Part shown: piece after piece, positions 1 to 64,000 of the stretch | How the letters are laid out: every line of letters starts with the position of its first letter | Numbering within the stretch: the first letter of the stretch is position 1 | Assembly: GCA_965226045.1 (NCBI GenBank) | Contig: CBDDBU010000021.1 | Span: 1 to 64,000, forward strand | Direction: 5' to 3' | Length of the DNA stretch: 64,000 nucleotides | From: Alphaproteobacteria bacterium | GTDB taxonomy: Bacteria; Pseudomonadota; Alphaproteobacteria; VGEJ01 | Program-made: the position numbers and the translations under genes | Notes under the pieces: model-generated | What the model was told of the DNA's origin: nothing | Database searches by the model: none | The model's input: only the letters and a program-made list of their open reading frames with translations

Positions 1-729
1 TACGCGAACGCGCTGCCGTGCTCGCTCGCCTGGGAGGCATTCAAGGAAGCGAACGGTGCCCACTCAGGGCGGGAAATGCGTGCTGGCATCGCCCGTCTCC
101 GCCACGCGGATCCAGGCGATAGCAGCGACTTCGAGATTGGGTGCCGCATTTTGACCCAGCCCTTCTTCTTCGCGGAACGCGACTGGATTCCCCCGCCGGC
201 GAGTTTCTCGCCGAGAATTGTGTCTTTCAAGACCTACAACACAGACAGTGCCGAAGGACTGGCTTTGTGGGAAGCCGTGAACGGTCGCCTCAGCCGGCCA
301 CAGATGGCGGGCATGGCAGGGGAGCAGGCGCGATTTGGCGAGCCGCATCTCATTCGTCCTCGCCTCGGGCAAGGCGCGTTCCGCGTGCTGGTCACGGATA
401 TCTATTGGCGGCGATGCGCGGTCACTCAAGAGCGGACACTGCCGGCTTTGGAGGCGGCGCATATACGCCCCTACGGCGATGGCGGTGCACACGAGGCGCA
501 GAACGGTCTTTTGCTGCGGCGGGACATTCACAGCCTGTTCGACGCCGGCTATGTGACGGTGACTCCCGATCTGCGCTTCGATGTAAGCCGACGGATCCGG
601 GAGGAGTTTGACAACGGCAAGCACTACTACGCGCTTCACGGTCGCAAAATCGATGCGCCTTCGGATATCGGCCAGCGCCCGGATACCGCCGCCCTGACTT
701 GGCACAACGAGCATTGTTTCAAGGGATGA
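1..729 (+). CDS. HNH endonuclease (HNH_2 / restriction-endonuclease-like), 5' partial at window edge
   Basis: Reading frame is open from position 1 (no in-frame stop upstream of the listed Met at 76). C-terminal motif AAHIRPYGDGGAHEAQNGLLLRRDIHSLFDAGYV matches the His-Asn-His spacing of HNH nucleases. GC3-rich codon usage. Confidence 0.5.
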   Translation, partial: YANALPCSLAWEAFKEANGAHSGREMRAGIARLRHADPGDSSDFEIGCRILTQPFFFAERDWIPPPASFSPRIVSFKTYNTDSAEGLALWEAVNGRLSRPQMAGMAGEQARFGEPHLIRPRLGQGAFRVLVTDIYWRRCAVTQERTLPALEAAHIRPYGDGGAHEAQNGLLLRRDIHSLFDAGYVTVTPDLRFDVSRRIREEFDNGKHYYALHGRKIDAPSDIGQRPDTAALTWHNEHCFKG

Positions 730-795
730 CGGAGAACGCCGATGACCGATGACGACCCCGACACCCCGATGCGCATGGTGGCTTTCGAGAATGTG

Positions 796-854
796 CTAAC
801 AGCCCGTTGATTAAGTGGCTTTTTCCGGCTCTCACTCCCAGATGAGGAATGCGG
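796..854. repeat. 59-bp terminal inverted-repeat copy (IS5/IS1182-like end, CTAACAGCCCGTTGA...)
   Basis: Near-perfect reverse-complement match to 8169..8226 (one mismatch). Begins with the same CTAACAGCCCGTTGA motif as the IS at 41247. Confidence 0.7.
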
Positions 855-888
855 CGGCGAAAGCCGTCTGGCCGCTTTGCGAGACCCC

Positions 889-2229
889 TGTCCCTCCCAT
901 TTATTCCATCTATCGCAGAAACCTTGGAATTTTGCATCACCACCGGATACCCTTTCCGGCATGCATAAGATCATCGACTTTCAATCGGCATGCATAAGAT
1001 CTCGGGCGCGCCGTCGCGCTTGCCAATCTTCGCGGACCGCGCGGCGCTCCACACAGAAATCCTTGCCCTGCGACAGCAGGTAGCTGTCCTGAAACGGAAA
1101 AGGCCCCGGCCATCGCTTCGGAAGGCAGATAGGGTTTTCTGGGTCATCCTGTCTTGCCTATGGCCTGGCTGGCGCCACGCCCTGGTAATCGTCAGGCCCG
1201 AGACCGTCATCGGTTGGCACCGCAAGGGGTTCAGGCTTTTCTGGACATGGAAGTCGCGGCGGAGAAAGCCGGGCCGACCACCGGTGTCGAGGGAGATCCG
1301 CCATCTGGTCCGACGGATGTCGCGGGAGAACACACGGTGGGGCGCACCTCGGATCCATGGCGAGCTTTTGAAGCTTGGCTTTTCCATCTCCCAGGCCGCC
1401 GTCTCGAAATACATGGTCCGTTACCCATCGCCGCCATCGCAGTCGTGGCGGACATTCCTTACAAATCACGCCGATTGCCTGGCGTCGATCGATTTCTTCG
1501 TGGTCCCCACGGCCACGTTCCACCTCCTGTTCGGGTTCATCGTGCTCCACCACGAGCGCCGCCAGATCGTGCATTTCGGTGTCACGGCGAACCCGACGAT
1601 GGCGTGGGTCGCACAGCAGATCCGAGAGGCATTCCCGTGGGGCACGGCGCCGCGGTACCTGATCCGCGACCGGGACGGCGCATACGGGCAATCGTTCCGC
1701 TCGACCGTGACGGCGATGGGCGTGGAAGAGGTCGTTACGGCGCCACGGAGCCCGTGGCAAAATCCGTATGTGGAACGCCTGATCGGCAGCGTGAGGCGCG
1801 AATGCCTGGACCATTCGATCATCCTCAACGAGCGGCATTTGCGGCGCATTCTTGGCTCATACCTCGACTATTATCACGGTTCAAGGACCCACTTGTCGCT
1901 CGGCAAGGACACCCCGGATGGACGACCCGTTCAGCCGGCCGGGTCCGGAACGGTCGTTTCCTTGCCCAAGGTCGGCGGTCTGCATCATCGTTACGAACGC
2001 CTCGCGGCCTGACCACCCCCGCTCGGATTCGATCAATTCCTCTCTGTGGCAACGTGGACGCTGCCGGCATCCGCATGCCCTTGCATAGGTTCGCTGGCAC
2101 GATCCGGCGGAATAAGCATCGTGATGACCGCGCCCATGGTCGATTACAAAATCCACTGGCTCAAAATGATGTCCGTGCCGGAGAGCCGAGCCGTCGTTGG
2201 GAGGCACGATGGAATAAATGGAAGGGACA
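889..2229 (+). mobile_element. IS481-family insertion sequence, copy 1 (carries a 47-bp insertion near the transposase start)
   Basis: About 1.3 kb unit, repeated at 4213..5506. Terminal inverted repeats are TGTCCCTCCCATTTATTCC (left) and GGAATAAATGGAAGGGACA (right). Encodes an rve/DDE integrase-type transposase. Confidence 0.8.
990..2012 (+). CDS. IS481-family DDE transposase (integrase core domain)
   Basis: 340 aa. HTH region (RWGAPRIHGELLKLG), rve core (DFFVVPT ... DRDGAYG ... SPWQNPYVERL). Identical to the 4285..5289 product apart from the N-terminus. Confidence 0.8.
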   Translation: MHKISGAPSRLPIFADRAALHTEILALRQQVAVLKRKRPRPSLRKADRVFWVILSCLWPGWRHALVIVRPETVIGWHRKGFRLFWTWKSRRRKPGRPPVSREIRHLVRRMSRENTRWGAPRIHGELLKLGFSISQAAVSKYMVRYPSPPSQSWRTFLTNHADCLASIDFFVVPTATFHLLFGFIVLHHERRQIVHFGVTANPTMAWVAQQIREAFPWGTAPRYLIRDRDGAYGQSFRSTVTAMGVEEVVTAPRSPWQNPYVERLIGSVRRECLDHSIILNERHLRRILGSYLDYYHGSRTHLSLGKDTPDGRPVQPAGSGTVVSLPKVGGLHHRYERLAA

Positions 2230-2589
2230 GGCCAGCACGGCCGCAGACCGAATGCAGGATCGCGCATCGTTGAGACAGCCTGCCCCGGGTTGCTTCTGCC
2301 GGCTTCAGACCGTCCCGCCGCCGTCGACAGTATGTCGACCGCTGGACCGGCTTGGCTCACGCCAACCTTCCGTCCTGAGCAAGGAGTGACCCGATAGCCA
2401 TATCTGCCATACTGGCTGGCCAAGCGGATGATCGCGGCCGCATCTGGCCTCCATCATCCCGTTCCCGGGGCTCTTGAGCGAGCGATGTTCCTGCAACAGC
2501 ACGGCACGTCGCTCGGAGAAGTTCGGCCTGGAGATGATCAACACGGCGGCCGATTAGCATTCTGAGCGCCTCTTTCAATTATCAGCTTA

Positions 2590-2860
2590 TCCAACGTCAG
2601 ATCCAGCGTTCCACGGATTCTGCTGCTCCAGGTCCTTCAGACGCTTGGCCCAGTACGAAGGCCGCCATATTCCTTGCACCAGCGGTAACCTGCGCCGGAT
2701 ACGCCGGCGACGACAAGTTCAACGGGCTGGCCCTGCGCCAAAGCCACACTGCGGTCTTCGAGCAACATGCTGATAATCTGCTGAGGTGTCGCGGACGGCT
2801 CATGTTGTCCTCCTTTCGAGGGGGCAAATGCGCCAAACTCCAATCAATCTGGACCATTTT
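2590..2860 (-). pseudogene. IS3-family (IS407-like) orfA remnant, multiply frameshifted
   Basis: Fragments GVSGAGYRWCKEYGGLRTG and AKRLKDLEQQN are spread over three frames and resemble the IS407-group OrfA (FYRWRKKYGG ... KRLKELEAEN). Truncated by the IS481 copy at 2229. Confidence 0.3.
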
Positions 2861-4212
2861 GCCTCACTCGATAACGCTCGAACAGCTGCCAAGTCATCAC
2901 GCTGATACACCGCCCATGCTTTTTCGTGGCACGTGAAAAAGGTGATTGTGCCGGTATCGCCAATCTGAAGAATTGACCCCGCTTCAGATCGCCGTTGATT
3001 CCGGTTCCGTCCCGGCGCAGCATTTTGGCTCTGTGAACTATATTTGAGGGGGGCCCTGGATGAGATCGCACCATCGACCTCTTGAAGGGTGTAAGGATCG
3101 CTCACGGCAGACCGAACTCGCCGATCCTGACAAGACGGGACCAAGGTTCATGTTGGGATGGGTCCTGTAAGCCCAAGGTCAAGCGAGAAATTTTAGTACC
3201 GAACGCCATCGTCTCAAGAACTCCACGCACGTGGATCGAACGTATCGTCCCTGGTCCTCATGCGTGCCGATGTTCCAGCCGCGTGATCGTCTGCCCTCGC
3301 GGTCGATGCCGGCAATGAGTGGGCGTTCCCGCCAGTTCGTCATATGGCCTCTGTTGTAGCTCAGGGCCGTCTGTGATCGTTAGCATTTGAGCTATGAAGC
3401 TGCCGTGTCGATCAATGGACTCATGTAGCCGTTCTGCTCCGTCCAGGTTCCCCGCCCTGCCAATCCCGGATGGGTTGAGTTTGAACGATACCCGCCCGCA
3501 GATAGAGACATCGTCGATGGTATAGTGCGTACGTGGCAGCTGTAGACCCGCCTTGTCTTATGTCGCTCAATCCGTTCGCCTCTTGGTGCCATGTGAATGA
3601 GGACTTCGCCATCGATCTGTTTTTCCGACATGTTTCTCCGATCTGCAACTTCAACTCCTGGCAATCGTCGATCGCCTGGACATTGCACGCCACGACATAG
3701 CCTCGATGCTTCTCGCTCGCAGCCCTCGACGATGCCTCGATGGGAAGCTTGGGGTGGATAGGGCTGAGCCCGGTCCCCACGACTTGGCGGAAGGCCTTTG
3801 AGCAAAATTTCGACACCATCTTGGAGCGGGCCATGTGAGACTGATACCCCTCTCCTGCGCCAAACGGTGAAGTTTCCAGGCCTTGCCTCCGTCACATTTC
3901 CTCGGCCTAGGCGCCGCTGCCCCAGCCAGATAAGGACGTACAGCGGGAGCGTACAGATGTCATCATCGGAACAAGATTTTCGAGGGATGTCAGTCACGGG
4001 GTCTGCCGGAATCCTCCGGCATTTGGATCTGGAGGCAAGATTGCTGCAGCGTTCCGCTGTTACCCGCCAAGCGTTGAGAATCAGCAAACCACTCGCAGCC
4101 AATGGCGAGGCGTCCCATTCGAGTATTCATGTTGATCAATCTGTAGCGAGGACGGCTCGAGCTGGTGCCGAACCCGTTGCAATCCAAAGCAGACTTCCCT
4201 GTTGTGAGACCC

Positions 4213-5506
4213 TGTCCCTCCCATTTATTCCATCTATCGCAGAAACCTTGGAATTTTGCATCACCACCGGATACCCTTTCCGGCATGCATAAGATCATCG
4301 AAATCTTCGCGGACCGCGCGGCGCTCCACACAGAAATCCTTGCCCTGCGACAGCAGGTAGCTGTCCTGAAACGGAAAAGGCCCCGGCCATCGCTTCGGAA
4401 GGCAGATAGGGTTTTCTGGGTCATCCTGTCTTGCCTATGGCCTGGCTGGCGCCACGCCCTGGTAATCGTCAGGCCCGAGACCGTCATCGGTTGGCACCGC
4501 AAGGGGTTCAGGCTTTTCTGGACATGGAAGTCGCGGCGGAGAAAGCCGGGCCGACCACCGGTGTCGAGGGAGATCCGCCATCTGGTCCGACGGATGTCGC
4601 GGGAGAACACACGGTGGGGCGCACCTCGGATCCATGGCGAGCTTTTGAAGCTTGGCTTTTCCATCTCCCAGGCCGCCGTCTCGAAATACATGGTCCGTTA
4701 CCCATCGCCGCCATCGCAGTCGTGGCGGACATTCCTTACAAATCACGCCGATTGCCTGGCGTCGATCGATTTCTTCGTGGTCCCCACGGCCACGTTCCAC
4801 CTCCTGTTCGGGTTCATCGTGCTCCACCACGAGCGCCGCCAGATCGTGCATTTCGGTGTCACGGCGAACCCGACGATGGCGTGGGTCGCACAGCAGATCC
4901 GAGAGGCATTCCCGTGGGGCACGGCGCCGCGGTACCTGATCCGCGACCGGGACGGCGCATACGGGCAATCGTTCCGCTCGACCGTGACGGCGATGGGCGT
5001 GGAAGAGGTCGTTACGGCGCCACGGAGCCCGTGGCAAAATCCGTATGTGGAACGCCTGATCGGCAGCGTGAGGCGCGAATGCCTGGACCATTCGATCATC
5101 CTCAACGAGCGGCATTTGCGGCGCATTCTTGGCTCATACCTCGACTATTATCACGGTTCAAGGACCCACTTGTCGCTCGGCAAGGACACACCGGATGGAC
5201 GACCCGTTCAGCCGGCCGGGTCCGGAACGGTCGTTTCCTTGCCCAAGGTCGGCGGTCTGCATCATCGTTACGAACGCCTCGCGGCCTGACCACCCCCGCT
5301 CGGATTCGATCAATTCCTCTCTGTGGCAACGTGGACGCTGCCGGCATCCGCATGCCCTTGCATAGGTTCGCTGGCACGATCCGGCGGAATAAGCATCGTG
5401 ATGACCGCGCCCATGGTCGATTACAAAATCCACTGGCTCAAAATGATGTCCGTGCCGGAGAGCCGAGCCGTCGTTGGGAGGCACGATGGAATAAATGGAA
5501 GGGACA
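4213..5506 (+). mobile_element. IS481-family insertion sequence, copy 2
   Basis: Same inverted repeats and body as 889..2229 but without the 47-bp insertion. No target-site duplication evident. Confidence 0.8.
4285..5289 (+). CDS. IS481-family DDE transposase
   Basis: Start set at the internal Met (MHKIIEIFADRAAL), because the listed ORF start at 4165 lies outside the IS left end at 4213. rve-domain motifs as in copy 1. Confidence 0.75.
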   Translation: MHKIIEIFADRAALHTEILALRQQVAVLKRKRPRPSLRKADRVFWVILSCLWPGWRHALVIVRPETVIGWHRKGFRLFWTWKSRRRKPGRPPVSREIRHLVRRMSRENTRWGAPRIHGELLKLGFSISQAAVSKYMVRYPSPPSQSWRTFLTNHADCLASIDFFVVPTATFHLLFGFIVLHHERRQIVHFGVTANPTMAWVAQQIREAFPWGTAPRYLIRDRDGAYGQSFRSTVTAMGVEEVVTAPRSPWQNPYVERLIGSVRRECLDHSIILNERHLRRILGSYLDYYHGSRTHLSLGKDTPDGRPVQPAGSGTVVSLPKVGGLHHRYERLAA

Positions 5507-5588
5507 AGCTATCGTGCAAGGGATGAACGGCAAGCGGTTGCAATACCGCGAGCTGGTGGCCTAGTCGGCCACCACTGAAATCGTAAGG

Positions 5589-5644
5589 GCCGTCTCCGAC
5601 GCTGGCAGGCTGGGAGAGACGGAGACCCCATCGGCTTTTTTTTC
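5589..5644 (+). terminator. Rho-independent-terminator-like hairpin plus T9 run (orphaned)
   Basis: CCGTCTCC ... GAGACGG stem followed by CCCCATCGGC and nine T. Lies about 80 bp past the IS481 copy-2 right end, with no intact upstream gene. Confidence 0.4.
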
Positions 5645-6776
5645 ACTAGTCGCAACTGGGTGCCGGATGCACAAGTCCCTATCAATCCCAGCCCGAGACG
5701 GTGAGTTCGTACCCGCACGCGCGGCACCTGAATTCGGCGAAAGTATCGTCTCCCGTGGCGACAAATCTGTCTTTACTGACCTCGAGCACCGAGACGGCCC
5801 CCCGGATTATGAAGCAGTCGGGACAACGCAGGTCAGCCCCAAGACGCGGTCTAAACTTGAGAAGGCGCTGATACGCCGCGCCCGCTATCTTACTTTCCTC
5901 TGTCTTCTTCGTGCTTTGCGTCTGAAGGTCGAGTGTCTCGAGATCAAGGCGCGGCCTTCTTCTTCACTTGCTGCGCCGCAAGGTCACGGGCGCGCTTCTT
6001 AATCTCATCGTCAGTTCGTGCATAAGCGAGACTGCTTCTTCCACGTATGTAAGGTACCGCTTATGCACTTTGTTCCGGCGCAACCAACATGTTGCGGGGT
6101 GACCCAGGTTTGGCGCGGATGGCGATGGCGAACAGGGAGCGGACAGGTGGCGTGCCGCGTTCTGCGTCGGTTGAAGCGGAAGACCGAAGCGGCTCGTCGA
6201 GATAGGTTTGCAGGTATTTCCTGCGCAGCCCGTGATAGACCCCCCGGGCCCAGCCCTTGAGGTTGCGGAGAACATCTGATGGATCCAGGGCAAGACAAGA
6301 TGTGCGGCCATGGCGCCGATGACGTGGGGATCTGTGCTGGTTGACGGGGACGCCGGCATATCCGGCCCATCCATCGGTCTTGGCGGTAAAGCTGCATCTT
6401 CGGGGCGATGTTACGGGCGATGAACGGCGTTGAGACTGCCGGCACCGTAGTCGGTGAGAGCGGCCAGGCGCAATCGGCAAACGGCTTGTTGCCGTCGCCC
6501 ACCTCGGATGCCACCGACCACGAGCAACTTGCCGGGTCATGGCTTCGCCCGGGGCCGAGGCCGGCGGGGTCGTTCTTGGTCCGGAAAGTGCAGGGAGGTT
6601 TCGTCGATCTCGACCAGCCCCGACAACGGATTGCGGTCTGGATCGACCATCGCCCGGCGCAGTTTGGCGGCCAGTATCCAGGCCGTGCGATAGGACCCGA
6701 GAGTCGAGCTGCTTCTGACAGCTGAAGGGCGGAGATGCCGTACCGAATGGGTCGCCATCAGATAGGCCGCCCAGAA

Positions 6777-7866
6777 CGGCTTTGGTGCATGGAGCCGCGA
6801 TGGTGTGATCGCCCATTCCCCGGTTGGTTAGCGGATCCTGATTGTGTTTGGTTTCGCCGCACGGATAGAGCGATTGAGTGCGTCGATCTGCATGGCGATT
6901 TCGGTTTGTTGGGATTGGAATGTGCGAGCGTTGAGCTTGCCGCCGTTGAGCCTCTTGACGCGAGCCATGGCTGTTTCGCCAAGCGCTCTCAATCCGTAGC
7001 CCTGTCGTTTCTGCCAGTTCATCCTTCCCTTCGACGCGATCTCCGCCGCATGGTGCTCCCGTTCCGATCCGCCATGAGGCGTGTCCGGGAGAGGAATGGA
7101 TGTGGCGCGTGGCGGGATGATGATTTCAGGTGGTGAATTCGGTGGCCGAGCTTCTCGGATCGCTTTTGTCACGGGCTCCCCGTCATAGGCGCCGTCGGCA
7201 AACACGCGCCGGATCATCCCACCGGAACCGGCGACCAGCGGTCCCGCCATCGTCGCATCGGCCGTGTCGTCACCGGTCAGTTCATGCGCCCGTATCTCGC
7301 TGCTGGCCGGGTCAACCGAGATATGCAGCTTGCGCCACGAGCGCCGCGTTTCACCGTGCTTGGCGCGAGCCCACTCGCCAGCGCCAAAGAATTTCAGGCC
7401 CGTGGAATCCAGCACGATATCCGTAGACCGCTTGTTCGTGCTGGTTTCCACAACGACATCCACCGTTCGCCGCCGCCGCGACAGCGTGGTGTGATCCGGC
7501 ACCGGCAGATCACACCCCATCAAGTCCACGAGGGAACGCACAAAGCCTTCCGTCTGGCGCAGCGGCAGTCTGAAGACCACCCCCAGCATCAGTGTCGTGG
7601 AAATCGCCAACTCTGAAAACCGCCGCTGGCCACCAGGAGTTCGCCGCTTGGCTGCGTCCCATTGCTCCAGGGCGCTCTCATCAATCCAGAAACGAATGTC
7701 GCCGCGCCGAACCAAACCACGGTCATAATCCGGCCAGTTCATGACCCGGTACTTGGCTCTGGGGATATGGTGGCGACGCGATGCGTGGAACTTGAAAGGC
7801 ATGACAAACTCTCAAAGACGGAAGCGGAGCCAGATATACTAATCCTCAGGTCCATGCACCAAACTT
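6777..7866 (-). mobile_element. IS903-group (IS5 family) insertion sequence, copy 1
   Basis: About 1.09 kb. Terminal repeat GGCTTTGGTGCATGGAGCCGC resembles the IS903 GGCTTTGTTGAATAAATC end. Single DDE transposase ORF. Confidence 0.8.
6828..7802 (-). CDS. IS5-family (IS903 group) DDE transposase
   Basis: 324 aa. Motifs KLHISVDPASSEIRAHELTGDDTADA ... FADGAYDGEP ... IIPPRA are typical of IS903-group transposases. Confidence 0.8.
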   Translation of the reverse strand: MPFKFHASRRHHIPRAKYRVMNWPDYDRGLVRRGDIRFWIDESALEQWDAAKRRTPGGQRRFSELAISTTLMLGVVFRLPLRQTEGFVRSLVDLMGCDLPVPDHTTLSRRRRTVDVVVETSTNKRSTDIVLDSTGLKFFGAGEWARAKHGETRRSWRKLHISVDPASSEIRAHELTGDDTADATMAGPLVAGSGGMIRRVFADGAYDGEPVTKAIREARPPNSPPEIIIPPRATSIPLPDTPHGGSEREHHAAEIASKGRMNWQKRQGYGLRALGETAMARVKRLNGGKLNARTFQSQQTEIAMQIDALNRSIRAAKPNTIRIR

Positions 7867-8168
7867 TCGCCTTCGCGTAGTCGCACTCGCCGACCGCCGC
7901 CCGATCACCTTGCGAACCGCTGTTCTCACCCGCCGCTCGTAGCTGTCGCGGACGATGTTCCTTCACGTCGCGGACGATCGGCTTGTTCCTGCCGAAATAC
8001 CCCCGCCGAATCCGCGCTATCGTCTCCACAACCAGCATCCCCCATCACCTCGTCCGTCCAAAACGAGGTGCCATGGACCAGCATGGTTCAGGGGGTCAAA
8101 GTTGGACGCCGATCACCCCGCAACCGGGGTCAACATGACAAACTCGTTCCAGGCAGGCCGTTCCACAC

Positions 8169-8226
8169 CGCATTCCTCATCTGGGGGTGAGAGCCGGAAA
8201 AAGCCACTTAATCAACGGGCTGTTAG
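8169..8226. repeat. 58-bp terminal inverted-repeat copy (partner of 796..854)
   Basis: Reverse complement of 796..854. Confidence 0.7.
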
Positions 8227-8342
8227 ACATTGCAGGTATTTCCGGCGGCCATTATGCTGATTGCGATGGCAGCATGGCGCCCTAACCGGGCGCTGGAGCG
8301 TCTCAATCGCTTATCCACCACGCCTGAACGAGGAGAATATCC

Positions 8343-8645
8343 ATGAAGAAGAGCCCGCTTGTTCTAACGGCCGCACTCCTGGCCGCCTCTAATCTCGCGA
8401 GCGCTGAACTCGCGCAAGCAGCAGACAATAATGCCGAATGCTATGGCGTCTCGCTCGCCGGCAAGAACGACTGCAAGGCGGGTCCAGGCACGACCTGCGC
8501 CGGTAGCTCGACTGTCGACTACCAAGGCAACTCCTGGAAGCTGGTCCCCGCGGGCACCTGCGAGTCGATGACCTTCGAGACCATGGATGGCCGTATGGTG
8601 AAGGGTAGCCTCACCGAGCTGAAACGCGATCTGCCGAAGACCTGA
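8343..8645 (+). CDS. bufA: Bufferin precursor (DUF2282 family, BufA-like), signal peptide plus Cys-rich core
   Basis: 100 aa. Sec signal ([21 protein letters not shown]), then [16 protein letters not shown] ... [24 protein letters not shown], matching DUF2282/bufferin precursors. GAGGAG ribosome-binding site 8 bp upstream. Confidence 0.7.
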
Positions 8646-8717
8646 TAGGAAACCGCTCGGTTTGCCGCCCGCCCCCATACCCCGCGGCGACCGGACGGCC
8701 GTTTCTGGACCCCGGCC

Positions 8718-9593
8718 ATGGCCGTTTCGTTTTCCGCTGCCGCCTTTCCGCCGCAGATACCGTCGCGGGCCGGTGTCGGTTTCAAGGGCGAGCATGCAGA
8801 GACGGTTTTCGGGGACCGGCCCGACATCGGCTGGTTCGAGGTCCATCCGGAAAACTACATGGTTGCAGGCGGGCCGCGGCTGGCCCTGCTTGAGGAGTTG
8901 CGCAACGCATATCCTTTGTCGCTGCACGGTGTCGGCCTGTCGCTCGGCGGCGCCGAACGTCTCGACGTTGATCATCTGATCGCATTGCTCGCGTTGGTGG
9001 ATCGCTTCCAGCCAGGGCTCGTTTCCGAACATATCGCTTGGTCGACGCATAGCGGAATATGGTTCGCCGACCTGCTGCCACCCAGCCTCAGCCGGGCCGG
9101 CCTCGACTGCCTGTGCGACAATATCGACGAGATGCAGGAATCCCTCGGACGGCAGATGCTGATCGAGAACCCAGCCAGCTATCTGACCTTGCCCGACCGC
9201 GAAATGGACGAGGCGGCGTTCATCGTCGAAGCGGCTCGGCGGTCCGGCTGCGGCCTGCTGATTGACGTCAACAACATCCATGTCAGCGCAGTCAATACCG
9301 GTATCGACGCCGAAACCTATGTCGACGCCATTCCCGGCGACCTGATCGGGGAGATCCATCTCGCCGGGTTTACGATCGACGATGCGGGCGGCGAACACCT
9401 GTTGATTGACAGCCACGGAGCCGCAGTCGACGCGGCGGTCTGGCGGCTCTACGAGCGGCTGATCGGGCGAATTGGAGCACGGCCCACGCTGGTCGAATGG
9501 GACAAGGATATTCCCGACTGGGAATTGCTGCATGCCGAGGCCATGGAGGCCGAGACCTGCCTGGCGCGTCTCTCCGAGCCCGTGCCGGCGTGA
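8718..9593 (+). CDS. bufB: DUF692 (MNIO / BufB-like) multinuclear non-heme iron oxidase
   Basis: 291 aa. Motifs GVGFKGEH, EVHPENYM, YPLSLHGVGLSLG, SEHIAW and NNIHVS are characteristic of DUF692/UPF0276 enzymes that modify DUF2282 peptides. Confidence 0.8.
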   Translation: MAVSFSAAAFPPQIPSRAGVGFKGEHAETVFGDRPDIGWFEVHPENYMVAGGPRLALLEELRNAYPLSLHGVGLSLGGAERLDVDHLIALLALVDRFQPGLVSEHIAWSTHSGIWFADLLPPSLSRAGLDCLCDNIDEMQESLGRQMLIENPASYLTLPDREMDEAAFIVEAARRSGCGLLIDVNNIHVSAVNTGIDAETYVDAIPGDLIGEIHLAGFTIDDAGGEHLLIDSHGAAVDAAVWRLYERLIGRIGARPTLVEWDKDIPDWELLHAEAMEAETCLARLSEPVPA

Positions 9594-9613
9594 GGCGGCC
9601 TGCCGAAACCAGA

Positions 9614-10393
9614 ATGGATCCCGCAGCCATTCAGTCGGATTTTGCCGCTGCCCTACACAATCCATCGCCAGATGCCGTGCCCACCGGCTTTTCCGATGTG
9701 GCGGCACGGCGGTTCCGCGTTTACCGCAACAATGTGCGCATCGCACTGATCGAAGCGCTGGGGGCGGCCTATCCGGCTGTCCTGCGGCTTGTCGGCATAC
9801 CGTTCTTCGAGCAGATGGCCCGCGTCTACATCGAAGCCTGCCCAGCACGGCAACGCACGCTCAACCTGTATGGCGACGGGTTCGACGACTTCGTCGGCGG
9901 TTTCGGGCCGGCGCGCGGATTGCCGTACCTCGCCGATGTCGCCCGGCTTGAGCGTGCGGTGCTCGAGGCGTGCCACGCTGCCGATGCACCAGCGCTTGAC
10001 CCGGTATTGTTGACGGCGCTCGGGCCCGGACTTGCCTCGGCGCGGTTGACGCCACACCCCGCGACCCGGCTGATCCGCTCGGCCTATCCCATCGCCGATA
10101 TATGGCACGCCAACAACGGCGATTCACTGCTGGAGGACGAACTCGTCCTCGCTAACACAGCCGCCGGCGCGCTCGTGATGCGGCCTGGCTTTTCCGTCTC
10201 GGTGGAGGCGCTCGCTTCCGGCCAGTGTACTTTCGTCGAGACCCTGCTGGCCGGCGACAATTTGGCGGCGGCGAACGCAGCGGCGGTCTTGTTCGATGAG
10301 GGATTCGACATCATTGTGGCGTTCCGGGACCTGCTTGCCGCGGGAGCCTTCGCCGGTATCGCAAGCAAACCGCTCGAAGGAGAACAGGTATGA
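9614..10393 (+). CDS. bufC: DUF2063 (BufC-like) partner protein of the DUF692 enzyme
   Basis: Start set at internal Met (MDPAAIQSDFAAAL), just after the bufB stop. DUF2063-like N-terminus. Overlaps the next gene by ATGA. Confidence 0.65.
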   Translation: MDPAAIQSDFAAALHNPSPDAVPTGFSDVAARRFRVYRNNVRIALIEALGAAYPAVLRLVGIPFFEQMARVYIEACPARQRTLNLYGDGFDDFVGGFGPARGLPYLADVARLERAVLEACHAADAPALDPVLLTALGPGLASARLTPHPATRLIRSAYPIADIWHANNGDSLLEDELVLANTAAGALVMRPGFSVSVEALASGQCTFVETLLAGDNLAAANAAAVLFDEGFDIIVAFRDLLAAGAFAGIASKPLEGEQV

Positions 10394-10878
10394 GCGGTGA
10401 CAAACTGACGGCCGCGGCAAGCGGCATATTGCGCAAACTGGCGCCGCTGGTCGATGGGGGCCACCGCGTTGCGGATTCCATTACGCGTCGGCTGACGCCG
10501 TTGGCGCTGCTTACCCTTCGGCTGCCGATCGCCGTGGTGTTCTGGCGTTCCGGCCGCACCAAGGTCGAGGGCTGGAGCATCTTCTCGGTCAAGGACACCC
10601 AGTATTTCCTGTTCCGGGAGGAGTTCGGCGTGCCGCTGCCGGAACTCACGGCCCATCTCACAGCGCTGGCCGAGCACATTCTGCCGGTCCTGCTCGTGCT
10701 TGGCCTGTTCACGCGTCTCAGCGCACTCGGAATGTTCACCATGACCATGGTTATCCAGCTATTCGTCTATCCCGACGCATGGTTGAGTGCCCACATGTTC
10801 TGGGCGGTCATCCTGCTCGCCGTGATGGTACTCGGGCCGGGAACGATCTCGCTCGATAAACTGCTGTTCCGCCGGTAG
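10390..10878 (+). CDS. bufD: DoxX-family membrane protein (BufD-like)
   Basis: 162 aa with 3-4 predicted TM helices. Translationally coupled to bufC. DoxX is the usual fourth gene of buf1-type operons. Confidence 0.65.
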   Translation: MSGDKLTAAASGILRKLAPLVDGGHRVADSITRRLTPLALLTLRLPIAVVFWRSGRTKVEGWSIFSVKDTQYFLFREEFGVPLPELTAHLTALAEHILPVLLVLGLFTRLSALGMFTMTMVIQLFVYPDAWLSAHMFWAVILLAVMVLGPGTISLDKLLFRR

Positions 10879-11195
10879 ATCGTTTCGTCACCCTGCGGCG
10901 GACGATTGGATCGGCGGCGGTGTGAAACCGGTTCCTCGCCAATCTGTGGCCGCGTTGCAGTGGGCCTGCCTACAATCGGCGCTCGCCGGGGGTTTGGCGT
11001 GCGGGTTCGACGCCGAGCGGCATGCCACTCTACAGATGCGGTTCGATTATGAGGAGTCAAACTCCCGCGCCAGACCAAAACCCCGGGGTTGTTGGAGCCG
11101 ACTGATTCCGGCCATTGGAGCGCATTTCCAATAGACAGAATCTGAAAGGGGATTGAAGTAAACCGCTAGCCGGTGGCCGAGAAGGCCTTCGACTT

Positions 11196-12423
11196 GGCTT
11201 TGGTGCATGGAGCCGCGATGGTGTGATCGCCCATTCCCCGGTTGGTTAGCGGATCCTGATTGTGTTTGGTTTCGCCGCACGGATAGAGCGATTGAGTGCG
11301 TCGATCTGCATGGCGATTTCGGTTTGTTGGGATTGGAATGTGCGAGCGTTGAGCTTGCCGCCGTTGAGCCTCTTGACGCGAGCCATGGCTGTTTCGCCAA
11401 GCGCTCTCAATCCGTAGCCCTGTCGTTTCTGCCAGTTCATCCTTCCCTTCGACGCGATCTCCGCCGCATGGTGCTCCCGTTCCGATCCGCCATGAGGCGT
11501 GTCCGGGAGAGGAATGGATGTGGCGCGTGGCGGGATGATGATTTCAGGTGGTGAATTCGGTGGCCGAGCTTCTCGGATCGCTTTTGTCACGGGCTCCCCG
11601 TCATAGGCGCCGTCGGCAAACACGCGCCGGATCATCCCACCGGAACCGGCGACCAGCGGTCCCGCCATCGTCGCATCGGCCGTGTCGTCACCGGTCAGTT
11701 CATGCGCCCGTATCTCGCTGCTGGCCGGGTCAACCGAGATACGCAGCTTGCGCCACGAGCGCCGCGTTTCATCGCCTTCTGCCGGTCGTTCTTCCCCTGG
11801 TCCCGCCATCGTCGCATCGGCCGTGTCGTCACCGGTCAGTTCATGCGCCCATCTCGCTGCTGGCCGGGTCAACCGAGATATGCAGCTTGCGCCACGAGCG
11901 CCGCGTTTCACCGTGCTTGGCGCGAGCCCACTCGCCAGCGCCAAAGAATTTCAGGCCCGTGGAATCCAGCACGATATCCGTAGACCGCTTGTTCGTGCTG
12001 GTTTCCACAACGACATCCACCGTTCGCCGCCGCCGCGACAGCGTGGTGTGATCCGGCACCGGCAGATCACACCCCATCAAGTCCACGAGGGAACGCACAA
12101 AGCCTTCCGTCTGGCGCAGCGGCAGTCTGAAGACCACCCCCAGCATCAGTGTCGTGGAAATCGCCAACTCTGAAAACCGCCGCTGGCCACCAGGAGTTCG
12201 CCGCTTGGCTGCGTCCCATTGCTCCAGGGCGCTCTCATCAATCCAGAAACGAATGTCGCCGCGCCGAACCAAACCACGGTCATAATCCGGCCAGTTCATG
12301 ACCCGGTACTTGGCTCTGGGGATATGGTGGCGACGCGATGCGTGGAACTTGAAAGGCATGACAAACTCTCAAAGACGGAAGCGGAGCCAGATATACTAAT
12401 CCTCAGGTCCATGCACCAAAGCC
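11196..12423 (-). mobile_element. IS903-group (IS5 family) insertion sequence, copy 2, disrupted by a ~120-bp internal partial duplication
   Basis: Same ends as copy 1 (GGCTTTGGTGCATGG ... CCATGCACCAAAGCC). Body identical except for the duplicated segment around 11760..11880 and a point difference. Confidence 0.8.
11246..12359 (-). pseudogene. IS903-group transposase, split by internal duplication / frameshift
   Basis: ORFs 11246..11944 and 11841..12359 together cover the 324-aa transposase of copy 1, with the repeated segment HELTGDDTADATMAGP. Confidence 0.8.
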
Positions 12424-12547
12424 GTAGGACGGGGCTGCTGATGCCCGGGAGCGGGCCTCTGACGACGGTAGAAGGAAGCCCGTGGCACCCCCAGCGCTCG
12501 GCACGCCGGCGCCACGCCGACCTGCGATGCGAGCGGCTGGACGGCCA

Positions 12548-13165
12548 TCAGCAGTCCTTCCCGTGTTCGAGGCTGAATCCCAGCAGCCCGGCAACTTTTC
12601 CCTGGACGTCCAGGATCGTATGGGCGGTGTGCAGCTCCTTCTCCAGCCGAGCCACTTTCGCCTCGAGCTCGTGCACCTTCGCGCTGAGGGGGTTGCGCTC
12701 GGCGGGCTTCCGACCGCGTTTGCTCGGGGTCAGGCCTTGAAGCGACCCCTCACGCCGCGCCCTGCGCTGCCATTCCGTCAGATGGGAGCTGTACACCTCC
12801 GAGTGGCGCCGTCGTTGGTTATAGAAGATCTCGATGTACTCGAATAGCGCAGCCCTGGCCTCGCGCCGGGTAGAAAACCGGGTACGGTGCACGAGTTCGG
12901 TCTTGAGAGATCCAAAGAAGCTCTCCATAGGGGCGTTGTCGAGGCAATTCCCCTTGCGGCTCATGGAGGCCTTGATGCCATGGAGGCGGAGCAGTTTGCG
13001 GTAGTCACCGCAGGCATATTGCACACCGCGGTCGGAATGGTGGATCAGCCCCATGGGCAACCGGCGGCTGCGGATCGCCATCTTCAGCGCCTCCTCTCTT
13101 CAGCCGCCTCCTCCAGAATCCGCAGTCGATACTGCGCGGTGAACTTGCGCCTCTTCGGCGCCCGC
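12548..13165 (-). pseudogene. IS3-family transposase mosaic (OrfA N-terminus, OrfB C-terminal rve fragment, then a second OrfA-like leucine-zipper fragment)
   Basis: PKRRKFTAQYRLRILEEA (OrfA start) sits in one frame. MGLIHHSDRGVQY ... SMSRKGNCLDNAPMESFFGSLKTE ... FYNQRRRHS (OrfB C-terminus) follows. Then SKRGRKPAERNPLSAKVHELEAKVARLEKEL (OrfA-like zipper). Internally deleted and rearranged. Confidence 0.6.
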
Positions 13166-13334
13166 CGCCGGCTTGGCCACGACCTCCGGGTCCGGCGTTG
13201 GCCGCGCGTGGCTGGCTCCGGCCCCGGGGGCCTCGTCGCGACGCTCCTCGACCCCCAGGGCCGGAGCGTCCATCTCTTGCAATGTCATCGATTCTCTCTC
13301 TGCGGTCATTGGTATTCACCTCCACCGCCCTACA

Positions 13335-13371
13335 GTAATTCCAAGGGGGCCGGTAATTCCAAGGGGGGCCG
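13335..13371. repeat. 18/19-bp tandem direct repeat (GTAATTCCAAGGGGGCCG x2) at the IS3-remnant / AT-rich-islet junction
   Basis: Direct reading of sequence. Confidence 0.8.
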
Positions 13372-13435
13372 GTGTCTCAGTGAGGTTGGCAGAGAGGGGC
13401 ACACTCATTTCTAGTCAACTGGCAGAGCTATTTAG

Positions 13436-14206
13436 ATGCTCGTCACAAGGGGCATGAGGCGTTCGCTAAAGCCCCAGACGCTAGTCATTGTAGCGAAACA
13501 TTTCGACAAGCTTTACGAAGACCTCTGGCAGGATGATGTATTTCATTACACGGGGATGGGCCGAAAGGGGAATCAACGGCTAGATCGTACTCAAAATAGA
13601 ACATTACGTGACCACGAAACACTTGGTGTGTCAGTCCATGTGTGTCAGTCCATTTTTTGAGCAATTTGTACCGGCCAAATATCACTATCAAGGAGAGGTG
13701 TACCTATCTGACAACCCGTATCAGGAGCACCAACCTGATGTCGAAGGAAATGACCGTTTAGTCTGGGTTTCCCCATTGAAGCTAAAAGTTGGTGACCCCG
13801 TACCTGAACCTCTGAATCAATATCGTGCTCGATTTGAGAAAAAGGAGAAAAGATCCGCTCAACTATCTCCAGCAAAGCTCAAGAAGAAGGCTCAACTGGC
13901 TAAGGGGTCAGCTGGGCGTAAACGTGTTTCGACCCTCCAGCACAAGAGAGATGAAAACGTTGCAGCCTATGCCAAGAATAGAGCTGCGGGATTTTGCGAT
14001 CTTTGCGAGAAACTGGCACCGTTTCTAAAAAAACGGACGGTAAACCCTACTTAGAGGTCCATCATATAATGTGGTTGGCTAGGGGCGGTGAAGATACGAT
14101 TTCCAATACCGTTTCCCTATGCCCGAACTGCCACCGCAAGATGCATTCATTGAACCTGCAGCACGATGTTTCTCGATTAACCGAAAAAGCTAGATCGTAT
14201 AAGTGA
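13436..14206 (+). pseudogene. SRA(YDG)-HNH type IV (modification-dependent) restriction endonuclease, 5'-truncated and frameshifted
   Basis: Frame 1 FHYTGMGRKGNQRLDRTQNRTL resembles the UHRF1 SRA segment FTYTGSGGRD ... NRAL. Frame 2 YHYQGEVY ... LVWVS resembles the SRA YDG motif region. C-terminal HNH motif CDLCEKLAPF ... EVHHIMWLARGG ... NTVSLCPNCHRKMH is split by a +1 shift at an A7 run (14027..14033). A 14-bp perfect tandem duplication lies at 13626..13653. Sits in an AT-rich (~45% GC) islet. Confidence 0.65.
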
Positions 14207-14242
14207 AATTCTTACATTCGGTGAGCAGTATGGAATCTGGAA

Positions 14243-14439
14243 TTATCTATAAGGCTTATCCCTCTGCATCCGGTAACGCAATATGAGGGGGCTACGCAGT
14301 TGTCGGTTGTCGAGCGGGTAGTTGGTCGCGAAAGCGCACTTTGCCTGGGCCTTAGCCGGGTCGCGCCGCTGCGCGCGTAGCATCGAGGCCACCACCCGTT
14401 GATCCTACCGGGGCCAGAGGGATAAGCCTTTTATCTATA
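14243..14439. repeat. Inverted repeat pair (core AAGGCTTATCCCTCTG / CAGAGGGATAAGCCTT) separated by ~150 bp; MITE-like or structured-RNA-like
   Basis: 16-bp perfect inverted repeat at 14251..14266 and 14415..14430, with partial extension. The GC-rich spacer contains the palindrome GCGCGCCGCTGCGCGCG. Confidence 0.5.
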
Positions 14440-14590
14440 TCCTGATCAACGAAGAGATGCCCGGATACGTCAAGATTGGGAAGACTGAAGGCCCTCTCGA
14501 GAGACGGATGAGGGGCTTGATACAACGGGCGTGCCTCTTCCGTTTGACTGCTTTTAAGCCCTCAAGGTTGGCGATGTAGATTTCGTCGGA
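14421..14590 (+). pseudogene. T5orf172 / GIY-YIG-like domain remnant
   Basis: FIYILINEEMPGYVKIGKTEGPLERR matches the T5orf172 consensus (YVL.N...KIG.T). Continuation DTTGVPLPFD is in another frame. No start codon; decays after ~50 codons. Confidence 0.4.
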
Positions 14591-14816
14591 AAACAGCTCC
14601 CACCAGACCAATGAGGTCAGTCGGAACCCTCATCCGAAAGTGATATCGCTTCTGCCTCTATCTGTACATACATGCCATCGCCGTGTAGCAATTTGTGTAG
14701 CAAACACGGCTCACGACACGGTGGATCACGCTTAAGTGATTGTTTGGCCTATGTTTTCACAAAGAATGGCGGAGTTAGAGAGGGAACAGATGGTCTGACC
14801 GACGCATGCAGCCGGT

Positions 14817-15686
14817 CTACCTGCCGATATCGACCAGGTCGCCGTAGGTCTCGGGGCGACGGTCGCGGTAGAACTGCCATAGGTCGCGGACCTCGCGCAC
14901 CTGGTCGAGGTCGATGTCGGATACCACCAGCTCGTCGTCGGTCTCGCTCGCCTGGGCGATGATCTGGCCGCGCGGGTCGACCACGTAGGACGAGCCGTAG
15001 AAGCGCCCGACGTTCCATGGCGCCTCCTCGCCGACCCGGTTGATGGCGCCGATGAAGACGCCGTTGGCCACCGCTGCCGCCGGCTGCTCCAACTCCCACA
15101 GGTATTGGCTCAAACCCGCCACGGTGGCCGAGGGGTTGACAATGTACTCGGCGCCGCGGAGCGCGAGCGCCCGCCATCCTTCGGGAAAGTGGCGGTCGTA
15201 GCAGATGTAGACGCCGAGCTTGCAATAGGCGGTCTCGAACACCGGCCAGCCGCTCGCGCCAGGCTTGAAGAAGAACTTCTCGTAGAAGCCGGAGACCTGG
15301 GGGATGTGGGTCTTGCGATACTTGCCGAGGTAGCTGCCATCAGCGTCGATCACGGCTGCGGTGTTGTAGTAGACCCCGGTCATCTCCTCCTCGTAGACCG
15401 GCGCCACGATCACCATGTCGTGGCGCTTGGCGAGTTCGCGCATGTGGCTCACGGTCGGCCCGTCGGGCACCTTCTCGGCGGCGGCGTACCACTTCCGGTC
15501 CTGGCTCGGCGGGAAATAGGGCTGGGTGAAGACCTCTTGGAGGGAGAGTATGCGTACCCCCTGGGCTGCCGCCTTGGCGATGAAGGGCTCGTGCGCGGCG
15601 ATCATCCGGTCGCCGATAGCCTGCGGGCTGTCGCCGGTGTCGCCCTTAAGCGACATCTGAATCAGGCCGACCTTGACGATGCTCAT
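14817..15686 (-). CDS. Beta-ureidopropionase / N-carbamoyl-amino-acid amidohydrolase (CN-hydrolase family)
   Basis: 289 aa. Nitrilase-superfamily catalytic context (E, K, C in GVYICYDRHFPE). Genomic context with preTA and dihydropyrimidinase. Confidence 0.75.
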   Translation of the reverse strand: MSIVKVGLIQMSLKGDTGDSPQAIGDRMIAAHEPFIAKAAAQGVRILSLQEVFTQPYFPPSQDRKWYAAAEKVPDGPTVSHMRELAKRHDMVIVAPVYEEEMTGVYYNTAAVIDADGSYLGKYRKTHIPQVSGFYEKFFFKPGASGWPVFETAYCKLGVYICYDRHFPEGWRALALRGAEYIVNPSATVAGLSQYLWELEQPAAAVANGVFIGAINRVGEEAPWNVGRFYGSSYVVDPRGQIIAQASETDDELVVSDIDLDQVREVRDLWQFYRDRRPETYGDLVDIGR

Positions 15687-15888
15687 ATGGCCCCCTCGGG
15701 CTCGCGACCCTGGCTGCCCTCGTTCGACGCATGAACTTCATTCCATGGTCCACCGAAACGCCGAGCCAGGCAAGCGCGCCCGAGGGCCTCCTGCGGTGGG
15801 ACTTGATGGGGCGGGCTTGATGGGGGCGGACGGCCCTCGTAGTGTCATTTGAGCACATGAACGCGGGGAGGCGCGGCGGAGGTCCGAC

Positions 15889-17256
15889 ATGGTGGACAGT
15901 CCCGACATCGCATCGGCGCGGCGCAATCAGGCCGACTACGGAACGGCGTTCGCCGACTCGAAGCCACCGCTCGACCGCCCGCGCGCGCTGGTCGACGCGG
16001 CGCGCTGCTACTTCTGTTTCGACGCACCTTGCGTCGAGGCCTGCCCCACCGGCATCGACGTGCCGAGCTTCATTCGCAAGATCTCGACCGACAACGTGCG
16101 CGGCGCGGCGCTCGACATTCTCGAGCCGAATATCTTTGGCGGCGCGTGCGCGCGGGTGTGCCCGACCGAGGCGCTGTGCGAGGAAGCCTGCGTGCGCACG
16201 GCACAGGAAGGAAAGCCGGTGCGCATCGGCCTGTTGCAGCGCTACGCGACCGATTGGTTGCTGGCCAGTGGCGAGCAGCCCTTCTCGCGCGCCGTCGCTA
16301 GCGGCAAGCGCGTGGCGGTCGTTGGCGCCGGCCCGGCGGGTTTGGCGGCCGCCCACCGCCTGGCACGCCTCGGCCACGCCATCACGGTGTTCGAGGCGAG
16401 AGCGAAGCCCGGCGGACTTAACGAATACGGCATCGCCGCCTATAAGGTACCGAACAATTTCGCGCACCTGGAGACGGACTTCATCCTCGGTATCGGCGGC
16501 ATCGACGTCCGGTACGGCAAGGCGCTCGGGCGAGACGTAGCGCTCGGCGGCCTGCGGGCCGAATTCGACGCGGTTTTTATCGCCACCGGCCAGGCCGGCG
16601 TTCGCGCCATCGAGACCGAGGGTGCCGCGCTCGACGGCGTGCGCTCGGCGGTCTGTTTCATCGCCGAACTGCGGCAAGCCGAGGATGTGAGCCGACTGCC
16701 GGTGGGGCGGCGCATCGTCGTCATCGGCGGCGGCAACACGGCTATCGACATTGCCGCTCAGACCCGCCGCCTCGGGGCGGAGGACGTGACCATCGTCTAC
16801 CGGCGCGGGCCCGAGGCGATGGGCGCGACCCGCCACGAGCAGGAATTCGCCCAGACCGACGGGGTGCGGATCAAGCACTGGGCGCGCCCCGGCCGTCTGA
16901 TCGGCGCGGGCGGTCACGTTATCTCAGCCGAGTTCGAACGCACCCAAGAGACCGACGGCGGGAGGCTTACCGGCACTGGTGAGACGTTCGCGTTGCCTGC
17001 TGATATGGTCTTCACGGCGATCGGGCAGGCGTTCGTTATCGATCCGGTTTCAGGGGATGGTGAGGCACTGGACATCGTCGATGGCCGCATCGCGGTGAGC
17101 GGCGACGGCGCAACCTCGCTCAGCGGCGTCTACGCCGGCGGGGATTGCGTCGCCGGCGAGGACTTGACGGTCCAGGCTGCCGAGGATGGCAAGCGCGCCG
17201 GCCTCGCGATCGATCGCTATCTCAGCACTGCCGTGCAAGGAGAAGACGATGGCTGA
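15889..17256 (+). CDS. preT: NAD-dependent dihydropyrimidine dehydrogenase subunit PreT (GltD-like, FAD/NAD binding plus Fe-S)
   Basis: 455 aa. CxxCxxxCP ferredoxin motifs plus [14 protein letters not shown] dinucleotide fold. Overlaps preA start by 8 nt. Confidence 0.85.
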   Translation: MVDSPDIASARRNQADYGTAFADSKPPLDRPRALVDAARCYFCFDAPCVEACPTGIDVPSFIRKISTDNVRGAALDILEPNIFGGACARVCPTEALCEEACVRTAQEGKPVRIGLLQRYATDWLLASGEQPFSRAVASGKRVAVVGAGPAGLAAAHRLARLGHAITVFEARAKPGGLNEYGIAAYKVPNNFAHLETDFILGIGGIDVRYGKALGRDVALGGLRAEFDAVFIATGQAGVRAIETEGAALDGVRSAVCFIAELRQAEDVSRLPVGRRIVVIGGGNTAIDIAAQTRRLGAEDVTIVYRRGPEAMGATRHEQEFAQTDGVRIKHWARPGRLIGAGGHVISAEFERTQETDGGRLTGTGETFALPADMVFTAIGQAFVIDPVSGDGEALDIVDGRIAVSGDGATSLSGVYAGGDCVAGEDLTVQAAEDGKRAGLAIDRYLSTAVQGEDDG

Positions 17257-18520
17257 TCTCAGCGCTAACCTGGCCGGCGTCAAGTCGCCGAACCCGTTCT
17301 GGCTCGCGTCCGGACCGCCGGCCGACAAGGCCTACAACGTCGCCCGGGCCTTCGAGGCGGGCTGGGGTGGCGTGGTCTGGAAAACCTTGGGCGATCCCAT
17401 CGTCAATACTGCGTCGCGCTATGGCGCCGCCGCAAGCAACGGTTCGCGAGTCGCGGGGTTCACAAACATCGAGCTCATCACCGATCGCGCGCTCGACGTC
17501 AATCTGCGCGAGATCACGGAGATCAAGCGCGACTGGCCCGACCGCGCCGTCGTCGTGTCGGCGATGGTGCCCTGCACCGAGCCCGAGTGGGAGGTGATGG
17601 TCAAGCGGATCGAGGAGACGGGAGCCGATGGCGTCGAGCTCAATTTCGGCTGTCCGCACGGCATGTCGGAACGCGGCATGGGGGCTGCCGTAGGTCAGGT
17701 GCCCGATTATGTCGAGATGGTGACGGCCTGGGCCAAGGCCCACACCAGCCTGCCGGTGATCGTCAAGCTGACGCCCAATGTGACGAGCATCCTGGCGACG
17801 GCCAGGGCGGCGCGAAACGGGGGCGCCGACTCGGTATCGCTCATCAACACCGTGGCGTCCATCATCGGCGTCGATCTCGATACCATGTCGCCGCTGCCGA
17901 GCGTCGACGGCAAGGGCAGCCACGGTGGCTATTGCGGCCCCGCGGTGCGGCCGATCGCGCTGCGCATGGTCGGCGACATCGTCCGCGAGCCCGACCTGGC
18001 CGATCTGCCGATCTCCGGCATCGGCGGCATCGAGACCTGGCGCGAGGCGGCCGAGTTCATCGCCCTGGGGTGCGGCTCGGTACAGGTCTGCACGGCCGCC
18101 ATGCACTACGGCTTCAAGATCGTGGACGACATGATCGACGGGCTCGGCAATTGGATGGACGAGAAGGGCTACGCGCGCCTCGACGATTTCCGCGCCGCGG
18201 CGGTCAGCAACTACGTCAGTTGGGAAAACCTCGACCTCAACTTCGAACTCCTCGCCCACATCGACCAGGACCTCTGCATCAGGTGCGGGCTCTGCCATAT
18301 CGCCTGCGAGGACACCGCCCATCAGGCGATCCGCGCGCGTCGCGACAACGGTGACCGCCGCTATGAGGTGATCGACGCCGAGTGCGTCGGCTGCAATCTC
18401 TGCGCGCTGGTCTGTCCGGTCGAGGGCTGCGTGACCATGCGGCCAGTGGACAACGGCAAGCCCTACATGTCCTGGGCAGAGCATCCGCGCAATCCGGCCA
18501 ACGCGGCCAGCACGGAGTGA
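17249..18520 (+). CDS. preA: Dihydropyrimidine dehydrogenase subunit PreA (DHOD-like TIM barrel plus C-terminal 2x[4Fe-4S])
   Basis: Start set at MADLSANLAG. DHOD/DHPD family motifs and C-terminal CIRCGLCHIAC ... CVGCNLCALVCP. Confidence 0.85.
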   Translation: MADLSANLAGVKSPNPFWLASGPPADKAYNVARAFEAGWGGVVWKTLGDPIVNTASRYGAAASNGSRVAGFTNIELITDRALDVNLREITEIKRDWPDRAVVVSAMVPCTEPEWEVMVKRIEETGADGVELNFGCPHGMSERGMGAAVGQVPDYVEMVTAWAKAHTSLPVIVKLTPNVTSILATARAARNGGADSVSLINTVASIIGVDLDTMSPLPSVDGKGSHGGYCGPAVRPIALRMVGDIVREPDLADLPISGIGGIETWREAAEFIALGCGSVQVCTAAMHYGFKIVDDMIDGLGNWMDEKGYARLDDFRAAAVSNYVSWENLDLNFELLAHIDQDLCIRCGLCHIACEDTAHQAIRARRDNGDRRYEVIDAECVGCNLCALVCPVEGCVTMRPVDNGKPYMSWAEHPRNPANAASTE

Positions 18521-19704
18521 GCCTGCCGCTTGCTGGCCTCAAGCTAGTGGCGATCGAGCGCTTTGGCGCTGGCCCCTATGGCTCGGGGCATTGCGCCGAC
18601 ATGGGCGCCGACGTCATCCGCATCGAACATGCGACTGCCGGCCCCGACGCGGCGCGGGTCATGGGCCCGTACCTCCTGGGCGCGGACGATTCGCAGTTCT
18701 TCCAGGCCTTCAACCGCAACAAGCGCTCGCTGTCGCTCGATCTCAAGCATCTGCGCGGTCGCGAAGTGCTGGAGCGCCTGGTCGCGACGGCCGATGGCCT
18801 GATCAACAACCTGCGCGGCGATCAGCCAGACAAGCTCGGCCTGACTTACGACCGGCTCAAGGGGCCCAACCCGCGCATCGTCTGTGCCCATATCTCGGGG
18901 TACGGTCGCGACGGCCCACGCAAGAGCTGGCCCGGCTACGACTACTTGATGCAGGCGGAGGCCGGCTTCCTGTCGCTGACCGGCGAGCCCGATGGCGCGC
19001 CCGCCCGGTTCGGCCTGTCGATGGTCGACTACATGACCGGGATGACGGCGGCGTTCGCCTTGCTGGCCGGCATCATGGCGGCGCGGCAGAGTGGCGAGGG
19101 CCGCGATGTCGACGTCTCGCTCTATGACGTCGCTATGCACCAGCTATCCTATCCGGGGGTGTGGTACTTGAACGAAGGGTTGGTGACCGCGCGTGTCGCG
19201 CGTTCCGGTCACCCTTATGTGGCGCCCTCCCAGCTCTGCCGCACCGCCGATGGCTGGATCTTCATCATGGCCCAGACCCAGAAGTTCTGGGCTCTTCTGT
19301 GCGACCGGATCGGGTGGCCGGAACTCACCGACGATCCACGCTTCCGGAGCTATGAGGATCGACACGAGAACCGCGACGTCCTGACCGAGGTGCTCGACGA
19401 GATCCTGACCCGGCGGACGACGGCCGAATGGATCGCGGTCTTCGCCGGCGTCCTGCCCTGCGCGCCGGTCAACGAGATCGCCCAGGCCTTGGACAACCCG
19501 TACTTTCGCCAGCGCGGTGGGGTGCGGACCGTCGCCCATCCCGACCGGCCCGACCTTAAGCTGTTGGCCAGCCCGATCCGCCTCGACGAGCCGATCCCCG
19601 ACCGACCCGGCCCCAAGCTCGGGGCCGACACCGACGCCATTCTCGCCGAACTCGGCTACGACGACGAGGAGATCGATGCGCTCCGACAAGCCGGCGCCGT
19701 CTAG
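18517..19704 (+). CDS. Family III CoA-transferase (CaiB/BaiF family)
   Basis: Probable GTG start overlapping the preA stop (GTGA). N-terminus LAGLKLVAIERFGAGPYGSGHCADMGADVIRIE matches the CaiB-family Rossmann region. Confidence 0.8.
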   Translation: MSLPLAGLKLVAIERFGAGPYGSGHCADMGADVIRIEHATAGPDAARVMGPYLLGADDSQFFQAFNRNKRSLSLDLKHLRGREVLERLVATADGLINNLRGDQPDKLGLTYDRLKGPNPRIVCAHISGYGRDGPRKSWPGYDYLMQAEAGFLSLTGEPDGAPARFGLSMVDYMTGMTAAFALLAGIMAARQSGEGRDVDVSLYDVAMHQLSYPGVWYLNEGLVTARVARSGHPYVAPSQLCRTADGWIFIMAQTQKFWALLCDRIGWPELTDDPRFRSYEDRHENRDVLTEVLDEILTRRTTAEWIAVFAGVLPCAPVNEIAQALDNPYFRQRGGVRTVAHPDRPDLKLLASPIRLDEPIPDRPGPKLGADTDAILAELGYDDEEIDALRQAGAV

Positions 19705-19860
19705 CAGGTGCAAGGCTCTCGCTCCGATCCTTCGAGACGCGGCCCTTCAGGCCGCTTCTCAGGTTGAGGAACACTCACAGATGCTCTTGCTGAGGAGGCG
19801 CGAAGCGCCGCCTCGAAGCATCGGAGCCGTTGGCGCCCAGCCCGTTCGAAGCGCAGCATC

Positions 19861-21021
19861 ATGAAGCTAGAGGGAGTCCGTGTTCTCGACCTGTCGCTGT
19901 TTTTGCCCGGCCCGCTGCTGACCCAGATGATGGCTGACCACGGCGCCGAGGTGATCAAGCTCGAACCACCTGGCGCCGGCGAGCCGAGCCGCGCGATCGA
20001 CCGCCAGCGCGACGGCGTCTCGGTGTTTTTCGCGAATACTCACCGGGGCAAGAAATCGATCCAACTCGACCTCAAGACCGACCAAGGCCGCGAGATCGCG
20101 CTCCGGCTGGCCGCACGCGCCGATGTGATGATCGAGGGCTTTCGCCCCGGCGTCGTCGACCGCCTCGGGATCGGCTACGCTCAAGTGAGCCGGCGGTCGC
20201 CGCGTCTCGTTTACTGCTCGATCTCCGCCTTCGGCCAGGACGGCCCGTATGCGCGCCGGCCCGCCCACGATCTCGCCACCGAGGCGCTGGCGGGCATCCT
20301 GAGCATTACCTTGGGCGGCGATGGACAGCCGGCCATGCCGGGCATCGCCGCCGCCGACATCCTGTCATCGACGATGGCGCTCTCGGCGGTCTTGATGGCG
20401 CTGCTGCGCCGCGAAACGACCGGCCTGGGCGACTACATCGACATGGCCATGATGGACGCCCTGATGGCGGCGGTGCCCAATAACATGGGCCCGGTGCTGG
20501 CGGACAAGCGCGCCCCGGTCGTCGAGCACGAGCGGCCGTGGGGCGGCAACGCCATGTACCGGATCTACGCGACCAAGGACGGCCGCCACGTGGTGTTAGG
20601 CGGCGCGGAGATGCATTTCGCCCGCAACGTGCTGGAGGCGCTGGGCCGCCCCGATCTTCTCGCACTGTGCGAGCCGCCGCCGGGCCCACACCAAGACCCG
20701 GTCAAGCACTTCCTAGCGGCAACCTTCCGCACCCGGACCCAGGCCGAATGGGTCGAATTCTTCGCGGCGGTCGAGTGCCCCGTCGCCCCCGTCAAGACCA
20801 TGCGCGAGGCCGCCGACGATCCCCAGGTCCGCGCGCGGCGCATGATCGTCGAGGACGAGCGCGGCTGGGAACACGTCGGAACACCGCTAAAGTTCCAAGA
20901 CGAGCCCGGCCAGCCCAATTTCACATTCCCGAGGTTGGGCCAGCACACCGAGGAGATCGTTCACGAACTCGACTTCAACGACGCCGAGATCGCCGCGATG
21001 CGGGAACGCGGCGTGTTTTAG
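19861..21021 (+). CDS. Family III CoA-transferase (CaiB/BaiF family), second paralog
   Basis: 386 aa. MKLEGVRVLDLSLFLPGPLLTQMMADHGAEVIKLEPPG is the canonical CaiB-family N-terminus. Confidence 0.85.
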   Translation: MKLEGVRVLDLSLFLPGPLLTQMMADHGAEVIKLEPPGAGEPSRAIDRQRDGVSVFFANTHRGKKSIQLDLKTDQGREIALRLAARADVMIEGFRPGVVDRLGIGYAQVSRRSPRLVYCSISAFGQDGPYARRPAHDLATEALAGILSITLGGDGQPAMPGIAAADILSSTMALSAVLMALLRRETTGLGDYIDMAMMDALMAAVPNNMGPVLADKRAPVVEHERPWGGNAMYRIYATKDGRHVVLGGAEMHFARNVLEALGRPDLLALCEPPPGPHQDPVKHFLAATFRTRTQAEWVEFFAAVECPVAPVKTMREAADDPQVRARRMIVEDERGWEHVGTPLKFQDEPGQPNFTFPRLGQHTEEIVHELDFNDAEIAAMRERGVF

Positions 21022-21175
21022 CAGGCGGCCTCCCGCAGGGAACCGTTGCGCCAACCGGTTCGACCCCTTGAATGTGAACCTCCCCCTTGCTGCGGCCAAT
21101 TCGCGCGCGGCAAGTCGGCCCTTGCTTGTGCTGGTCCGGCGGCGGTCCTAGCATCGCCCGAGGATACGAGACGCG

Positions 21176-22057
21176 ATGACACAACGACACCAACGCCGAG
21201 CCGAGCTGGCGGCGCGCATCCGCGCTAAGGACTTCGTGACCGCGCCCGGTATTTTCGACCTGATCTCGGCCCGTATCGCCGATGGCTACGACTTCCCCGC
21301 GCTCTATATGACCGGATACGGTACGGTGGCGTCGCATTTGGGCCTGCCCGATGCGGGTCTTGCCACCTATAGCGATATGGTCGGCCGCGTCGCCCGCATC
21401 TGCGAGGTCGTGGACACGCCGCTGATCGCGGATGGTGACACCGGCTATGGCGGTCTCCTCAACGTGGAACACACCGTGCGCGGTTACGAGCTGGCGGGCG
21501 CCGCAGCCATCCAGCTCGAGGACCAGCAGTTTCCGAAGAAATGCGGCCACACGCCCGACCGGCCCGTGGTTCCGCTTGCCGACATGGTGGCGAAGATCCG
21601 CGTCGCGGGGGCGGCGCGCGACTCGAGCGACTTTCTGATCATCGCGCGGACCGATGCGCGCACCAACCACGGCCTCGACGAGGCCCTGCGACGGGCTGAG
21701 GCGTTCGCCGAGGCGGGTGCCGACGTGCTGTTCGTCGAGGCCCCGGAATCGATCGACGAGATGCGCGAGATTGGCCGGCGCTTCGATCTACCCCTGCTCG
21801 TCAACATGGTTGATGGTGGAAAGACGCCGGTGCTGAGCCGGGCGGACCTCGTCGACATCGGCTATGCGCTGGCGATCTTTCCGGCGACCGGCTTCCTCGC
21901 CATGGGCGCGGCGCTGCGCGGGGTCTACGGCCATCTCGCCAACCAGGGATCGAGCGCCAACCTAGAGACGCCGCTCGACGACTTCGGCGAGTTCAGCAAG
22001 CTGATGGGGTTCGAGGCGGTGTGGGCGTTTGAGCGCCGCTGGGCCGACGAGAGCTGA
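21176..22057 (+). CDS. Isocitrate lyase / PEP mutase family protein (methylisocitrate-lyase / carboxyvinyl-carboxyphosphonate phosphorylmutase-like)
   Basis: 293 aa. Family motifs PGIFDLISAR ... YMTGYG ... DGDTGYGG ... KKCGH. Confidence 0.75.
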   Translation: MTQRHQRRAELAARIRAKDFVTAPGIFDLISARIADGYDFPALYMTGYGTVASHLGLPDAGLATYSDMVGRVARICEVVDTPLIADGDTGYGGLLNVEHTVRGYELAGAAAIQLEDQQFPKKCGHTPDRPVVPLADMVAKIRVAGAARDSSDFLIIARTDARTNHGLDEALRRAEAFAEAGADVLFVEAPESIDEMREIGRRFDLPLLVNMVDGGKTPVLSRADLVDIGYALAIFPATGFLAMGAALRGVYGHLANQGSSANLETPLDDFGEFSKLMGFEAVWAFERRWADES

Positions 22058-22072
22058 GCCGAACCGCGCGGT

Positions 22073-22714
22073 TCAGGCCGCCGCCTTCTGCAGCCGTTGA
22101 AGGACGTGGGCGCTGGTCGCGACGTCGGCGTATTTCTGCTCTATGTCGAAGAGATTGGCCTCGTGCGGGCCAAGGGCGCGGTCGCCAACGCAATCGCTGA
22201 CCACGATGGTGCGGAAGTTATGACTGCATGAATCGACCACGGACGCGCGAACACAACCCGAGGTGGTGCAGCCGGTCACGAGCAGCGTATCTACCCCACG
22301 CATCACCAGCCACGGCGCAAGGCCGGTGCCGAAGAACGCTGAAGGCTCGGTCTTGCGAACGATGAACTCGCCGGGCAGCGGCTTCAGCTGGGGCACGATC
22401 TGGCCCGCCTCGGCGCTCTCAGTCAGCGTTTTCAGCGCCGGCACCTTGAGGCAGAACACGCCCGCATCCGACCCGTCATCGGCGTAGACGACCCGGGTGA
22501 AGGCGACCGGGATGCACGCCGCCCGCGCGCCATCGAGCAAGATACGCGTCCGTTTGATCGCAGCGTCGATGTTACCACCGCCGAACTGGCCCGCGTCGTT
22601 GAACCCGTTGGTGAAGTCGACAATCAGCAACGCCGGAGCCCGACCGAACCCGACCTCGTTGGCGAAGCCTTGTCGGCGATAGATGTCTAGTTCGCTCAAC
22701 CGACCCTCCTCCAT
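22073..22714 (-). CDS. Isochorismatase-family cysteine hydrolase (RutB / CSHase-like)
   Basis: Start set at MEEGRLSELDIY by alignment to the paralog at 39483. Motifs LLIVDFTNGF and VTGCTTSGCVRAS (catalytic Cys). Confidence 0.7.
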   Translation of the reverse strand: MEEGRLSELDIYRRQGFANEVGFGRAPALLIVDFTNGFNDAGQFGGGNIDAAIKRTRILLDGARAACIPVAFTRVVYADDGSDAGVFCLKVPALKTLTESAEAGQIVPQLKPLPGEFIVRKTEPSAFFGTGLAPWLVMRGVDTLLVTGCTTSGCVRASVVDSCSHNFRTIVVSDCVGDRALGPHEANLFDIEQKYADVATSAHVLQRLQKAAA

Positions 22715-22848
22715 CCTACGCCCCTGATCATAAACCATCGCGGCATGATGACATATGGCGCGATACGATCGGGCGGGCGCGACGGTCATTTGGCATCGGG
22801 GTGGCCGCAAGCTAACTTCGCGCGAGTTGTGGTTGCGCCGGGCACGGT

Positions 22849-23895
22849 ATGGACGGTCAGTCGACGGTTTTCCTCGAGGTGATGGTCGGGATAGCGGTTG
22901 TCGGTCTGCTGGCCTTTCTCGTGCTGTTGGTGGCGCGGGGCCCGGCTGGAGCGAGACCAGGCGACGGCGCAGGACGAGCACCGCCCGCGCCGCACTGGGC
23001 CGGGATCCTGCTGGCCGTGGTCCTGCTAATCGTCGTCATGCTGGTGGTGGTGTGGCGGCTCCCGCCACTCACCGCCGATCTCGCGCCGTCCGGCTGGCGC
23101 GAAGGGCCGCGCGCGCTGGTGTTTTTTGGCGTCATGTTGGCGGCTGGGGCGGTCGGCTTGGTGGCCTATCTTGGCTTTCTACTGGCCGGCACCGCGGGCG
23201 GCCTATCCGGCGCCGGACCGGCGGGAGTCGCGGCCGCGCCTGCGGCGAATGGGACCGAGGCGGGCTCAGGGCTGCGGATGCTCGGCCTGCTGGCCCTGGG
23301 CCTCGCGTTCTTGGCCCTCAGCTGGGCTTACCTCGACGGTGAACGGCAATACGCCCTGGTGCACGACCTTCTCTACCCGGCGAGCTTCGCGGTGGCATTG
23401 GTCCTGCTCTTCGATAAGGCCACCCGCGCCTGGAGCGTCAAGGGTGGCGGGGCGAGCGCCCGAGAGTGGCTGTTGTGCGACGCGCTTGTTTTTCTATTGG
23501 TGCTCGGTTTTCTCGACCTTTCAAGCCGCAGCGGAGGCGAGGACTACGGCGTGTTATGGGATGTTCTCCATATTGCACTGTTCTTCCTTGCGTTCTGGCT
23601 CCTCGATCGCACAGCGAGCACTCTGCGATTTCTCGCCGCCTATGGTTATCTGATGGTGCTGCCCATACTGCACCTCATCGCGGCGCCTTCGCCCGTGCCC
23701 GACGCCGACGGCGTGCTCTGGTGGACGACGGTCTGGCCATTCTTCTTCCTGGCGGCGCTGTTCTTCGTCCTCGAGATTATCATGCTGGTGGCGTGGCGGG
23801 ATTGGGCGGTGGGCATGGTCGCACTGGTCAAGGATGGGGTCTTCATCGGAGCCTATGCCATCCTGCTGATCGGCGCTATTCCGGCGCCGGCGTGA
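22849..23895 (+). CDS. Polytopic membrane protein, hypothetical
   Basis: 348 aa, about 9 hydrophobic segments, strong GC3 bias. No recognisable family. Confidence 0.5.
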   Translation: MDGQSTVFLEVMVGIAVVGLLAFLVLLVARGPAGARPGDGAGRAPPAPHWAGILLAVVLLIVVMLVVVWRLPPLTADLAPSGWREGPRALVFFGVMLAAGAVGLVAYLGFLLAGTAGGLSGAGPAGVAAAPAANGTEAGSGLRMLGLLALGLAFLALSWAYLDGERQYALVHDLLYPASFAVALVLLFDKATRAWSVKGGGASAREWLLCDALVFLLVLGFLDLSSRSGGEDYGVLWDVLHIALFFLAFWLLDRTASTLRFLAAYGYLMVLPILHLIAAPSPVPDADGVLWWTTVWPFFFLAALFFVLEIIMLVAWRDWAVGMVALVKDGVFIGAYAILLIGAIPAPA

Positions 23896-24060
23896 CGCCA
23901 ACGGCCATCGGGAGCCATGTTGGGGTCACGGCGGCGTTTGCCTTCGGTTCAGGCAATCGAGTAAATAGGGCCATCATCCGAGTACCGAGGCCGTCACCAA
24001 TGTCACCACGCTCTGGTCCCCGACGGGCAAGAAACTTGGTCCCATGAGAAGGCTGTCCCC

Positions 24061-24525
24061 ATGACAGGTTGGCAGTGGTTTGGGACGCTGGTCGGCTTCC
24101 TCCTGTACATTATCCTGCTGATTTTTCTGTTCTACTACGAGCCGTTCGAGGAACTCTTCAATCTCGTCATCCATGGCATCAGCTACGACAGCACGATCTT
24201 CTGGGTCGCGCTACTGATCGGCATCGTCGGCTTCTGCGGCTTCCACTGGCGCGCGTACCGGCTGTATGAGGTGCAGCAACAGGCGGTCGAATCCATGGTC
24301 TTGGCCTCGCTGCGGGGCTCGACCTTCACAGCGATTCTGCTGAGCGCCGGCGCCACTCTGCAAGCGGTGCAGATATTGTGTCTTCACCTGCTGCGCGCCG
24401 AGAGCGTTCTGAACGCCGGGCTCGGCCAGCGCCTCGCCGCAGTGGTGATGCTGGCGATTCTGACCGGCATCTTTTGTATCATCTTCTGGTTGCTGAAGTT
24501 GGTCCGCCCGGTCGGCCAATCCTGA
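24061..24525 (+). CDS. Small membrane protein, hypothetical (paralog of 37672..38199)
   Basis: 154 aa, 4 TM segments. About 35% identical over the N-terminal half to the ORF at 37672. Sits next to dihydropyrimidinase. Confidence 0.5.
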   Translation: MTGWQWFGTLVGFLLYIILLIFLFYYEPFEELFNLVIHGISYDSTIFWVALLIGIVGFCGFHWRAYRLYEVQQQAVESMVLASLRGSTFTAILLSAGATLQAVQILCLHLLRAESVLNAGLGQRLAAVVMLAILTGIFCIIFWLLKLVRPVGQS

Positions 24526-24532
24526 GCGGAAG

Positions 24533-25948
24533 TTAGCCGCCGGGCGTCGCCGTCGCGTGCAAGCCGCCGTAGGGGCCGCGGCGCATGAACATGCCGTCGC
24601 CTGCCCGCCCGACATATTTTCCGGCATCAACGATGACCTTGCCCCGCGACAGAACCGTCTCGGTGAAGCCCTTTACGCGCATCCCCTCATAGGCGTTGTA
24701 ATCGATGTTCATGTGATGGGTCTTGGGATTGTGGTAGCTGATCGTCTCTTCGTGGTCGGGATCAAAGATGACGATATCGGCATCGCTGCCCACGGCGATC
24801 GTCCCTTTGCGCGGGAACAGCCCGAAGATCTTGGCGGGCCCGGTCGAGGTCAGTTCGACGAACCGATTGAGGCCGATGCGCCCCTGGCTCACGCCGTGGT
24901 GGTAGATCAGGCTCATGCGGTTCTCGACCCCCGGACCCCCGTTGGGGATCTTGCTGAAATCGCTGATGCCGATCTCTTTTTGATCCTTGAGGCAAAACGG
25001 ACAATGGTCGGTGGCGATGACGTGGAGATCGCCGCCGCGCAGCCCGCGCCAGAGCTCATCCTGGTTCCACTTCTCCCGCAGCGGCGGCGTCAGCACATAC
25101 TTGGCGCCGTCGAAGCCGGGCTCGTCATAGGCGCTGACATCGAGCAGCAGATATTGCGGACAGGTCTCGCCGTGGGCCATCACACCGCGCGCCTGGGCGT
25201 CACGTATTTCCTTCAAGGAATCGTATGAGCTCATGTGCACGATGTAGACCGGCGCGCGCGCGACCTCGGCGATGGCCAGCGCGCGATGGGTGCCCTCCGC
25301 CTCCAGTCGCGTCGGGCGGGTGATGGCGTGATACTTGGGCGCGGTGTGGCCCTCGGCGAGGGCGATTTTGACGAGCTCATCGATGACGATACCGTTCTCC
25401 GCGTGCATGCAGACCAGCGTGCCGTCCTCGCCGGCCTTGCGCATCGCCCGGAAGATGGTGGCGTCGTCGGAGAGCAACACCCCCGGGTACGCCATGAATA
25501 GCTTGTAGCTCGTCACCCCGTCGTCGGCGAGCCGGCGCATCTCGTGGGTGCGCGTGTCGGGCATGTCGGTGACGATCATGTGAAAGCCGTAGTCGATGGC
25601 GGTCTTGCCGGCCGCCTTCTCGTGCCAGGTGTCGAGCGCCTCCAGGGTCGAGGTTCCCTTGGCCTGAACGGCGAAGTCGACGATGCAAGTGGTCCCGCCG
25701 TACGCGGCCGCACGGGTTCCGGTCTCGAACGTGTCCGACGTCGTGGTGCCGCCGAACGGCATCTCCAGGTGGGTGTGGGGATCGACCCCGCCCGGAATCA
25801 CCAGCTTGCCCGCAGCATCGATCACCCGGTCGGCAGCGATGACGAGATCGGCGCCGATCAGGGTGACGGTCGAGTCTTCGATGAAGATATCGGCGTGGTA
25901 GTCGTCGCTTGCCGTCACCACGCGGCCGTTCTTGATCAGCACGCTCAT
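24533..25948 (-). CDS. Dihydropyrimidinase / D-hydantoinase (cyclic amidohydrolase)
   Basis: 471 aa. Metal-binding GVDPHTHLEMPF, carboxylated-Lys region, HAE and DHCPF motifs. Confidence 0.85.
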   Translation of the reverse strand: MSVLIKNGRVVTASDDYHADIFIEDSTVTLIGADLVIAADRVIDAAGKLVIPGGVDPHTHLEMPFGGTTTSDTFETGTRAAAYGGTTCIVDFAVQAKGTSTLEALDTWHEKAAGKTAIDYGFHMIVTDMPDTRTHEMRRLADDGVTSYKLFMAYPGVLLSDDATIFRAMRKAGEDGTLVCMHAENGIVIDELVKIALAEGHTAPKYHAITRPTRLEAEGTHRALAIAEVARAPVYIVHMSSYDSLKEIRDAQARGVMAHGETCPQYLLLDVSAYDEPGFDGAKYVLTPPLREKWNQDELWRGLRGGDLHVIATDHCPFCLKDQKEIGISDFSKIPNGGPGVENRMSLIYHHGVSQGRIGLNRFVELTSTGPAKIFGLFPRKGTIAVGSDADIVIFDPDHEETISYHNPKTHHMNIDYNAYEGMRVKGFTETVLSRGKVIVDAGKYVGRAGDGMFMRRGPYGGLHATATPGG

Positions 25949-26096
25949 ATCATCCTCCCCGCTTTGTTGCGTTCCCCGGCTCGGAATCCTAAGCTACTAC
26001 TAGAAGCAAATGTTTGTAAGAAATACCTAGCGAATTCCGTGCGATAGCGCCCCAGCCGATTCTCTCGGGACGGCGCACGGGCCTGTATTCGCGACG

Positions 26097-26370
26097 AGAA
26101 AACAGAGGGAGAATCTCATGCGGGTCAAACAAAATGATACCACCAAGACCACCCAGCGGACCGCGATCAGTCGCCGGCGCCTGATGGGCACGACGGCCGC
26201 CGTGGCGGCCGCCGGCGCGATCACGGGCTTCCCAGAAAACAGAGGGAGAATCTCATGCGGGTCAAACAAAATGATACCACCAAGACCACCCAGCGGACCG
26301 CGATCAGTCGCCGGCGCCTGATGGGCACGACGGCCGCCGTGGCGGCCGCCGGCGCGATCACGGGCTTCCC
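26097..26370. repeat. Perfect 137-bp tandem duplication covering the RBS, start codon and signal-peptide N-terminus of the ABC substrate-binding-protein gene
   Basis: Units 26097..26233 and 26234..26370 are identical. 137 is not a multiple of 3, so the first start (26118) reads into a frameshifted 67-aa ORF while the second start (26255) heads the intact gene. Confidence 0.85.
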
Positions 26371-27541
26371 CAACATCGTGCGCGCCGCCGAGGATGTGCG
26401 GACCATCGGACTCGGGGTCAGCATCATCAACGAAATCCAGAGCCAGGCCTCCGAGGATCTGGGGTTCGGCGTGCGCGGTCAGGCGCTCGGTTACGGCGCC
26501 ATGTTCGGCAAAATGCTCAACCAGAACGACCAGTACGAGGTCGCCGAAGGCTACTTCAACGATATGGACGTGTTCATCCCGTCCAAGGTCTGGCAGCCGA
26601 TCGACACTCAGCGGATCACGGAGTGGGAGAACGTCACGAATCTCTCGAAGACGGGCCGGCTCACGCCCGACTCCAACCCCGGCCAGGGCGATGCGCCGTT
26701 CCGTCAATTGTGGCTCGACGAGAATGGAGACCGGGTCGAGGGGCCGTCACGCTACGTCTCGATGGTTCCCGGGTGGCACAACGCCGATTCCATCGGCTAC
26801 AACCCGGACGAGACCGGCCGCAAGATCGAGAGCTGGGCCGAACTGTTCAGCGACGATTTCAGGGGCCAGGTGGCGCTCCTGAACGTGCCTCAGATCGGTG
26901 TCATGGATGCCGCCTTGGGCGTCGAGGCGTTGGGTCTCCTGACCTTCAAGGACAAGGGCAACATGACCAAGCAGGAGATCGATTTCCTGATGGATTTCCT
27001 GATCGAGAAGAAAAAGGCCGGGCATTTCCGGGCCTTCTGGGAGACCTTTGGCCAGTCGGTGAACCTGATGGTCAGCGGCGAGGTCGCACTGGAAAGCATG
27101 TGGTCGCCGGCGGTGACCGCCATCAAGGCCGAGGGCGTGCGGTGCGTCTATGCCTTCCCCAAGGAGGGCATGCGCGGCTGGCACGGTGGTTGCGCCATCT
27201 CGGCCAAGGCCACCGGCAAGGCGCTCGACCAGGCCTACGAGTACATCAACTGGTGGCTGAGCGGTTGGCCCGGTGCGTTCGTGGCCCGTCAGGGTTATTA
27301 CATGTCAGTGCCCGAGAACGTGCGGAAGCATCTCGAGCCGGAGGAATGGGACTACTGGTACGACGGGAAAGCCGCCGCCAGGGAACTGCCCGATCCGTTC
27401 GGCAACATCATCGTGCCCGAAGGCGAAGTCAGGGACGGCGGATCCTATTGGGATCGCTTCAAGAACATCGCCGTGTGGAACTCGTTGATGGACGAGAATG
27501 ATTATCTGGTGAAGCGCTGGACGGAGTTCTTGACCGCCTGA
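26255..27541 (+). CDS. ABC transporter periplasmic substrate-binding protein (PotD/PotF-like), Tat signal
   Basis: 428 aa. RRRLMGTTAAVAAAGA twin-arginine signal. Polyamine/opine-type SBP fold. Confidence 0.8.
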   Translation: MRVKQNDTTKTTQRTAISRRRLMGTTAAVAAAGAITGFPNIVRAAEDVRTIGLGVSIINEIQSQASEDLGFGVRGQALGYGAMFGKMLNQNDQYEVAEGYFNDMDVFIPSKVWQPIDTQRITEWENVTNLSKTGRLTPDSNPGQGDAPFRQLWLDENGDRVEGPSRYVSMVPGWHNADSIGYNPDETGRKIESWAELFSDDFRGQVALLNVPQIGVMDAALGVEALGLLTFKDKGNMTKQEIDFLMDFLIEKKKAGHFRAFWETFGQSVNLMVSGEVALESMWSPAVTAIKAEGVRCVYAFPKEGMRGWHGGCAISAKATGKALDQAYEYINWWLSGWPGAFVARQGYYMSVPENVRKHLEPEEWDYWYDGKAAARELPDPFGNIIVPEGEVRDGGSYWDRFKNIAVWNSLMDENDYLVKRWTEFLTA

Positions 27542-27588
27542 TCGCGACGCGCTTCGCCCTCTCCGGTCGGAGGGACGGCCGCGATCAA

Positions 27589-27622
27589 CCCCCTCCCCTT
27601 CGTGGTCGGGCCGGGGGAGGGG
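27589..27622. repeat. REP-like hairpin (CCCCTCCCC ... GGGGAGGGG); possible terminator-like stem-loop after the SBP gene
   Basis: 9-bp G/C stem, 15-nt loop, no T-tract. The same stem motif recurs at 50933..50971. Confidence 0.5.
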
Positions 27623-27722
27623 TGAGCCGCTGCGCCTTGTGGATAGCGGCCGTTGTCCACGATTCACCCCCACCCCGGCCCTCCCCCGTCGACGGGGATG
27701 AGGCGCGTCGACGTCGTGATCG

Positions 27723-28703
27723 ATGACTGAGTCCGTCCAGCACCCCGGCCTGATTGGTGGTCAGCTCCGCGCGCCGACGGTTGTCGTCTCGGCCGCGGCC
27801 GAGAAGATTCGACGCCGACCTGGCTTCTCGACGGGCTGGTTGATAGCGCCCGCGAGCCTGTGGCTGCTGGTGTTCCTGGTAGTTCCCCTGGTCAGCATCG
27901 CGGGTTTCAGTCTGTGGACGGCCGCCGACCAAGGCGTTTCGGCCGGGTTGACGCTCGAATACTATGCGGCGTTCTTCGAGGAGGAGGGGTTCTTCGATCC
28001 CGCCTCCTCGAAGTTCCTCACCCCAAGCGTGTTCGTCAGGACATTGTTCACCACCTTCATTTTCACCCTCGAGGTGATGGCGCTGTGCCTGCTGGTGGGC
28101 TACCCGATCGCCTACTTCCTGGCCATGCAAGTGCAGTCGTTCAAATGGCAAATGGCTCTGTTCCTTGTGGCGCTGGTGCCGTTCTGGACCAGCTACCTGA
28201 TTCGGGCGGTGGCTTGGCTGCCGATGCTGGGACGGCGCGGACTGCTGAATAAGGCGCTGGTCAGCTTGGACATCGTCGACAAGCCAGCAAGCTTTCTGCT
28301 GTATTCCGAGTTCGGCTACACGATGGCTCTGGTTCAGCTCTACGTGGTGCTGTCCGTCGGACCGATCTTCTTTTCCTTGGCCAAGATCGATCGCTCGATC
28401 CTGGAAGCCGCCCGCGACATGGGCGCCTCGCCATTCAACGTCTTCAGGGAGATCATCCTTCCGCTTTCGCTGCCGGGCGTTGCCATCGGCATGATCTTCA
28501 TTTTCGTCATGATCATGGGGGAATTCGCGACCGCGGTCGTGGTCTATGGCGGCAAGACGTCGACCACGGGAACTGTCATCCTCAACTACTATGCCATCGC
28601 CAACTACCCGTTCGCGGCGGTCAACGCGGTCATGCTGATGTTGGCGATGATGATCGGGGTGGTGATCATCTTGCGCGTCGTCGACATTCGCAAGGAGCTT
28701 TGA
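27723..28703 (+). CDS. ABC transporter permease (PotB-like)
   Basis: 326 aa, 6 TM segments, EAA-like loop (ILEAARDMGASPFNVFREIILPLSLPG). Confidence 0.8.
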   Translation: MTESVQHPGLIGGQLRAPTVVVSAAAEKIRRRPGFSTGWLIAPASLWLLVFLVVPLVSIAGFSLWTAADQGVSAGLTLEYYAAFFEEEGFFDPASSKFLTPSVFVRTLFTTFIFTLEVMALCLLVGYPIAYFLAMQVQSFKWQMALFLVALVPFWTSYLIRAVAWLPMLGRRGLLNKALVSLDIVDKPASFLLYSEFGYTMALVQLYVVLSVGPIFFSLAKIDRSILEAARDMGASPFNVFREIILPLSLPGVAIGMIFIFVMIMGEFATAVVVYGGKTSTTGTVILNYYAIANYPFAAVNAVMLMLAMMIGVVIILRVVDIRKEL

Positions 28704-28704
28704 G

Positions 28705-29532
28705 GTGGCGCGCTGGTCCCGAGCGAGGCGGCGGCGAGCCGGTGTGAAGGCCGGCTTCAGCATCTATTACGCGATCTTCCTGGTGTTCATCTTCGGACCG
28801 ATGATCGCCATGTTCGTCCTCTCGTTCCAAGGCCAGCGAGGGGGCACCAGCTTCCCCATGCGGGGGTTCAGCTTCTACTGGTGGGGAAAACTGTTCGAAC
28901 CATCGGCGGTGGGCGATCTGCAGGGCGCCATGTTTCGCTCGCTCATTCTGGCGCTGATCGTGATGGTCATCACCGCGCTCTTCGCGACCATGCTGGCGAT
29001 GGCCTTTCGCAAGCGCTTCTTTGCTTCGGGTGTGCTGTTCTACACGATCATGGCCGGCCTCATGGCGCCCGGGATTCTGCTCAGTCTCGGCCTCGCCACG
29101 TTGCTGCGCGAACTCAACATCTCGCCGGCATGGTGGTCGTCTGGGCTTGGTGTCCACGTCGTGTGGACCTTGCCGTTCGGGTTCCTCGTGATGATGGCCG
29201 TCTTCAATCGCTTCGACGCCAGCCTCGAGGAGGCGGCGCGGGACATGGGGGCCGACGAGTGGACCGTCTTCAAGGAAGTGACCTTGCCGCTGATCGGCCC
29301 GGGGATAGCGGCCGCCGGCCTGTTCGGGTTTACGTTGTCCTACGATGAGTTCGCCCGCACCACCCTCCTGGCCGGCGAGTACAACACGCTGCCGCTCGAC
29401 ATCAACGCCTCGATGACTCAGCGCATCCGCCCCACGCTGTTTGCGCTAGGCACCGCGTCGACGCTGTTCTCGCTCGCCATGATCGGTCTGTTCGTGGTGA
29501 TTTACACCGTGCTCTACCGGCGCCTCCGCTGA
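28705..29532 (+). CDS. ABC transporter permease (PotC-like)
   Basis: 275 aa. EAA loop LEEAARDMGADEWTVFKEVTLPLIGPG. Confidence 0.8.
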   Translation: MARWSRARRRRAGVKAGFSIYYAIFLVFIFGPMIAMFVLSFQGQRGGTSFPMRGFSFYWWGKLFEPSAVGDLQGAMFRSLILALIVMVITALFATMLAMAFRKRFFASGVLFYTIMAGLMAPGILLSLGLATLLRELNISPAWWSSGLGVHVVWTLPFGFLVMMAVFNRFDASLEEAARDMGADEWTVFKEVTLPLIGPGIAAAGLFGFTLSYDEFARTTLLAGEYNTLPLDINASMTQRIRPTLFALGTASTLFSLAMIGLFVVIYTVLYRRLR

Positions 29533-29535
29533 CGA

Positions 29536-30621
29536 CTATCGATCGAGCAACACGCCCGCCTCGGCCGGCCAACAGATCGTCTCCGGTTCGCCCATCTCGT
29601 AGAGGCGATCCGAGATGTTGCGGTGCTGCTCCACGCGCACGAACAGGCCGGATGAGATTTCGAACACATCGGTTTCCAGCGAGCCCCTGAACTCGGTGGT
29701 GATGTAGCGGCCCTCGACCCGATTGGCCATCCCCGGTTGCTCGCCGGTATGCATGGAATCGGCCCGGACCGAGAAAGACGCCTCCTCGCCGACGCGCACG
29801 CGACGGACGCGCTCAGGCACCCGGACATAGAACAAATTGTCGGCGGATTCGACGAACACCATCGAGCCGCTGCGCGATTTGATGGTGCCGTTGAGCAGGT
29901 TGTTGTTGCCGATGAACTCGGCCACGAACTTGGTGCGCGGATCGTTGTAGATCTCGCGCGATGTGCCCGTCTGCTGGATCACCGCGTCGCTCATGACGAT
30001 GACCTTGTCGGCCATCGACATCGCCTCCTCCTGGGAATGGGTGACCATGATGAAGGTGATGCCGAGTTCGCGCTGAATCTTTTTGAGCTCGACGATCATG
30101 GATTGGCGCAGGTTGTAGTCGAGCGAACCCAGCGGCTCGTCCAGCAACAACACCGTGGGTCTACTGATCAATGCTCTGGCCAACGCCACACGCTGCTGCT
30201 GTCCGCCGCTGAGATCGCTCGGCCGCCGGCCGGCCAATTCGGTCAGCCCGACCATCTCCAGCATATCCGCCACCCGCCCGGCTCGTTCCTCCTTGGACCG
30301 CCCCTGCATCTTGAGGCTGAATTCGACGTTCGCCGCGACGGTGCGGTGAGGGAACAGCGCGAAGCTCTGGAACATCATCGAGGTGTCGCGCTGGGACGGG
30401 GGGAGGTCGGTCACGTCCCGTCCCGCGACATGAATCGTGCCGGAGGTGACCTCGTCCAGGCCGCCGATCATCCGCAACGTCGTCGTCTTGCCGCAGCCGC
30501 TGGGGCCGAGCAGGGCCACCAACTCTCCGTGCTCGATCTCGGCATCGAAATCGATCACGGCCCGGACGCCGCCAGCGAAGGTCTTGTTGACCTGGCGCAA
30601 GACAACGTCGTACTCGGGCAT
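29536..30621 (-). CDS. ABC transporter ATP-binding protein (PotA-like, C-terminal TOBE domain)
   Basis: 361 aa. Walker A GPSGCGKTT, signature LSGGQQQRVALARAL, Walker B LLLDEP. Confidence 0.85.
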   Translation of the reverse strand: MPEYDVVLRQVNKTFAGGVRAVIDFDAEIEHGELVALLGPSGCGKTTTLRMIGGLDEVTSGTIHVAGRDVTDLPPSQRDTSMMFQSFALFPHRTVAANVEFSLKMQGRSKEERAGRVADMLEMVGLTELAGRRPSDLSGGQQQRVALARALISRPTVLLLDEPLGSLDYNLRQSMIVELKKIQRELGITFIMVTHSQEEAMSMADKVIVMSDAVIQQTGTSREIYNDPRTKFVAEFIGNNNLLNGTIKSRSGSMVFVESADNLFYVRVPERVRRVRVGEEASFSVRADSMHTGEQPGMANRVEGRYITTEFRGSLETDVFEISSGLFVRVEQHRNISDRLYEMGEPETICWPAEAGVLLDR

Positions 30622-30646
30622 GTGGCGCCCCCAGCCGGTCCACAGC

Positions 30647-33064
30647 CTAAGTCGTGGCCCGCGCCATGGCCTCTATCAGGCTCCAGACATTCTCGAAGGT
30701 GACGTCTGCGAACTCGCCCCGCTCGCTTAGGTCCCTCAAAAGACGCACCGCCTGAACCATCGCTTCGTCGGCGCCCGCGGCGTCTGTCAATATCGTGACC
30801 GCCTCGGCCAGCGGAACCTCCCGTGCCTCGCGCGTGCCTAGGGTCTCGCCCACGAGCGCGGCGAGTTGCTCATAGGCGCGCCGAATCGACGCGGGGTCGT
30901 CGTCGGACCGACCAAAGACGCCGCGCACACCGTTGGCCGCGAAGCGACGGCGCAGGCCCTCGGGCATCGACTGTGCGAGCCCCTCCAAGACCTCGCCGAG
31001 GCCGAAGCCGGTGGTGAACATGCCGCGGACGGTGTCCATGGTGCCGTCGCCGCCGCCGTACATGCGGATTTGGGCGTTCTGTAAGGCGTTACCCATGGCC
31101 TTGGCCTGGTCGATATGGACGTCGCGCTCGGCCTCGATATAGAGTTTCGAGAGTTCCAGGAAAGTAGCCGCCTCGTTGTATTTCTTGAGCGCCACCGCCT
31201 TGGCCTCTAGTCCGGTGGCCTCGGCCGCCAGCCGTCGTTGATCGTTCGCGACCCGAAGCGCATCAACCTCCATTTCCGCGCGGCCCGCAGCGCCCGCTTC
31301 ACGCTCGATGCCTTCGGCGCTGATCTTCTGGGCATCGCTGAGGGCGTGCGCCCGGACCCGCGTCGCCTCCGCCTCGAGCGCCGCCGCCTGGCGCCGGGCC
31401 TCGGCCTGGCTCACCATGTGCATGCTCGTGATTTCGGCTTTTCTCTCCTCTTCGATGCCCTGCCGCTCGGCCAGCTTCTCCGCATCGATGCGCTCGATCT
31501 CCTTGTCGCGCACGGCATTCGCTAGGGGGCGCACCGACTCCATGTCGTGCTCGGCGCGCTCGCGCTCGGCCGTGGTCTCAAGGCGCTTGGCCGCGACCTC
31601 TTCAAGCTCGCGGGTCTTCTCGACCAACACGATCTCGCGATCGCGCTCCTCCACCTCGCGCGCTAGAAAGCGATGAATGTCGACCCTCTCGCGCTCTTGT
31701 TCCTTGGCGATGAGCGCGATCTCGCGCTCCCGCTGCTCGAGTTCGACCGCCAGGATCTGGCGCAACTCGGCGCGGCGCAACGCCTCCTCCTTAGCGATCT
31801 CCTCGGCCTGAACCTCCCAGCGCTGCTGCAGCACATACCGCTGCTGCTCGCTCAAAATCCGCGCCTTTTCGTTGGAAATCTCCTGCTCCTGGCGGGCCGC
31901 CGCCACGGCCTCTTCCTTGTCGGTATCCAGCGTCGCGAGCTTGGTCGCGAGCTGACGCTGATGCATCGCCAGCGTCACCGTTTCGGTCGCCTTGTGGCGC
32001 TGGTTGCGCGCCTCCTCCTCGTCGGTGGCGATAGCGGTGGCCCGCTTGATCTCCGCCAGTTCCCGCTCTTTTTCCTTCTCGATGAGCGTGATTTCCTTGT
32101 CCTTGCGCTCCTGCTCCAAGGCCAGAGATCGATGAATTTCGCTGGCCTCGCGTTTCTGCGCCTCTTCCGTGAGAGATACCTCCCGCTCGGTCCGCTGACG
32201 CTCGAGCGCCACCTCGTTGGTGAGTTCCTGCTCCTCGACGGCGCGTCGCTGGTTGAGTACGAAGATCTGCTTCTCGCGGACGTGGAGGGCTTGGTCGTTC
32301 GAGACCGACTTGTCCTGATCGGCGCGCGCGAAGGCTTCCTGCCGCTCGATCTCGAGCAGCTCAAGCTGGGTGTCCAATTCTTTCTGGCGAATGGCGACCG
32401 AGGTCCGCTTCTCGGTATCGTGCACCACCCGGCGCGCGTTGGACGTGATCTCGGTGATGATCTTGAGACCCTCGGCGTCGAACACGTTCTCGGCCTTGAA
32501 GTACTCCTTGCCCGTCTGTTCAAGGGTGACGATCGTGACCTCTTCGAGGACCAGGCCATTGGCGCTGAAGCCTTCGACCGCATTGGCCTTGATCGCCTGG
32601 GCGAAGATGTCGCGGTTCTCATGCAGCTCGCTCAGGGTTTTGGTGGCGGCGTAGCTGCGTAACGCGCTGACTACCTTGGCCTCGAGCAGGTTGCGGATCT
32701 GCTCGGCATCGAAGGTTTTGTCGCCGAGGCTGCGGCTTGCCGTCAGCAGATGGTCGACGGTGTGGCCGACGTGGGTGTAGAGCTCGGCGACGACATCGAC
32801 GCGAATCTTGTCGGCCGTCAGGATCGCCTGATCGCGCGATCGGCTGACGATCAGCTTGATCGTCTCAAGCGATACCCAGGTGATCTCGTGGAAGACGGGG
32901 AGAACGATCACGCCCTGGCCTAGGCACACCTTCGTGCCCAGAAAGCCGGTGCGGATGAACCCCATGTTGGCGGGGGCTCGTTTGTAGACCCAGATCGAGA
33001 GGATATAGATGATCGCGGCAACAATGATCGCGATGACAAAAACAATGATCACATTTTCGACCAT
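30647..33064 (-). CDS. Flotillin-family protein (SPFH/Band-7 domain plus very long E/A/R-rich coiled coil), YqiK-like
   Basis: 805 aa. N-terminal TM helix and SPFH domain (GFIRTGFLGTKVCLGQGVIVLPVFHEI ...), then ~450 aa of heptad-like EA-repeat coiled coil and a C-terminal flotillin-type tail. Confidence 0.75.
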   Translation of the reverse strand: MVENVIIVFVIAIIVAAIIYILSIWVYKRAPANMGFIRTGFLGTKVCLGQGVIVLPVFHEITWVSLETIKLIVSRSRDQAILTADKIRVDVVAELYTHVGHTVDHLLTASRSLGDKTFDAEQIRNLLEAKVVSALRSYAATKTLSELHENRDIFAQAIKANAVEGFSANGLVLEEVTIVTLEQTGKEYFKAENVFDAEGLKIITEITSNARRVVHDTEKRTSVAIRQKELDTQLELLEIERQEAFARADQDKSVSNDQALHVREKQIFVLNQRRAVEEQELTNEVALERQRTEREVSLTEEAQKREASEIHRSLALEQERKDKEITLIEKEKERELAEIKRATAIATDEEEARNQRHKATETVTLAMHQRQLATKLATLDTDKEEAVAAARQEQEISNEKARILSEQQRYVLQQRWEVQAEEIAKEEALRRAELRQILAVELEQREREIALIAKEQERERVDIHRFLAREVEERDREIVLVEKTRELEEVAAKRLETTAERERAEHDMESVRPLANAVRDKEIERIDAEKLAERQGIEEERKAEITSMHMVSQAEARRQAAALEAEATRVRAHALSDAQKISAEGIEREAGAAGRAEMEVDALRVANDQRRLAAEATGLEAKAVALKKYNEAATFLELSKLYIEAERDVHIDQAKAMGNALQNAQIRMYGGGDGTMDTVRGMFTTGFGLGEVLEGLAQSMPEGLRRRFAANGVRGVFGRSDDDPASIRRAYEQLAALVGETLGTREAREVPLAEAVTILTDAAGADEAMVQAVRLLRDLSERGEFADVTFENVWSLIEAMARATT

Positions 33065-33143
33065 ACTCGCCGTCCTGGATTGTTCTTTGAGTTACGCTCC
33101 GACCTCTTTGAGGCCACCCCCCGCCCGCTTCAGCCGCGACATC

Positions 33144-35444
33144 TCAAACCCCCAGCCACGCCCCGTTCGCCGATCGACGCTCCCCGAAATCGAAGACCGG
33201 GAGGTCCTTGCGCTCGCGCTTTAGGTTCTTGCGTCGTTCTTGGGTCGCCCTCTGATCAACCTGCACAGGCGTGCCGACCACGACCACGCCATAGGCGTTG
33301 CTTGCCACGTCCGCTGTCATCAGCTTCCGCGCCACATCGTTGCGCACCCGCGACGGGTCGCGCTCCAGGGCGTCGCCCCAGCCCCCGCCGCCGGCGGTGC
33401 GAAAGACGATACGATCGCCGCGCCCGACTTTGACGTTGTCGATCTTCGAGGGCAGGGACTCGCGACCACCGTCGGCTCGCTCCAGCCATTTTGATGAGCA
33501 CGCGCCGGGCCTGCCGCCGAGAATCCCCCAGGGCTGGGTGAGGTGCCGATCATCGTGGATCGATATCTCGCCCGCCTCGAGAAGCAAGTAGACCTTCTCC
33601 ACGCCATTGCCCCCGCGATGCTTGCCGGCGCCACCGGTGTCGGCGACGCTGCCATAGCGCTCGATGATCATCGGATAGTAGCTCTCAAGGTACTCGGTGG
33701 GGATGTTCTCGAACAGCGGCCACCACGAGTGACCATCCAGGCCATCGCCGATCGGGCGACCGGGAATGCCGCCATAGAGAATCTCCATCAACTGGAAGCC
33801 GCGCCCATCGCGGTCCACGCCCGAGTAGAGGAAATGCGGGCTTGAGCCATAACCTGCGGCCGTCGCCATCTCGGGCGCATTGCGGCTAAGCGCGCCGCCC
33901 AGCACATCGAACTGCCGCGACAGGGCGTGGGTGCGACCGCCGAGCGCCGCCGGGAAGGTCGGGTGGACCAGCGAACCCTCCGGCATGGTGACGTGGATGA
34001 GGTCGTAGAAGCCATCGTTGAAGAGAATCTGGGGGTCGAACACCATGATCATGTAGACCCCGATGAACATCTTGAACATGCCCTCGTGGAGATAGAAGTT
34101 GATCGGCCCCGGCGATTGCGGCGCGGTGCCGGTCCAATCGAAGTAGGCGTGCTCGCCCTCGCGCCACACGGTGAGCTTCATCTTGAAGGGACCATTGCCG
34201 AGGCCGTCGTCGTCGACATAGTCCTCGAACGACTGCGGCTCCTCCGGCAAGTTCTGGACGATGAGTTGGCGCATGGCGCGGTTGGTCCGTTCCAGCAAGG
34301 CCTCGCAGGCCTGCCTGTAGGTCTCCTTGCCGAACCGCTCGCAAATCTCGATTACCCGTTTTTCGCCGGCCCGGCTGCCGGCGATGATTGCCATCAGGTC
34401 GCTGTAGTTCATTTCGGGCGTGCGCGTGTTGTTCATGATCAAGTCGATCGCCGACTTGTTGAGTTCTCCGCGCTCGTAGATCTTGATCGGCGGGATCTTC
34501 AGACCCTCGCCAAAAATCGAGGTAGCGGCGGTCGGCATGCTGCCTGGCACCGGGCCGCCGACATCCATCACGTGGCCGAACATCGAGCTGAAGCCGACCA
34601 TCTCCCCGTCGTGGAAGATCGGCACCAGCACCATCCAGTCATTGATGTGGCTGATCGCCCCGCCGCATTTGTAGGGATCGCTCTGTAGAATTACATCGCC
34701 GGGATAGAGTTCGAAGTTCTGGGCTGCCAGCATCTCCGTGACATAGGAGCCGAACTGGCCGACGATCATCCGGCCCTTGGCGTCGGTGATCATGGGGAAC
34801 TCGTCATGCTGCTCGCGAATGACCGGCGACATGGCCGAGCGAAACAGCACCGCGTCCATCTCGTGGCGGGCGTTGCGCAGCGCGTTCTCGACCAGATCCA
34901 GCGTGATCGTGTCGAGCCGCCCGCGCGACGCGCGCTCCGTGCGCGACGGCTCTGGCAGGGGCGAGGCCGCCCCGCGCCCACCGCTGCTAGACGGCTGAGG
35001 CGGCTCATCTTGTTCGCGGGCCGCCGCCCCGGAGCCGAACAATTCGGCGCAATGCGCCAGCGCGTCGGCGGTCGCGCGGCGCAGCGCCGCACCTTCGTCG
35101 CCGTTGACCCGGGCCGAGCCGAACTGCGATTTCGTCACGCCGTCAACCTCGAGTTTGCAGAGCACGGTGACCATACCGTTCTCGGTCTTACGATTGACCA
35201 CCTCCGAGGACCAGCCGGGGCCGAACCGGGCATTGAGCGACGCCCCCACATCGCCGTCGCGTTCAGCGCTCATGACGTCCACGCTCGCAGACGCCAAGTC
35301 CTCGCGCGTTGCGGGCCGATGAGTGACGCCGAGCAGGCCGAAGTCGCGCTTCTGAGCATCGAGAATCTTGTCGAACTGCTGCTTGTTCGTCTTCATCAGG
35401 TCGTCGAGCGACAGGCTTTGGAAACGCGGGTTCAGGTCCGACAT
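33144..35444 (-). CDS. Hydantoinase B / oxoprolinase-family subunit (HyuB-like) with ~175-aa N-terminal extension carrying Rad52/Sak-like motifs
   Basis: 766 aa. The HyuB core starts near LDTITLDLVENALRNARHEMDAVLFRS, with no in-frame start codon in front of it. The N-terminal extension contains NARFGPGWSSEVV and ALRRATADALAHCAELFG, resembling the Rad52/Sak N-domain motifs (FGY.GW...; EAVSDALKRCAKAFG). Starts 13 nt after the hyuA stop. Confidence 0.75.
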   Translation of the reverse strand: MSDLNPRFQSLSLDDLMKTNKQQFDKILDAQKRDFGLLGVTHRPATREDLASASVDVMSAERDGDVGASLNARFGPGWSSEVVNRKTENGMVTVLCKLEVDGVTKSQFGSARVNGDEGAALRRATADALAHCAELFGSGAAAREQDEPPQPSSSGGRGAASPLPEPSRTERASRGRLDTITLDLVENALRNARHEMDAVLFRSAMSPVIREQHDEFPMITDAKGRMIVGQFGSYVTEMLAAQNFELYPGDVILQSDPYKCGGAISHINDWMVLVPIFHDGEMVGFSSMFGHVMDVGGPVPGSMPTAATSIFGEGLKIPPIKIYERGELNKSAIDLIMNNTRTPEMNYSDLMAIIAGSRAGEKRVIEICERFGKETYRQACEALLERTNRAMRQLIVQNLPEEPQSFEDYVDDDGLGNGPFKMKLTVWREGEHAYFDWTGTAPQSPGPINFYLHEGMFKMFIGVYMIMVFDPQILFNDGFYDLIHVTMPEGSLVHPTFPAALGGRTHALSRQFDVLGGALSRNAPEMATAAGYGSSPHFLYSGVDRDGRGFQLMEILYGGIPGRPIGDGLDGHSWWPLFENIPTEYLESYYPMIIERYGSVADTGGAGKHRGGNGVEKVYLLLEAGEISIHDDRHLTQPWGILGGRPGACSSKWLERADGGRESLPSKIDNVKVGRGDRIVFRTAGGGGWGDALERDPSRVRNDVARKLMTADVASNAYGVVVVGTPVQVDQRATQERRKNLKRERKDLPVFDFGERRSANGAWLGV

Positions 35445-35457
35445 GCCTAGGTCCTCT

Positions 35458-37536
35458 TCACGGTCCGCTCGAGCCGCCCGATCGGGCGCCGCCCTGGGGG
35501 TAGATCAAGATGTTCAAGTACTCGTCGACGTCACCCACATGATCGGGATGAATGACGGTTGTCGTATCGTCTTGCAGGATCACCGCTGGGCCGAGCACAC
35601 GGTGGCCCGCGACCAGAAGGGTCCGATCGTAGATATTGGCGGTTAGGAAGTTGCCGTCGAAATAGACGCGATGCTGTTCGACCACGGCGGCGGACGCGTC
35701 CGGGCCGCCCTTCTCGAAGCTCGGGAAGCTAACCTTGGCCACTTGGCCGGTGCCGACCGCCCGCAGGTTAACGAGCTCGACGGGCGCATTCACCTTGAAG
35801 CCATAGAGACGCTCGTGGGCGGCGCCGAAGCGGCTTTCGATATCGCTCAGGCCACCGTTGCCGAGGGCGTCGGGATTGACGTCGAGGGAGAACTCGTAGC
35901 CTTGGCGGAAGTAGCGCACGTCGACTTGATAGTGCAGCTCCTGGCGCCCGTCGTCGATACCTTCTTCCTGCAGCCAAGCCCTCGCATCTCGTCCCAGTTC
36001 CGTCAGAATCTGATTCACCTGGGCCGCCCCGGCGTCCTCGATGTTGCGAATGAAGGTCCGGGCAAACTCGTTCTTGACATCAGAGTAGAGGAAACCGAGC
36101 GCCGACAGCACGCCCGGCGTCGGCGGGATGATGACTGGAAAGCAGTCGGCCAAGCGGCCCACGGCGTTGCCATGCAACGGGCCCGCGCCGCCAAACGCCA
36201 CCAGCACGAAGTCGCGCGGATCGAGCCCCTTTTGCACTGTCACCAGTCGCAAGGCGCCCAACATGTTCTCGTTGACGATGTCGAGAATACCCTGAGCGGC
36301 CGCGTGGACATCCAAACCGAGCGCGTCGCCGATCTTGGCGATGGCGGCCTCGGCCGCGCCGGCGTCGAGGGCCATCTCGCCGCCGAGCAGGCTGGGCGGT
36401 AGGTGGCCCAGCACCACGTTCGCGTCGGTCACCGTCGGCAATTCGCCGCCCCGGCCGTAACACGCCGGCCCCGGCACGGCGCCCGCGCTTTCCGGCCCCA
36501 CGCGCAACGCGCCGGTCATCGGCACATGGGCGATGGAGCCGCCGCCCGCGCCAACGCTGTGCACCTCGACCGAGGGCACCTTGACCGGATAGTAGCCGAG
36601 CGAGGTCTGCCGCGAGATGGTCGGCTTGCCCTCCTGGATCAACGACACGTCGGTGGACGTGCCGCCCATGTCGAAGCCGAGCGCTTGTGGGTATCCCGCC
36701 AGTGAGGCAATAAAAGCGGCGCCCGAAACTCCGCCCGCCGGCCCCGACAGCATAGTGAGTACCGGAAAATCGCTGGCCCTCTGGACGCTCATGAGTCCGC
36801 CGTCGGAGCGCACGATGTTGACGTGGGGAGAGAACTGAATCTCGCGCAATCGGTTCTCGATGCCGTGTAGATACCGGCGCACGCTGGGCCGCACATAGGC
36901 GTTCATCACCGCCACCAGCGTGCGCTCGTATTCGCGGAACTCGGGCAGGATTTCGGAGGACAACGAAACGGTCATGTCGGCGTCGAGCTCGCCCACGAGA
37001 TCCTTCAGCCGCTCTTCGTGGAGCGAATTGGCGTAGGAGTGGAGGAGCGAAACGGTGATCGCCTCGGCCCCCAGGTCGATCAGTTCGCGGATCGCTGCCC
37101 GCGCATGCTCCTCGTCCAGCGGCGTCATGATCTCGCCACGCGCGGTGACGCGCTCGCGAACGCCACGGGTCAACTCCAAGTCGGCCATCAGCTCGGGCTT
37201 GATCATGGTGATCCAGCCCGCCAACGGGCCCGGGGTCTGGGATCGCGCCAGGTGCAGAACTTGTTCGAAATTCTCGGTCACCAGAAGTCCGACCTTCGCG
37301 CCCTTGCCTTCCAAGACGATATTGGTCGAGACCGTTGTGCCGTGGAGAAGCGCCCGAATGTCCGCCGGCGCGACGCCCGATTCGGCGACGATCTTGTTGA
37401 TGCCGGTAAGTATACCGACCGATTGGTCGTGGGGGGTTGACGGCGTCTTCAGCAGGCGCAGGGCGCCGGTATTCTCGTCGAACAGCAGCAAGTCCGTAAA
37501 CGTGCCACCGACATCGACGCCGAGGCGGCGGCTCAT
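35458..37536 (-). CDS. Hydantoinase A / oxoprolinase-family subunit (HyuA-like; acetone-carboxylase beta-like)
   Basis: Start set at MSRRLGVDVGGTFTD (ASKHA-fold ATPase N-terminus). About 692 aa. Confidence 0.85.
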   Translation of the reverse strand: MSRRLGVDVGGTFTDLLLFDENTGALRLLKTPSTPHDQSVGILTGINKIVAESGVAPADIRALLHGTTVSTNIVLEGKGAKVGLLVTENFEQVLHLARSQTPGPLAGWITMIKPELMADLELTRGVRERVTARGEIMTPLDEEHARAAIRELIDLGAEAITVSLLHSYANSLHEERLKDLVGELDADMTVSLSSEILPEFREYERTLVAVMNAYVRPSVRRYLHGIENRLREIQFSPHVNIVRSDGGLMSVQRASDFPVLTMLSGPAGGVSGAAFIASLAGYPQALGFDMGGTSTDVSLIQEGKPTISRQTSLGYYPVKVPSVEVHSVGAGGGSIAHVPMTGALRVGPESAGAVPGPACYGRGGELPTVTDANVVLGHLPPSLLGGEMALDAGAAEAAIAKIGDALGLDVHAAAQGILDIVNENMLGALRLVTVQKGLDPRDFVLVAFGGAGPLHGNAVGRLADCFPVIIPPTPGVLSALGFLYSDVKNEFARTFIRNIEDAGAAQVNQILTELGRDARAWLQEEGIDDGRQELHYQVDVRYFRQGYEFSLDVNPDALGNGGLSDIESRFGAAHERLYGFKVNAPVELVNLRAVGTGQVAKVSFPSFEKGGPDASAAVVEQHRVYFDGNFLTANIYDRTLLVAGHRVLGPAVILQDDTTTVIHPDHVGDVDEYLNILIYPQGGARSGGSSGP

Positions 37537-37671
37537 GACCCCTTTAGTCCCCCGACCCAGCGGTGCGCACCTCGCTCGCGGCGCTCGGAACTCCCGCCTA
37601 AACTGGTTGTCGTCATCCCTGGCTTTGGTATATTGCCCAATGCCTCGCCGCTGCCCATACCCGCTCTGATC

Positions 37672-38199
37672 ATGGCACAAGAAACCGTTGGCCCGCGCAA
37701 ACCCCGATTCTTCATCGTTGGCGTGGGGATCATTATACTATTGGTGTTTCTCTATTTTTACCGACCATTTGAAGATTACTTTACACAAGGCATTCGGGAC
37801 GTTGATTCATCCAATATAGTTTTCTGGTCTGCTTCTCTGGTGGGCATACTCGCCTACATGATCTCTCATTGGCGGTCCTTCCGCCACAACATCTTTCGCG
37901 ATGTCACCAACCTCGACATCGAGACGCTGGTCTTCGACACGCTACAGATCGCCATCCTGGTCGCCGTCATCTTCTGCGCCGGCGCGATCCTGCAGGAAAT
38001 CGAGATGCTGGCCGAGCATCTGATCGAACGCGGAACCATCGTAGGGCCGGTGTTCGGCGGCGGACTGCTCTCGATCATACTTCTGTTTATTCTTGCGGTC
38101 GCGTTCTATCTCCTGCATCGCATGGTGCGCGGCTTTCGGGTGGGCTGGCGTCCCGGCCGGCCGCGGCCGAGATCGCGGTCGACCGCCCGCCTGCCCTAG
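37672..38199 (+). CDS. Small membrane protein, hypothetical (paralog of 24061..24525)
   Basis: Start set at [19 protein letters not shown] / FLFYYEPFEELF and HWRSFR / HWRAYR are conserved between the two paralogs. Confidence 0.5.
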
Positions 38200-39302
38200 C
38201 CGGCGGCGGCGGTCGACCGCGCGGGACCGCCGACGAACGGTTGGCGCTTGATGAAGTCGTCGGCGATCTCGTCGAAGGTGTGCCAGCGCACGCCGGAGTG
38301 GCTCGAGATGTACTCGATCATCCGCTCGATCATCAGCAACACCTGGGGCCGGCCCGAGATGTCGGGGTGGATGGTCAGGGTGAACACCGCGTAGTCCATC
38401 TCGCGGTAGACCCAGTCGAACTGATCGCGCCACCACTCCTCGATATCGCGCGGGTTCACCCAGCCGTGGCTGTTGGGCACGTTCTTCATGAACATCAGCG
38501 GCGGCAGGTCGTCGAGGTACCAGCTGGCCGGGATCTGCACGATCGGCACGGTGGTGCCGAGCTCCATCGGCTTCATCCAGGTGTGGGCCGGCTTGCCGTA
38601 GTCGATCAGCGTCCATGACTCGCCGACCCGGGTCCAGAACGGTGTGAAGTCGTTGTGCATCTGGCTGTGGTCGTACTTGATGCCGCGCTCGAGCAAGAGC
38701 TGTGGCGTCGCCAGGCTCATCTCCCACCACGGCGCGACGTTGCCGCTGGGCGTGCGGCCCGAGATTTTCTCGATCAGCTCGATGCCCTTGTCGAGGATCA
38801 CAGCCTCCTGGTCGGGCGTCATCTGCACCGGGTTCTCGTGGGTGTAGCCGTGCAGGCCAATCTCGTGCCCCTCGTCGGCCACCCGCGTCATGATGTCGGG
38901 CCAGGTCTCGATAGTATGACCGGGGATGAACCAACTGGTGCGCAGGTCCACGCGCTTCAGCATATCCAACATGCGCGGCGTGCCGATCTCGGCCGAAAAC
39001 ACGCCGCGGCCGATGTCGCTGGGCGAATCGCCACCGCCATAGGAGCCGATCTGCCCGGCCACCGCATCAACGTCGATGCCGATGGCGCACAGAATGTCCT
39101 TCTTGCCGCCGCCTGACGCCGAGCGTGCCGTCGCTCCCGCACTGGTCCCGGGCAGGCTCGATCCCGCGCCGGTTTCCCGCGCCGCGGCCGCCGACGCACC
39201 GATCGGACGCGGACTGTAGCGCGGCCCGATGCCGCCGCCGGGCGCCACGGCATCGGATCGCCCCGGATGTCCACGGAACCCAGAATCAGAACGATCGCTC
39301 AT
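38196..39302 (-). CDS. Polysaccharide-deacetylase-family (NodB-fold) amidohydrolase
   Basis: 368 aa. Deacetylase-type DVD and His motifs. The N-terminal ~60 aa is low-complexity, so the true start is uncertain. Confidence 0.65.
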
Positions 39303-39482
39303 GACGATACCCTTCCCTGCCGGTCAATTCATTTTCAGGCAAGCCGCACTCGGCTCGATCTCTCGTCTTCTGATACAACCCACTCCACGGCCGATCAACT
39401 GGGCCGCGTTGATCGGCCAGGGACCAGGCGCTATCGTGACGGGGCGCTATCGTCGTCAATGAGAGCTGGCTCGGAGGCCGAG

Positions 39483-40214
39483 ATGAGCGATTGGCGACAA
39501 GACACACGCGAGGACTACCAGCGCAAGGGCCTTGGCGTGCGCGCGGGCTATGGGGCCAAACCAGTCCTCTTGCTGGTCGATTTCATCAATGGATTCACCG
39601 ACCCCAGCACGCCGCTGGGCGGCGATCTCACGGGCCAGATCGCGGCGACCAAGAGGCTGCTGGCCGAATGCCGCGCCCAGGGCCAAACCATCGTCTACAC
39701 GACCATCGCGTACGCGCCGGATCTGCGCGACGCCGGGATGTGGATCAAGAAGATTCCTTCTCTGGAGATTCTGACAAAAGGATCACCGATGGTCGAGATC
39801 GATGAGCGCGTTCGTCCCCGCCGCGGCGAACGCGTGGTCGAAAAGAAGTTCGCGAGCGCGTTCTTTGGTACCTATCTCGACGCCTATTTGCGCGGTCTTG
39901 GCATCGACACCGTCATCATGACGGGCTGCACCACCAGCGGCTGCATCCGCGCCTCGGCGGTGGACTCGATCCAGTACGGCTACTACACGGTCGTGGTCGG
40001 AGACGCTGTCGGCGACAGAGCGAAGGGCCCGCACGACGCGAATCTGTTCGATATCGAGGCCAAATACGGCGATGTGGTCTCCAGCCACGAGGTGCTAACG
40101 TACCTCCGATCGCTCGAAGGCACGGACGGTCTTGCTGGCCAGGCCAACGTTGATTTCCGGCGCTGGTGGGGTGCGGAATCGCCGCCGGCCGAGGATCGGC
40201 GCCGTGGGGCATAA
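39483..40214 (+). CDS. Isochorismatase-family cysteine hydrolase, second paralog
   Basis: Start at MSDWRQD. Motifs LLLVDFINGF and MTGCTTSGCIRAS, collinear with 22073..22714. Confidence 0.7.
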   Translation: MSDWRQDTREDYQRKGLGVRAGYGAKPVLLLVDFINGFTDPSTPLGGDLTGQIAATKRLLAECRAQGQTIVYTTIAYAPDLRDAGMWIKKIPSLEILTKGSPMVEIDERVRPRRGERVVEKKFASAFFGTYLDAYLRGLGIDTVIMTGCTTSGCIRASAVDSIQYGYYTVVVGDAVGDRAKGPHDANLFDIEAKYGDVVSSHEVLTYLRSLEGTDGLAGQANVDFRRWWGAESPPAEDRRRGA

Positions 40215-40263
40215 CGACGGAGCGCCCAACGAGGCCGGGAGGCTCTCGGCGCGATTCGACGAG

Positions 40264-40722
40264 ATGTTGGAGACCAGTCGGCGCGACCTGGACGCGCTCT
40301 ATCGCGACGAAAACGGCAAGCCGTCGAGGCTCGTGCTATCTCGCGCGGCTCGATCGGCCCATACATCATCCTCGGAGCGGGCCGTCAGCGGCTTCGATCC
40401 AAGATCAACCCCGACCGCACGCGTCCTCGACGATTGGTTCGGCGGTCGCTGGCGCTTTGAGATCACCGACCGCCGCCACGATGGCGACGAGGTGGTGGTG
40501 AGCGGGCGCGTCGTGGTCGAGAATCAAGGCATCGAAATGTCGGGCACCGGACGCGCCGCCGTTGCCACCGGAAACGCGGCGATCGAAGGAACGACGGCGG
40601 GTGTCGTCTTCAGGGTCAAGCCCACGCACGCTATGGCGCGCGACAGCGTTGGCGGCCCGGAAGACTCCGCTTTCCGCCAGGCCGCCGCCGTGGCGCTCGC
40701 GCGTTGCGCGCAACTCCCGTAG
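40264..40722 (+). CDS. Hypothetical protein, paralogous to the N-terminal extension of the HyuB-like protein (weak Rad52-like motifs)
   Basis: Start at MLETSRR. WFGGRWRFEI ... EDSAFRQAAAVALARCAQL parallels the HyuB N-terminal FGPGWSSEV ... EGAALRRATADALAHCAEL. Strong GC3 bias. Confidence 0.4.
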   Translation: MLETSRRDLDALYRDENGKPSRLVLSRAARSAHTSSSERAVSGFDPRSTPTARVLDDWFGGRWRFEITDRRHDGDEVVVSGRVVVENQGIEMSGTGRAAVATGNAAIEGTTAGVVFRVKPTHAMARDSVGGPEDSAFRQAAAVALARCAQLP

Positions 40723-40789
40723 GTCAGTTGCCGGCGAACGAGTTAATTTGGCGCAAGACCTCCTGTGGGCGGCTTTGTCAGACTAGCTG

Positions 40790-41052
40790 GCGTGAGCCGG
40801 CCGATCAGACCCGGTCACCACTCGACCGAACCGGTTTCACCAGAACCCGACCGTCTCCTGGCAGATATCGATGCCGCGCTCGGACAGAAGGTCCTCGACT
40901 TGGCGCAGCGACAGCGGATAGCGGACATACATCATCACCGCCAGGCGGATCACCTCGGGCGAGCTGTTGAAGTAGCGGACGGGATCGCGCATTGCCGAAA
41001 GCTGAGGAGCCTCGCCAGGGGCCTCAAGCCGATTTACTCTGACAATGCCCCC
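40790..41052 (-). mobile_element. IS6-family element, 5' fragment (IRL plus first ~60 codons of transposase), truncated
   Basis: GGCATTGTCAGAGTAAATCGG inverted repeat and MRDPVRYFNSSPEVIRLAVMMYVRYPLSLRQVEDLLSERGIDIC are identical to the complete copy at 48855, then diverge. Confidence 0.7.
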
Positions 41053-41246
41053 TGCATCTCTATACCGAAGCGTTGCTATCGGCGGTCCCGGTGCCCGATC
41101 CGGCCGTCCGCAGCAAAAGGCGGATCCTGCTGGAGGGAGACGTGCCGAGCCCAATAGACCCACCCTCGGGCTGCCGGTTTCACACCCGGTGTCCGTACGT
41201 CGAGGCGCGCTGCCGCACCGGGACACTGGGTCGCCTGCCACATGCG

Positions 41247-42725
41247 CTAACAGCCCGTTGACGAAGTCTTCCCTGGACGAAGTCGGCATGGTCTGATTCT
41301 CTGGTGTCCTGGCCTGAAGGGGGGTTCGCTGATGGCGATGGGACAGCAGAAGGATCGTCAGGGGGACTTGATGGTGAGCTGGTCGGAGATGCCGCGCTCG
41401 CCAGGTCATGTATTTTACGACCGCCTGCAGTTGGTACTGATCGAGGGCGGCTTCGACGGCTTCGCCGAGGCGGTCTGCCAGCCCTATTACGCGGCCAGGA
41501 TGGGGGCGCCTTCGGTGCCACCCGGGCGCTACTTCCGTATGCACCTGGTGGGCTACTTCGAGGGTATCGACTCTGAGCGTGGGCTGGAGTGGCGCTGCTC
41601 GGATTCCCTGTCGCTACGGGAGTTCCTGCTGTTGGAGATGCGGGAACGGGTGCCGGACCATTCCTGGCTGTCACGGACCCGCGCGCGCCTGCCCCATGAA
41701 GTCCACACGGCGGTGTTTGACTGGGTCCTGGCGCTGATCGCCGAGGCGGGTCTGGTGAAGGGCGAGCGCATCGGGGTGGATGCCTCGACCATGGAGGCCA
41801 ACGCGGCGCTGCGCAACATCGTGCGGAGGGACACGGGCGAGGGTTACCGGGGGATGCTGGAGCGCTTGGCCCAGGAGAGCGGTATCGAGACACCCACGGC
41901 TGAGGACCTGGCGCGTCTGGACCGCAAGCGCAAGGGCAAGAAGCTCTCGAACCAGGACTGGGTTTCCAGGAGCGACCCCGAGGCCAAGATCGCCAAGATG
42001 AAGGACGGCACCACGCACCTGGCCTACAAGCCCGAGCACGCGGTGGATCTGGACACCGGCGCGGTGGTGGCGGCGGAGCTGCACCCGGCCGACGAGGGCG
42101 ATACGACAACGCTTCCCAAGACCCTGGCGGCGGCCGAGGCAAACCTCGAGGCGGTGGATGTGGCGCCGACGGCCGAAGATCCGGCCGAATGTGTGACCGA
42201 TAAGGGCTACCACTCACGGTTGGTCTTGAAGGCGCTCGACGACGGCCCCTGGAAGAGCCGGATCTCCGAGCCCAAGCAGAAGGGTTTTGCGCGCTGGCAC
42301 GGAGATGATGCGGCTCGCCGGGCGGTCACCAACAACCGGACCCGGCTGTTATCGGGGGTGGCCAGGGAAGCCTTCAAGCTGCGCGCCGAGATCGTCGAGC
42401 GCTCCTTTGCCCACAACCTCGATCGCGGCGGTATGCGCCGGACCTGGCTTCGGGGCCGCGAGAACGTGCACAAGCGATACCTGCTTCACGTCGCCGGCCA
42501 CAACCTATCGTTGCTGATGCGCCAACTCATCGGCGCCGGCACCCCGAAGGAGGCCGTGGCGGGCGGAATTGGCGCCTTGTTCGTGCTTGTTACGCCCGCT
42601 GGAGCCGTCCTGGTCGTTCAGATCGTCCTCATCGTCTCGGAGGATGGCGAAACCGCCTTCGCCGCGATATGCTTCGCCGTGGCGTGAAACCCGGTCAATG
42701 ACGCCTTTTTCAACGGGCTGCTAAG
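41247..42725 (+). mobile_element. IS5/IS1182-family insertion sequence (~1.48 kb)
   Basis: Inverted repeats CTAACAGCCCGTTGACG and CAACGGGCTGCTAAG. Single 451-aa DDE transposase. Confidence 0.75.
41332..42687 (+). CDS. IS5/IS1182-family DDE transposase
   Basis: 451 aa. Conserved N-region (GRYFRMHLVGYFEGIDSERGLEWRCSDSLSLREFL) and C-terminal DDE_Tnp_1-like region (VTDKGYHS ... ERSFAHNLDRGGMRRTWLRGRENV). Confidence 0.8.
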   Translation: MAMGQQKDRQGDLMVSWSEMPRSPGHVFYDRLQLVLIEGGFDGFAEAVCQPYYAARMGAPSVPPGRYFRMHLVGYFEGIDSERGLEWRCSDSLSLREFLLLEMRERVPDHSWLSRTRARLPHEVHTAVFDWVLALIAEAGLVKGERIGVDASTMEANAALRNIVRRDTGEGYRGMLERLAQESGIETPTAEDLARLDRKRKGKKLSNQDWVSRSDPEAKIAKMKDGTTHLAYKPEHAVDLDTGAVVAAELHPADEGDTTTLPKTLAAAEANLEAVDVAPTAEDPAECVTDKGYHSRLVLKALDDGPWKSRISEPKQKGFARWHGDDAARRAVTNNRTRLLSGVAREAFKLRAEIVERSFAHNLDRGGMRRTWLRGRENVHKRYLLHVAGHNLSLLMRQLIGAGTPKEAVAGGIGALFVLVTPAGAVLVVQIVLIVSEDGETAFAAICFAVA

Positions 42726-42734
42726 GGCGGCGCG

Positions 42735-43709
42735 CTAGAAATGGCGGTCGAATGAGCCGTTCCACTGGGCGTAGATGCTCCCCAGCTGGTCCACCACCCG
42801 CATCACCGCGTCGATGGGAATCCCGTCATCGCCGATGAAGTTGGGGTCCATGGTGCCACCGTCCAGGCACCCTAACGCCACCACTCCCTCGACCAGCTTC
42901 TTGACAGTCTTCCCATCGACCATCAGATCGCGATTGCTCGTCCCTAAGGCGAGCGCCGTGGCCACGCCGTAAGCGCCGTAGTTGGAGACCGCAGCGGAAA
43001 ACAGGTGCTTGGTCGCCGTGGTGGTGGCGGTGCCGCCGCCGCAGGGGCAGCCGCACTCGGCGCCGAACAACACGATCTCCCGGACCTTGTCGTGGATCTT
43101 GCCGAAGCCGATCTCGTTGCCGCCATCGCCGATGCCGACCGTCAACTTGCCCTTGTCGTTCATCGCCTCGATGAAATCGTCGATGTAGTAATCGCCGGTC
43201 TTGGCGAGCGGCGTCCCCATCACCGAGTGGCGGATTCCTTCCCGGTTGCGACCCAGCTTCTCGATGGTGACGGCGATGTCGTAGTGATCGGCCCATGCCA
43301 TGAGCTCCTCGGGCGCGCGATCGGTGGTGTGGACAATATTGCCCTCGAATCCGAGCGTGTCGATAAGGCTGCTCACCACATCGTGCATGTCCCTCTCGAC
43401 CATGATATCGACGTTGTGACCGAGCAGGCTCAGCGCCCGTCCCAGCACGGCGGCGCCGATCGGGCCATCCACCTCCCCCTTGGGCAGGTGGCCCTCAAGG
43501 ACGATGCCGGTGACCATGGCCACGTTAGCGTTCTGCATTCCTAAGATGGCCTGGGAAATATCGTAGGTGACCGGGTTCTCACCGCGCGCAAGCTCGTACA
43601 GCGGGCGAATGAAGCCCTGCAGCATGTTGTGCGGGCGCATTTCGGTGGTCAGCAGCAGCTCCAGGTTTTCATAGGGCGAGCGGGGATCGACGTTCATTTC
43701 CTTGGCCAC
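42735..43709 (-). CDS. Hypothetical protein (possible DUF4392 / cyclase-like), orphaned between IS elements
   Basis: 324 aa, strong GC3 bias. Motifs GIGDGGNEIGFGKI and CGCPCGGG. Family assignment is from memory only. Confidence 0.35.
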   Translation of the reverse strand: MAKEMNVDPRSPYENLELLLTTEMRPHNMLQGFIRPLYELARGENPVTYDISQAILGMQNANVAMVTGIVLEGHLPKGEVDGPIGAAVLGRALSLLGHNVDIMVERDMHDVVSSLIDTLGFEGNIVHTTDRAPEELMAWADHYDIAVTIEKLGRNREGIRHSVMGTPLAKTGDYYIDDFIEAMNDKGKLTVGIGDGGNEIGFGKIHDKVREIVLFGAECGCPCGGGTATTTATKHLFSAAVSNYGAYGVATALALGTSNRDLMVDGKTVKKLVEGVVALGCLDGGTMDPNFIGDDGIPIDAVMRVVDQLGSIYAQWNGSFDRHF

Positions 43710-43740
43710 GATTTGCCTCCTTTGTTCAAGAACGGACGGA

Positions 43741-44148
43741 TCATTGGTTGGTGCGGGGATCGAGCGCGTCTCGCAATCCGTCCCCGATGAAGTTCATGTT
43801 CAGCACGGCGGCGGCGATCATCACCGTGGGAAAGGTCACCAACCACCAAGCCTCTTCCAGATATCGTCACGCCTCATTCAAGTCGCGGCCCCAACTGGCG
43901 GTGGGCGGCTGAACGCCCAAGCCCAAGAAGCTTAAGGAGGCTTCCGCGATCACCGCCCGGGAAAAGGTAACGGCGATCAGCACGACGATCACGCCGATGA
44001 TGTTGGGCACAATGTCCCCTAGGATAACGCGCCAGTTGGGAGCGCCCAGTGCCACCGAGGCGGAGACGTACGCATTCTCGCGTAGGCTCAACGTATTGCC
44101 GCGCGCGAGCCGCGCGAACACGGGGATATACACCAAACCCACCGACAA
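43741..44148 (-). pseudogene. ABC transporter permease (DppC/OppC-like) 3' fragment, frameshifted and 5'-truncated by the IS3 insertion
   Basis: Frame A reads ILGDIVPNIIGVIVVLIAVTFSRAVIAEASLSFLGLGVQPPTASWGRDLNEA then stops. Frame B continues WWLVTFPTVMIAAAVLNMNFIGDGLRDALDPRTNQ (canonical C-terminus). Confidence 0.65.
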
Positions 44149-44223
44149 AATTGTCCATCGTCAGAATGAATGGGACAGCATCGGCGTTTTCTTAGTGGAG
44201 GGTCTGGCTCATGGCGGTTGATG

Positions 44224-45453
44224 TTAGGTCGCTTGCTTGTGGTGGGCCAAGCGGCGTTTGCGGATGGTCAGGTCTTTGATCTCTCTCCTTCTCTCGATGG
44301 TGGCGTGGTCGCGGCCGAAGTAGACGTCAGCCGGCGTTAGATTGCCGAGGCTTTCGTGATAGCGGCGGTGGTTGTAGCGCTCGATCAAGACGCCGATGCT
44401 GACCTCAAGATCGCCCGGCAGATAGTAGTTCTCCAACAGGACGCGGTTCTTCAGGGTCTGATGCCAGCGCTCTATCTTGCCCTGGGTCTGGGGATGGTTT
44501 GGCGCGCCCCGGACGTGATCCATACCCTGGTCCTCGAGCCAGTTGGCGAGATCACCGGCGATGTAGGACGAGCCATTGTCGCTGAGCAGACGGGGTTCGT
44601 GAACGACCTCAGCCTTGCCGCAGCCTGATGCCTGCAGGGCTAGCGTGAGGGTCTCGGCCACGTCGTCCGCCCGCATGGTGGTGCACAGCTTCCAGGCGAT
44701 GATGTAGCGCGAGAAGTCGTCCAGGATCGTTGACAGATAGAACCAGCCCCATCCGATGACCTTGAAGTAGGTGAAGTTGGTCTGCCACAGCTGGTTGGGC
44801 GCGGTGGTCTTATCATGGAACTCATCGGCTGCCTTGATGACGACGAAGACCGGGCTGGTGATCAGGTGGTGGGCCTTGAGCAGGCGGTAGACGGACGCCT
44901 CCGAGACGAAGTAGCCCTTGGTGTCGGTGAACGTTGCTGCCAGTTCCCGTGGCGACAGCTCCGGCTCATCCAAAGCCAGGTCAACGATCTGGCTGCGGAT
45001 ATCGTCCGGGGTACGGTTCCACACCCGGCCGGGACCGCAGCTACGGTCTTCAAGACCGGCTTCATCAAAGGCCTGGTAGCGGTCGTACCACCGGTAGAAT
45101 GTTGTCGTCGTAATACCCAGCTTGTCCAACGTCCGCCGGACCGATAGATGGGGGTGTTCAACCAGCCGGATGATCTCCAGCTTCTCGGAGGCGGGATACC
45201 TCATTCGTCGTCTCCCCCAGCCCCGGCCATGCGGTTTTGAGCAGCCGGTTCTCCAGCACCTGTTCGGCAAGCGCCTCCTTGAGGTCGCGCATCTCGCGGC
45301 GCAGGTCCTTGACCTCACCTGAGGACGCCTGGCGCGCGGTATCGCCCGAAAGCCGTTTCTTGCCGGCCTCGAGGAACTCCTTCGACCAGCTGTAATACAG
45401 ACTCTCGGCGACCCCTTCCCGGCGGCACAGCTCAGCGATGCTGTCCCCACCAC
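44224..45453 (-). CDS. IS3-family transposase OrfB (HTH_21 plus rve integrase core); expressed as OrfAB by -1 frameshift, the 5' part overlaps orfA
   Basis: rve motifs LWQTNFTYFKV ... SDNGSSYIAGDLANWLEDQGMDHVRGAPNHPQTQGKIERWHQTLK. Confidence 0.75.
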   Translation of the reverse strand: MVGTASLSCAAGKGSPRVCITAGRRSSSRPARNGFRAIPRARRPQVRSRTCAARCATSRRRLPNRCWRTGCSKPHGRGWGRRRMRYPASEKLEIIRLVEHPHLSVRRTLDKLGITTTTFYRWYDRYQAFDEAGLEDRSCGPGRVWNRTPDDIRSQIVDLALDEPELSPRELAATFTDTKGYFVSEASVYRLLKAHHLITSPVFVVIKAADEFHDKTTAPNQLWQTNFTYFKVIGWGWFYLSTILDDFSRYIIAWKLCTTMRADDVAETLTLALQASGCGKAEVVHEPRLLSDNGSSYIAGDLANWLEDQGMDHVRGAPNHPQTQGKIERWHQTLKNRVLLENYYLPGDLEVSIGVLIERYNHRRYHESLGNLTPADVYFGRDHATIERRREIKDLTIRKRRLAHHKQAT

Positions 45454-45574
45454 GCAGGCCCGACAGCACGATCCGGATCTTCTCTTCGGCCGAATACTGC
45501 TTGCGCGTCTTGCGGCGAATATTCCGCACCGTCCGATCGGCGCTGTCTCTCGAACTCATCGATCTCTGTCCCAT
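45158..45574 (-). CDS. IS3-family transposase OrfA (HTH plus leucine zipper)
   Basis: 138 aa. RKTRKQYSAEEKIRIV ... SLYYSWSKEF ... EVKDLRREMRDLKEALAEQVLENRLLK. Confidence 0.75.
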   Translation of the reverse strand: MGQRSMSSRDSADRTVRNIRRKTRKQYSAEEKIRIVLSGLRGGDSIAELCRREGVAESLYYSWSKEFLEAGKKRLSGDTARQASSGEVKDLRREMRDLKEALAEQVLENRLLKTAWPGLGETTNEVSRLREAGDHPAG

Positions 45575-45687
45575 CTTCGTTCCCTTCGCTCACGACGATG
45601 AACCAGAAATCCTCCCTTATGAAATCACCTCAATCCGTCCCATAGGTGCTGACGTCAGACAAGCAAGCTAGCGGTACTCCCGTGTCT

Positions 45688-47313
45688 CTACGGACGGCGC
45701 GTGGTCCAATCGGTAGATGTCTCGAACGCGTAGGCCGCATTGAGCACCACGCCGTCCTCGAACTTGCGCCCGACAAGCGCCATCCCCACCGGCAGCCCCT
45801 CGGACATGGCGCAAGGCACGCTGATGGCAGGCATTCCCGTGATGTTGAACTGACCCCCGGAACCGACAAACATCTCAAAGGAGCGATGCACCGATTCCTC
45901 TGGGCCACAGTCTTCGGGGGGTAGCTCCGTCGCCTTGATAGGCGTGGCCGGCAGCACCAGCAGATCCACCTGTTGGAAAATTTCCTCGTAGGCCGCCGTC
46001 AGCTTGCGCGCGAGGTTCTGCGCCTTGGCGTAGTACTTGCCGTGGTAGTTGTTGTGAAGATAGGCGCCCGTCAACATGAACGTCTTCGCTGATGGCGACA
46101 AGTCGTTGGCGCGCCTCGGCAACGCGCGGGCGAAGTACTCCAAGAGATGGGTGTTGTAGAAACCCGCCCAGCCATGCCCCATGCCGTTGCCCAGGATAAG
46201 GGTGCCGTATGTGCCCTCCAAGGCCATGGCCACCAGGATCGCCTGCCCGTCGCGGTGGGCTGGCACGGAAACGGAGCTGACTTCGGCGCCCAGCGTCTCA
46301 AAATGCTGCGCCGCATCTCTCACCGCCTGATCGACATCGGGCTGGGAGACGCCCTCATAGCCAAATCCGTCCTCCAGGATGCCGATGCGCAGGCCGTCCA
46401 CCTTGCCGGTGAGAGCCACGGAATAGGCTTCCGGCGTGAACTCGGGCTGGCGGGGGTCCAGTCCGTCCGGTCCGGCGACCGCCTCCAGCAGCAGCGCCAC
46501 GTCCCGCGTCGAATTGGCCATGGGCCCGACGTGGTCCAGCGTCGGTTCCATCGGGATCGCGCCGGTGTAAGGGACCACGCCCATGGTGGCTTTCATGCCA
46601 TAGATGCCACACCACGAGGCCGGCAGCCGCACCGAGCCCCCCTGATCCACGCCGATAGCCATATCCACTTCCTTGGCGGCGACCAGCGCCGCGCTGCCAT
46701 TGGAAGAGCCGCCCGAGGAACGGGAGGGATCGTGCGGATTGCGCACCGGCCCCGTGAGGGAATTGTGGCCCGCTCCGCCAAAGGAGAAACCCTCGCTGGC
46801 CGCCTTGCCGGCGATGATGCCCCCGGCATGCAGAATGCGGGTGACTACGGTGGCATCCACATCGGGTACGAAGCCCTCCATCACCGCGGTGCCGGCAGCC
46901 ATGGGCACCCCGGCGACGCAAATGACGTCCTTCAGGACCACCCGCTTGCCCGCCAACAAGCCATCGGATGCGCCCTTGATCTCGGTCTTGTAGTACCAGG
47001 CGTTGTAGGGGTCTTCCTCGGGTTCCGGGCGGCGCCCCGGCGTCCGGGGGTATTTCACCGCCGGCTTGGGCTCCACCATCGTATCGATGGCCGCGTAGGC
47101 GGCCAGGTTCTCGATGATTAGGCTACGGTATTGCTCCAACTCGCTCGTCGCCATCGTGAGATGTAGCGACTCGGCGAGGGCTCTCGTCTCGTCTACCGTC
47201 GGGGGGCGTAGTCGCACTGGCCAATCCCGCAAGAATCGGTAAGTGTAGACGCCAATGCTACAGCGCGCACCGAGCGGCTTCAAGATACGACGAGCTCGCC
47301 CTGTCAATGACAC
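45688..47313 (-). CDS. Amidase-signature (AS) family amidase
   Basis: 541 aa as listed (an alternative start at Met54, position 47154, gives ~488 aa). Signature [37 protein letters not shown] (Ser-cisSer-Lys family). Confidence 0.8.
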   Translation of the reverse strand: [541 protein letters not shown]

Positions 47314-47432
47314 GTAAAGATGTCCGGATTAGGTAGCACATTAAATGTCCGCTGCTGTTGTTGGGCCTGTGGGGAAGTGGGAAGGCGCGGAGCGGCTTGC
47401 CACTTCCCCACAGGCTTGGTCGCCGAGCGGAT

Positions 47433-48605
47433 TTAGGCGGCCCGTAAGCTTGACTTGTCGGTTTCGAGGTTGCCCTCCTGATCGTAGCGTCCGAGGCATC
47501 TGGGGCCGTGGAAGACAGCGAGCGTGCCGTCGGGATATTCATGGACGCGGACGCTGGCCTTGACGAAGTGCCGGCGGTGGGACTGTTCGGGGATCTGCAG
47601 GAGCAGCCCGTGATAGCGCACGGTGTTGTCGTTCTGGACCTGACGGGCTTCCTGGATTGAAAGGATGTCGGTGAGCTCGGGCCCGAGGTAGGCGACGAAG
47701 GCGGAGCCTGGCTCGGCTGCCGGCACGGCGAATTGGGCGTTGAAGGCCAGCAGGAAGACCTCGCGGATGTAGCGGTTGGCCGCCTCGATGTCGCTGATCC
47801 CGGCCAGTCTGAGCTCTTGCGGCAGACGGTTCTGGAGCGTGCCGAAGAGCCGCTCGACCCGCCCCCGGGCCTGTGGCGAATAGGAGGGGATGTGCTCGAT
47901 GCCGAGCTGCGAGAGCGCCCGCCCGACCTGCGTCGGCCGCTCCTTGTCGACCTTACCGCCGGCCTTCGGCGTCACGAAGTAATGGCTCCCCCGGTCGGTG
48001 TAGAAGCTGCAGAACAGACCCTTCGCCTCGATCGTCTCCTGGAGCCCCCGGAAGCTCGAGTGCGTGCTTTCCTCCTCCACCAGAAAAGCCGAATAGACCT
48101 CGCTCGTGGCATCGTCCATGCTCGCCACCAGGTCCAGCTCTCGGTCCAACGCCGCAAGCCAGCGGAAGGGCGAGGCGTCCTGGAACACCAGCATGCCGGG
48201 AAGCGGCCGCCTGGGCCGCCGCCGGCGGTGCACCCCGCGGCGCTTCGCCGGCTTCACCAGACCCGCCCGCTGAAGCTGAAGCTTGGTCCAGGTGTAGCCG
48301 TAGGCGAAGCCATGATCGCACACCAGGTGCTCGTGAAAGTGCTTCGTCGTGAAGTCCCAATAGCGCGTCCGGTACTGCTCCAGCAGCCACTCAATCTGGT
48401 CCACTGGCGCCCGCCGACCAGAGGCTCGGCCGCGGCGCCGGTCGATCAGGCCCTCCGCCCCCTCAGCCTCGTAACGATCCCGAAGCCGGCGAAAGTGACG
48501 TTCGCTCATCCCCAACACCTCCGCCGCCTCCAAACAACTCAACCGGCCACTGCCATACCGACCAATCGCCTCGACAATCCGAGCCACTCTGACCTCCGGT
48601 AGCAT
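47433..48605 (-). CDS. DDE integrase-type transposase (IS481/ISNCY-like), 390 aa
   Basis: N-terminal HTH (LSCLEAAEVLGMSERHFRRLRDRYEAEG) and rve core (DRGSHYF ... YSPQARGRVERLFGTLQ). Confidence 0.7.
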   Translation of the reverse strand: MLPEVRVARIVEAIGRYGSGRLSCLEAAEVLGMSERHFRRLRDRYEAEGAEGLIDRRRGRASGRRAPVDQIEWLLEQYRTRYWDFTTKHFHEHLVCDHGFAYGYTWTKLQLQRAGLVKPAKRRGVHRRRRPRRPLPGMLVFQDASPFRWLAALDRELDLVASMDDATSEVYSAFLVEEESTHSSFRGLQETIEAKGLFCSFYTDRGSHYFVTPKAGGKVDKERPTQVGRALSQLGIEHIPSYSPQARGRVERLFGTLQNRLPQELRLAGISDIEAANRYIREVFLLAFNAQFAVPAAEPGSAFVAYLGPELTDILSIQEARQVQNDNTVRYHGLLLQIPEQSHRRHFVKASVRVHEYPDGTLAVFHGPRCLGRYDQEGNLETDKSSLRAA

Positions 48606-48854
48606 CCGACCTCCCCGGTTTCAAATCGTTCCAAAAACCGGACAGATCGTCTGCTACCTAACCCGGACATATCATCTGCTACTGACAGATACGACGAGCT
48701 CGCCCCCGCCACTGCCACCAAATGCCGCCCAGACGTTCGTCAGACCAAGGCGACCCCGTCACCACAAACTGCGGCAGCCGGTGGGCCTGTCAGAGATCAG
48801 GACTGGCCGCGCGTCGGTAAATACAAACTGCGGCGCCGTTCGAGACGGCTCTCG

Positions 48855-49661
48855 GGCACTGTCAGAGGGAATCGGCTTGCGGCCCCTGGCGAGGCTCCTC
48901 AGCTTTCGGCAATGCGCGATCCCGTCCGCTACTTCAACAGCTCGCCCGAGGTGATCCGCCTGGCGGTGATGATGTATGTCCGCTATCCGCTGTCGCTGCG
49001 CCAAGTCGAGGACCTTCTGTCCGAGCGCGGCATCGATATCTGCCACGAGACGGTCCGGTTTCTGGTGGAGCCGGTTCGGTCCGATGTTCGCTGCGGAGAT
49101 CCGCAAGCGACGTGTTGATAGCCGGTCACATTCACAGTGGCGCTGGCATCTTGACGAGGTGTTTGTGCGGATCAATGGCGAGACCCGTTACCTCTGGCGT
49201 GCGGTTGATCACGAAGGCGAGGTGCTCGAGGTCTTCGCCACGAAACGCCGGGACCGCGGGGCTGCGCTGAAGTTTCTGACGCGCGCGATGAAGCGCTACG
49301 GCCGCCCACGGTCGATCGTCACGGATCGTCTCCGCTCGTACCGGGCTGCGATGAAGATCGTTGGCGTTTCGGATCGCCAGGAGTGTGGCCGATGGCTTAA
49401 CAACCGGGCAGAGAACTCACACCAGCCGTTCCGACGACGTGAACGGGCCATGGCGCGGTTCCGAAGTCCGACGACGCTGCAGAAGTTCGCCTCCGCTCAC
49501 GCCTCCGTCCACAATCATTTCAACCACGAGCGCCATCTCACGAGCCGCAAGGTCTACAAGGAAAAGCGTTCAGCCGCTCTAGCTGAATGGCGCAGCCTCG
49601 CTGCCCGACCGCAGCCGCCGTTCCGTTTTCTGCGGACTGCCACTTTTGTCTGACAATGCCC
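48855..49661 (+). mobile_element. IS6-family insertion sequence (807 bp), complete ends, transposase frameshifted
   Basis: IRL GGCACTGTCAGAGGGAATCGG, IRR GGGCATTGTCAGACAA (reverse complement). Length typical of IS26-like elements. Confidence 0.8.
48912..49653 (+). pseudogene. IS6-family transposase with +1 frameshift (extra C in GTCCGGTTTCTGGTGG)
   Basis: N-part MRDPVRYFN ... ETVRF is in one frame. The remainder WWSRFGPMFAAEIRKRR ... YLWRAVD ... TDRLRSY ... NNRAENSHQ is in the next frame. Confidence 0.75.
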
Positions 49662-49770
49662 ATTTCGGGCTTCTTCATGGTCCTCGGGCGTCGCGTCGAA
49701 CGCGGCGTAAACCCGCGCGATCTCCGCTTCGACTTCGAGGAACCGCTGGTCCGGTTTCTCAGACCGCGCC

Positions 49771-49965
49771 GTGGCCACGGCCGGGATGGCGAAAAAGCGG
49801 CTGAAGCGCGGCGTGTTCCGCTCGATCGTCGATCTCCAGACTGCCATCAACCGCTACATTGGCGATCACAACCAAGCTCCGAAGCCGTTCGTCTGGAGCA
49901 AGCACGTCAATGGTATCCTCGACCGTGTCGCCCACGTGAACCAAGCGTTAGAGTCGCTACACTAA
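49771..49965 (+). pseudogene. IS630-family transposase C-terminal remnant
   Basis: GVFRSIVDLQTAINRYIGDHNQAPKPFVWSKHVNGILDRV matches IS630/Tc1 C-termini. The upstream part is removed by the IS6 insertion at 49661. Confidence 0.55.
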
Positions 49966-50828
49966 GTTCGTGGGTGCTTCGAGGCCGTGGGCGCTTGTAG
50001 CCGCCGTGCCGAAGACGCCTGCGAACGTTCGAGACCGTATCACCGCCTCGGCGATGAGCGCGTGAGCGCGCGAGTTCCAGTGCCCGTCAGTCGGGAAATC
50101 GAACCGCTTTGCGTTCGCGAGATAGTCGTCTGCGAAGATCGGTTGCAGGTCGATCGCCTCGTAGCCGCGCCGCGTCACATTGGCCAGAAACCGACTGCGG
50201 TTGACGTCGAAATAGCTTCCTGCGCCGGACGATGTGGCGTCTCCATGAGGATCGAGTGGCGCCACCACGAACAGAATGCGATCGGGGGTGAGGCCGGCAA
50301 AAGCTGGCAAACGGTCGAGAAAGGCCAGCTCTCTGACCAAGGACTCGGCCATCTTCTGCGGGTCCGCCTGTCTGGGCACGTCCGCGAGAAACTCCAACTT
50401 CTTCGCCCCCGTGAAGTACTGCGCCAGTTGCCACTTCCCATGCACGCCCATGTTGATGGCGACATAATGCTTGCAAGCGCCGACCAGCGGAGGAGGCGCC
50501 GCAGAAGGCTCGGCCGGTAGTCGACGCGCCTCAGCGCGATAGTGCCGTCTTCTTCCTCGTCGAAATAATGGAACCCACTCTTGACGTCGTGGCCGGGCCT
50601 CAGGACCGCCTCCCAGAAGTCGTTGGCCTGGATGCCGAAGGCCATTGCGTCAGGGCCAAAGGTCTCCCGCGCGTACCTGGCCCAGATCAGGTACTGGCCG
50701 AACCCTGAGCCGGAGGCGGCGAAGCTGTAGACCCGCGGATTGCCCGCAGACCGCGCCGCCAGCCGCCCCACCCTTCGCGATGGCGTCTGGAACGTCTTCT
50801 TCATGACCCACAAGATTTCATGACCCAC
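49957..50828 (-). pseudogene. AlgX/AlgJ-like SGNH-type protein, frameshifted
   Basis: Two overlapping frames (50175..50828 and 49957..50451) together give a ~290-aa protein. The C-terminal part contains DGHWNSRAHALIAEAV (the DxHW motif of AlgX_N/SGNH proteins). Confidence 0.45.
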
Positions 50829-50932
50829 AAGATCGCCCAGCTCGACCTGAGGCGATCACAGGACCATCTTCAACCTGTCAACCATGTCCCCGAACACCCA
50901 CAAGGGGGGAGCGAGAAATGGGTCACGATCTT

Positions 50933-50971
50933 CTCCCCCTCCCCAGCGTGGGAGAGGGAGGGGGGAGGGGG
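50933..50971. repeat. REP-like hairpin (CTCCCCCTCCCC ... GGGAGGGGGGAGGGGG), second copy of the motif at 27589
   Basis: Direct reading. Same C4TC4 / G4AG4 stem. Confidence 0.5.
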
Positions 50972-51005
50972 CTTGCGAGGCCGCACGTGGCGACGCATCA
51001 ACGTT

Positions 51006-51458
51006 TCAGGCGGAGCCGACGATGAGGCTGCGGACGGAGCGGTTGGCGACCGCGAGGCGGGCGACGTCGATCCCCCCGCCGATCTCGCCGTTGCCGATGG
51101 CGGCATCGAAGACGCGCGTGGTCAGCGCCCGCTGCTAGCTGTAGAGGTCGTCAACGATGACGGTCATCGCCAGCCGCTGCCAATAGTCCCCGGCGGTGAC
51201 GGCGTCAGCGGCGGCGCGCAGCCAGTCGAGGCCGAGATGAGCGCCGATCGCGAAGTAGACCTGTCCGACCGCTCCGATCGGTCGCTCGCACGTCTTCGCC
51301 GGCTGGACGATATCGCACGCCGCAGCCAATGGTTCGAGGGCAGCCACTCGCGCCGCGGCATCGTCGGGGACGCCCTCGGCGACGAGTGACTCCATCCGCT
51401 GTCGCCATGCGTCGCGGTCGATCTTCACGATTTGCTTAGCGATGCCGTGGCTGAACCA
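51006..51458 (-). pseudogene. NAD-specific glutamate dehydrogenase (large GdhB-type) C-terminal remnant with in-frame TAG
   Basis: VYFAIGAHLGLDWLRAAADAVTAGDYWQRLAMTVIVDDLYS, then TAG, then QRALTTRVFDAAIG ... resembles the conserved C-terminal region of bacterial NAD-GDH (... LDWL ... DDLYAQQRAL ...) as recalled from memory. The upstream ~1500 codons are absent, with the IS1182 element abutting at 51467. Confidence 0.45.
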
Positions 51459-51537
51459 TTACAAACTAGCAGCCTGTCGGACTGAGGTCCACGAGAATGG
51501 GTGTGGACGGATCGCGATGTGGAGAGGTCATGGGATC

Positions 51538-51730
51538 GAGCGCCTTTCGTGAGGACACGGAGTGCGGTCGCTTGGCCGCGCCGCAGGGTGAGTATACTCT
51601 TATGCCCTCTCGTGAGGGCACGAAGTACGTTCGCGCTCGCGCGTGCCGCAAGGCGAGCATACCTTATTCCTTTTCGCGAGGCGGAGTCCGGCCGCCTGCT
51701 CAAGCGTATTGCAAGGTGAACATTCTCTTT
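51538..51730. repeat. About 65-bp tandem repeat x ~2.7 in the subterminal region of the IS1182-family element
   Basis: Units beginning CCTTTCGTGAGGACACGGAGTGCGG, CCTCTCGTGAGGGCACGAAGTACG and CTTTTCGCGAGGCGGAGTCCGG. Confidence 0.6.
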
Positions 51731-51745
51731 ATGTTCCAGGGAGGG

Positions 51746-53049
51746 TCACCAGGTTCCATTCGCCCGTGACCTTGTCCAGGCCGCGTAGCGAGAACTGGCG
51801 GAAGCCCATGGCCGATTTGATGATGCCGAACACCGGTTCCGGCGTTTGCTTGCGCAGGGCGTAGAGTTGCCGGCCCTCGGGCGTCGCAGTCGATGTGTCA
51901 TCGCTTCCAGCGGCGTCGGGTTCTCCGGGGGCGGCGGCGCGCCGGCGAAGCGGTCCTTCCAGGAGAGATGATGGCGTTCCCGGCCGGGCGTGATCAACGG
52001 CGCGATCTCGGCCTCGGCGCAGGCGTTCACGTTGGCCTCGCTGAAGTAGCCGCTGTCCGCCAGCAGGGTCTCGGGCGCGCCCAGCGCCTCGGGAAGGCGG
52101 GCGAGCGCTTCCAGCGCCGGCTCGATTTGCCGCTTGTCGCCTGGACCACGTCGTTGGTGACCACCAGCAGGCTGTCGGCCGCCACCAGGGCTTGGGCGTT
52201 GTAGGCCTGTTCGAAGCCGCCGCCGGCCACCGGCATGATGCGCGAGTCCGCGTCGGTCAGATTGACCTGGTCCTTCGGCCCGGGCCCGGCCACCGGCGGC
52301 TCGGGTGGACGGCCGCCCGGCTTGCGGCCCGTCTTCTCGGCCTTCTCCGCGCGCGCCCGCTTCGCCTCGTACTCGCCCGTTCCCGATCGCCTTAGCCTCG
52401 GCGATGCGGGCCAGACGATCCTCGTTCGGGCCAGTTCCTCGGGCACCGACATCCCGTCGGGCACATCCGCCCCATCGGCCGCCTCCGCCAACGCCATCAA
52501 CTCCGCCACCTCGGCCTTCAACCGGGCTTCGAGCTCGCAGGCGTGTTTCCACGACAGCGCGCTGTGCCGGCTCGCGTTGGCGTGCACCTTGGTGCCGTCC
52601 AGCGCCACCGTGCCGAGCTTCAGCACCCCGGCTTCCCGGGCCAGCAGCAGCACCTCGACGAACAGCCCTTCGATCCGGTCGAGAAAACGCCGCCGGAACG
52701 CGGCGATGGTATCGTGGTCGGGATGATCGTTGGCCGCGATGAAGCGGAAAGCGACAGAATCATAGGTCGCGCGCTCCAACTTGCGGCTCGAAAACACCCC
52801 CGTGGCGTAGCCGTAGACCAGAAGCCCCAGCAGCATGCTCGGGTGATAGGACGCCGAGCCCGAGCCGCGATAGGCCTTCACGAACGCCGAGAGGTCCAAC
52901 TGCTCGATCACCTCGACCACGAAGCGCGCCAGATGCCGCTCGGGAAGCCATTCCTCCACCGACGGCGGCAGCAGAAACCCCGTCTCCCGGTCGACCGGTC
53001 GGTTTGCTTGACGGCCTCCATCACGCGCGGGCAAATCAACTGATACCAT
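51746..53049 (-). pseudogene. IS1182-family DDE transposase, split into two frames
   Basis: 52027..53049 carries the N-region (PPSVEEWLPERHLARFVVEVIEQLDLSAF ... YHPSMLLGLLVYGYATGVFSSRKLE ... LDGTKVHANAS). 51746..52552 carries C-terminal DDE residues (LLADSGYFSEANV). Confidence 0.75.
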
Positions 53050-53164
53050 CGAATCCTATTTCGACTCCCGGCTCAAGTCCGACAGGCTGCTAGCCTGCGA
53101 CTACGAAATAATGCTTGCGTGATCGCGCCCGTGCGCCAACCGCCCGCTGGAGGGAGACCCAAAG

Positions 53165-54517
53165 ATGGACGCAGCCAAGACAAACAAAATAGACACGTTC
53201 ATGGAGGGACTGAGACGCCGCAACCCGCATGAGGACGAATTCCATCAGGCGGTCTACGAGGTCGCCTCCAACGTCTTCCCGTTCATCGAGGACAAGCCAA
53301 TCTACCACGAAATGGAGATCATGCGGCGCATCGCCGAGCCCGACCGCATCATCGTGTTTCGCGTCTGCTGGGAGGACGATAAGGGTCACATCCGGGTCAA
53401 CCGCGGCTATCGCGTGCAGAACAACAACTCGATCGGCCCGTACAAGGGCGGCATTCGGTTCCATCCCTCCGTGACCCTGAGCGTGCTCAAGTTCCTGGCC
53501 TTCGAGCAGACCTTCAAGAACAGTCTGACGGGGCTGCCGATGGGCGGCGGCAAGGGCGGGGCGGACTTCAATCCGCGCGGCAAGTCGAACAACGAGGTCA
53601 TGCGGTTCTGCCAGTCGTTCATGAGCGAGCTCTACCGCCACGTCGGCGACGACGTTGACGTGCCGGCCGGTGACATCGGCGTCGGCGCTCGCGAGATCGG
53701 CTTCATGTTTGGCCAGTACAAGCGCCTGACCAACCGCTTTTCGGGGGTGCTCACGGGCAAGGGCATGGAGTTCGGCGGCAGCCCGATCCGGACCGAGGCG
53801 ACGGGCTATGGCGCCGTCTACTTCATGGACCACATCCTCAAACACCGCGGTAATTCGTTCGAGGGCAAGACCTGCCTGGTCTCGGGCTCCGGCAACGTCG
53901 CAACCTACGCGGTCGAGAAGATCAACCAGCTTGGCGGCAAAGTGGTCACGGTGTCCGATTCGGCTGGTTTCGTCCACGATCCCGACGGCATCGACGCCGA
54001 CAAGCTCGCCTATGTCATGGAGCTGAAGACCAAGCGGCGCGGCCGCATCGAGGAGTACGCCACCGAGTACGGCGTCAAGTTCCACGCGGGCAAGCGGCCT
54101 TGGGACGTGCCGTGCGATCTCGCCTTTCCGTGCGCGACCCAAAACGAGATCAGCACCGAGGATGCCAAGACGCTGATCAAGAATGGCTGCATCGGCGTCT
54201 CCGAGGGCGCCAACATGCCGACCGGGCAGGACGGCATCCACGCCTTCCTCGGCGCCAAGCTCTTGTTCGCGCCGAGCAAGGCCGCCAACGCCGGCGGTGT
54301 CGCGGTCTCTGGCCTTGAGATGAGTCAGAACTCGGCCCGCATCACCTGGAAGGAAGAGGAGCTCCAGTCGCTGCTGCGCGACATCATGACCGGCATTCAC
54401 GACGGCTGCGTCGAGTATGGCGGCACGGGCGGCGACTACATCGACTACGTCAAGGGCGCCAACGTCTCCGGCTTCATAAAGGTCGCCGACGCGATGCTGG
54501 CCTACGGCGTGGTGTAG
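53165..54517 (+). CDS. gdhA: NADP-specific glutamate dehydrogenase
   Basis: 450 aa. GGGKGG (PMGGGKGGADFNP) and glutamate-binding lysine region. Rossmann motif GSGNVATYA. Confidence 0.9.
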   Translation: MDAAKTNKIDTFMEGLRRRNPHEDEFHQAVYEVASNVFPFIEDKPIYHEMEIMRRIAEPDRIIVFRVCWEDDKGHIRVNRGYRVQNNNSIGPYKGGIRFHPSVTLSVLKFLAFEQTFKNSLTGLPMGGGKGGADFNPRGKSNNEVMRFCQSFMSELYRHVGDDVDVPAGDIGVGAREIGFMFGQYKRLTNRFSGVLTGKGMEFGGSPIRTEATGYGAVYFMDHILKHRGNSFEGKTCLVSGSGNVATYAVEKINQLGGKVVTVSDSAGFVHDPDGIDADKLAYVMELKTKRRGRIEEYATEYGVKFHAGKRPWDVPCDLAFPCATQNEISTEDAKTLIKNGCIGVSEGANMPTGQDGIHAFLGAKLLFAPSKAANAGGVAVSGLEMSQNSARITWKEEELQSLLRDIMTGIHDGCVEYGGTGGDYIDYVKGANVSGFIKVADAMLAYGVV

Positions 54518-54533
54518 CGGCCGCGCGAGACAA

Positions 54534-55451
54534 GTGGCGAGCCGCCGAACCCATCGCGGCGTGCTCGTCTCACCGCGCCCTCGCGCGAGCCCGTCGAGGG
54601 TGCGGCTCCGGTGTCCCGGCCGCGCTGCGGTTGTGGTTGGGGCCCTGGCGCTTTGCTCACTGCCCTACGCGGCGGCGGCGGATGCGCATTCGAAGCCGCT
54701 GTTCGAGGTGGGCTTGGCTGGCGGCGGCGGCTACCTGCCCGACTATCCGGCCTCGGACGAGAGACACTTTCGCGCCCTCGCTCTGCCTTTCGTCGCCTAC
54801 CGCGGCGAATTTCTGCGCAGTGACGAAAAGGGGCTGCTGCGCGGACGCATCCTGAGCACCGAGCGGCTCGAGCTTGATGTAAGCTTGACCGGTTCGTTCC
54901 CCGCCGATGCCGACGACAACGAGGCGCGGCGCGGCATGCCCGATCTCGGCTGGCTCGGCGAAATCGGGCCGCGGCTGCAGATCACGATCGCGCGCGCTGG
55001 CCGCGACGCCAAGCTCGAGATCGAACTGCCCGTGCGCGCGGTGTTCTCGACCGACCTCTCCGCGCTCGATTATCGCGGCTTGGTGGTCGCGCCACAGCTC
55101 GCCTACCAGCATGACGATTTCCTGCGTAGCGGCCTCGAACTCAAGCTTAGCGGCGGACCTTCGTTCGCGACGCGCGAGCTGATGGATTTGTTCTACGAGG
55201 TCGAGGCGCGCTTCGCGACGCCAGCGCGGGCCGCGTTCGCCGCCCGGCCCGGCCATCTCGGGACGGCGCTGCAGCTGACGACGTTGTATGCGATTGACGA
55301 GCGCACCCGGTCGTTCCTCGTCATGCGGGCCGATTCGCACCATGGCGCGGCCAACCAGAACAGTCCCCTGTTCGGCGCCGACCTGACCGCGAGCATCGGT
55401 ATCGGTGTGATCTGGTCCTTCTATCAGTCGGAACGGCGGGTCCGTGAATAG
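54534..55451 (+). CDS. mipA: MipA/OmpV-family outer-membrane protein (MltA-interacting protein)
   Basis: 305 aa. Signal peptide (AVVVGALALCSLPYAAAADA). Beta-barrel-like alternating pattern, ends in an aromatic residue. The true start may be a downstream GTG. Confidence 0.65.
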   Translation: MASRRTHRGVLVSPRPRASPSRVRLRCPGRAAVVVGALALCSLPYAAAADAHSKPLFEVGLAGGGGYLPDYPASDERHFRALALPFVAYRGEFLRSDEKGLLRGRILSTERLELDVSLTGSFPADADDNEARRGMPDLGWLGEIGPRLQITIARAGRDAKLEIELPVRAVFSTDLSALDYRGLVVAPQLAYQHDDFLRSGLELKLSGGPSFATRELMDLFYEVEARFATPARAAFAARPGHLGTALQLTTLYAIDERTRSFLVMRADSHHGAANQNSPLFGADLTASIGIGVIWSFYQSERRVRE

Positions 55452-56718
55452 GCGCAACCGCGACCTGGCGCGAACCCGAACCTGCACCCTCAGGCCTTAA
55501 GCCGTCATTTACCTGCTCGGCCGCATACTCGCGGGTGATTGGAACCCCAAGGGCCCGAGCACCATGAGCAGTTCCGCGGAACCCGTCGTCCAGACCGTTA
55601 GTTTCGACCACAAGTTCTTTTCGACCGTCACCGAGCCGGTGTTTCGCGTCTCGGAACAGAGCGGCGACGCGGGCCTCCCATACCTCGGCCGCGATGTTGA
55701 CCGCTTTGCGCAGGAGCACGCGCCGATGGCAGCTGGTCTGCACGCCCTGCCACGAGAGGCGAACCTCCTCCTCGATCTTGCGGTTGACGAAGACGTGGTT
55801 GTTGAGGCTGGCGGCGTGCTCGAACGCGGCCTGGGCCGCGCTCGATCGGGTCGAGAAGCCGGCGAACCGGTCCCACGTCGAGCGCACGACCACCGACCAG
55901 TCGCGGCGTAGGCCGGGCACCGCGTTGATGTCGTCTTCCTAGTTGGCGGTGCCTACCAGGTCGATGCGCGGGTAATAGGCCGACGCCACGACCCGTTGAT
56001 TCGACCGCGCGAGGTCGATCTGGCGGCTGGAGTTGGCGATTAGCGGGTTGTATGAGAGCGCGGCCTGCACCGATTCGTCCAGCGAGGCCGGCAGCAGATG
56101 ATAGGGCGGCAGCGGATAGCTCATGCCCGCGACTTCAGGTGAATGGTTGAAGACCCGGCGGTAGCGATCGGCCGCCTCGCGAAGCGCCCCCTCGAACACC
56201 ACCCGTTGCTCACGGGCCAGCTGCAGGCGAGATTTGGCGAGCAGCGCATCGACCGCGATGCCCGAACCCCGGCGCACGCGCTCGTCCTCGAGGTTGAGTT
56301 GGATGCGGATGACTTCTTCGTTGCTGCGCGAGATGTCCACCAACCGGGCTTGGCGCAGCACGTCGATATACGCGGTAGTGCCCTCGAACAGAGTAGTCTG
56401 GCGCGTGCTTTCGAGCACGTCGGTGGCCAGATGTTCGGTGATCTGCGCTGTTTCCTTTTCGAAGCGTTTGCGCGACCCGTCGAACAGGTTTTGGGTGACC
56501 GTCAGCCGTTCTTGGCTGCGCGCGAAGGTCTCGTCGAAGTAGTCGCGCCGCTGTTTGCTGTCGACTTCCTCGAAACCGTTTTGGCCTGACAGTGACACGC
56601 GCGGTAAATACGAGGCCGACGCAACCCCGATGCCCTCGCGGGCCGCCGTAGCCAACGTCGTGAGCCGGCCGCTGCCATGGTCGTCATTTGACCTTGTGCG
56701 GCACGGAGCGGCACCCAA
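55321..56718 (-). pseudogene. TolC-like outer-membrane efflux protein, N-terminally eroded, with in-frame TAG and degenerate C-terminus
   Basis: 55939..56718 and 55321..55920 are in the same frame, separated by TAG (LVGTAN*EDDINAVPGLRRDW). Outer-membrane-factor repeat features are present. The last ~90 codons overlap mipA and are non-homologous. Confidence 0.6.
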
Positions 56719-56818
56719 AAAGCCGGCTGGGCGCCACGCTGGTCAGCTCACGCCGGCGGCGCTAGGTTGGCCCACCATTCCCCAACTCGCCCGGTCCAGC
56801 CCCGTGGAGTCCCCGACA

Positions 56819-57238
56819 ATGAGCGAGAGCGTGCCCGAGGGCTACCAGCCGTTGCCGTTGGATCGCGGCTTCGAGGCGCGCATCGGCCCGCTCTACGTTC
56901 GCTTCGATGACGCGGTGGCGCAGATTGGCGTTCGGGTCGCCGAGCATCATCTCAATCCGGGCGGCCGGCTGCACGGCGGCATGTCGATGACGCTCGTGGA
57001 CGAGGCGGCCGCGCTGGCAGCGTTTCAGGCGCTGGGGACCGGTGCGAGGTTCGCCACCATCAGCCTCAACTGCGACTTCATGGCCGCCGCCGCGGTGGGG
57101 GATTGGGTCGAGGCCGAGGCCGAGATCGTGCGCCAAACCCGCCGGCTCCTGTTCGTGCGGGCGAGCGCGTTCACGGCGAATCGGTTGTTGCTGACGGCCA
57201 GCGGCATCTGGCGCCTATTCCCGGCCGGCCCCGAATAG
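56819..57238 (+). CDS. PaaI/YbgC-like hot-dog-fold thioesterase
   Basis: Start at MSESVPEGY. RLHGGMSMTLVDEAA is the PaaI-type motif. 139 aa. Confidence 0.75.
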   Translation: MSESVPEGYQPLPLDRGFEARIGPLYVRFDDAVAQIGVRVAEHHLNPGGRLHGGMSMTLVDEAAALAAFQALGTGARFATISLNCDFMAAAAVGDWVEAEAEIVRQTRRLLFVRASAFTANRLLLTASGIWRLFPAGPE

Positions 57239-57280
57239 GCAGCTGTCCAGGCGCCCGGTCCGTGCTTGCCAGGCGCGCCG

Positions 57281-59134
57281 CTACTCGGCGGCCGGCGCGC
57301 CGCTACTCGGCGGCCCTCCTCGATGCGCGGCCTCGATGCCCTCCTCGATGCCCTCCTCGATGCCCTCCCCGATGCCGTGATCGAGTTTCGCCTCGATCGT
57401 GGCGATCTCTTCGGCCGCGGGCTCGAACGATAGCGCCCGACGCCACTGGAAGCGGGCTTCAAGGCGGCGGTCGACGCGCCAATAGGCATCGCCTAGGTGG
57501 TCGTTGATGACCGGGTCGTCGGGGACCAGTTCGGCCGCTCGTTCGAGCCAGCGCACGGCCTCGGCGTACTGACCAAGGCGATAGTAGACCCAACCCAGGC
57601 TGTCGGTGATGTAACCATCGCGCGGTCGCAGGCTGGCCGCTTTGCGCAGCATGTCGAGCGCTTTGTCGTAGTGGGTGCCCTGTTCGATCCACGAATAGCC
57701 GAGGTAGTTGAGGACGAAAGGCTGGTCGGGTCGGAACTCGAGCGCCTGGAGGAAATCGCCCTCCGCGCGAACCCATCGACCCGAGCGCTCGAGCGCGATG
57801 CCGCGTGTGTAGAACAGCGCCCAATCACGCTCGCTGATCGTGGCGATGCGCTGGAACGCGCGATCGTAGGCGGCGACGGCGTCGTCCCAGGAGCCGCGCG
57901 CGCGCAGCATATCGCCGAGCGCGATCAGGGCATCGGTGCGCGCCGGGCGCTCCGCTGCCATGGTCTCGAGAATCTCGCGGGCAGCGCCGACCCGGTCGAG
58001 GCGGTCGAGATCGCCGGCGATCCGCATACGGGCGTTCCAGCCGTACGGCGAGTCGGTGTCGATGCCGCGATATATCGCTATCGCCGCCTCCCACCGCTCC
58101 AGCGATTCGTAGATCGAGGCGAGCACCGTCCGCGCGACCGCGAAGTCCGGGCGCAAGCGGATCGCCAGCCGGGCGAAGATCGCCGCTTCCTCTACCGCGC
58201 CCTCGCGGGCGAGCTCGCCCGCGAGGTTGAAGCACGCCTCGGCGAGGCCGGCTGCCGGCGACTCGACGAACGCGGCCGCCGGATCGCCGCGTCGGGCGGC
58301 CGTCAGCTCGGCGTTGATCAGCGGGTTGTCGGGGTCACGCTTGAGATAGTTCTCGTAGACCGCGATCGCCTCGTCGGTCCGTCCGCGCCGGCGCAGGAAG
58401 GCCGTCTGCGCCTCGACCACGCGCAGCGAGGCGCCCTGGGTCAACTCCATCGACTTGGCGTAGCCGATCTCGGCGGCGTCGAATCGTCCGAGGTAGTCGG
58501 CGATCAGCGCGCCATGAAAGGCGGCGAAGCCCTGCGACGCGGCGCTCTTGCTCAGCACCTCCAGCGCGGCGGAGGCCCGGTCCGCGTCGCCGAGCCCGGC
58601 GTTGATCCACGCCTTCACCAACAGACCGAGCAGCGCCGCCGACCCGCGCGAGGCAAGGTTTTCGATCAGCGGCAGCGCCCGCTCGTGGTCCCCCGCGCGC
58701 ACCAACTCGGCGGCGAGAACCAGGGCGGGGAGCGGATCGTCGGCGGCGACCTGAACCAGTTTGCGCGCCAAGCTGGTCGCGGCCTCGTGGCGCCCGTCGG
58801 CCAGCGTCACCCGCATGAGGTTGCCGGCGAGCGCGAGATTGTCAGGGCTGGCGCTGAGCGCGATCTCGTAGTAATCGGCGGCCCGGGCGTAGTCACCGTC
58901 AGCGCGCGCCTGAATCGCCGCGAGGAATGCCCCGGCCGGAGAGCGCTCACTGGGCCCCTTGCCCTCGATGCGTTGGGGCACCGGGCTGTCGGTCGCCTGG
59001 CTTACGGTCAGCGTTGGCTCGGTCGCGCGGGCATAGCCGGCGGTCAGGGCCAGCAGCAGGCACATCCCGCCCGCGCGGTAGACGCGGCGCCAAACCGCGG
59101 CTGAGCGCGCCCGCTCGGCGTCCGCTCGGCTCAT
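57281..59134 (-). CDS. TPR-repeat protein with signal peptide and C-terminal (GIEE)n repeats
   Basis: Start set at MSRADAERARS (signal/TM MCLLLALTAGYARA). More than 10 TPR-like repeats. C-terminus GIGEGIEEGIEEGIEAA. A 22-bp tandem duplication generates the stop codon. Confidence 0.65.
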   Translation of the reverse strand: MSRADAERARSAAVWRRVYRAGGMCLLLALTAGYARATEPTLTVSQATDSPVPQRIEGKGPSERSPAGAFLAAIQARADGDYARAADYYEIALSASPDNLALAGNLMRVTLADGRHEAATSLARKLVQVAADDPLPALVLAAELVRAGDHERALPLIENLASRGSAALLGLLVKAWINAGLGDADRASAALEVLSKSAASQGFAAFHGALIADYLGRFDAAEIGYAKSMELTQGASLRVVEAQTAFLRRRGRTDEAIAVYENYLKRDPDNPLINAELTAARRGDPAAAFVESPAAGLAEACFNLAGELAREGAVEEAAIFARLAIRLRPDFAVARTVLASIYESLERWEAAIAIYRGIDTDSPYGWNARMRIAGDLDRLDRVGAAREILETMAAERPARTDALIALGDMLRARGSWDDAVAAYDRAFQRIATISERDWALFYTRGIALERSGRWVRAEGDFLQALEFRPDQPFVLNYLGYSWIEQGTHYDKALDMLRKAASLRPRDGYITDSLGWVYYRLGQYAEAVRWLERAAELVPDDPVINDHLGDAYWRVDRRLEARFQWRRALSFEPAAEEIATIEAKLDHGIGEGIEEGIEEGIEAAHRGGPPSSGAPAAE

Positions 59135-59237
59135 CAAATAACCCAGGCCAAACCTCCCGGCTGCGGCGCCCTCGGGTACTATCGCCTTTGCCGGCGCCGC
59201 GCAATCCCGCGCCGGCGCCGCGTTGGAGATCGGCGCG

Positions 59238-60893
59238 CTACATGTTCGGGTAGTTGGGGCCGCCGCTTCCCTCGGGGACCACCCAGGTAATGTTCTGGGT
59301 CGGGTCCTTGATGTCGCAGGTCTTGCAGTGCACGCAATTTTGGGCGTTGATCTGCAGCCGCGGCGCGCCCGCCTCCGCGCCGACGATCTCGTAGACGCCG
59401 GCCGGGCAGTAGCGTTGTTCGGGCGCATCGTATATGGCGAGATTGTGATCGATGGCGCGGGCCGGCTCGGCGAGCCGGAGATGGCTCGGCTGATCCTCCT
59501 CGTGATTGGTGTTCGAGAGAAAGACCGAGGACAGCCGGTCGAAGCTCACCTTGCCGTCAGGCTTGGGATATTCGAGCCGACGGCACGCGGCGGCGGGGCG
59601 CAACGACAGGTGATCGGCGTGGCGGTGACGGAGCGTCCACGGCAACCGCCCGCGCATCAGCTTGAGGTCGAGCCCGCCGTACACGAGGCCGGCGAGAAGG
59701 CCGTGGCGAAAGGCCGGGCGAAAGTTGCGCACCCGGTGCAGTTCTTCATGAACCCATGAGGAGTGCAGCGCCTCGGGGTAGGCGGTGAGCTCGTCGCCGA
59801 CCCGGCCGCCGGCCAAAGCCGCGAACGCCGCCTCGGCGGCCAGCATGCCGCTCTTCATCGCGGTGTGGCTGCCCTTGATCTTGGCTACATTGAGGAAGCC
59901 GGCCGAACAACCGATCAGCGCCCCGCCCGGAAACACCAGCCGCGGGATCGCCTGGAGGCCGCCTTCGTTGATGGCGCGCGCGCCATAGGCGATGCGCTTG
60001 CCGCCGTCGAAGGTCGGGTGCACCGCCGGGTGGGTCTTGAAGCGCTGAAACTCGTCGAACGGGCTGAGGTGGGGGTTTTGGTAATCCAGGCCGACGACGA
60101 AGCCGACCGCGACCAGGCCGCCGGTGAGGTGGTAGAGGAACGAGCCGCCATAGGTGCGCATGTCCATCGGCCAGCCGGCGCTGTGTTCGACCAGGCCCGG
60201 GCGGTGGACGGCCGGATCGACCTCCCACAGTTCCTTGAGACCGATGCCGTAGGTCTGCGGCGCGTCGTCGTCGCGCAGGCCGAAGCGTTGGTCCAGGAGT
60301 TTGGATAGCGAGCCCCGGCAACCCTCGGCGAACAATGTGTATTTGGCCCGCAGTTCGATGCCCCGCTCGAAGGTCGGCTTGGACTCGCCATTGCGGCCGA
60401 TGCCCATATCGCCCGTGGCGACGCCGGTGACGCGGCCGTCGCCATCGACCAGGACCTCGGCGGCGGCGAAGCCGGGATAGATCTCAACGCCGAGCTCCTC
60501 GGCCTGGCCGGCGAGCCAGCGGCACAGGTTGCCGAGGCTGATGATGTAGTTGCCGTGATTGCGGAGTTCGGCGGGCAAGGCGAAATTGGGCAAGCGGATC
60601 GAGCTCGTCGGCGTGAGAATGCGGAACGCCTCGGCCGTCACCGGGGTGTCGAGCGGTGCGCCGCGGGCCTTCCAATCGGGGATCAGCTCATCGAGGGCGC
60701 GCGGCTCCAGCACCGCGCCAGAGAGGATGTGGGCGCCGACTTCCGAGCCCTTTTCGATCACGCACACGCTGATGTCGTGTTCGCCCGCCGCGCTCAATTG
60801 ACGCAGCCGGATCGCGGCGCCGAGGCCGGCCGGGCCGGCGCCGACGATCACGACGTCGTAGTCCATCGATTCGCGCTCGGGTTGTTCGCTCAT
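59238..60893 (-). CDS. Electron-transfer flavoprotein:ubiquinone oxidoreductase (ETF-QO)
   Basis: Start at [26 protein letters not shown]-binding fold. C-terminal 4Fe-4S CxxCxxC ([12 protein letters not shown]). Confidence 0.85.
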
Positions 60894-60955
60894 CGTCGCA
60901 TACCTCAAGTCACTACATCGCGCGCCTTACATAGCGCGCATGATAGCCTATCGCC

Positions 60956-61795
60956 ATGACCCGCACACCGAGCGGCGCCGAACAAGCGCGAGCGTTGCTG
61001 CGTTGGTACGTCGAGGCCGGCGCCGACGAGGCCATCGGTGAGAGCCCGGTCAATCGGTACGCCGAGGCCCCGCCCCGACCGACCGCCGAACCCGCCCCGG
61101 CGGACCGCGAGGCGCCACCGCGACACCCGCCACCGCGCCCAACCGCGACCGTGCCGCTTGCGCTCGAATCGACGGACGCCGCGGCCGGCAACGCGGCCGC
61201 GCTGGCGGCGCCGTGCCAAACCCTTGCCGAGCTTTGCGACGCGCTTGGGCGCTACGAGGGCTGCGCTCTCAAGCACACGGCGACGAACCTAGTGTTCGGC
61301 GACGGCGCGGCGGCGGCCGACGTGATGCTGATCGGCGAGGCGCCGGGCGCCGATGAAGATTGCGAGGGCCTGCCGTTCGTCGGCGTGAGTGGCCGCCTGC
61401 TCGATCGCATGATCGCGGCCATCGGTCTCGACCGCACCAGCGCCTACATCACCAACGTCTTGCCCTGGCGCCCGCCCGGCAATCGCAAGCCGACCACCGC
61501 CGAGTGCATGGCCTGCTTGCCGTTCATCCGGCGTCACATCGCGCTGATCGAGCCGCGTATTCTCATCTTCGTCGGTGGCACGGCGGCGAGCGCGCTGGTC
61601 GGCACGACCCAAGGCATAACCCGATTGCGCGGGCGCTGGCTGATCTATCGCGATCCCGCCGCGCCAGCGGATTCAGAGGGCATTCCGGCGATGCCCATCC
61701 TCCATCCCGCCTACCTCCTGCGCCAACCGGCGCTCAAGCGCGAGACCTGGCACGATCTCCTGAGCGTTCGCGCGCGGCTCGACGAGCTCGGCTAA
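60956..61795 (+). CDS. Uracil-DNA glycosylase, family 4 (Fe-S type), with N-terminal extension
   Basis: 279 aa. GEAPGADED ... LPFVGVSGRLLDRMI ... HPAYLLR motifs. Confidence 0.8.
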   Translation: MTRTPSGAEQARALLRWYVEAGADEAIGESPVNRYAEAPPRPTAEPAPADREAPPRHPPPRPTATVPLALESTDAAAGNAAALAAPCQTLAELCDALGRYEGCALKHTATNLVFGDGAAAADVMLIGEAPGADEDCEGLPFVGVSGRLLDRMIAAIGLDRTSAYITNVLPWRPPGNRKPTTAECMACLPFIRRHIALIEPRILIFVGGTAASALVGTTQGITRLRGRWLIYRDPAAPADSEGIPAMPILHPAYLLRQPALKRETWHDLLSVRARLDELG

Positions 61796-61845
61796 GTACG
61801 CCGGCGGCGGTTGCCGGGGCGGCGCGTATCGGCTATTTGGGAGCG

Positions 61846-63546
61846 ATGCTCTGGGGGGAGATGCCCGCCGCCAGGCGACCGGCGATGGCGGGGAACGCCA
61901 CGACGGCGTGGCTTCGTGCGGTCGGGCTGGCGGCCGCTTTGGCGGTCGCGGTATCCATGCTTGAGGGCGGGTCGCTCGCGGCCAAGGTGGCGCCGCCGGA
62001 CTGGAAGCCCGTGGCGACCCCGTTGGCCGAACCGGTCGACAACACGCCGAGACCGCGCTGGCGACCCGCTGCGCTGGTCAAGGTGGTGCCGGCGTTCACC
62101 GGCTTGCGGATTCTTTCCCCAGACGACGCGGCGCGTTATCGGCGCATTTTCGATCTGCAGAAGAAAGGCGAGTGGGCGGCGGCCGATCGCGAGATCGCGT
62201 GGCTCGACAATCGAGTGCTAATCGGCCACGTGCTCTACCAGCGCTACATGCACCCACGCGCCTACCGGTCGCGCTACAACGAACTTCGCGACTGGTTGGA
62301 AGACCATGGCGACCATCCGGATGCCCGGCGCGTCTACCGGCTGGCGCTGCGGCGCCAACCCGCCGGCGCGGCCGAGCCGCCGCGAGCCCAACCGGCCGCC
62401 GCCGCCAGTCAAGGCGTGGACGAGGTGGCGCCGCGCCGGTCGCGCAAGGCCGTGCGCCAGGCGGCGGTGGATTGGAACAAAGGCCTGGACGCCTGGCGGT
62501 GGGGCGACTACGAGCATGCACTGCGCCGCTTCGCGGCGGTGGCGGACAATCCACACGCCAGCGCCTGGACGGCGGCGGGCGGCGGGTTCTGGGCGGCGCG
62601 CGCGGCGCTCGCCTCAGGCGCTCATGCCGACGTCATGCACTACATGTCGCGCGCCGCCGAGCATCCACTCACCTTCTACGGGCTGGTGGCGGCGCGGTTG
62701 CTGGGCCATGCGATCGAAGCGGGCTGGGCCGAGCCGCCGCTCACGGAGCGGACCGCCCAGCGGCTCAAGGCGATTCCGGCGCTGCGCCGGTCTATCGCAC
62801 TGACCGAGGCCGGAGAGCATCGCCGCGCCGACCGCGAGTTCACCGCCGTCGCGGCGGGCGCCGAGCCGGCGCTGGCCGAGGACGTTCTGGTCGCCGCCGG
62901 TCGGCTCCATCTGGCGCCGGCCTCGATCCGCTTGAGCAAACTGGCGCCGTTCTCGGAGTCGCCGCTGGCGCGCCTCGCTGCCTTCCCCCTGCCGCCCTGG
63001 CGGCCAGAGGGTGGCTTCGAACTGGACCGCGCCCTGATCTACGCCTTCATGCGTCAGGAATCGGAGTTCAGAACCGACGCCAAGAGCCCGGCCGGCGCGC
63101 GCGGCCTGATGCAACTGATGCCGCGCACCGCGAGCTACGTCGCCGGTGATCGCAGCCTGCGCCGGGACCAGCGCGATCGTCTGTACGAGCCGGCCCTCAA
63201 CATCGCCCTGGGTCAGAGGTACCTTCAATGGCTGAACGGCGATCCCGACGTTGGCGGCGATCTGATGCGGCTGGCGGCGGCCTACAATGGCGGTCCCGGC
63301 AATCTCAGGAAGTGGCTGCGCCAGATCGATCACGGCGGCGATTCGCTCCTGTTCATCGAGACCATCCCGGCGTCGGAGACGCGCAATTTCGTCGAACGCG
63401 TGCTGGCCAATCTGTGGATCTACCGCATGCGGCTCGGCCAGGAGACGCCGTCGCTGGATCAAGTTGCCGTCGGCGCCTGGCCGCGCTATGTAGCGCTCGA
63501 CGCGGCGTCGGCGACCACGGTGCCGGTGCGGCTCATAGTCGAATAG
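61846..63546 (+). CDS. Soluble lytic murein transglycosylase (Slt-domain)
   Basis: Start at [12 protein letters not shown] (signal). SLT catalytic motif [29 protein letters not shown] ... AYNGGPGN. Confidence 0.8.
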
Positions 63547-63565
63547 TTTCGCGAGGGACGGCGCC

Positions 63566-64000
63566 GTGGCAGGAATCGACGAGTCCCGACCCTTTATTGC
63601 CGTCAATATCGCCGTTCTCACCGTTTCCGACACACGGACGGAGGGCGACGACCGCTCCGGCGCGATTCTCGCCGAACGGCTGACGGCGGCGGGCCACAAA
63701 CTCGCCGCGCGCGCCATCGTCGCCGATGAGCGCGACCGCATCATCGCCCAGTTGCGGGCGTGGATCCCCGATGCGGGCATCGACGTGGTCATCGCCACCG
63801 GCGGGACCGGCCTGACCGGGCGCGACGTGACACCCGAAGCCTTCGCGGCTGTCTACGAGAAAGAGATCAGCGGCTTCGGCGAGCTATTCCGCCAGCTCAG
63901 TTATCAGACCATCGGCCCCTCGACCATCCAATCGCGGGCGACCGCGGGCGTGGCGGGCAGCACTTATCTGTTCGCGGTGCCGGGCTCGCCGGGCGCCTGC
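63566..64000 (+). CDS. Molybdenum cofactor biosynthesis protein MoaB/MogA family, 3' partial
   Basis: GTG start. [22 protein letters not shown] ... [19 protein letters not shown] is the MoCF_biosynth domain. Runs off the window end. Confidence 0.6.

Follow-up and report, generated by a model that had tools for sequence, protein, structure and literature searches.

A 64,000-nt stretch of alphaproteobacterial DNA (hereafter the window) contains two inverted repeats about 7.4 kb apart, and the question is whether these arms are the two ends of a single element or pieces of separate ones. The original prediction, made from the sequence alone, had left the choice between an ancestral IS1182-like element gutted by serial insertions and two solo ends marking an old inversion or deletion. 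Comparison of the window with itself showed that 796-854 and 8168-8226 are reverse complements over 59 nt with a single mismatch, 836(T)/8186, as had been described; the right arm ends at 8226 as predicted and starts at 8168 instead of 8169. The 59-nt match is far above chance level, and a weaker likeness reaches 66 nt at 94%. A scan for the motif CTAACAGCCCGTTGA, which was said to be common to both arms and to an IS at 41247, gave mismatch-free matches in the window only at 796, 8226(-) and 41247, and a match with 2 mismatches at 42724(-), the opposite end of the 41247 element. At up to 3 mismatches 8 matches were obtained versus 0.97 expected. The whole 7.4-kb interval is flanked by CTAA on the left and TTAG on the right, which are reverse complements and not a direct duplication.

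A genome scan for an IS matching the arms yielded 44 loci, with 28 full-length copies of 1444-1453 bp, of an insertion sequence for which we use the provisional name "ISX". ISX (L007:4828-6271) is 1444 bp long (CAG...CTG), with one ORF for a 448-aa DUF772/DDE transposase and terminal inverted repeats (IRs) of 17 bp, CAGCCCGTTGATTAAGT. The IR is perfect over 17 bp in 25 of the 28 copies and over 16 bp in 2, and one copy has a tip-base mismatch. Identical 4-mers are found on both sides of 17 of the 28 copies, being CTAA/CTAA in 16, and every flank of the 28 fits nTAn. More than 20 near-identical copies are present in one alphaproteobacterial MAG, and ISX exists only as relics in the window and in the single OZ253470.1 locus retrieved.

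The best-scoring family model was NF033551 (IS1182), with 164.1 and 178.2 bits, under its curated cut-off of 270, and the IS5 models gave 80-85 bits versus a cut-off of 140. ISX is probably an unnamed element of IS1182/IS5 type. Its length is within the range of the IS1182 family in ISfinder, and it shares with members such as ISPye18 a single DDE transposase with DUF772 and DDE_Tnp_1/DDE_Tnp_1_6; it differs in that the transposase falls below the curated NF033551 cut-off, and the window holds two ISX stubs and no active ISX copy. Similar transposases of 452 aa in other loci also present DUF772 and DDE_Tnp_1/DDE_Tnp_1_6 domains (precomputed Pfam), and so does the product of 41332-42687 in the window (DUF772, DDE_Tnp_1 and DDE_Tnp_1_6). 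The predicted relation of the arms to the IS at 41247 was confirmed, this element having 86.7% DNA identity to ISX nt 97-1431, over the transposase gene, with diverged ends; tblastn with the ISX transposase recovered it as a full-length relative at 41332-42666. ISPye18, from Paracoccus yeei, and MITEPye1, a MITE derived from it, have terminal IRs of ~18 bp and 4-bp direct repeats (PMC11578231); as described, they resemble ISX in IRs of ~17-18 bp and 4-bp repeats. An element of plasmid pLB1 (AB244976.1, 39.6-41.0 kb, 'IS5 family transposase'), of which identical copies occur on Sphingobium plasmids, matches 97% of the ISX transposase at ~67% aa identity and is built like ISX, its ends CAGGCCGTTGACGAAGTCGG... 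being bordered by CTAA on each side. Nevertheless, at well under the 95% isoform level it counts as another IS species, and its distal end, unlike that of ISX, is without the 59-bp segment.

In 28 of the 28 full-length ISX copies the 59-bp segment is found at one end alone, the transposase-distal one, and the two ends of each copy agree at 26-30 of their first 59 positions. The original prediction had proposed a search for an intact element with these 59-bp ends, and an IS in which the segment is internal as its refutation; the segment is terminal, though at a single end. It is made up of the 4-nt flank, 32 nt of tip that do not code, and the end of the transposase gene (its last six codons and the stop), and the ORF geometry places the stop 32 nt from the tip that bears it. 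Since the segment contains the transposase stop and last codons, both arms are gene 3' ends, and because it sits at the transposase-distal end only, both arms of the window are the same ISX end. Two ISX copies thus stand in inverted orientation, each with the 3' end of its gene pointing out of the interval. We consider it very probable that the arms are this same end of two separate broken ISX copies, now inert relics, and the interval therefore represents ordinary IS wreckage, in a region rich in transposons, and not one large gutted element. The inverted-repeat look of the arms is incidental, as any two same-end stubs are as likely to be inverted as not. The features are collected in Table 1.

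Table 1. Positions of the features of the interval, its borders and the ISX relative in the window.
Feature	Position	Strand	Details
hnh2 5' part	742..795	+	first 18 codons of second HNH_2 gene; tblastn with L050 product, aa 1-18
CTAA target 4-mer beside left ISX tip	796..799		inside the 59-bp count, outside the IS
Left ISX stub	800..888	-	nt 1-89 from transposase-distal tip; 98.9% identity to ISX of L007
IS481-like copy 1	889..2229	+	TGT...ACA, 24-bp IRs; transposase 990-2012
Degraded DNA with IS3-family orfA pseudogene	2230..4212		pseudogene ~2480-2860 (-); match to L033
IS481-like copy 2	4213..5506	+	TGT...ACA ends
IS1595-family transposase remnant	6061..6816	-	Pfam DDE_Tnp_IS1595 and NCBIfam IS1595, weak, below cut-off
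IS903-group (IS5 family) element	6778..7863	-	transposase 6828-7802
IS21-family terminal piece	7960..8155	-	end repeats and first ~29 istA codons; adjoins right stub
Right ISX stub	8168..8222	+	nt 55-1 of transposase-distal end; 98.2% identity to ISX nt 1-55 of L007
TTAG target 4-mer beside right ISX tip	8223..8226		reverse complement of left flank
Intact ISX relative	41251..42720	+	transposase 41332-42687, 451 aa; CTAA on each side

The left stub is composed of the 17-bp terminal IR (800-816), the stop codon (832-834) and the last 18 transposase codons (835-888). These codons, read by tblastn at 888-835(-) as aa 431-448, were the only tblastn match of the cognate transposase inside 796-8226, which bears out the statement that a matching transposase is missing between the arms. 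The region 855..888, singled out earlier for comparison with an intact element, falls within this stub and matches ISX. The copy is cut at nt 89-92 by the insertion of IS481-like copy 1, which lies 34 bp inside the left repeat, in good agreement with the ~35 bp first given. Left-arm relatives were reached through members of protein clusters. L050 has an empty site where hnh1 and hnh2 are intact and where the left flank runs on into the HNH gene and not into the DNA that follows 8226. Junction alignment indicates that hnh2 is the target gene of the left ISX copy, broken at codon 18. The remaining 290 aa of the L050 hnh2 product were not found in the window by tblastn, and an exact-protein look-up of the truncated HNH ORF gave none on record. 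The 5 nt outside both arms are alike (AATGT[G]CTAA and AATGT-CTAA). We take this AATGT likeness to be fortuitous and not a longer repeat, given that the left flank is ancestral coding sequence of hnh2.

In the right stub, the last six codons (AFLIWG) occupy 8170-8187, the stop codon 8188-8190 and the 17-bp terminal IR 8206-8222. This copy is reduced to ~55 nt and lies upstream of the bufferin operon, and a promoter scan of the stub upstream of bufA1 found none. In 8130..8168, also suggested at the outset for comparison with an intact element, the clear ISX match begins only at 8168, and a degenerate ISX likeness may extend inward to ~8156. The IS21-family piece next to it is continuous with a complete IS21-family element in L046 and L047, which encodes a 503-aa IstA (NF033546, 298 bits) and IstB.

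The interior had been described as filled by two IS481 copies, one IS903 copy and IS3 remnants. Two IS481-like copies, one IS903-group element and an IS3 remnant are indeed present, and the IS1595 remnant and the IS21-family piece had been overlooked. The IS481-like copies present rve_3 and HTH_32 domains, with one 340-aa ORF; their transposase scores 77 bits with NF033577 (cut-off 224) and 83.7 bits with the IS3 model (cut-off 160), and its exact-protein look-up gave none on record. Copy 2 has 47-48 bp missing compared to copy 1 (copy-1 978-1024) and the ATG at 990 is gone. A matching target duplication was sought around both copies and none was found. The sequence GAGACCC, left of both copies, was considered as a duplicated ISX flank and rejected, the flanks of other copies being unrelated and the likeness extending over ~7 nt.

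The IS3 orfA remnant is matched at 79% by L033 7587-7997, where the gene for an IS3 OrfA-like protein is intact. No known element was recognised in 2860-4212, 5507-6060 or 7864-7959. Pfam searches with ten interior ORFs returned nothing significant, with one weak match at E = 0.086. A plasmid database searched in distant mode with 2230-4212 gave no match, and in near mode with window 1-9600 it gave DUF2282 matches alone and no IS. The IS1595 remnant has a DNA match of ~70% to annotated IS1595 transposase genes. The IS903-group element scores 281 bits with NF033579 versus a curated cut-off of 140, contains Pfam DDE_Tnp_1_5 and has ends GGCTTTGGTGCATGGA..., one tip being without the terminal GCC; this curated score and IRs of ~18 bp starting with GGCTTTG place it in the IS903 group, and a second copy of the element is found at 11196-12420. 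An ISX continuation was sought beyond IS481-like copy 1, beside IS481-like copy 2 and past the IS21 element (in L046/L047), and none was found.

In related strains, each arm is present without the other arm within 6-10 kb, and the neighbours differ. In L028 (OZ253470.1), ISX continues where the window has IS481; it extends as far as nt 758 and carries an IS256-like insertion. At 6.4 kb from this left arm, which is that of the window, lies a second stub of the same ISX end, likewise facing outward, with a TTAT flank and a different neighbourhood; the flanks of this stub pair are unmatched (CTAA/ATAA). L051 has the same ISX/IS481 junction as the window, and its DNA differs past window 1856. In L045-L048, the right stub is likewise upstream of bufA1, different ISs adjoin it on the inner side and no HNH flank was found within 4-10 kb of upstream sequence. 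A JGI metagenome scan with a 36-mer of the arm gave no match, and with a 23-mer it gave 6 loci. Two of these hold full-length relatives at 88-89%, L057 has a 376-bp end fragment truncated by the end of the locus, and L058-L060 have stubs that are solo or rearranged; no pair of like ends was present among them.

These observations are best explained by two independent ISX insertions, one at a CTAA and one at a TTAG site, after which another IS would have entered each ISX copy. Recombination or adjacent deletion via the secondary ISs, none of which retains a target duplication, probably stripped the ISX bodies together with DNA beyond them, and would thereby have placed the stubs 7.4 kb apart in the strain of the window only. 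Thus, of the second option of the original prediction, the two solo ends stand, being unpaired with each other in relatives and truncated beside other ISs, and no specific evidence was found for the old inversion or deletion.

It is very unlikely that both copies arose from one ISX by intramolecular replicative transposition (duplicative inversion), the interval being later shortened by deletions. This process produces two copies in inverted orientation, their like ends facing outward and the target copies inverted, and the arms, with like ends outward and reverse-complementary CTAA/TTAG flanks, fit it. However, the flanks do not discriminate, because the preferred target reads so in either orientation, and the inner junctions able to test this origin are lost. 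Moreover, the right stub is retained beside the bufferin operon in strains with no HNH-side arm within 4-10 kb upstream, and in L028 the left arm is paired with another stub. To our knowledge, replicative transposition is not established for the IS group of ISX. In the same way, there is little chance that pairs of like ends are non-accidental, either as ISX copy pairs formed by intramolecular replicative transposition or as large cargo units mobilisable in trans.

Less probable still is that the arms bound a unit mobile as a whole, that is, a composite transposon or a giant MITE-like derivative. As in Tn5/IS50 and Tn10/IS10, two inverted IS copies put the same end type outward, neither 17-bp tip is damaged, L028 has another pair of same-end stubs facing outward, and MITEs mobilised by IS1182-family elements have been described in Paracoccus (PMC11578231). 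In contrast to Tn5 and Tn10, the ISX copies are only 55-89 nt long, the unit contains no cognate transposase, no direct 4-bp target duplication surrounds it and there is no sign that it ever moved. Its flanks are not contiguous in the L050 empty site, each arm has another partner or is unpaired in relatives, and the L028 pair is also without matching flanks; in the 61 loci examined for like-end pairs, neither a second copy of the unit nor a short pair of like ends was found.

Finally, that a single IS1182-like ancestor with terminal IRs of 59 bp had its interior, transposase gene included, replaced by serial IS insertions would account for inverted arms that start with an IS-end motif and hold only IS debris between them, and the 17-bp tip is a true terminal IR of the family, but this is extremely improbable and is refuted by the presence of the segment at a single end in every full-length copy, by the transposase stop and last codons that it holds, by the CTAA and TTAG flanks without direct duplication, by the L050 empty site, which continues as hnh2 and not as the right flank, and by the relatives that carry the arms separately.

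Solo IS ends and nested IS 'graveyards' are common in IS-expanded bacterial genomes. The window shares with them IS-into-IS insertion, lost target duplications and truncated stubs, as well as strain-to-strain rearrangement at the same junctions, with no essential difference. Taking the arms as stubs of two separate ISX copies, the 7.4-kb patchwork should not be annotated as one large transposon; the interval is a strain-variable junction between unrelated neighbourhoods, the HNH pair on one side and the bufferin operon on the other. The analysis also defines what is probably an unnamed IS of IS1182/IS5 type, with 1444 bp, 17-bp IRs and a CTAA target. ISX is a small example of IS expansion and decay, of importance mainly for annotation.

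As a separate observation, the second outward-facing pair, in L028, could hint at a recurrent mechanism rather than a coincidence.

The inverted repeat of the original prediction was borne out: over 59 nt, the left arm (796-854) is the reverse complement of the right arm (8168-8226) apart from one mismatch (836/8186), and a weaker similarity extends to 66 nt. The 15-mer CTAACAGCCCGTTGA occurs exactly in the window only at both arms and at 41247, and a copy with 2 mismatches at 42724 (minus strand) is the other end of the 41247 element. The GC content of the 796-8226 interval is unremarkable, and all but about 2 kb of the interval could be assigned.

When one genome per species was scanned with the 23 nt at the start of the arm, 44 loci were obtained from several alphaproteobacterial MAGs, many from one MAG, CBDHDJ01. 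In every match the identity continued past 59 nt and well beyond. A complete copy of the source element, an insertion sequence provisionally named ISX, is 1444 bp long with CAG...CTG ends (L007:4828-6271), and the 17-bp CAGCCCGTTGATTAAGT is the only sequence common to both its ends. Among 28 full-length ISX copies, 25 have a perfect tip repeat of 17 bp and 2 have one of 16 bp, the last copy having a tip-base mismatch, and the end-versus-end match over the first 59 positions is just 26-30. The flanking 4-mers are nTAn in all 28, the same on both sides in 17 and CTAA/CTAA in 16. ISX contains a single ORF of 448 aa, directed to the end bearing the 59-bp segment, with the stop 32 nt from the tip. 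Therefore, the 59 bp are made up of the 4-nt flank, a tip of 32 non-coding nt, the stop codon and the final six and two-thirds codons of the transposase; the segment is terminal in ISX, but at one end only.

The best NCBIfam match of the ISX transposase is IS1182, with 164-178 bits, below the cut-off of 270, and the IS5 models score lower. The nearest annotated relatives, for example an "IS5 family transposase" on plasmid pLB1, share about 67% identity with the ISX transposase; the pLB1 element resembles ISX in its CTAA duplication and in its tip. For the IS1182-family ISPye18 and MITEPye1 of Paracoccus, 18-bp inverted repeats and 4-bp direct repeats have been reported (PMC11578231). ISX works like the IS1182 branch of the IS5/IS1182 group and is most likely a member of it.

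Counting from the transposase-distal tip, window 800-888 corresponds to ISX nt 1-89 (98.9%) and window 8222-8168 to nt 1-55 (98.2%). Transposase residues 431-448 are encoded by 888-835 on the minus strand, while 8170-8190 on the plus strand reads AFLIWG-stop, the consensus being AFLIWE-stop, and the single mismatch of the arms is located in this last codon. Therefore, each arm is the transposase gene 3' end with the distal tip, outward-facing, and the arms belong to two ISX copies back to back, not to one element. The remaining ISX-like DNA in the window is only an 86.7% relative at 41280-42614. The original interpretation was then half right: two solo ends are present, but a single gutted IS1182-like element is not, both arms being the same ISX end.

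CTAA stands before the left tip and TTAG after the right tip; these 4-mers are reverse complements and not a direct duplication. The left ISX copy is located after codon 18 of a gene starting at 742. This gene is intact in L050 (ERZ28763718 ctg125677; 96.6% DNA identity over window 1-799), where it is a second HNH_2 gene (hnh2, 308 aa) that immediately follows the first; the other 290 codons were found nowhere in the 64-kb window. The DNA to the right of 8226 lies upstream of a bufferin-type operon (DUF2282/BufA1, MbnB-like, HvfC, DoxX) and is unrelated to hnh2.

OZ253470.1 (L028) is 100% identical to window 549-888; its ISX extends to nt 106, is interrupted by an IS256-like insertion, picks up again at nt 98 and ends at nt 758, beyond which are an IS21-family element and gene fragments. 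A second outward-facing stub of the same ISX end (nt 423-1) lies 6.4 kb off, with a TTAT flank and a neighbourhood missing from the window. L051 shares the HNH-ISX(1-89)-IS481 junction with the window and diverges after window 1856. On the right side, a stub of about 55 nt is found upstream of bufA1 in all of L045-L048, with 99% flank identity. Its inner neighbour varies: L046 and L047 have a complete IS21-family element there; in the window and L045 this same element is cut short at window 7960 and lies next to an IS903-group copy (the L045 copy being oppositely oriented); and in L048 an IS903-group copy adjoins directly, at window 8157. The HNH flank is absent from L045-L048 within 4-10 kb of upstream sequence, and therefore the 7.4-kb pairing of the arms is specific to the window's strain.

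We infer that two ISX copies inserted independently, in opposite orientations, into the preferred 4-mer, and that other ISs would then have inserted into each. Recombination or adjacent deletion involving these secondary ISs would have eliminated both ISX bodies, with the DNA beyond them, and juxtaposed the stubs; the lack of target duplications fits such events, as do junction partners that differ in every strain. Both copies could instead stem from one duplicative inversion, since the flanks fit either origin and the inner junctions are lost, although no observation calls for it. There is no support for a mobile composite or MITE-like unit bounded by the arms: a direct duplication and a second copy of the unit are lacking, and the arms occur apart from each other in relatives. 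The paired stubs are an ordinary feature of an IS-saturated region.

Features of the interval and of other parts of the window
Feature	Coordinates	Strand	Remarks
IS481-like copy 1	889-2229		TGT...ACA ends; no target duplication
IS481-like copy 2	4213-5506		TGT...ACA ends; no target duplication
Decayed IS3 orfA	~2480-2860	-	
IS1595 remnant	6061-6816	-	
IS903-group element	6778-7863	-	3 nt missing at one tip
IS21-family element, terminal piece	7960 to ~8155		
bufA1 (bufferin-type operon)	8343-8645		
MbnB-like (bufferin-type operon)	8718-9593		
HvfC-like (bufferin-type operon)	9497-10393		
DoxX (bufferin-type operon)	10390-10878		
ISX relative	41251-42720		451-aa DUF772/DDE_Tnp_1/DDE_Tnp_1_6 transposase; CTAA either side

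The first ~18 hnh2 codons (window 742-800) are a recurrent breakpoint, hnh2 being intact in L050 only. ISX lies at CTAA in the window and in both L028 and L051; in L052 (1570-1600) this very CTAA is instead adjoined by an IS1380-family element, whose other flank is CTAG, and L053/L054 show a different junction 8 bp upstream (L053:10970-10990).

The CBDHDJ01 MAG gave 26 of the 44 scan loci and more than 20 near-identical full-length ISX copies; the window, like the single locus retrieved from OZ253470.1, has only relics. Head-to-tail tandem copies with a single CTAA between them occur on CBDHDJ010000004.1 (L007:4828-7719, L010:~3635-6526 and L027:1-2656), the simplest reading being that a new copy inserted into the CTAA duplication beside an older one. 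Two JGI metagenome loci (L058:281-342 and L059:4378-4439) also carry a solo stub of the ISX end seen in the arms (nt 1-61, flanked by ATAG) that no transposase follows, which suggests that distal-end relics are common for ISX.

IS481-like copy 2 lacks 47-48 bp, start codon included, that are present in copy 1 (978-1024 vs 4301/4302) and bounded by a short GCATGCATAAGATC repeat; this deletion takes away the ATG of a 340-aa ORF. Two IS903-group copies in direct orientation (6778-7863 and 11196-12420) flank the bufferin-type operon and the ISX and IS21 stubs. This composite-transposon-like geometry (6778-12420) recurs in L048, where the left copy stands 294 bp nearer. A 9-bp duplication is not evident around the pair, whose left copy lacks its 3 nt at the inner tip. 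The second copy presents an internal tandem duplication of ~140 bp (11658-11774 vs 11799-11913, 96.6%), which would be expected to disrupt its transposase. Elsewhere in the window, 26097-26233 is perfectly duplicated in tandem at 26234-26370 (137 bp), and 228-bp inverted repeats (96%; 40824-41050 and 48854-49081) lie ~7.8 kb apart on either side of the intact ISX relative. An ORF on the minus strand (40837-41544), overlapping the first of these repeats, may be a transposase fragment.

Follow-up and report, generated by a model that had tools for sequence, protein, structure and literature searches.

The window, a stretch of 64,000 nucleotides from an alphaproteobacterial contig (CBDDBU010000021.1), holds a bufferin operon between two insertion sequences (IS) of one kind and one orientation. 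Is the operon the cargo of a composite transposon, as the preliminary description proposed, or did the IS copies arrive separately? Bufferins, which bind copper, form a very large peptide family that was defined only recently. Words beginning with "transpos" and the word "horizontal" are absent from the bufferin surveys PMC11626156 and PMC12452194; "mobile" is also absent from the latter.

Judged from its sequence, the region 8343-10878 is an intact, ordinary Buf1-type bufferin operon with four genes:

8343-8645, plus strand: bufA, Buf1 (DUF2282) precursor of 100 amino acids; PF10048 82.9 bits, cut-off 22.4
8718-9593, plus strand: bufB, MNIO (DUF692) maturase of 291 amino acids; PF05114 313 bits
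9614-10393, plus strand: bufC, DUF2063 partner protein of 259 amino acids; PF09836 80.6 bits, cut-off 27.2
10390-10878, plus strand: bufD, DoxX membrane protein of 162 amino acids; PF07681 70 bits, cut-off 23.6

All four gene families pass curated cut-offs, which confirms the initial DUF2282, DUF692, DUF2063 and DoxX assignments. In profile searches, BufB scored 347.8 bits with NCBIfam NF050167 (MNIO_BufB), above the equivalog cut-off of 310, and stayed below the respective cut-offs of the HvfB, MbnB and ChrH models. BufA reached only 25.8 with the NCBIfam BufA2 model (cut-off 60), as expected for a Buf1 precursor. The bufC reading frame opens at 9497; the ATG at 9614 is the start in the gene calls of all sister loci described below. 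The genes are contiguous and tightly coupled, as first described: an ATGA overlap joins the bufD start (10390) to the bufC end (10393), and a GAGGAG (8330-8335) lies 7 nt 5' of the bufA ATG.

The bracket consists of two copies of an IS5-family element, 1,089 and 1,228 bp in length:

6778-7866, minus strand: IS903-like element, copy 1; PF13737 and PF01609; NF033579 281 bits, cut-off 140
11196-12423, minus strand: IS903-like element, copy 2; both inverted repeats intact

The terminal inverted repeats, GGCTTTGGTGCATGGA, are perfect over 16-19 bp except for the right end of copy 1, where the last 3 nt are CTT, not GCC; its left repeat is intact. Copy 1 encodes an intact transposase of 324 amino acids (6828-7802, minus strand). 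Copy 2 differs from copy 1 by one mismatch, one 2-nt gap and an internal insertion. The insertion repeats IS positions 463-576 (114 bp; 11658-11771 recurs as 11799-11910) with 27 bp of filler (11772-11798) and splits the transposase into reading frames of 172 and 232 amino acids. This broken transposase is on record nowhere else. The two copies agree with each other and with those at other places at 99.7-99.9% identity; they are genuine near-identical repeats, and a chance match is rejected. The element is highly multicopy. At least 10 other contigs encode exactly the copy 1 transposase protein, and one 517-kb contig has five copies of the element.

Like IS903 and IS903B, the element is about 1.09 kb long and has a single-ORF DDE transposase with PF13737 and PF01609. 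Its size lies in the range of the IS903 group (about 1.05-1.1 kb), and its ends match the inverted repeats of about 18 bp that start with GGCTTTG. The repeat GGCTTTGGTGCAT matches GGCTTTGTTGAAT of IS903 in 11 of 13 nucleotides; the IS903B end in plasmid NZ_CP067251 reads ...TTCAACAAAGCC. A tblastn search aligned the transposase with annotated IS903B transposases at 35% identity (96% coverage, E about 1e-46). The closest named relative is ISRm33, with a 48% identical transposase. The element is nevertheless only a distant sequence relative of IS903, has an alphaproteobacterial host and shows no 9-bp target duplication. Neither a 9-bp duplication nor any other was present at 13 distinct sites, and no partner flanks were found among the copies. 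It is therefore labelled IS903-like and not a proven member of the IS903 group.

The preliminary description had assigned two minus-strand copies to the IS903 group. Two direct copies of one element are indeed present and copy 2 has the coordinates given there, but copy 1 starts at 6778 instead of 6777 and the 9-bp duplication that would secure the group is missing. The internal disruption of copy 2 and the absence of 9-bp target duplications were correctly noted; such duplications are missing around either copy and around the pair. Since the element lacks duplications at all 13 sites, their absence around the window copies tells nothing of age. The structure had been taken as probably old; at 99.7-99.9% identity, both copies are instead young.

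IS903 forms the composite transposon Tn903, and several traits of the window agree with such a structure. Two direct, near-identical IS copies enclose the cargo. Their outer inverted repeats (6778 and 12423) are undamaged, and an intact, functional-looking transposase, identical on at least 10 other contigs, is provided by copy 1. The outer junctions of the IS5-bufABCD-IS5 unit read GAAC abutting GGCTTTGG... on the left and ...CCAAAGCC abutting GTAGG on the right. Other traits differ from Tn903-type composites: the copies are direct, not inverted, one is broken, and the other has a damaged inner end. The pair has no flanking duplication, with GCCCAGAAC on the left and GTAGGACGG on the right; this is weak evidence, because the element never shows duplications.

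The locus was compared with sister loci. These were selected for an exactly identical BufB, so that near-identical copies are favoured in the sample. The same buf cassette is present at about 99-100% identity on 10 metagenome contigs of one IS-rich Defluviicoccus-like population. The cassette has about 3.0-3.4 kb and comprises about 175 bp upstream of the operon, bufABCD, about 295 bp downstream and an IS256 stump. The window cassette has no substitutions relative to L005 and L009 and four relative to L003. Its flanks fall into at least six contexts among the 10 contigs. These may be paralogues within a single genome or different positions of the cassette in strains that co-exist.

None of the 10 sister loci has the IS903-like pair around the cassette. 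Seven have no copy of the window IS beside it. In L003, one copy lies upstream, in the opposite orientation and at another position; in L005 and L009, one copy lies downstream, inserted about 310 bp farther away. The IS-buf-IS unit or its junction had no match among plasmids or JGI metagenome contigs. Thus the unit was found at one place only, and its IS copies have independent flanks in the sister contigs, the very observation that the preliminary description had named as contradicting its proposal. That a composite transposon brought the operon, or regularly moves it as a 5.6-kb unit, is very improbable.

The sequences on both sides of the IS copies give further evidence on their arrival:

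6061-6777, minus strand: probable IS1595-family transposase remnant; PF12762 E 1.7e-4 and NF033547 E 4.9e-7, both below curated cut-offs
7867-8167, minus strand: degenerate left-end remnant of an IS21-family element (IS21v1), aligned to the intact 2,543-bp copy of L005 and to L091
8168-8220, plus strand: left edge of the buf cassette, constant among its copies and probably left over from another element
10879-11195, plus strand: conserved 3' spacer of the cassette, cut at 11195 by IS copy 2
12424-13397, minus strand: IS3-family debris from two copies, one represented by its orfA/orfB 5' part and the other by its orfB 3' end; NF033516 E 2.9e-41

Copy 1 removed the 5' end of the IS1595-family remnant, with the reading frame running into the IS at 6778. 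On its other side, copy 1 interrupts the IS21 that is intact in L005, where IstA and IstB pass NF033546 and NF038214. The IS21v1 remnant retains its left inverted repeat (TGTGGAACGGCC...) and the first ~21 istA codons; it is scrambled beyond and has about 15 bp extra near the end (two alignment gaps). Copy 2 truncates the conserved cassette within its IS256 remnant. The last ~21 bp of the spacer (11175-11195) are the start of a 390-bp IS256-like 3' fragment, which is complete in sister loci and aligns to positions 250-335 of the 338-position model NF033543 (IS256). Both interruptions speak against the arrival of the operon together with the pair.

The window and L005 share the order buf, IS5 in the same orientation, and IS3. 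The IS3 debris matches L005 19639-20008 and 20062-20298. The window lacks L005 12479-12720 and 13810-19638, and each gap abuts an IS end. L005 has a deletion-like join of its own, where its IS5 connects IS21 position ~66 to ~1580. The window version probably derives from the arrangement seen in L005 and L009. Copy 2 would be their same-orientation downstream IS copy. The DNA abutting both of its ends would since have disappeared (242 bp towards buf and 5.8 kb in the other direction), and copy 2 would also have gained its internal duplication. IS903-type adjacent deletion or IS-by-IS recombination could account for the losses. Copy 1 is most likely a separate, window-specific arrival inside the neighbouring IS21. 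The two copies would therefore make up a composite-like structure by accident. This account, a standard Buf1 cluster on a relocated cassette with separately arrived IS copies and a fortuitous bracket, is considered probable. As the outer inverted repeats and one transposase are intact, the structure could in principle move.

The surroundings support relocation. Conserved chromosome begins at 13398. From there on, the window runs collinear with L091, the contig of an orthologous strain, at 99.6-99.7% identity; L091 has an IS21 in place of the IS/buf cluster. In Defluviicoccus-like MAGs (L011-L015, L028, L029 and L107-L109), bufABCD is located in a conserved locus that is syntenic across at least seven species. 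PBP5 is upstream, and TRAP-transporter (L011) or hydrolase genes (L107, L109) are downstream. The native operon has no adjoining IS except in L108, with an IS110-family transposase downstream. Compared to the native operon, the window proteins are 71-74% (BufA), 77-83% (BufB), 61-71% (BufC) and 70-83% (BufD) identical, and homology is confined to 8325-10886, that is, to the operon edges. In the lineage of the window, the operon lies away from the housekeeping locus of related species, on a relocated cassette.

How did the cassette reach its positions? It could be a discrete translocatable unit of ~3.4 kb, moved actively by a neighbouring element and not by passive IS recombination. Candidate movers are the IS21-family elements that always adjoin its left edge, or the two inverted IS21 copies on either side of it in L005. 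The left edge is the same within 1 nt in 11 copies, and the abutting sequences differ: an IS21 left inverted repeat, an end like the IS21 right inverted repeat, or unrelated DNA. A constant edge with three different neighbours hints at a process more specific than random rearrangement. About 50 bp of this edge recur once, in L010 (~6895-6951), after a truncated IS1182-like transposase reading frame. L005 and L009 have IS21 copies on both sides in inverted orientation, the cassette occurs in at least six contexts at about 99% identity, and two of its sequence types, A and C, are found together in two independent samples. Against active movement, the right boundaries are ragged (11195, 12654, 12847, 12970, 12990 and 13090 in L008 coordinates). 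Matching terminal inverted repeats are missing, with no inverted copy of the left-edge sequence at the other cassette end, and no target duplications flank those complete IS21 copies that were examined. Every breakpoint is some IS end, as passive rearrangement predicts. Active translocation is therefore judged unlikely. The same doubt applies to the cassette as mobile cargo, copied or relocated to at least six sites, with a fixed left edge that always adjoins an IS21-family end and with a right-hand IS256 stump. The mechanism might be linked to IS21 and leave no duplications, and selection might keep the cassette in a symbiont-like, insertion-sequence-rich genome. If true, it would be the first described mobile bufferin (copper-chelating RiPP) module.

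The contexts could also be assembly artefacts, formed by chimeric joins at repeated IS, and the operon a decaying relic among dead IS elements. The comparison loci are all metagenome contigs, in which misjoins at repeated IS elements are possible for individual flanks. About half of window 1-13397 is IS-derived, and five loci have an IS4-family element between bufC and bufD. The cassettes, however, belong to distinct sequence types per context, with 0-4 versus 21-33 substitutions, so the contexts stem from separate DNA molecules, not from misjoining of a single copy. Contexts also recur across independent samples, for instance in L005 and L009 and in L001, L004 and L006. The window retains all four reading frames intact, and BufB shows no variation. 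An origin by artefact or decay is hardly credible.

The locus is a known system in an IS-rich, strain-variable region, with no new chemistry, gene content or transposition mechanism, and the IS bracket around the operon is incidental. The presence of near-identical bufABCD in many contexts of one population, off the conserved locus of the relatives, shows that bufferin clusters can change place as compact modules of four genes. This bears on the spread of metal-stress traits.

The closest known systems are buf1ABCD of Caulobacter vibrioides (CCNA_03363-03366) and the gig operons of Cupriavidus metallidurans and Legionella (PMC11626156). They share with the window the order of DUF2282 precursor, MNIO, DUF2063 and DoxX and a 100-amino-acid precursor with a Sec leader, the criterion for Buf1 precursors drawn from PMC11626156. 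By inspection, the BufA leader has MKK, a 15-residue hydrophobic stretch and then ASA before E or AQA before A. Its four cysteines (Cys33, Cys44, Cys52 and Cys73) have the 11/8/21 spacing of Cys12/23/31/52 in C. vibrioides Buf1. The D-C-K and C-A contexts around both modified cysteines are kept, with Lys after CysII and Ala after CysIII. Unlike these systems, the window cassette is IS-bounded, lacks adjacent SigF/NrsF-type regulator genes and is located among IS remnants, off the conserved chromosomal locus of related species.

Chemistry and copper function of the window operon are deduced from homology. BufA would be synthesised with a Sec leader. The multinuclear iron oxidase BufB, together with its partner BufC, would convert the central Cys44 and Cys52 into 5-thiooxazoles, and Cys33 and Cys73 would form a disulfide. 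The small modified protein would be exported and bind excess copper in the periplasm. DoxX (bufD) would be an accessory protein; the C. vibrioides system needs BufB and BufC but can do without DoxX (PMC11626156).

A consensus scan at the buf locus gave no consensus promoter and no terminator. A candidate sigma-70-type promoter was read by eye within the cassette:

8230-8258, plus strand: putative promoter, TTGCAG-17 nt-TATGCT

Its position resembles that of TTGCGG-17-ATATGG 5' of bufA in the relatives L012 and L013.

By its gene content and sequence, the operon is a Buf1-type bufferin cluster. ORF listing and profile searches agreed on the four gene families that the preliminary description had assigned:

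8343-8645: bufA, PF10048 (DUF2282), 82.9 bits
8718-9593: bufB, PF05114, 313 bits; NCBIfam MNIO_BufB equivalog model, 347.8 bits (cut-off 310)
9614 (start ATG; the ORF opens at 9497): bufC, 259 amino acids, PF09836 (DUF2063), 80.6 bits
10390-10878: bufD, DoxX, 70 bits

The bufC start at ATG 9614 is used in the gene calls of all sister contigs. The HvfB, MbnB, ChrH and ApyH models were also searched with BufB and each stayed below its own cut-off. The bufC/bufD ATGA overlap and the GAGGAG site, 7 nt 5' of the bufA ATG, are present as first described. The N-terminus of BufA consists of MKK, a hydrophobic stretch and ASA/AQA. Its cysteines (positions 33, 44, 52 and 73) have a spacing of 11/8/21, identical to Cys12/23/31/52 of the characterised Buf1 of C. 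vibrioides, and both proteins have a lysine after CysII and an alanine after CysIII (PMC11626156). In the Buf1 model, BufB and BufC convert CysII and CysIII into 5-thiooxazoles, CysI and CysIV form a disulfide, export proceeds via a Sec leader and DoxX is dispensable (PMC11626156). By analogy, the window operon may perform the same chemistry and respond to copper.

A consensus scan found no promoter. The corresponding terminator scan yielded only two candidate sites; shuffled sequence had more, and neither of the two lies 3' of bufD. A candidate promoter, TTGCAG-17-TATGCT, was located by eye at 8230-8258, a position like that of a similar motif 5' of bufA in relatives. An Rfam search of 5500-14000 gave no match. 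The 18-nt sequence TTGCAGGTATTTCC(T/G)GCG occurs twice in the window, at 6208-6225 and at 8230-8247, the second copy overlapping the candidate -35 region. This repeat may be due to chance; homology does not extend around either copy.

Eighteen metagenome contigs encode a BufB identical to that of the window, and 10 of them were retrieved. All comparison loci are metagenome assemblies, chosen by exact BufB identity. The DNA of window 8168-11195 recurs on all 10 contigs and there runs on into 390 bp from the 3' part of an IS256-like element. Within the region kept in the window, the copies of this cassette show 0-33 substitutions over 3,030 bp (approximately 99-100% identity). The flanks of the retrieved loci vary:

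L001, L002, L004, L006, L007: integrase, toxin-antitoxin and SSB genes
L003: flagellar and response-regulator genes
L005, L009: complete IS21 and ABC transporter
L008: defence genes and IS110
L010: amidase and NnrS

Together with the window's own, at least six flank combinations exist. Several of these recurred across independent samples. Cassette sequence types differ between the contexts, which therefore represent different molecules, not misjoins of one copy. The contexts may be paralogous within a genome or may be alternative positions in strains that co-exist. The five loci with integrase genes have a 1,313-bp IS4-family element (~11682-12994) exactly in the bufC/bufD ATGA overlap. It is flanked by a clean 9-bp duplication (window 10390-10398) and leaves the bufC and bufD ORFs intact, 1.3 kb apart. 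The Buf1 system and the IS903-like kind of element are already known. Modestly new is that a bufferin operon acts as a relocatable cassette within a lineage rich in IS elements; a full-text literature search joining bufferins to mobile elements returned only 'buffering' noise.

IS-derived sequence makes up approximately half of window 1-13397:

877-2229 and 4202-5506: rve_3 (IS481/IS3-like) element, two copies in direct orientation (99.9% identity); imperfect inverted repeats of 29 nt
6778-7866, minus strand: IS903-like copy 1, 1,089 bp, cutting a probable IS1595 remnant
7867-8167: remnant of an IS21 left end, separating copy 1 from the operon
11196-12423, minus strand: IS903-like copy 2, 1,228 bp, cutting an IS256 fragment of which the initial 21 bp are present
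12424-13397: IS3 debris

An HNH_2 endonuclease ORF lies at 76-729. The 112 bp to the right of copy 1 proved to be scrambled IS21 istA sequence. An orthologous strain contig of 718 kb from a different sample (L091) is 99.6-99.7% identical to window 13398-31158. To the left of the point matching 13398, it has an IS21 in place of the IS/buf cluster, so the cluster is strain-variable.

Self-comparison identified copies 1 and 2 as direct copies of the same element, as proposed, with one mismatch and one 2-nt gap between them. The reported disruption of copy 2 consists of a second, internal copy of IS positions 463-576 together with 27 bp of filler. It breaks the transposase; an exact look-up of the broken ORF found none on record. 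The inverted repeats are perfect (GGCTTTGGTGCATGGA) except for the final 3 nt of the right end of copy 1, which are CTT, not GCC. The 324-aa transposase matches PF13737, PF01609 and NF033579. It shares 35% identity over 96% of the length with annotated IS903B transposases and 48% with the ISRm33 transposase, and 11 of 13 nt of the inverted repeat agree with an IS903B end in a plasmid sequence. On these similarities, 'IS903-like' is a fair label.

IS903-group elements normally generate 9-bp duplications. This duplication is one defining feature of the group, but the window element lacks it. The 9-bp duplications noted as missing were indeed absent, and a duplication of any length was found neither around copy 1, copy 2 or the pair, nor at any of 13 distinct sites (2 in the window and 11 on the sister contigs L003, L005/L009 and L093-L101). 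Among the 13 left and 13 right flanks of IS903-like copies, no partner flanks matched. Thirteen duplication-free sites out of 13 are odd; adjacent deletions account for some cases. Because the element lacks a duplication at all 13 sites, the missing duplication cannot date the structure, and the earlier reading of an old arrangement is not supported. Identity among the copies is 99.7-99.9%, which points to recent activity.

The comparison of loci indicates that the IS bracket around the operon is fortuitous. Near the cassette, an IS903-like copy is absent from seven of the 10 sister loci. The exceptions are L003, where it lies upstream and is oppositely oriented, and L005 and L009, where it lies downstream, approximately 310 bp further out than copy 2. 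The cassette of L005/L009 has no substitution relative to the window, and the order of buf, IS903-like copy in the same orientation and IS3 is collinear. Sequence that adjoins the two ends of this copy in L005 is missing from the window: 242 bp on the left and 5.8 kb on the right, the 5.8 kb containing an IS21 fragment, an ABC transporter and part of the IS3. Deletions starting at exact IS ends would be expected from adjacent deletion of the IS903 type or from IS-IS recombination, the choice between the two being inferential. Copy 1 lies inside istA of the IS21 that is intact in L005; it therefore arrived separately and is specific to the window. The damage to its inner end suggests that a secondary deletion occurred here as well. 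The bracket could in principle transpose, since both of its outer inverted repeats are intact, as is one transposase. The proposed composite transposon was not borne out: it has no flanking duplication and no second occurrence, a plasmid near-identity search with 6000-13500 gave only two weak bufA-like matches of approximately 100-125 bp, and a scan of JGI metagenomes for the junction of copy 2 and buf had 0 matches.

The left edge of the cassette is constant to within 1 nt, adjoining an IS21 IRL, an IS21 IRR-like end or unrelated DNA; the right boundaries are ragged. These features are read as the result of passive shuffling by recombination among the abundant IS copies; active movement by an IS21-linked translocation is a less likely explanation. 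Scanning JGI metagenomes for the left edge gave 0 matches. Approximately 50 bp at this edge (8168-8220) recur once, in L010 (~6895-6951), directly after a truncated IS1182-like transposase ORF. An assignment as the end of an IS1182-like element was rejected, as the ORF aligns with no more than the central part of the transposase model. A reading of the cassette itself as a transposon was also rejected; its ends gave no inverted-repeat match better than in shuffled sequence.

The closest genomes in a species-representative collection are those of Defluviicoccus and of unclassified alphaproteobacterial MAGs; their BufB proteins share 75-82% identity with that of the window. Comparison with these bufferin loci, as the preliminary description had suggested, revealed a common bufABCD order without the window's flanks. 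Homology is limited to 8325-10886, the operon itself; the cassette thus left the ancestral locus or was never in it. In seven species, the operon occupies a syntenic locus with PBP5 upstream and no adjoining IS. TRAP-transporter genes follow in L011. Three ENA contigs (L107-L109) share the upstream synteny and have a hydrolase downstream; in L108, an IS110-family transposase also lies 3' of bufD. A PBP5-homologue search for the species' own locus reached only other species (L107-L109, 77% nucleotide identity) and an IS-rich relative in which buf does not follow PBP5 and the IS elements have only 68% similarity to those of the window. In an IS-rich relative (L103/L104; ENA ERZ25068966, ERZ26694896), the PBP5 gene is shortened to 318 aa and followed by IS1595 and IS1182 transposases, where other species have bufABCD. 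The related MAG d3d0b66b carries bufABCD on both chromosome 1 (L017) and chromosome 2 (L018); the segments around it, over 10 kb long, share 95-97% identity. No transposase was present among the ORFs scanned in the L017 flanks.

Elsewhere in the window, an SBP_bac_8 solute-binding gene is overlapped at its 5' end by a perfect 137-bp tandem duplication (26097-26370) that L091 does not have. The arms of a 228-bp inverted repeat (40824-41050 and 48854-49081; 96% identity) surround approximately 8 kb including an amidase gene; this may be another IS-related structure. A low-GC patch at 13500-14500 (47-51%, against ~62-68% around it) contains overlapping ORFs at 13608-14054 and 13994-14206, possibly one frameshifted gene; at the end of the second is the HNH-like motif CPNCHRKMH. 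The patch also has a 41-nt inverted repeat at 14235-14275 and 14406-14446.

Follow-up and report, generated by a model that had tools for sequence, protein, structure and literature searches.

Structure of the AT-rich islet

The window analysed here, a 64,000-nucleotide stretch of DNA from an uncultured alphaproteobacterium whose LepA is 76–77% identical to LepA of Ferrovibrio, Stellaceae and Hypericibacter, contains an AT-rich islet at 13400–14780. The islet holds the remains of two genes, an SRA-HNH type IV restriction endonuclease gene and a T5orf172/MUG113 gene, together with a MITE-like insertion and a repeat (Table 1). GC content was measured in 300-nt windows and was 0.45–0.48 between approximately 13450 and 14350, compared with 0.62–0.72 in the flanks. 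This agrees with the dip to about 45% between 13.38 and 14.8 kb noticed in an earlier reading made from the DNA letters alone (the sequence-only reading). Excluding the GC-rich MITE, the islet is 47.1% GC, while the whole window is 64.0% GC. Upstream of the islet lies an IS graveyard composed of IS3-, IS5-, IS481-like and IS1595-like fragments. ARAGORN found no tRNA genes in the window, no tRNA or att site was present at the islet edge, and Rfam had no matches in 11000–15000. A stretch of 13–19 nt at the islet edge resembles the 3' end of tRNA-Ser.

Three plus-strand ORF fragments, 13436–13660, 13608–14054 and 13994–14206, contain the peptides quoted in the sequence-only reading. An intact counterpart of the gene is present in the metagenomic contig L001, in which positions 6027–6864 align with window positions 13400–14251 at 88% nucleotide identity. 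L001 is 48.6% GC, and the gene order, SRA-HNH then T5orf172, is the same in L001 and in the window. The GC contrast and this donor-like contig suggest that the SRA-HNH gene was acquired horizontally.

Table 1. Features of the islet and its borders (window coordinates)
Feature	Position	Strand	Description
Fragmentary IS3-family element	12423..13399	-	rve/rve_2/rve_3 matches on ORF 12548-13081; outer end 13353-13399 abuts the pseudogene
5' truncation	13399/13400	+	ATG and first 26 nt of coding sequence (~9 codons) absent; no start codon
SRA-HNH type IV restriction endonuclease pseudogene	13400..14206	+	Codons ~9-272 of the intact gene; stop TGA 14204-14206; 88.2% nt identity to L001:6027-6864
SRA domain region (putative 5mC/5hmC reader)	13400..13790	+	HYTGMG...NQ...N..L motif
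Lesion 1, G-run	13449..13452	+	-1 (G4 vs ancestral G5); frame 0 to frame 2; also in L084 and L085
Lesion 2, perfect 14-bp tandem duplication	13626..13653	+	GTGTGTCAGTCCAT x2; +14; found by TRF; absent from L001, present in L084 and L085
Lesion 3, T-run	13653..13658	+	-1; T6 (CAT TTTTT) vs L001 CATCTTTTC (CAT CTTTTC); also in L084 and L085
HNH (beta-beta-alpha-Me) nuclease region	13941..14155	+	Both CxxC pairs: CDLC...EVHHI...N...CPNCHRKMH
Lesion 4, A7 run (14027-14033) then (ACGG)2	14027..14040	+	+2 vs L001 and family length; frame 0 to frame 2
T5orf172/MUG113 (PDC-S57) remnant	14230..14608	+	~First 64 of 204 codons; 91% nt identity to L001:6856-7033
MITE-like insertion, 179 bp	14252..14430	.	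GC-rich (62.6%); 15-bp perfect terminal inverted repeats; in codon 8 of the T5orf172 gene
~180-nt repeat of donor-type island	14596..14774	+	Right end of islet; 93% identity to L001:2074-2250
CN_hydrolase gene	14817..15686	-	Intact host gene; right boundary of islet; anchor for finding sister strains

Identification of the SRA and HNH domains

The repaired translation is 264 aa long with no internal stops. It matches the intact metagenomic protein P0001 (272 aa) residue for residue, at 88% identity, and can be aligned over its whole length with a family of over 900 proteins. The gene for P0001 occurs on three metagenomic contigs (L001–L003), and P0001 was the best of 935 homologs, with 88% identity over 98% of the repaired-ORF query. 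Precomputed Pfam matches were considered for the best 120 of the 935 homologs, and all 120 carry both PF26348 (SRA_ScoMcrA) and PF01844 (HNH). A 43-sequence alignment of the window gene's homologs was built and used for the profile and for conserved columns.

The nuclease domain can be recognized in the window itself. Pfam HNH matched the ORF at 13994–14206 (E = 9e-12), and the HNH motifs in the repaired translation, which has lost none of the catalytic (His/Asn/His) or zinc-binding (two CxxC pairs) residues, coincide with the invariant family columns C204, C207, H225, H226, N240, C245, C248 and H249. The PDB was searched with a single sequence (phmmer) and with the 43-sequence profile (hmmsearch). 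The HNH half matched EcoKMcrA (6ghc) at 9e-19 with the single sequence and 2e-27 with the profile, and ScoMcrA (5zmm) at 5e-7 and 2e-9, respectively. The profile reached TagI only through the HNH part (E = 8e-4). Neither search gave a significant match in the N-terminal domain; significant matches were confined to the HNH half. In these searches a YTGxG..GDQ stretch aligns to the SRA domains of ScoMcrA and TagI below significance. NCBIfam returned only sub-threshold HNH-containing families, namely IscB, HlpB and PT-DNA_restrict, the last with 16.5 bits against a cut-off of 180.

The sequence-only reading had proposed a search of the repaired translation with Pfam models for both domains. The HNH part of this check succeeded on the last ORF fragment, as described above. 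PF02182 (SAD_SRA) matched neither the ORF fragments, the repaired ORF nor the intact homologs, and in a Pfam set that lacks PF26348 only HNH models match the window sequence; the SRA domain is recognized instead through PF26348 and structure. The AlphaFold model of P0001 (pLDDT 91.8, pTM 0.82) has a predicted SRA domain at residues ~10–135, a helical linker and a C-terminal HNH domain. When the model was compared with the PDB by Foldseek, ScoMcrA ranked first (3.5e-13), then TagI (6e-9) and EcoKMcrA (1.5e-7). The next matches were the 5mC-binding SRA domains of SUVH5 (TM 0.67 on target), KRYPTONITE, UHRF1 and UHRF2. PADLOC calls P0001 mREase_IV (E = 6e-20). Through the precomputed Pfam match and the predicted structure of the 88% identical P0001, the N-terminal domain of the window gene is predicted to be an SRA domain. 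The SRA domain is most like those of ScoMcrA and SUVH5, and the HNH domain is most like that of EcoKMcrA. Because of the domain, fold, PDB and PADLOC matches, the family was identified as SRA-HNH type IV restriction endonucleases, in keeping with the TagI/ScoMcrA-type identity proposed earlier.

Family-invariant residues H58-Y59-T60-G61-x-G63, N75, E92, Y99, G103, Q116 and D118 are kept in the window SRA region. R51 (98% conserved) is leucine there and F129 (100% conserved) is serine.

Lesions in the SRA-HNH gene

Lesions were read from a DNA alignment to the 88% identical intact gene of L001 and to sister-strain contigs, with the ancestral state of each lesion taken from this one 88% homolog and from family length. 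Homology begins at 13400 in frame 0 (GTLISSQLAELFRCSSQG). Since the -1 change at the G-run shifts the frame downstream of this point, the ATG at 13436, where the stretch marked in the sequence-only reading begins, is not the start codon but an out-of-frame artefact. The G-run deletion was also overlooked when that reading counted two frame switches.

One of those two switches had been assigned to the 14-bp duplication. The duplication is exact by TRF, and we estimate the chance expectation for such a 14-bp repeat in the window at roughly 64000 x 4^-14, or ~2e-4. The adjacent T-run deletion is required as well, because +14 alone gives the wrong frame. Together the two lesions amount to a net +13, visible as a 13-column gap in the alignments, and take frame 2 back to frame 0; the arithmetic was checked by the repaired translation. 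The duplication as sole cause of the switch is ruled out by the frame arithmetic and the 13-column gap.

The second switch had been assigned to the A7 run. Both the run and the switch are real, and the lesion proper is a +2 change beside an (ACGG)1/2 repeat that is polymorphic between strains (window AAAAAAACGGACGG, L001 AAAAAAGGGCGG). Repair by extending A7 to A8 (KKTDGKP) was considered and rejected, as the protein would be one residue longer than every homolog. Removal of 'AC' gives KKDGKP, as in P0003.

The 5' end of the gene is cut by the IS3-family element. The IS ends exactly at 13399, and the gene has lost its ATG, the first 26 nt of coding sequence and all that lay further upstream, promoter region included. 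Both termini of the full-length IS copies in the sister contig L084 match positions 13353–13399 at 100% identity, and positions 12423–12795 and 13106–13354 also match the L084 IS. TRF detected an 18-bp tandem duplication at 13335–13373 inside the IS3 fragment that is specific to the window. With four frameshifts and an insertion-sequence truncation, the SRA-HNH remnant carries five inactivating lesions. A product joining SRA and HNH is impossible from the present locus.

Sister strains and order of decay

To place these lesions in order, three long contigs from other samples, L084, L085 and L086, were recovered via the CN_hydrolase gene. The islet recurs in L084 and L085 with about 99.4% identity. 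The G-run deletion, the 14-bp duplication and the T-run deletion are common to the window, L084 and L085. As they recur in sister-strain assemblies from different samples, these three upstream frameshifts are very unlikely to be sequencing errors, and the earlier view of a defence gene caught in pseudogenisation is borne out by lesions common to independent assemblies. At the fourth site, (ACGG)2 is present in the window and L084 and (ACGG)1 in L085. These alleles are +2 and -2 relative to family length, so both are out of frame.

Other changes are peculiar to single strains. L084 has an extra 10-bp indel near codon 20, and L085 has a 1.2-kb insertion just past the stop codon. In L086 everything is lost except the equivalent of window 14661–14816, which adjoins an IS256-type transposase. 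The ATG and ~100 bp of upstream sequence survive in L084 and L085, so the IS3 truncation came later and affected the window strain alone. The 5' truncation by IS3 described in the sequence-only reading is thus true of the window strain, is absent from the sister strains, and removes only ~9 codons of coding sequence.

Comparison of the repaired window gene with L001 by the Nei-Gojobori method gave a dN/dS of 0.16 (dS 0.32, dN 0.053), which means that most of the divergence accrued under purifying selection. The 31 amino-acid differences between the window gene and P0001 were polarised against 42 other family members. Highly conserved positions are altered on the window branch only, R51L (98%), F129S (100%) and A243S (98%), in addition to T34P, E164K and E187K. 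P0001 has no unique deviation at highly conserved columns relative to the same 42 members. The replacements on the window branch fit relaxed constraint after a comparatively recent inactivation.

These observations give a sequence of events. The SRA-HNH gene and the T5orf172/PDC-S57 gene would have entered a 64% GC alphaproteobacterium on an island of ~48% GC. Before the window strain and two of its sisters diverged, the SRA-HNH gene gained the -1 at the G-run, the 14-bp duplication and the -1 at the T-run. A frameshift also arose at the A-run/(ACGG) site, which later came to vary between strains. Independent decay followed, by IS3 truncation in the window, the 10-bp indel in L084, the 1.2-kb insertion in L085 and gene loss in L086.

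The neighbouring T5orf172 gene

A spacer of 23 nt separates the SRA-HNH gene of L001 from a downstream gene for a 204-aa T5orf172/MUG113 protein. Its product matches PDC-S57, a PADLOC candidate defence system, at 4.8e-68 over its full length and also matches PF10544/PF13455. The 5' end of this gene survives in the window, where the copy is destroyed. It is split by the MITE, has lost one base at the G-run 14512–14515 (-1), has acquired a stop at 14555–14557 (TAT to TAA) and has gained one base near 14597 (+1); its 3' part is cut off at ~14608. The MITE is flanked by a 9-bp target-site duplication, TTATCTATA (14243–14251 and 14431–14439); the empty site is visible in L001, and further MITE copies occur in L086. 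The ~180-nt repeat, of which L001 has three intergenic copies, adjoins the T5orf172 fragment, and the junction lies at the microhomology CCACCAGAC. Folding is unremarkable for both the 180-nt repeat (z = -1.9) and the MITE (z = -2.2).

We wondered whether SRA-HNH and T5orf172 form a conserved module. Among 80 genomic loci with SRA-HNH homologs, none has a T5orf172 relative within 10 kb. Because the pairing is not conserved, SRA-HNH is a stand-alone system, in line with descriptions of type IV enzymes, and PDC-S57, though directly downstream in L001, is not part of it.

Known relatives and ancestral function

Members of the family are found across Firmicutes, Proteobacteria and archaea and also in 22 IMG/VR viral contigs. 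Such a broad taxonomic and viral spread is typical of a mobile defence gene. We know of no characterised member of the ~272-aa clade. The order of an N-terminal SRA followed by a C-terminal zinc-finger HNH is shared with TagI, ScoA3IV (Sco5333) and TbiR51I (PDB 6ghs; PMC6212794, PMC4333417). Size is similar as well (TagI 311 aa, the window family ~272 aa). These enzymes are only ~20–23% identical to the window family, however, and the window copy is a pseudogene. Sco5333 is located in a tRNA-flanked genomic island (PMC4333417), and the window family likewise consists of solitary genes on mobile islands. No methyltransferase domain was found among the called genes of the donor-like island L001, and no C5-methyltransferase motif IV (PCQ) was found in window ORFs of at least 150 aa.

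Two other enzymes resemble parts of the family. ScoMcrA (PDB 5zmm/5zmn) has an N-domain in Pfam PF26348 and a homologous HNH (2e-9). It differs in its size of 561 aa and in its extra N-terminal head and sulfur-binding domains, which confer phosphorothioate dependence; both are absent from the window family, and identity is 11–19%. The predicted structure of P0001 (272 aa) likewise contains no sulfur-binding domain. EcoKMcrA (E. coli McrA; PDB 6ghc; PMC6182155) is similar in size (287 aa), but its match is confined to the C-terminal HNH half (query 160–262). According to the literature it reads 5mC with an N-terminal domain of another kind than SRA, whereas the N-domain of the window family is predicted to have a canonical SRA fold. 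Family members carry the database label '5-methylcytosine-specific restriction enzyme A'.

The characterised relatives indicate how the ancestor may have worked. In TagI, a dimer, flipped 5mC or 5hmC is accommodated by the SRA pockets, and DNA close by is nicked or cut by the HNH domains (PMC6212794). Binding by Sco5333 and Tbis1 favours 5mC at least 100-fold, whatever the sequence context, and neither enzyme can be established in dcm+ hosts (PMC4333417). Seven further SRA-HNH enzymes cleave 5mC or 5hmC DNA (PMC6765204). By comparison with these relatives, the N-terminal SRA of the ~272-aa ancestor would flip a modified cytosine (5mC/5hmC) of invading DNA into its pocket. The C-terminal zinc-stabilised HNH, probably dimeric as in TagI, would then nick or cut nearby. 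The ancestor would in this way have restricted incoming DNA with modified cytosines. The modification read by the clade may be 5mC, 5hmC or something else, the solved relatives sharing ~12–26% identity in the SRA domain.

Alternative explanations

It is very improbable that the organism has an intact gene and that the frameshifts were introduced at the homopolymers G4, T6 and A7 during sequencing or assembly. Three of the four frameshifts do touch short homopolymer runs, the classic indel signature of long reads. The same lesions are nevertheless present in two other assemblies from different samples, L084 and L085. If one sequencing technology was used for all three sister assemblies, as may be the case, systematic homopolymer errors would be conceivable for the two single-base lesions. 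The +2 'AC' change, the 14-bp duplication and the loss of the ATG at the IS junction are not homopolymer errors, however, and the neighbouring T5orf172 gene is itself truncated, split by a MITE and interrupted by an in-frame TAA. The objection of a shared technology does not apply to the duplication, to the IS junction or to this TAA stop. In addition, long host ORFs elsewhere in the window, for example those of 805, 766 and 740 aa, are unbroken, and the replacements at invariant residues are specific to the window. We attach just as little credence to a phase-variable (contingency) defence gene switched by slippage at A7 or the adjacent (ACGG)n, a possibility raised in the sequence-only reading. 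The site is polymorphic, with (ACGG)2 in the window and L084 versus (ACGG)1 in L085, and by sequence arithmetic A7 to A8 would restore the local frame. Yet neither observed allele is in frame, three further upstream frameshifts are fixed in all three strains, and the window copy has neither start codon nor promoter. No such repeat structure occurs at the site in L001 or in the 42 other intact homologs aligned. Because slippage at one tract cannot reverse five independent lesions, phase variation was rejected.

A different question is whether the pseudogene stands but its SRA-like domain, of the PUA superfamily, read a mark other than 5mC, such as 5hmC only, glucosylated bases, 6mA or a phosphorothioate context. 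Other PUA/EVE/SBD-HNH enzymes read such marks, and specificities vary within PUA-HNH enzymes (PMC6765204). PF02182 is without a match, and the best structural match, ScoMcrA, prefers phosphorothioate and 5hmC (PMC7461809). Against this, the architecture is SRA plus HNH only, with no sulfur-binding domain, and every SRA-HNH enzyme that has been characterised is active on 5mC and/or 5hmC (PMC6212794, PMC4333417, PMC6765204). The 5mC-binding SRA domains of SUVH5 and UHRF1 are also strong structural matches to the predicted model. We consider a mark other than 5mC improbable.

The locus as a relic of a type IV restriction system

We are highly confident that 13400–14206 on the plus strand is what remains, no longer functional, of a type IV (modification-dependent) restriction system that consisted of one SRA-HNH gene, with an ancestor of ~272 aa. 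Of the features of the SRA-HNH family, the SRA fold, the HNH with zinc-finger motifs and the solitary status are found here, and an uninterrupted ORF with a start codon is not. The pseudogene is an ordinary one, and the family from which it decayed, SRA-HNH type IV, is already known. It should be annotated as an SRA-HNH (McrA-like) type IV restriction pseudogene, accompanied by a T5orf172/PDC-S57 pseudogene, in an islet ridden with IS and MITE elements. Three hypothetical ORFs, or an 'HNH endonuclease' gene, would be wrong labels for 13400–14206. The classical SRA-YDG Pfam model is blind to this bacterial SRA clade of ~272-aa proteins, and PF26348 or structure-based detection is needed.

Beyond annotation the significance is small. 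It is tempting, though doubtful, to suppose that inactivation was selected and not neutral, in that an acquired 5mC-dependent nuclease may have attacked the recipient's own methylated DNA, as Sco5333 and ScoA3IV do in Dcm+ E. coli, and been rapidly knocked out. If so, the window, L084, L085 and L086 would represent successive decay stages of a two-gene defence islet, first the frameshifts they have in common and then IS, MITE, indel and deletion events peculiar to each strain. What becomes of incompatible defence genes once they have been transferred could then be followed here as a natural time series. The locus is a clean, well-resolved case of defence-gene turnover after horizontal transfer, in which sister strains give the order of decay.

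Insertions around the pseudogene

The window opens with an IS-rich zone of ~13.4 kb. It contains two paralogous rve_3/HTH_32 transposase ORFs and an IS5-type element (DDE_Tnp_1_5) that is present twice; the two copies are near-identical (99.7%), and the one at 11.2–12.4 kb has an internal 117-bp duplication. Within the fragmentary IS3-family element abutting the SRA-HNH pseudogene, a chimeric ORF fuses the rve part of an IS3-type transposase to an IS3 OrfA part. Since the ORF joins both parts directly, two different IS3-family fragments are juxtaposed. The terminal region of the element also contains an 18-bp tandem duplication, two copies of GTAATTCCAAGGGGGGCCG, that the full-length IS copies of sister-strain contig L084 lack.

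The T5orf172 gene downstream of the pseudogene is the insertion site of a GC-rich MITE-like element bounded by perfect 15-bp terminal inverted repeats (AGGCTTATCCCTCTG / CAGAGGGATAAGCCT); the target-site duplication is 9 bp long, TTATCTATA. Sister-strain contig L086 has two more copies, with a tRNA-Ser(GGA) gene between them and an IS630-type (DDE_3) transposase adjoining. Sister-strain contig L085 carries a 1.2-kb insertion just 3' of the pseudogene stop codon, in the spacer preceding the T5orf172 start, which encodes a 227-aa ORF with no Pfam match.

Features of the window and related contigs
Feature	Contig	Coordinates	Strand	Remarks
rve_3/HTH_32 ORFs	window	990-2012, 4165-5289
IS5-type copies	window	6778-7863, 11196-12420		duplication 11658-11774 / 11799-11913
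Chimeric ORF	window	12548-13081	-
C-terminal rve part	window	about 13081-12830	-	in chimeric ORF; IS3-type transposase
C-terminal leucine-zipper part	window	about 12795-12548	-	in chimeric ORF; IS3 OrfA
18-bp duplication	window	13335-13373
MITE-like element	window	14252-14430		179 bp, 62.6% GC
Target-site duplication	window	14243-14251, 14431-14439
MITE-like copies	L086	10914-11111, 11293-11472
1.2-kb insertion	L085	9456-10656		window equivalent ~14220-14231
~180-nt repeat	window	14596-14790		islet copy
~180-nt repeat	L001	809-868, 2046-2250, 3418-3554		3 copies, all intergenic
~180-nt repeat	L086	8905-9015
Donor-like island around SRA-HNH gene	L001	4027-8919

Links to the donor-like island and to viruses

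The islet shares a ~180-nt repeat, 93% conserved, with the donor-like island of metagenomic contig L001. GTGTAGCAA is present twice within the repeat, which terminates in TGGCGGAG..AGAGG, resembling the complement of a tRNA-Ser 3' end. Rfam returned no matches for the repeat, and its fold z-score was -1.9. Possible identities are a shared promoter/operator block, an att remnant or the end of an island, and a donor-lineage MITE.

Neighbors of the intact SRA-HNH gene on the island include a 425-aa T5orf172 protein, a 204-aa PDC-S57 protein, an internally repetitive protein of 146 aa with a faint MORN_2 match, and a 481-aa protein matching neither Pfam nor PADLOC. The region is a possible defence island that would include uncharacterised components. 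Intact SRA-HNH relatives, 41–54% identical to the island protein (P0001), were found on 22 viral or proviral IMG/VR contigs (L087–L108); phages or prophages thus also carry members of its SRA-HNH clade.

Follow-up and report, generated by a model that had tools for sequence, protein, structure and literature searches.

A probable cyclic-amide catabolic gene cluster in Proteobacteria with an ATP-dependent hydantoinase possibly tethered to a flotillin-type scaffold

Introduction

The closest described relatives of the locus analysed here belong to several separate systems. Two-subunit enzymes of the HyuA/HyuB type, members of the ATP-dependent hydantoinase/oxoprolinase family, are known as the N-methylhydantoinase of the creatinine pathway, where N-carbamoylsarcosine amidase accompanies it, and as caprolactamase, and reductive pyrimidine catabolism comprises four activities, those of PreT, PreA, dihydropyrimidinase and beta-ureidopropionase. 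Rad52/Rad22 proteins (PF04098; RAD52, Mgm101, phage Sak) anneal single strands of DNA, and cargo enzymes of microcompartments and encapsulins carry targeting peptides in which a short terminal amphipathic helix sits on a flexible linker to the enzyme. Bacterial flotillins (YqiK, FloT; SPFH2) combine an N-terminal anchor and a Band_7 domain with a long expanded helical region, and Hinderhofer et al. (2009; PMC2636767) drew attention to 'giant SPFH2 proteins' (SPFH2b) of 800-1000 aa, for which they gave no function; stomatin, another SPFH protein, is reported in a 2025 preprint to encapsulate membrane transporters (PMC12407830). Cyclic imides are degraded by an imidase together with a half-amidase, examples being the imidase of P. 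putida YZ-26 and HxnM/HxnN of A. nidulans; the P. putida enzyme and the cyclic imidase HxnM both fall in the HpPgdA clade (PMC9304392).

We analysed a 64-kb window, the whole stretch of DNA presented here, with gene calls based on GC3 and domains assigned with Pfam and NCBIfam, and compared it with 47 further SPFH-type loci from uncultured Alpha- and Gammaproteobacteria. Positions 14817-40722 hold some ten transcription units that together make up a conserved supercluster, on which nothing was found in the literature. A gene map with refined starts gives five divergent promoter regions, and the genes are all intact, with lengths that agree with those of their orthologues. Every gene that a first-pass annotation had named in this region was located by gene calling, Pfam and NCBIfam, including a full reductive pyrimidine set (PreT, PreA, dihydropyrimidinase and a beta-ureidopropionase-like CN-hydrolase). 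We read the region as a catabolic cluster for cyclic amides, ureides or imides in which a flotillin scaffold would tether an ATP-dependent hydantoinase, with both substrate and mechanism inferred, and we give this reading a probability of about one half.

Results

The gene order is kept in three related lineages (HyuB 82-91% identical) and in a distant 7.3-Mb genome, which indicates that the linkage is more than chance; the genes are not scattered among these relatives, and the cluster holds up as a conserved unit in the gene-neighbourhood comparison. The kept order comprises the two CoA-transferases, the ICL-type lyase, an isochorismatase, the membrane protein Mem348, a small TM protein, dihydropyrimidinase, the ABC importer, the SPFH protein, HyuBA, the NodB enzyme, a further isochorismatase and the Rad52-like ORF, and it persists in lineages without PreTA and CN-hydrolase. 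Among the 47 SPFH-type loci HyuB and the SPFH protein were each found in 46, the ATPase in 44, HyuA in 43, the small TM family in 42 and the NodB enzyme in 36, counts that phylogenetic non-independence inflates because the loci come mostly from related Proteobacteria. The invariant core consists of the small 4-TM protein, HyuA, HyuB, the SPFH protein of 800-1000 aa and the ABC ATPase. Flotillin, small membrane proteins and Rad52-like domains, which had been noted as having no known role in such a pathway, are by this comparison the conserved heart of the cluster and not oddities. In another 34 loci, with HyuB cores 66-69% identical, there is no SPFH protein, ATPase, small TM protein or N-extension, and the neighbours of these HyuB orthologues gave no clue to the substrate.

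HyuA (35458..37536, reverse strand; 692 aa) has an ATG start with AAAGGGG upstream and carries the domains Hydant_A_N, Hydantoinase_A and Hydant_A_C. HyuB (33144..35444, reverse strand; 766 aa) consists of a hydantoinase_B core at residues 178-766 (PF02538, 499 bits, the match beginning at residue 178) and of a 177-aa N-terminal extension that sets it apart from the hydantoinase/oxoprolinase family, although the pair is otherwise, like N-methylhydantoinase and caprolactamase, a two-subunit enzyme with all the Pfam domains. Among solved structures, HyuB is nearest to N-methylhydantoinase 7hk5 (259 bits), followed by caprolactamase 6yra (201 bits), and the best NCBIfam matches of both subunits are caprolactamase subunits, far under the cut-offs; no NCBIfam equivalog cut-off was reached by either. 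HyuB orthologues of about 770 aa form more than 120 clusters and bear the JGI label 'N-methylhydantoinase B'.

Near the N-terminus of HyuB lies a conserved amphipathic helix motif, LDDLMKTNKQQFDKIL (35361..35408, reverse strand; alignments A1 and A2), where AF2 predicts a helix at residues 13-35, followed by a flexible, poorly conserved linker. This N-helix is present in all SPFH-linked HyuB proteins and in none of the 34 SPFH-less orthologues, and a six-frame translation of the window contains the motif only twice, in HyuB and in a small paralogue of its extension. Behind the linker comes a Rad52/22-homologous domain (about residues 64-137; 35034..35255, reverse strand). The Rad52-like domains reported at first pass proved real, the other one being the free-standing paralogue itself (40204..40722, forward strand; 172 aa, GTG start), which is built of an N-helix (40255-40302, forward strand), a linker and a Rad52-like domain and aligns with the HyuB extension over helix and domain (hhalign 99.6%, E 6e-25, 127 columns). 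The domain occurs in most but not all SPFH-linked HyuB proteins: the gammaproteobacterial loci L032, L040 and L049 keep the helix without it, and L092 has the domain without the helix and no SPFH gene within 10 kb.

The Rad52-like domain shows homology to ssDNA-annealing proteins, and every one of its fold neighbours binds nucleic acid; the window's own sequence gave no Pfam Rad52 match, and the PDB profile search no Rad52. The Rad52/22 alignment begins at template column 53, so that the domain lacks the annealing proteins' N-terminal hairpin, and with these first approximately 50 columns the part after the core is missing as well. The domain differs further from RAD52, Mgm101 and Sak in being slightly acidic (net charge -2), in its fusion to a metabolic enzyme or position behind a docking-type helix, and in having no recombination genes nearby. 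In a manual alignment, the position that we take to be equivalent to Arg156 of human RAD52 is mostly acidic or neutral.

The giant flotillin-type SPFH protein (30647..33064, reverse strand; 805 aa; PF01145, Band_7, 47.9 bits) has an N-terminal anchor at residues 6-24 with K/R right behind this single N-terminal hydrophobic segment, the SPFH domain, a region of about 440 aa rich in E/A/R/K/Q/L and a conserved C-terminal region at residues 620-720. Residues 26-371 are 34-37% identical to the 'flotillin family protein' of E. coli and Salmonella, the match to the FloT equivalog model reaches 23 bits where its cut-off is 700, and the conservation profile is strong over the entire length; there are 1823 homologues, the top 120 of which span 800-1023 aa. 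Unlike described flotillins it has no classical NfeD-type partner in its operon, its gene sits in a catabolic operon between hyuB and the ABC ATPase gene, and it is strictly linked to an enzyme with a dedicated N-terminal helix. The PotA-like ABC ATPase (29536..30621, reverse strand; 361 aa; ABC_tran and TOBE_2, NCBIfam matches of potA type) is the last gene of this hyuA-hyuB-SPFH operon, and its gene follows the SPFH gene in 44 of the 47 loci.

The paired small membrane proteins of the earlier description are true paralogues of about 4 TM segments each (33% identity, E 9e-22). Copy 1 (24061..24525, forward strand; 154 aa) lies downstream of Mem348, a polytopic protein of about 10 TM segments and no known family (22849..23895, forward strand; 348 aa), and copy 2 (37672..38199, forward strand; 175 aa) is divergent from hyuA and shares 4 bp with the 3' end of the NodB gene, a position and orientation unchanged in L001-L004 and most loci. 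The ABC importer (26255..29532, forward strand; SBP_bac_8, BPD_transp_1) comprises a PotD-like binding protein with a TAT signal (26255-27541) and two permeases (27723-28703 and 28705-29532). It is kept at the loci L087, L089 and L091, but its coupling to the core is not universal, since the permeases and the binding protein, and likewise dihydropyrimidinase, lie within 10 kb in about a third of the loci or fewer.

The NodB-fold amidohydrolase (38196..39302, reverse strand; 368 aa; PF01522) belongs to the HpPgdA/cyclic-imidase clade and matches H. pylori HP0310 (3qbu) with 431 bits. Isochorismatase-family amidohydrolase 2 (39483..40214, forward strand; 243 aa) has the N-carbamoylsarcosine amidohydrolase 26st as its best solved relative (233 bits), with Asp, Lys and the Cys of TTSGC aligned and, by eye, identity at over half of the aligned positions; it scores 163-167 bits against 4l07 and 3ot4/3uao, isochorismatase-family hydrolases that are presumably NicF-type maleamate amidases. 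The NodB enzyme and this isochorismatase usually accompany the core, and most relatives have a CobW-type GTPase and a 109-aa protein beside NodB, both missing in this genome. Isochorismatase 1 (22073..22714, reverse strand; 213 aa; PF00857, 128 bits) keeps its position in L087, L089 and L091.

The proposal of a 'carboxylase-type or cyclic-amide' route survives in its second half, as the NodB homology, the closeness of the isochorismatases to N-carbamoylsarcosine amidase and to maleamate amidase, and that of HyuB to N-methylhydantoinase and caprolactamase fit cyclic amides. The carboxylase-type route found no support: no acetone/acetophenone-carboxylase gamma subunit is present, and carboxylases are the weaker PDB matches.

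The genes for reductive pyrimidine breakdown are peripheral to the conserved core. The CN-hydrolase (14817..15686, reverse strand; 289 aa; PF00795, 215 bits) is nearest to the eukaryotic beta-ureidopropionases 2vhh/8pt4/6ftq (about 194 bits), passes no NCBIfam equivalog cut-off and adjoins the cluster in this genome only. PreT (15889..17256, forward strand; 455 aa), a PreT-like subunit of NAD-dependent dihydropyrimidine dehydrogenase with Fer4_20 and Pyr_redox_2, and PreA (17249..18520, forward strand; 423 aa, ATG start checked; NF006183, 692.9 bits, cut-off 335) are present in two of the three close lineages (L087 and L088, not L089), and PreTA was not found within 10 kb of HyuB in any more distant locus. 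PreT/PreA and the CN-hydrolase are the least conserved, peripheral parts of the cluster, which supports the earlier view that it goes beyond plain uracil degradation. Two family III (CaiB) CoA-transferases follow (18517..19704, forward strand; 395 aa, GTG start; PF02515, 367 bits; and 19861..21021, forward strand; 386 aa; PF02515, 355 bits), adjoining each other in L087 and L089 too; the closest solved structures of the former are formyl-CoA transferase 10uh and SUGCT 9br7. The next gene encodes a lyase of the lyase branch of the ICL/PEP-mutase superfamily (21176..22057, forward strand; 293 aa; PF13714), which scores below the NCBIfam prpB cut-off and has petal death protein 1zlp, methylisocitrate lyases and 2,3-dimethylmalate lyase as best solved relatives. 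Dihydropyrimidinase/D-hydantoinase (24533..25948, reverse strand; 471 aa; TIGR02033, 612 bits, cut-off 393) passes its equivalog cut-off, as does PreA, and all four reductive activities are encoded; in contrast to the known pathway, the genes are spread over three transcription units, the CoA-transferases and the lyase have joined the preTA operon, and PreTA and CN-hydrolase are dispensable among relatives.

The absence of a regulator noted at first pass extends to the whole window, where a Pfam search of every sizeable ORF found HTH domains only in IS transposases, and the clusters of relatives are also without a recognisable regulator. An Rfam search gave no match, and no operator motif shared among the intergenic regions was found.

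Discussion

The cluster likely serves the uptake and breakdown of small cyclic amides, of hydantoin, dihydropyrimidine or cyclic-imide type, as a source of N and C. By homology it encodes three ring-openers (dihydropyrimidinase, the NodB-type cyclic imidase and the ATP-dependent HyuAB), three amide/carbamoyl hydrolases (two isochorismatase-type, one CN-hydrolase), a PotD-type ABC importer, the ring-reducing PreTA, and two CoA-transferases with an ICL-type lyase, putatively for a dicarboxylate skeleton. If one substrate had to be named for HyuAB and isochorismatase 2, it would be N-methylhydantoin or a hydantoin-like ureide. Cyclic-imide degradation offers a parallel, with a NodB enzyme of the same clade, here divergently paired with an amidase gene, and CoA-transferases and a lyase that could take the dicarboxylate product, although the amidase here is isochorismatase-type and not of the amidase-signature type.

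In the mechanism that we propose, the SPFH protein would be anchored N-out/C-in, with its bulk cytoplasmic, and would build a membrane scaffold or cage onto which the N-helix docks HyuAB and the small paralogue, beside the importer; the co-occurrence of helix and SPFH protein on which this docking rests is correlative. The Rad52-derived domain, its DNA-binding hairpin lost, may serve to oligomerise its carriers into rings, possibly mixed ones of the HyuB domain and the small paralogue, and an imported, membrane-permeant ring compound could thus be opened with ATP before it escapes. As analogy only, the arrangement resembles targeting peptides of microcompartments and encapsulins and the HflK/C-FtsH cage, in that a gene for a helix-linker-enzyme protein stands beside a scaffold gene; it differs from microcompartments and encapsulins in that the putative scaffold is an SPFH membrane protein and not a protein shell. 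A Rad52-domain hydantoinase beside a giant flotillin-like scaffold suggests an undescribed mode of enzyme organisation at the membrane, and a tie of the ATP-dependent hydantoinase family to a membrane scaffold would be new.

Another explanation, which we consider rather unlikely, is ordinary use of creatinine/N-methylhydantoin (or hydantoin), with HyuAB a standard N-methylhydantoinase, isochorismatase 2 an N-carbamoylsarcosine amidase, the flotillin and Rad52 parts mere decoration and the other genes unrelated. The structural matches to 7hk5 and 26st, with its aligned catalytic residues, are precisely the enzyme pair of this pathway and make a standard N-methylhydantoinase plausible on enzymological grounds, and the JGI name and the presence of an isochorismatase with HyuAB in SPFH-less loci too agree with it; however, in the 64-kb window Pfam detected neither creatinine deaminase nor creatininase nor sarcosine oxidase/dehydrogenase, the best NCBIfam matches of HyuA and HyuB, though far under the cut-offs, are to caprolactamase, and the strict co-occurrence of N-helix and SPFH protein, the free-standing paralogue, the NodB/CobW module and the conserved small TM proteins would be left unexplained. 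It is improbable that the island is plain reductive uracil/thymine catabolism in a mosaic with unrelated genes brought in by insertion sequences: the complete enzyme set, a window with nine or more transposase ORFs along with several IS repeats, and IS insertions inside the cluster in relatives would fit, but the cluster order outlasts the loss of PreTA and CN-hydrolase, no repeat pair flanks the cluster, and its genes are of orthologue length.

We give equally little credence to Rad52-like domains that still bind nucleic acid and stand in for a regulator, with HyuB, the paralogue or both acting as a PutA-like trigger enzyme that binds cluster DNA or mRNA without substrate and moves to the flotillin scaffold with substrate. 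A cluster that has no recognisable regulator for its ten or so transcription units and five divergent promoter regions, and a domain of annealing-protein ancestry, would suit such a device, whereas the missing hairpin, the negative charge, the Arg156-equivalent position and the lack of a shared operator motif argue against it. Phages typically carry Rad52/22-family proteins of this type, and a phage-defence or other non-metabolic system that combines an SPFH protein with an ABC-type ATPase and a phage-like annealing domain was considered as well, the ATPase having weak PADLOC matches to generic ABC-type ATPase models (mad3, AriA). This we hold to be highly improbable: PADLOC gave no match for the SPFH protein, HyuA, HyuB, the Rad52-like ORF, the TM proteins or NodB, the cluster lies on the chromosome and is syntenic over many MAGs, with 70-95% conservation, and its remaining genes encode catabolic enzymes and an importer.

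Gene content and conserved core of the cluster

Because the window is high-GC, genes were called by third-position GC bias, and every sizeable ORF of the window was then scanned with Pfam and NCBIfam. All of the genes listed in the first-pass annotation were recovered within 14817-40722, in about ten transcription units of alternating orientation. The Pfam matches comprised a CN-hydrolase, a PreT-like protein (Fer4_20 plus pyridine-nucleotide oxidoreductase) adjacent to or overlapping PreA (DHO_dh plus 4Fe-4S dicluster), two family III CoA-transferases, an ICL/PEP-mutase family protein, two isochorismatases (22073-22714, minus strand, and 39483-40214, plus strand) and a NodB-fold protein (38196-39302, minus strand). 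PreA (NF006183, 692.9 bits against a cut-off of 335) and the dihydropyrimidinase (TIGR02033, 612.4 bits against 393) reached equivalog level, and no PreT equivalog model was among the NCBIfam matches listed for the PreT-like protein. The nearest solved relatives of the CN-hydrolase were eukaryotic beta-ureidopropionases (~194 bits), its top NCBIfam match being N-carbamoylputrescine amidase (242 against a cut-off of 410). The ABC importer consists of a PotD-like binding protein with a TAT signal, two permeases and a PotA-like ATPase (29536-30621). On the same minus strand as the ATPase lie the genes for an 805-aa SPFH protein with a Band_7 domain (30647-33064), HyuB (33144-35444, 766 aa) and HyuA (35458-37536), the last two carrying all HyuA/HyuB Pfam domains. 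The paired small membrane proteins (24061-24525 and 37672-38199) are indeed paralogues, of 154 and 175 aa with ~4 TM segments each (33% identity, E 9e-22), and a further membrane protein, Mem348 (22849-23895, plus strand; 348 aa, ~10 TM segments), was assigned to no family by Pfam or NCBIfam.

Every window protein was scored against the loci of HyuB relatives, whose ORFs were then clustered; these were the best 80 of ~550 hits in species-representative genomes, all of them MAGs. Across the 47 proteobacterial loci of SPFH type (HyuB core 75-90% identical) we found HyuB and the SPFH protein in 46 each, the ABC ATPase in 44, HyuA in 43 and the small TM protein in 42. NodB was present in 36 of the 47 and an isochorismatase clustered in 24; the Rad52-like ORF (40204-40722, plus strand, 172 aa) was found in about 20 by clustering and about 30 by tblastn. 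In a third of the loci or fewer, permeases, binding protein and dihydropyrimidinase lay within 10 kb. Another 34 loci, whose HyuB core is 66-69% identical and which come from Binatia, Acidobacteriota, Chloroflexota and others, are without SPFH protein, ATPase, small TM protein and NodB and sometimes keep the isochorismatase, the CoA-transferases and the ICL-like gene; the recurrent Pfam neighbours of these SPFH-less HyuAB genes (SDR, MFS, DUF1329, luciferase-like, methyltransferase and MMPL) gave no clue to the substrate. In 19 loci, of the Xanthobacteraceae type (as in L007-L016), a second, divergent HyuA/HyuB pair occurs ~10 kb upstream of HyuB and upstream of the Rad52-like ORF.

A pyrimidine operon set in a mosaic is one rival reading of the region, and two of its enzymes are the equivalog-level matches just described. 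Across relatives the four pyrimidine genes do not travel with the rest of the cluster. PreT and PreA are present in two loci of the closest lineage (L087 and L088), missing from a more distant one (L089) and never within 10 kb of HyuB in the 80 other loci; therefore the pyrimidine genes are an accessory of the window lineage and the HyuAB-SPFH unit is the core. The CN-hydrolase orthologue adjoins the cluster only in the window.

Synteny across relatives

An exact-sequence look-up of the window HyuB returned no record, and a PLSDB megablast with the whole cluster gave short gene-level matches only and no syntenic relative. A 718-kb ENA metagenome contig (L085) is ~99.6% identical to the window. 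In the lineage with a 91% identical HyuB (L001-L003, L087 and L088) the gene order of the cluster is kept: PreT, PreA, two CoA-transferases, three extra genes, ICL, isochorismatase, the Mem protein, small TM protein, dihydropyrimidinase, binding protein, two permeases, ATPase, SPFH protein, HyuB, HyuA, small TM protein, NodB, isochorismatase and Rad52-like ORF. The 82% lineage (L050 and L089) has the same order without PreT and PreA, with an OYE-type reductase and an amidase further upstream, and a distant 7.3-Mb genome (L091) retains the stretch of isochorismatase, Mem protein, small TM protein, dihydropyrimidinase, binding protein, permeases, ATPase and SPFH protein. The order is kept across lineages, and therefore the scattering of these genes in close relatives that would have spoken against their linkage was not observed.

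Rad52-like domain and N-terminal helix of HyuB

The Pfam match on HyuB begins at residue 178. Alignments divide the extension that precedes it into three parts: an N-terminal helix with the strongly conserved motif (S/T)LD(D/E)LLKANKxQFDKIF; a conserved domain with the consensus ...LNxRFGxxWSSEVVEHKxERGxVTVLCKLxVDGxSKMQFGSAR.NGDEGAALRRATxxALxxCAxxFG; and a Pro/Ala/Arg-rich variable linker. In a search of 1.8 billion representatives, the profile built from the extension (alignment A2) matched HyuB fragments, small paralogues and proteins of ~190-320 aa, and eight of the ten matches tested reached the gathering score of Pfam Rad52_Rad22 (PF04098), with 35-62 bits. Furthermore, hhalign comparison of this alignment with one of 24 Rad52/Rad22 proteins (A3) gave 99.8% probability, E 1.8e-27 and 41% identity over 82 columns. 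Together, these comparisons establish, at the level of sequence profiles, the homology of the extension domain to the Rad52/Rad22 family, which gives substance to the Rad52-like domains named in the first-pass annotation. As single sequences, neither the extension of the window HyuB nor the Rad52-like ORF gave a Pfam Rad52 match at E up to 10; one HyuB orthologue (P0027) has a precomputed PF04098 match. A PDB profile search with another alignment of the extension (A1) returned no Rad52, only a weak DUF465-like match of the N-terminal helix to HP1242 (E 0.06).

The Rad52 core fold is present in the extension domain, which has a net charge of -2. With the hhalign match beginning only at column 53 of the template, the HyuB domain lacks the hairpin region at the N-terminus of the annealing proteins: their complete N-terminal DNA-binding region (the beta-hairpin before the core) is not in it, and the conserved 'KQR...YVE' segment ahead of the match has no counterpart. 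The small paralogue at 40204-40722 and its orthologues share the architecture of an N-terminal helix (LSxxFDxMLxxxKxxFDxLY), a linker and a Rad52-like domain, here with an inserted hairpin, and hhalign aligned the small paralogue with the HyuB extension over 127 columns spanning helix and domain (99.6%, E 6e-25). In a six-frame translation of the window the helix motif occurred only at the N-termini of these two proteins.

The helix and linker are found in all HyuB of SPFH-type loci (41 by regular expression; among the rest, complete N-termini show variants such as SLDEMLRSSREQFDRLF), and none of the 34 SPFH-less HyuB orthologues carries any extension. Gammaproteobacterial HyuB proteins (L032, L040, L049 and others) have the helix and linker without the Rad52 domain, and the SPFH protein is still present. 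Helix, domain and SPFH protein are thus separable across loci; therefore it is the N-terminal helix whose presence follows that of the flotillin, a correlation among related genomes. In one locus, L092 (7711-9948 and 10001-11805), a 745-aa HyuB carries the Rad52-like domain at its extreme N-terminus without the docking-type helix; a Mem348-family gene (Mem352) and a small TM gene follow HyuB directly, with no SPFH gene within 10 kb. This natural 'helix-less, flotillin-less' variant would be useful for testing the model set out below.

The SPFH protein

The SPFH protein matches PF01145 (Band_7) with 47.9 bits against a cut-off of 23.6 and has one hydrophobic segment (residues 6-24) with YKR directly after it, so that by the positive-inside rule its bulk would lie in the cytoplasm. 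Residues 201-640, a candidate for the long C-terminal helical oligomerisation region of flotillins, consist to 68% of E, A, R, K, Q and L. Over residues 26-371 it is 34-37% identical to the 'flotillin family protein' of E. coli, Salmonella and Burkholderia, and its orthologues bear the JGI name YqiK. The FloT equivalog NF058507 gave only 23 bits against 700, so the protein is not FloT itself; in addition, Pfam detected no NfeD domain, as in an NfeD-type operon partner, in any cluster protein. The search returned 1823 homologues, the best 120 of which are 800-1023 aa long, and conservation extends over the full length, including a C-terminal block (residues 620-720). No PDB sequence match was found for the protein. 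Proteins of 800-1000 aa were described as 'giant SPFH2 proteins' in 2009 by Hinderhofer et al., who gave them no function (PMC2636767), and they have stayed unexplained since.

Predicted enzymology

The first-pass annotation had proposed a non-canonical route, either of carboxylase type or for cyclic amides. The enzyme homologies support the cyclic-amide part, whereas the carboxylase-type route was rejected because there is no gamma subunit and carboxylases are the weaker PDB matches. Another rival reading is a standard N-methylhydantoin pathway, in which the remaining features would be meaningless decoration. The top solved relatives of the HyuB core are an N-methylhydantoinase (7hk5, 259 bits) and a caprolactamase (6yra, 201 bits), with carboxylases lower; the caprolactamase NCBIfam models scored 242 and 527 on HyuA/HyuB against a cut-off of 1000, and no curated equivalog was reached. 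The isochorismatase at 39483-40214 gave 233 bits to the N-carbamoylsarcosine amidohydrolase 26st and combines the isochorismatase fold with an aligned Asp-Lys-Cys triad, as a putative N-carbamoylsarcosine amidase should. No creatinine deaminase or creatininase and no sarcosine oxidase or dehydrogenase was found among the Pfam-scanned ORFs of the 64-kb window. In a cyclic-imide pathway the two isochorismatase-type amidases would be candidate half-amidases for the ring-opened monoamide; 4l07 and 3ot4/3uao, isochorismatase-family hydrolases that we take to be NicF-type maleamate amidases, matched the one at 39483-40214 with 163-167 bits.

The NodB protein aligned with H. pylori HP0310 (3qbu) over 288 residues (431 bits, E 3e-128). 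HP0310 (HpPgdA) is the structural representative of a clade that also contains the imidase of P. putida and HxnM, the cyclic imidase with which Aspergillus opens 3-hydroxypiperidine-2,6-dione (PMC9304392), and the NodB protein is a predicted imidase of this HpPgdA/CIH/HxnM clade. The nearest relatives of the ICL-like protein are the petal death protein, methylisocitrate lyases and dimethylmalate lyase, and those of the CoA-transferases are formyl-CoA transferase and SUGCT. Taken together, these homologies point to small cyclic ureides, imides or lactams as putative substrates and to ammonia and a C4-C6 dicarboxylate as products, without pinning down the compound itself.

In most relatives (L004-L045, e.g. 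L009:5712-6041 and the next gene) NodB and the small TM gene are separated by the genes of a 109-aa protein of no known family and of a CobW/COG0523-type GTPase. The GTPase occurs in 33 and the 109-aa protein in 23 of the 47 SPFH-type loci; neither is in the window, whose lineage has lost both genes. The association of NodB with the GTPase suggests that the imidase-type NodB enzyme may need a metallochaperone in most hosts. On a plasmid of Shinella sp. HZN7 (L090:12394-14786) a trio of NodB, hypothetical protein and CobW-type GTPase stands with ABC transporter genes and an amidase, without HyuAB.

A proposed flotillin-associated hydantoinase

Given the observed gene identities, synteny, Rad52 homology and co-occurrence of helix and SPFH protein, we take the region to be a catabolic supercluster for cyclic amides, in which a dedicated giant flotillin appears to organise an ATP-dependent hydantoinase at the membrane. 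The N-terminal helix is likely the docking element of HyuAB, and the Rad52-derived domain is likely an oligomerisation module common to HyuB and the free-standing paralogue, possibly forming rings; we infer the cytoplasmic orientation, the coupling to the importer and the substrate. In its full form, to which we tentatively give a probability of about 0.3, the flotillin would form, on the inner membrane, a cage or platform that faces the cytoplasm and serves as an enzyme compartment, loaded with HyuAB by the N-terminal targeting helix, the enzyme being arrayed on rings of domesticated Rad52 mixed with the paralogue, atop the ABC importer and the small TM proteins. If true, bacterial microcompartments or encapsulins would have a counterpart based on a flotillin, and the Rad52 recombinase fold would be seen in its first metabolic exaptation.

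There are two further rivals. The Rad52-like domains could act in a trigger-enzyme role, which would explain the missing regulator: no regulator-type domain was found among the scanned ORFs of the 64-kb window, where HTH domains belong to transposases only, in keeping with the first-pass annotation. The cluster could also be a defence system, but PADLOC gave only generic ABC-ATPase similarity and nothing specific, so this was rejected.

Each enzyme family is known singly; the organisation is not described, in which a catabolic enzyme carries a Rad52 domain and a likely docking helix and is accompanied by a giant flotillin and by paralogous TM proteins. In the literature searched we found no paper that brings a hydantoinase together with Rad52 or a flotillin, and in a search pairing hydantoinase or oxoprolinase with SPFH, Band 7 or stomatin the best-ranked papers mentioned neither enzyme. 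Database names of the orthologues are 'N-methylhydantoinase B', 'YqiK' and 'hypothetical' only. Bacterial flotillins are widespread and clear client-specific functions for them are scarce. Here flotillin and client enzyme form a genetically defined pair, and a candidate docking peptide occurs in exactly those cases in which the flotillin does, which makes a scaffold role of the flotillin and the recruitment of its client directly testable. The recruitment of a DNA-recombination fold into a catabolic enzyme, as seen in this cluster, is unexpected for both fields. Furthermore, the cluster marks a widespread, unannotated route by which uncultured Proteobacteria of soil and sea would draw nitrogen from cyclic amides and ureides.

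Regulatory sequences and mobile elements

Better annotation of the surroundings likewise revealed no regulator just outside the cluster within the 64 kb, and none adjoining it is encoded in the compared stretches of relatives, where the sole regulator-type genes are an ECF sigma/anti-sigma pair ~5 kb outside the cluster in L091. Rfam detected no riboswitch or other RNA family over the whole window, matches to the sigma-54 consensus were not enriched in it (24 against 24.9 expected), a sigma-70/terminator scan was not above chance and no operator-like motif common to the intergenic regions of the cluster was found. The divergent spacer between the dihydropyrimidinase and binding-protein genes (25949-26118) contains the short invariant blocks CTAAG.TA, GAAAT, G.TAGCG and GAC, conserved across four lineages (the window and its L087, L089 and L091 equivalents) whose proteins there are only ~50% identical. 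These blocks do not recur elsewhere in the window and may be promoter or operator elements; the hyuA/small-TM spacer is alignable only among close relatives.

An exact 137-bp tandem duplication (26097-26233 and 26234-26370) covers the RBS and first ~39 codons of the binding-protein gene, including part of the TAT signal region. It is missing from the otherwise ~99.6%-identical contig L085 and could be a strain polymorphism or an assembly artefact; the gene stays intact via the second copy. In L001 and L002, IS insertions that differ between the two separate the permease gene of the cluster from the gene for the binding protein.

The insertion-sequence load of the window is very high, with at least nine transposase ORFs. 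Two near-identical IS pairs lie on the left flank (877-2229/4202-5506 and 6778-7863/11196-12420), and further IS or transposase regions are at 41332-42687, 44224-45453, 47433-49653 and 52027-53049. A composite transposon was ruled out, as IS repeats are confined within each flank and no repeat pair brackets the cluster. Directly to its right, a 228-bp inverted repeat, 96% identical (40824-41050 and 48854-49081), flanks an 8-kb mobile segment (40824-49081) with an IS5-type transposase, a D-glutamate-cyclase-like gene, a truncated ABC permease fragment (43867-44148), an IS481/IS3-type transposase and an amidase (NF005565, 668 bits). This segment could be either a second nitrogen-catabolic cluster disrupted by IS insertions or a composite mobile element, to judge by its content. 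On the left side the cluster borders on a decayed mobile region, where frame-shifted remnants (13608-14800) similar to HNH and GIY-YIG/T5orf172 domains adjoin the CN-hydrolase gene on its left, and an HNH endonuclease ORF occupies the window start (1-729). Between the left-flank IS copies, 8343-10878 encodes a DUF2282 small protein, an MbnB/TglH/ChrH-type (DUF692) enzyme (313 bits) and a DoxX protein, a possible peptide-modification set unrelated to the cluster.
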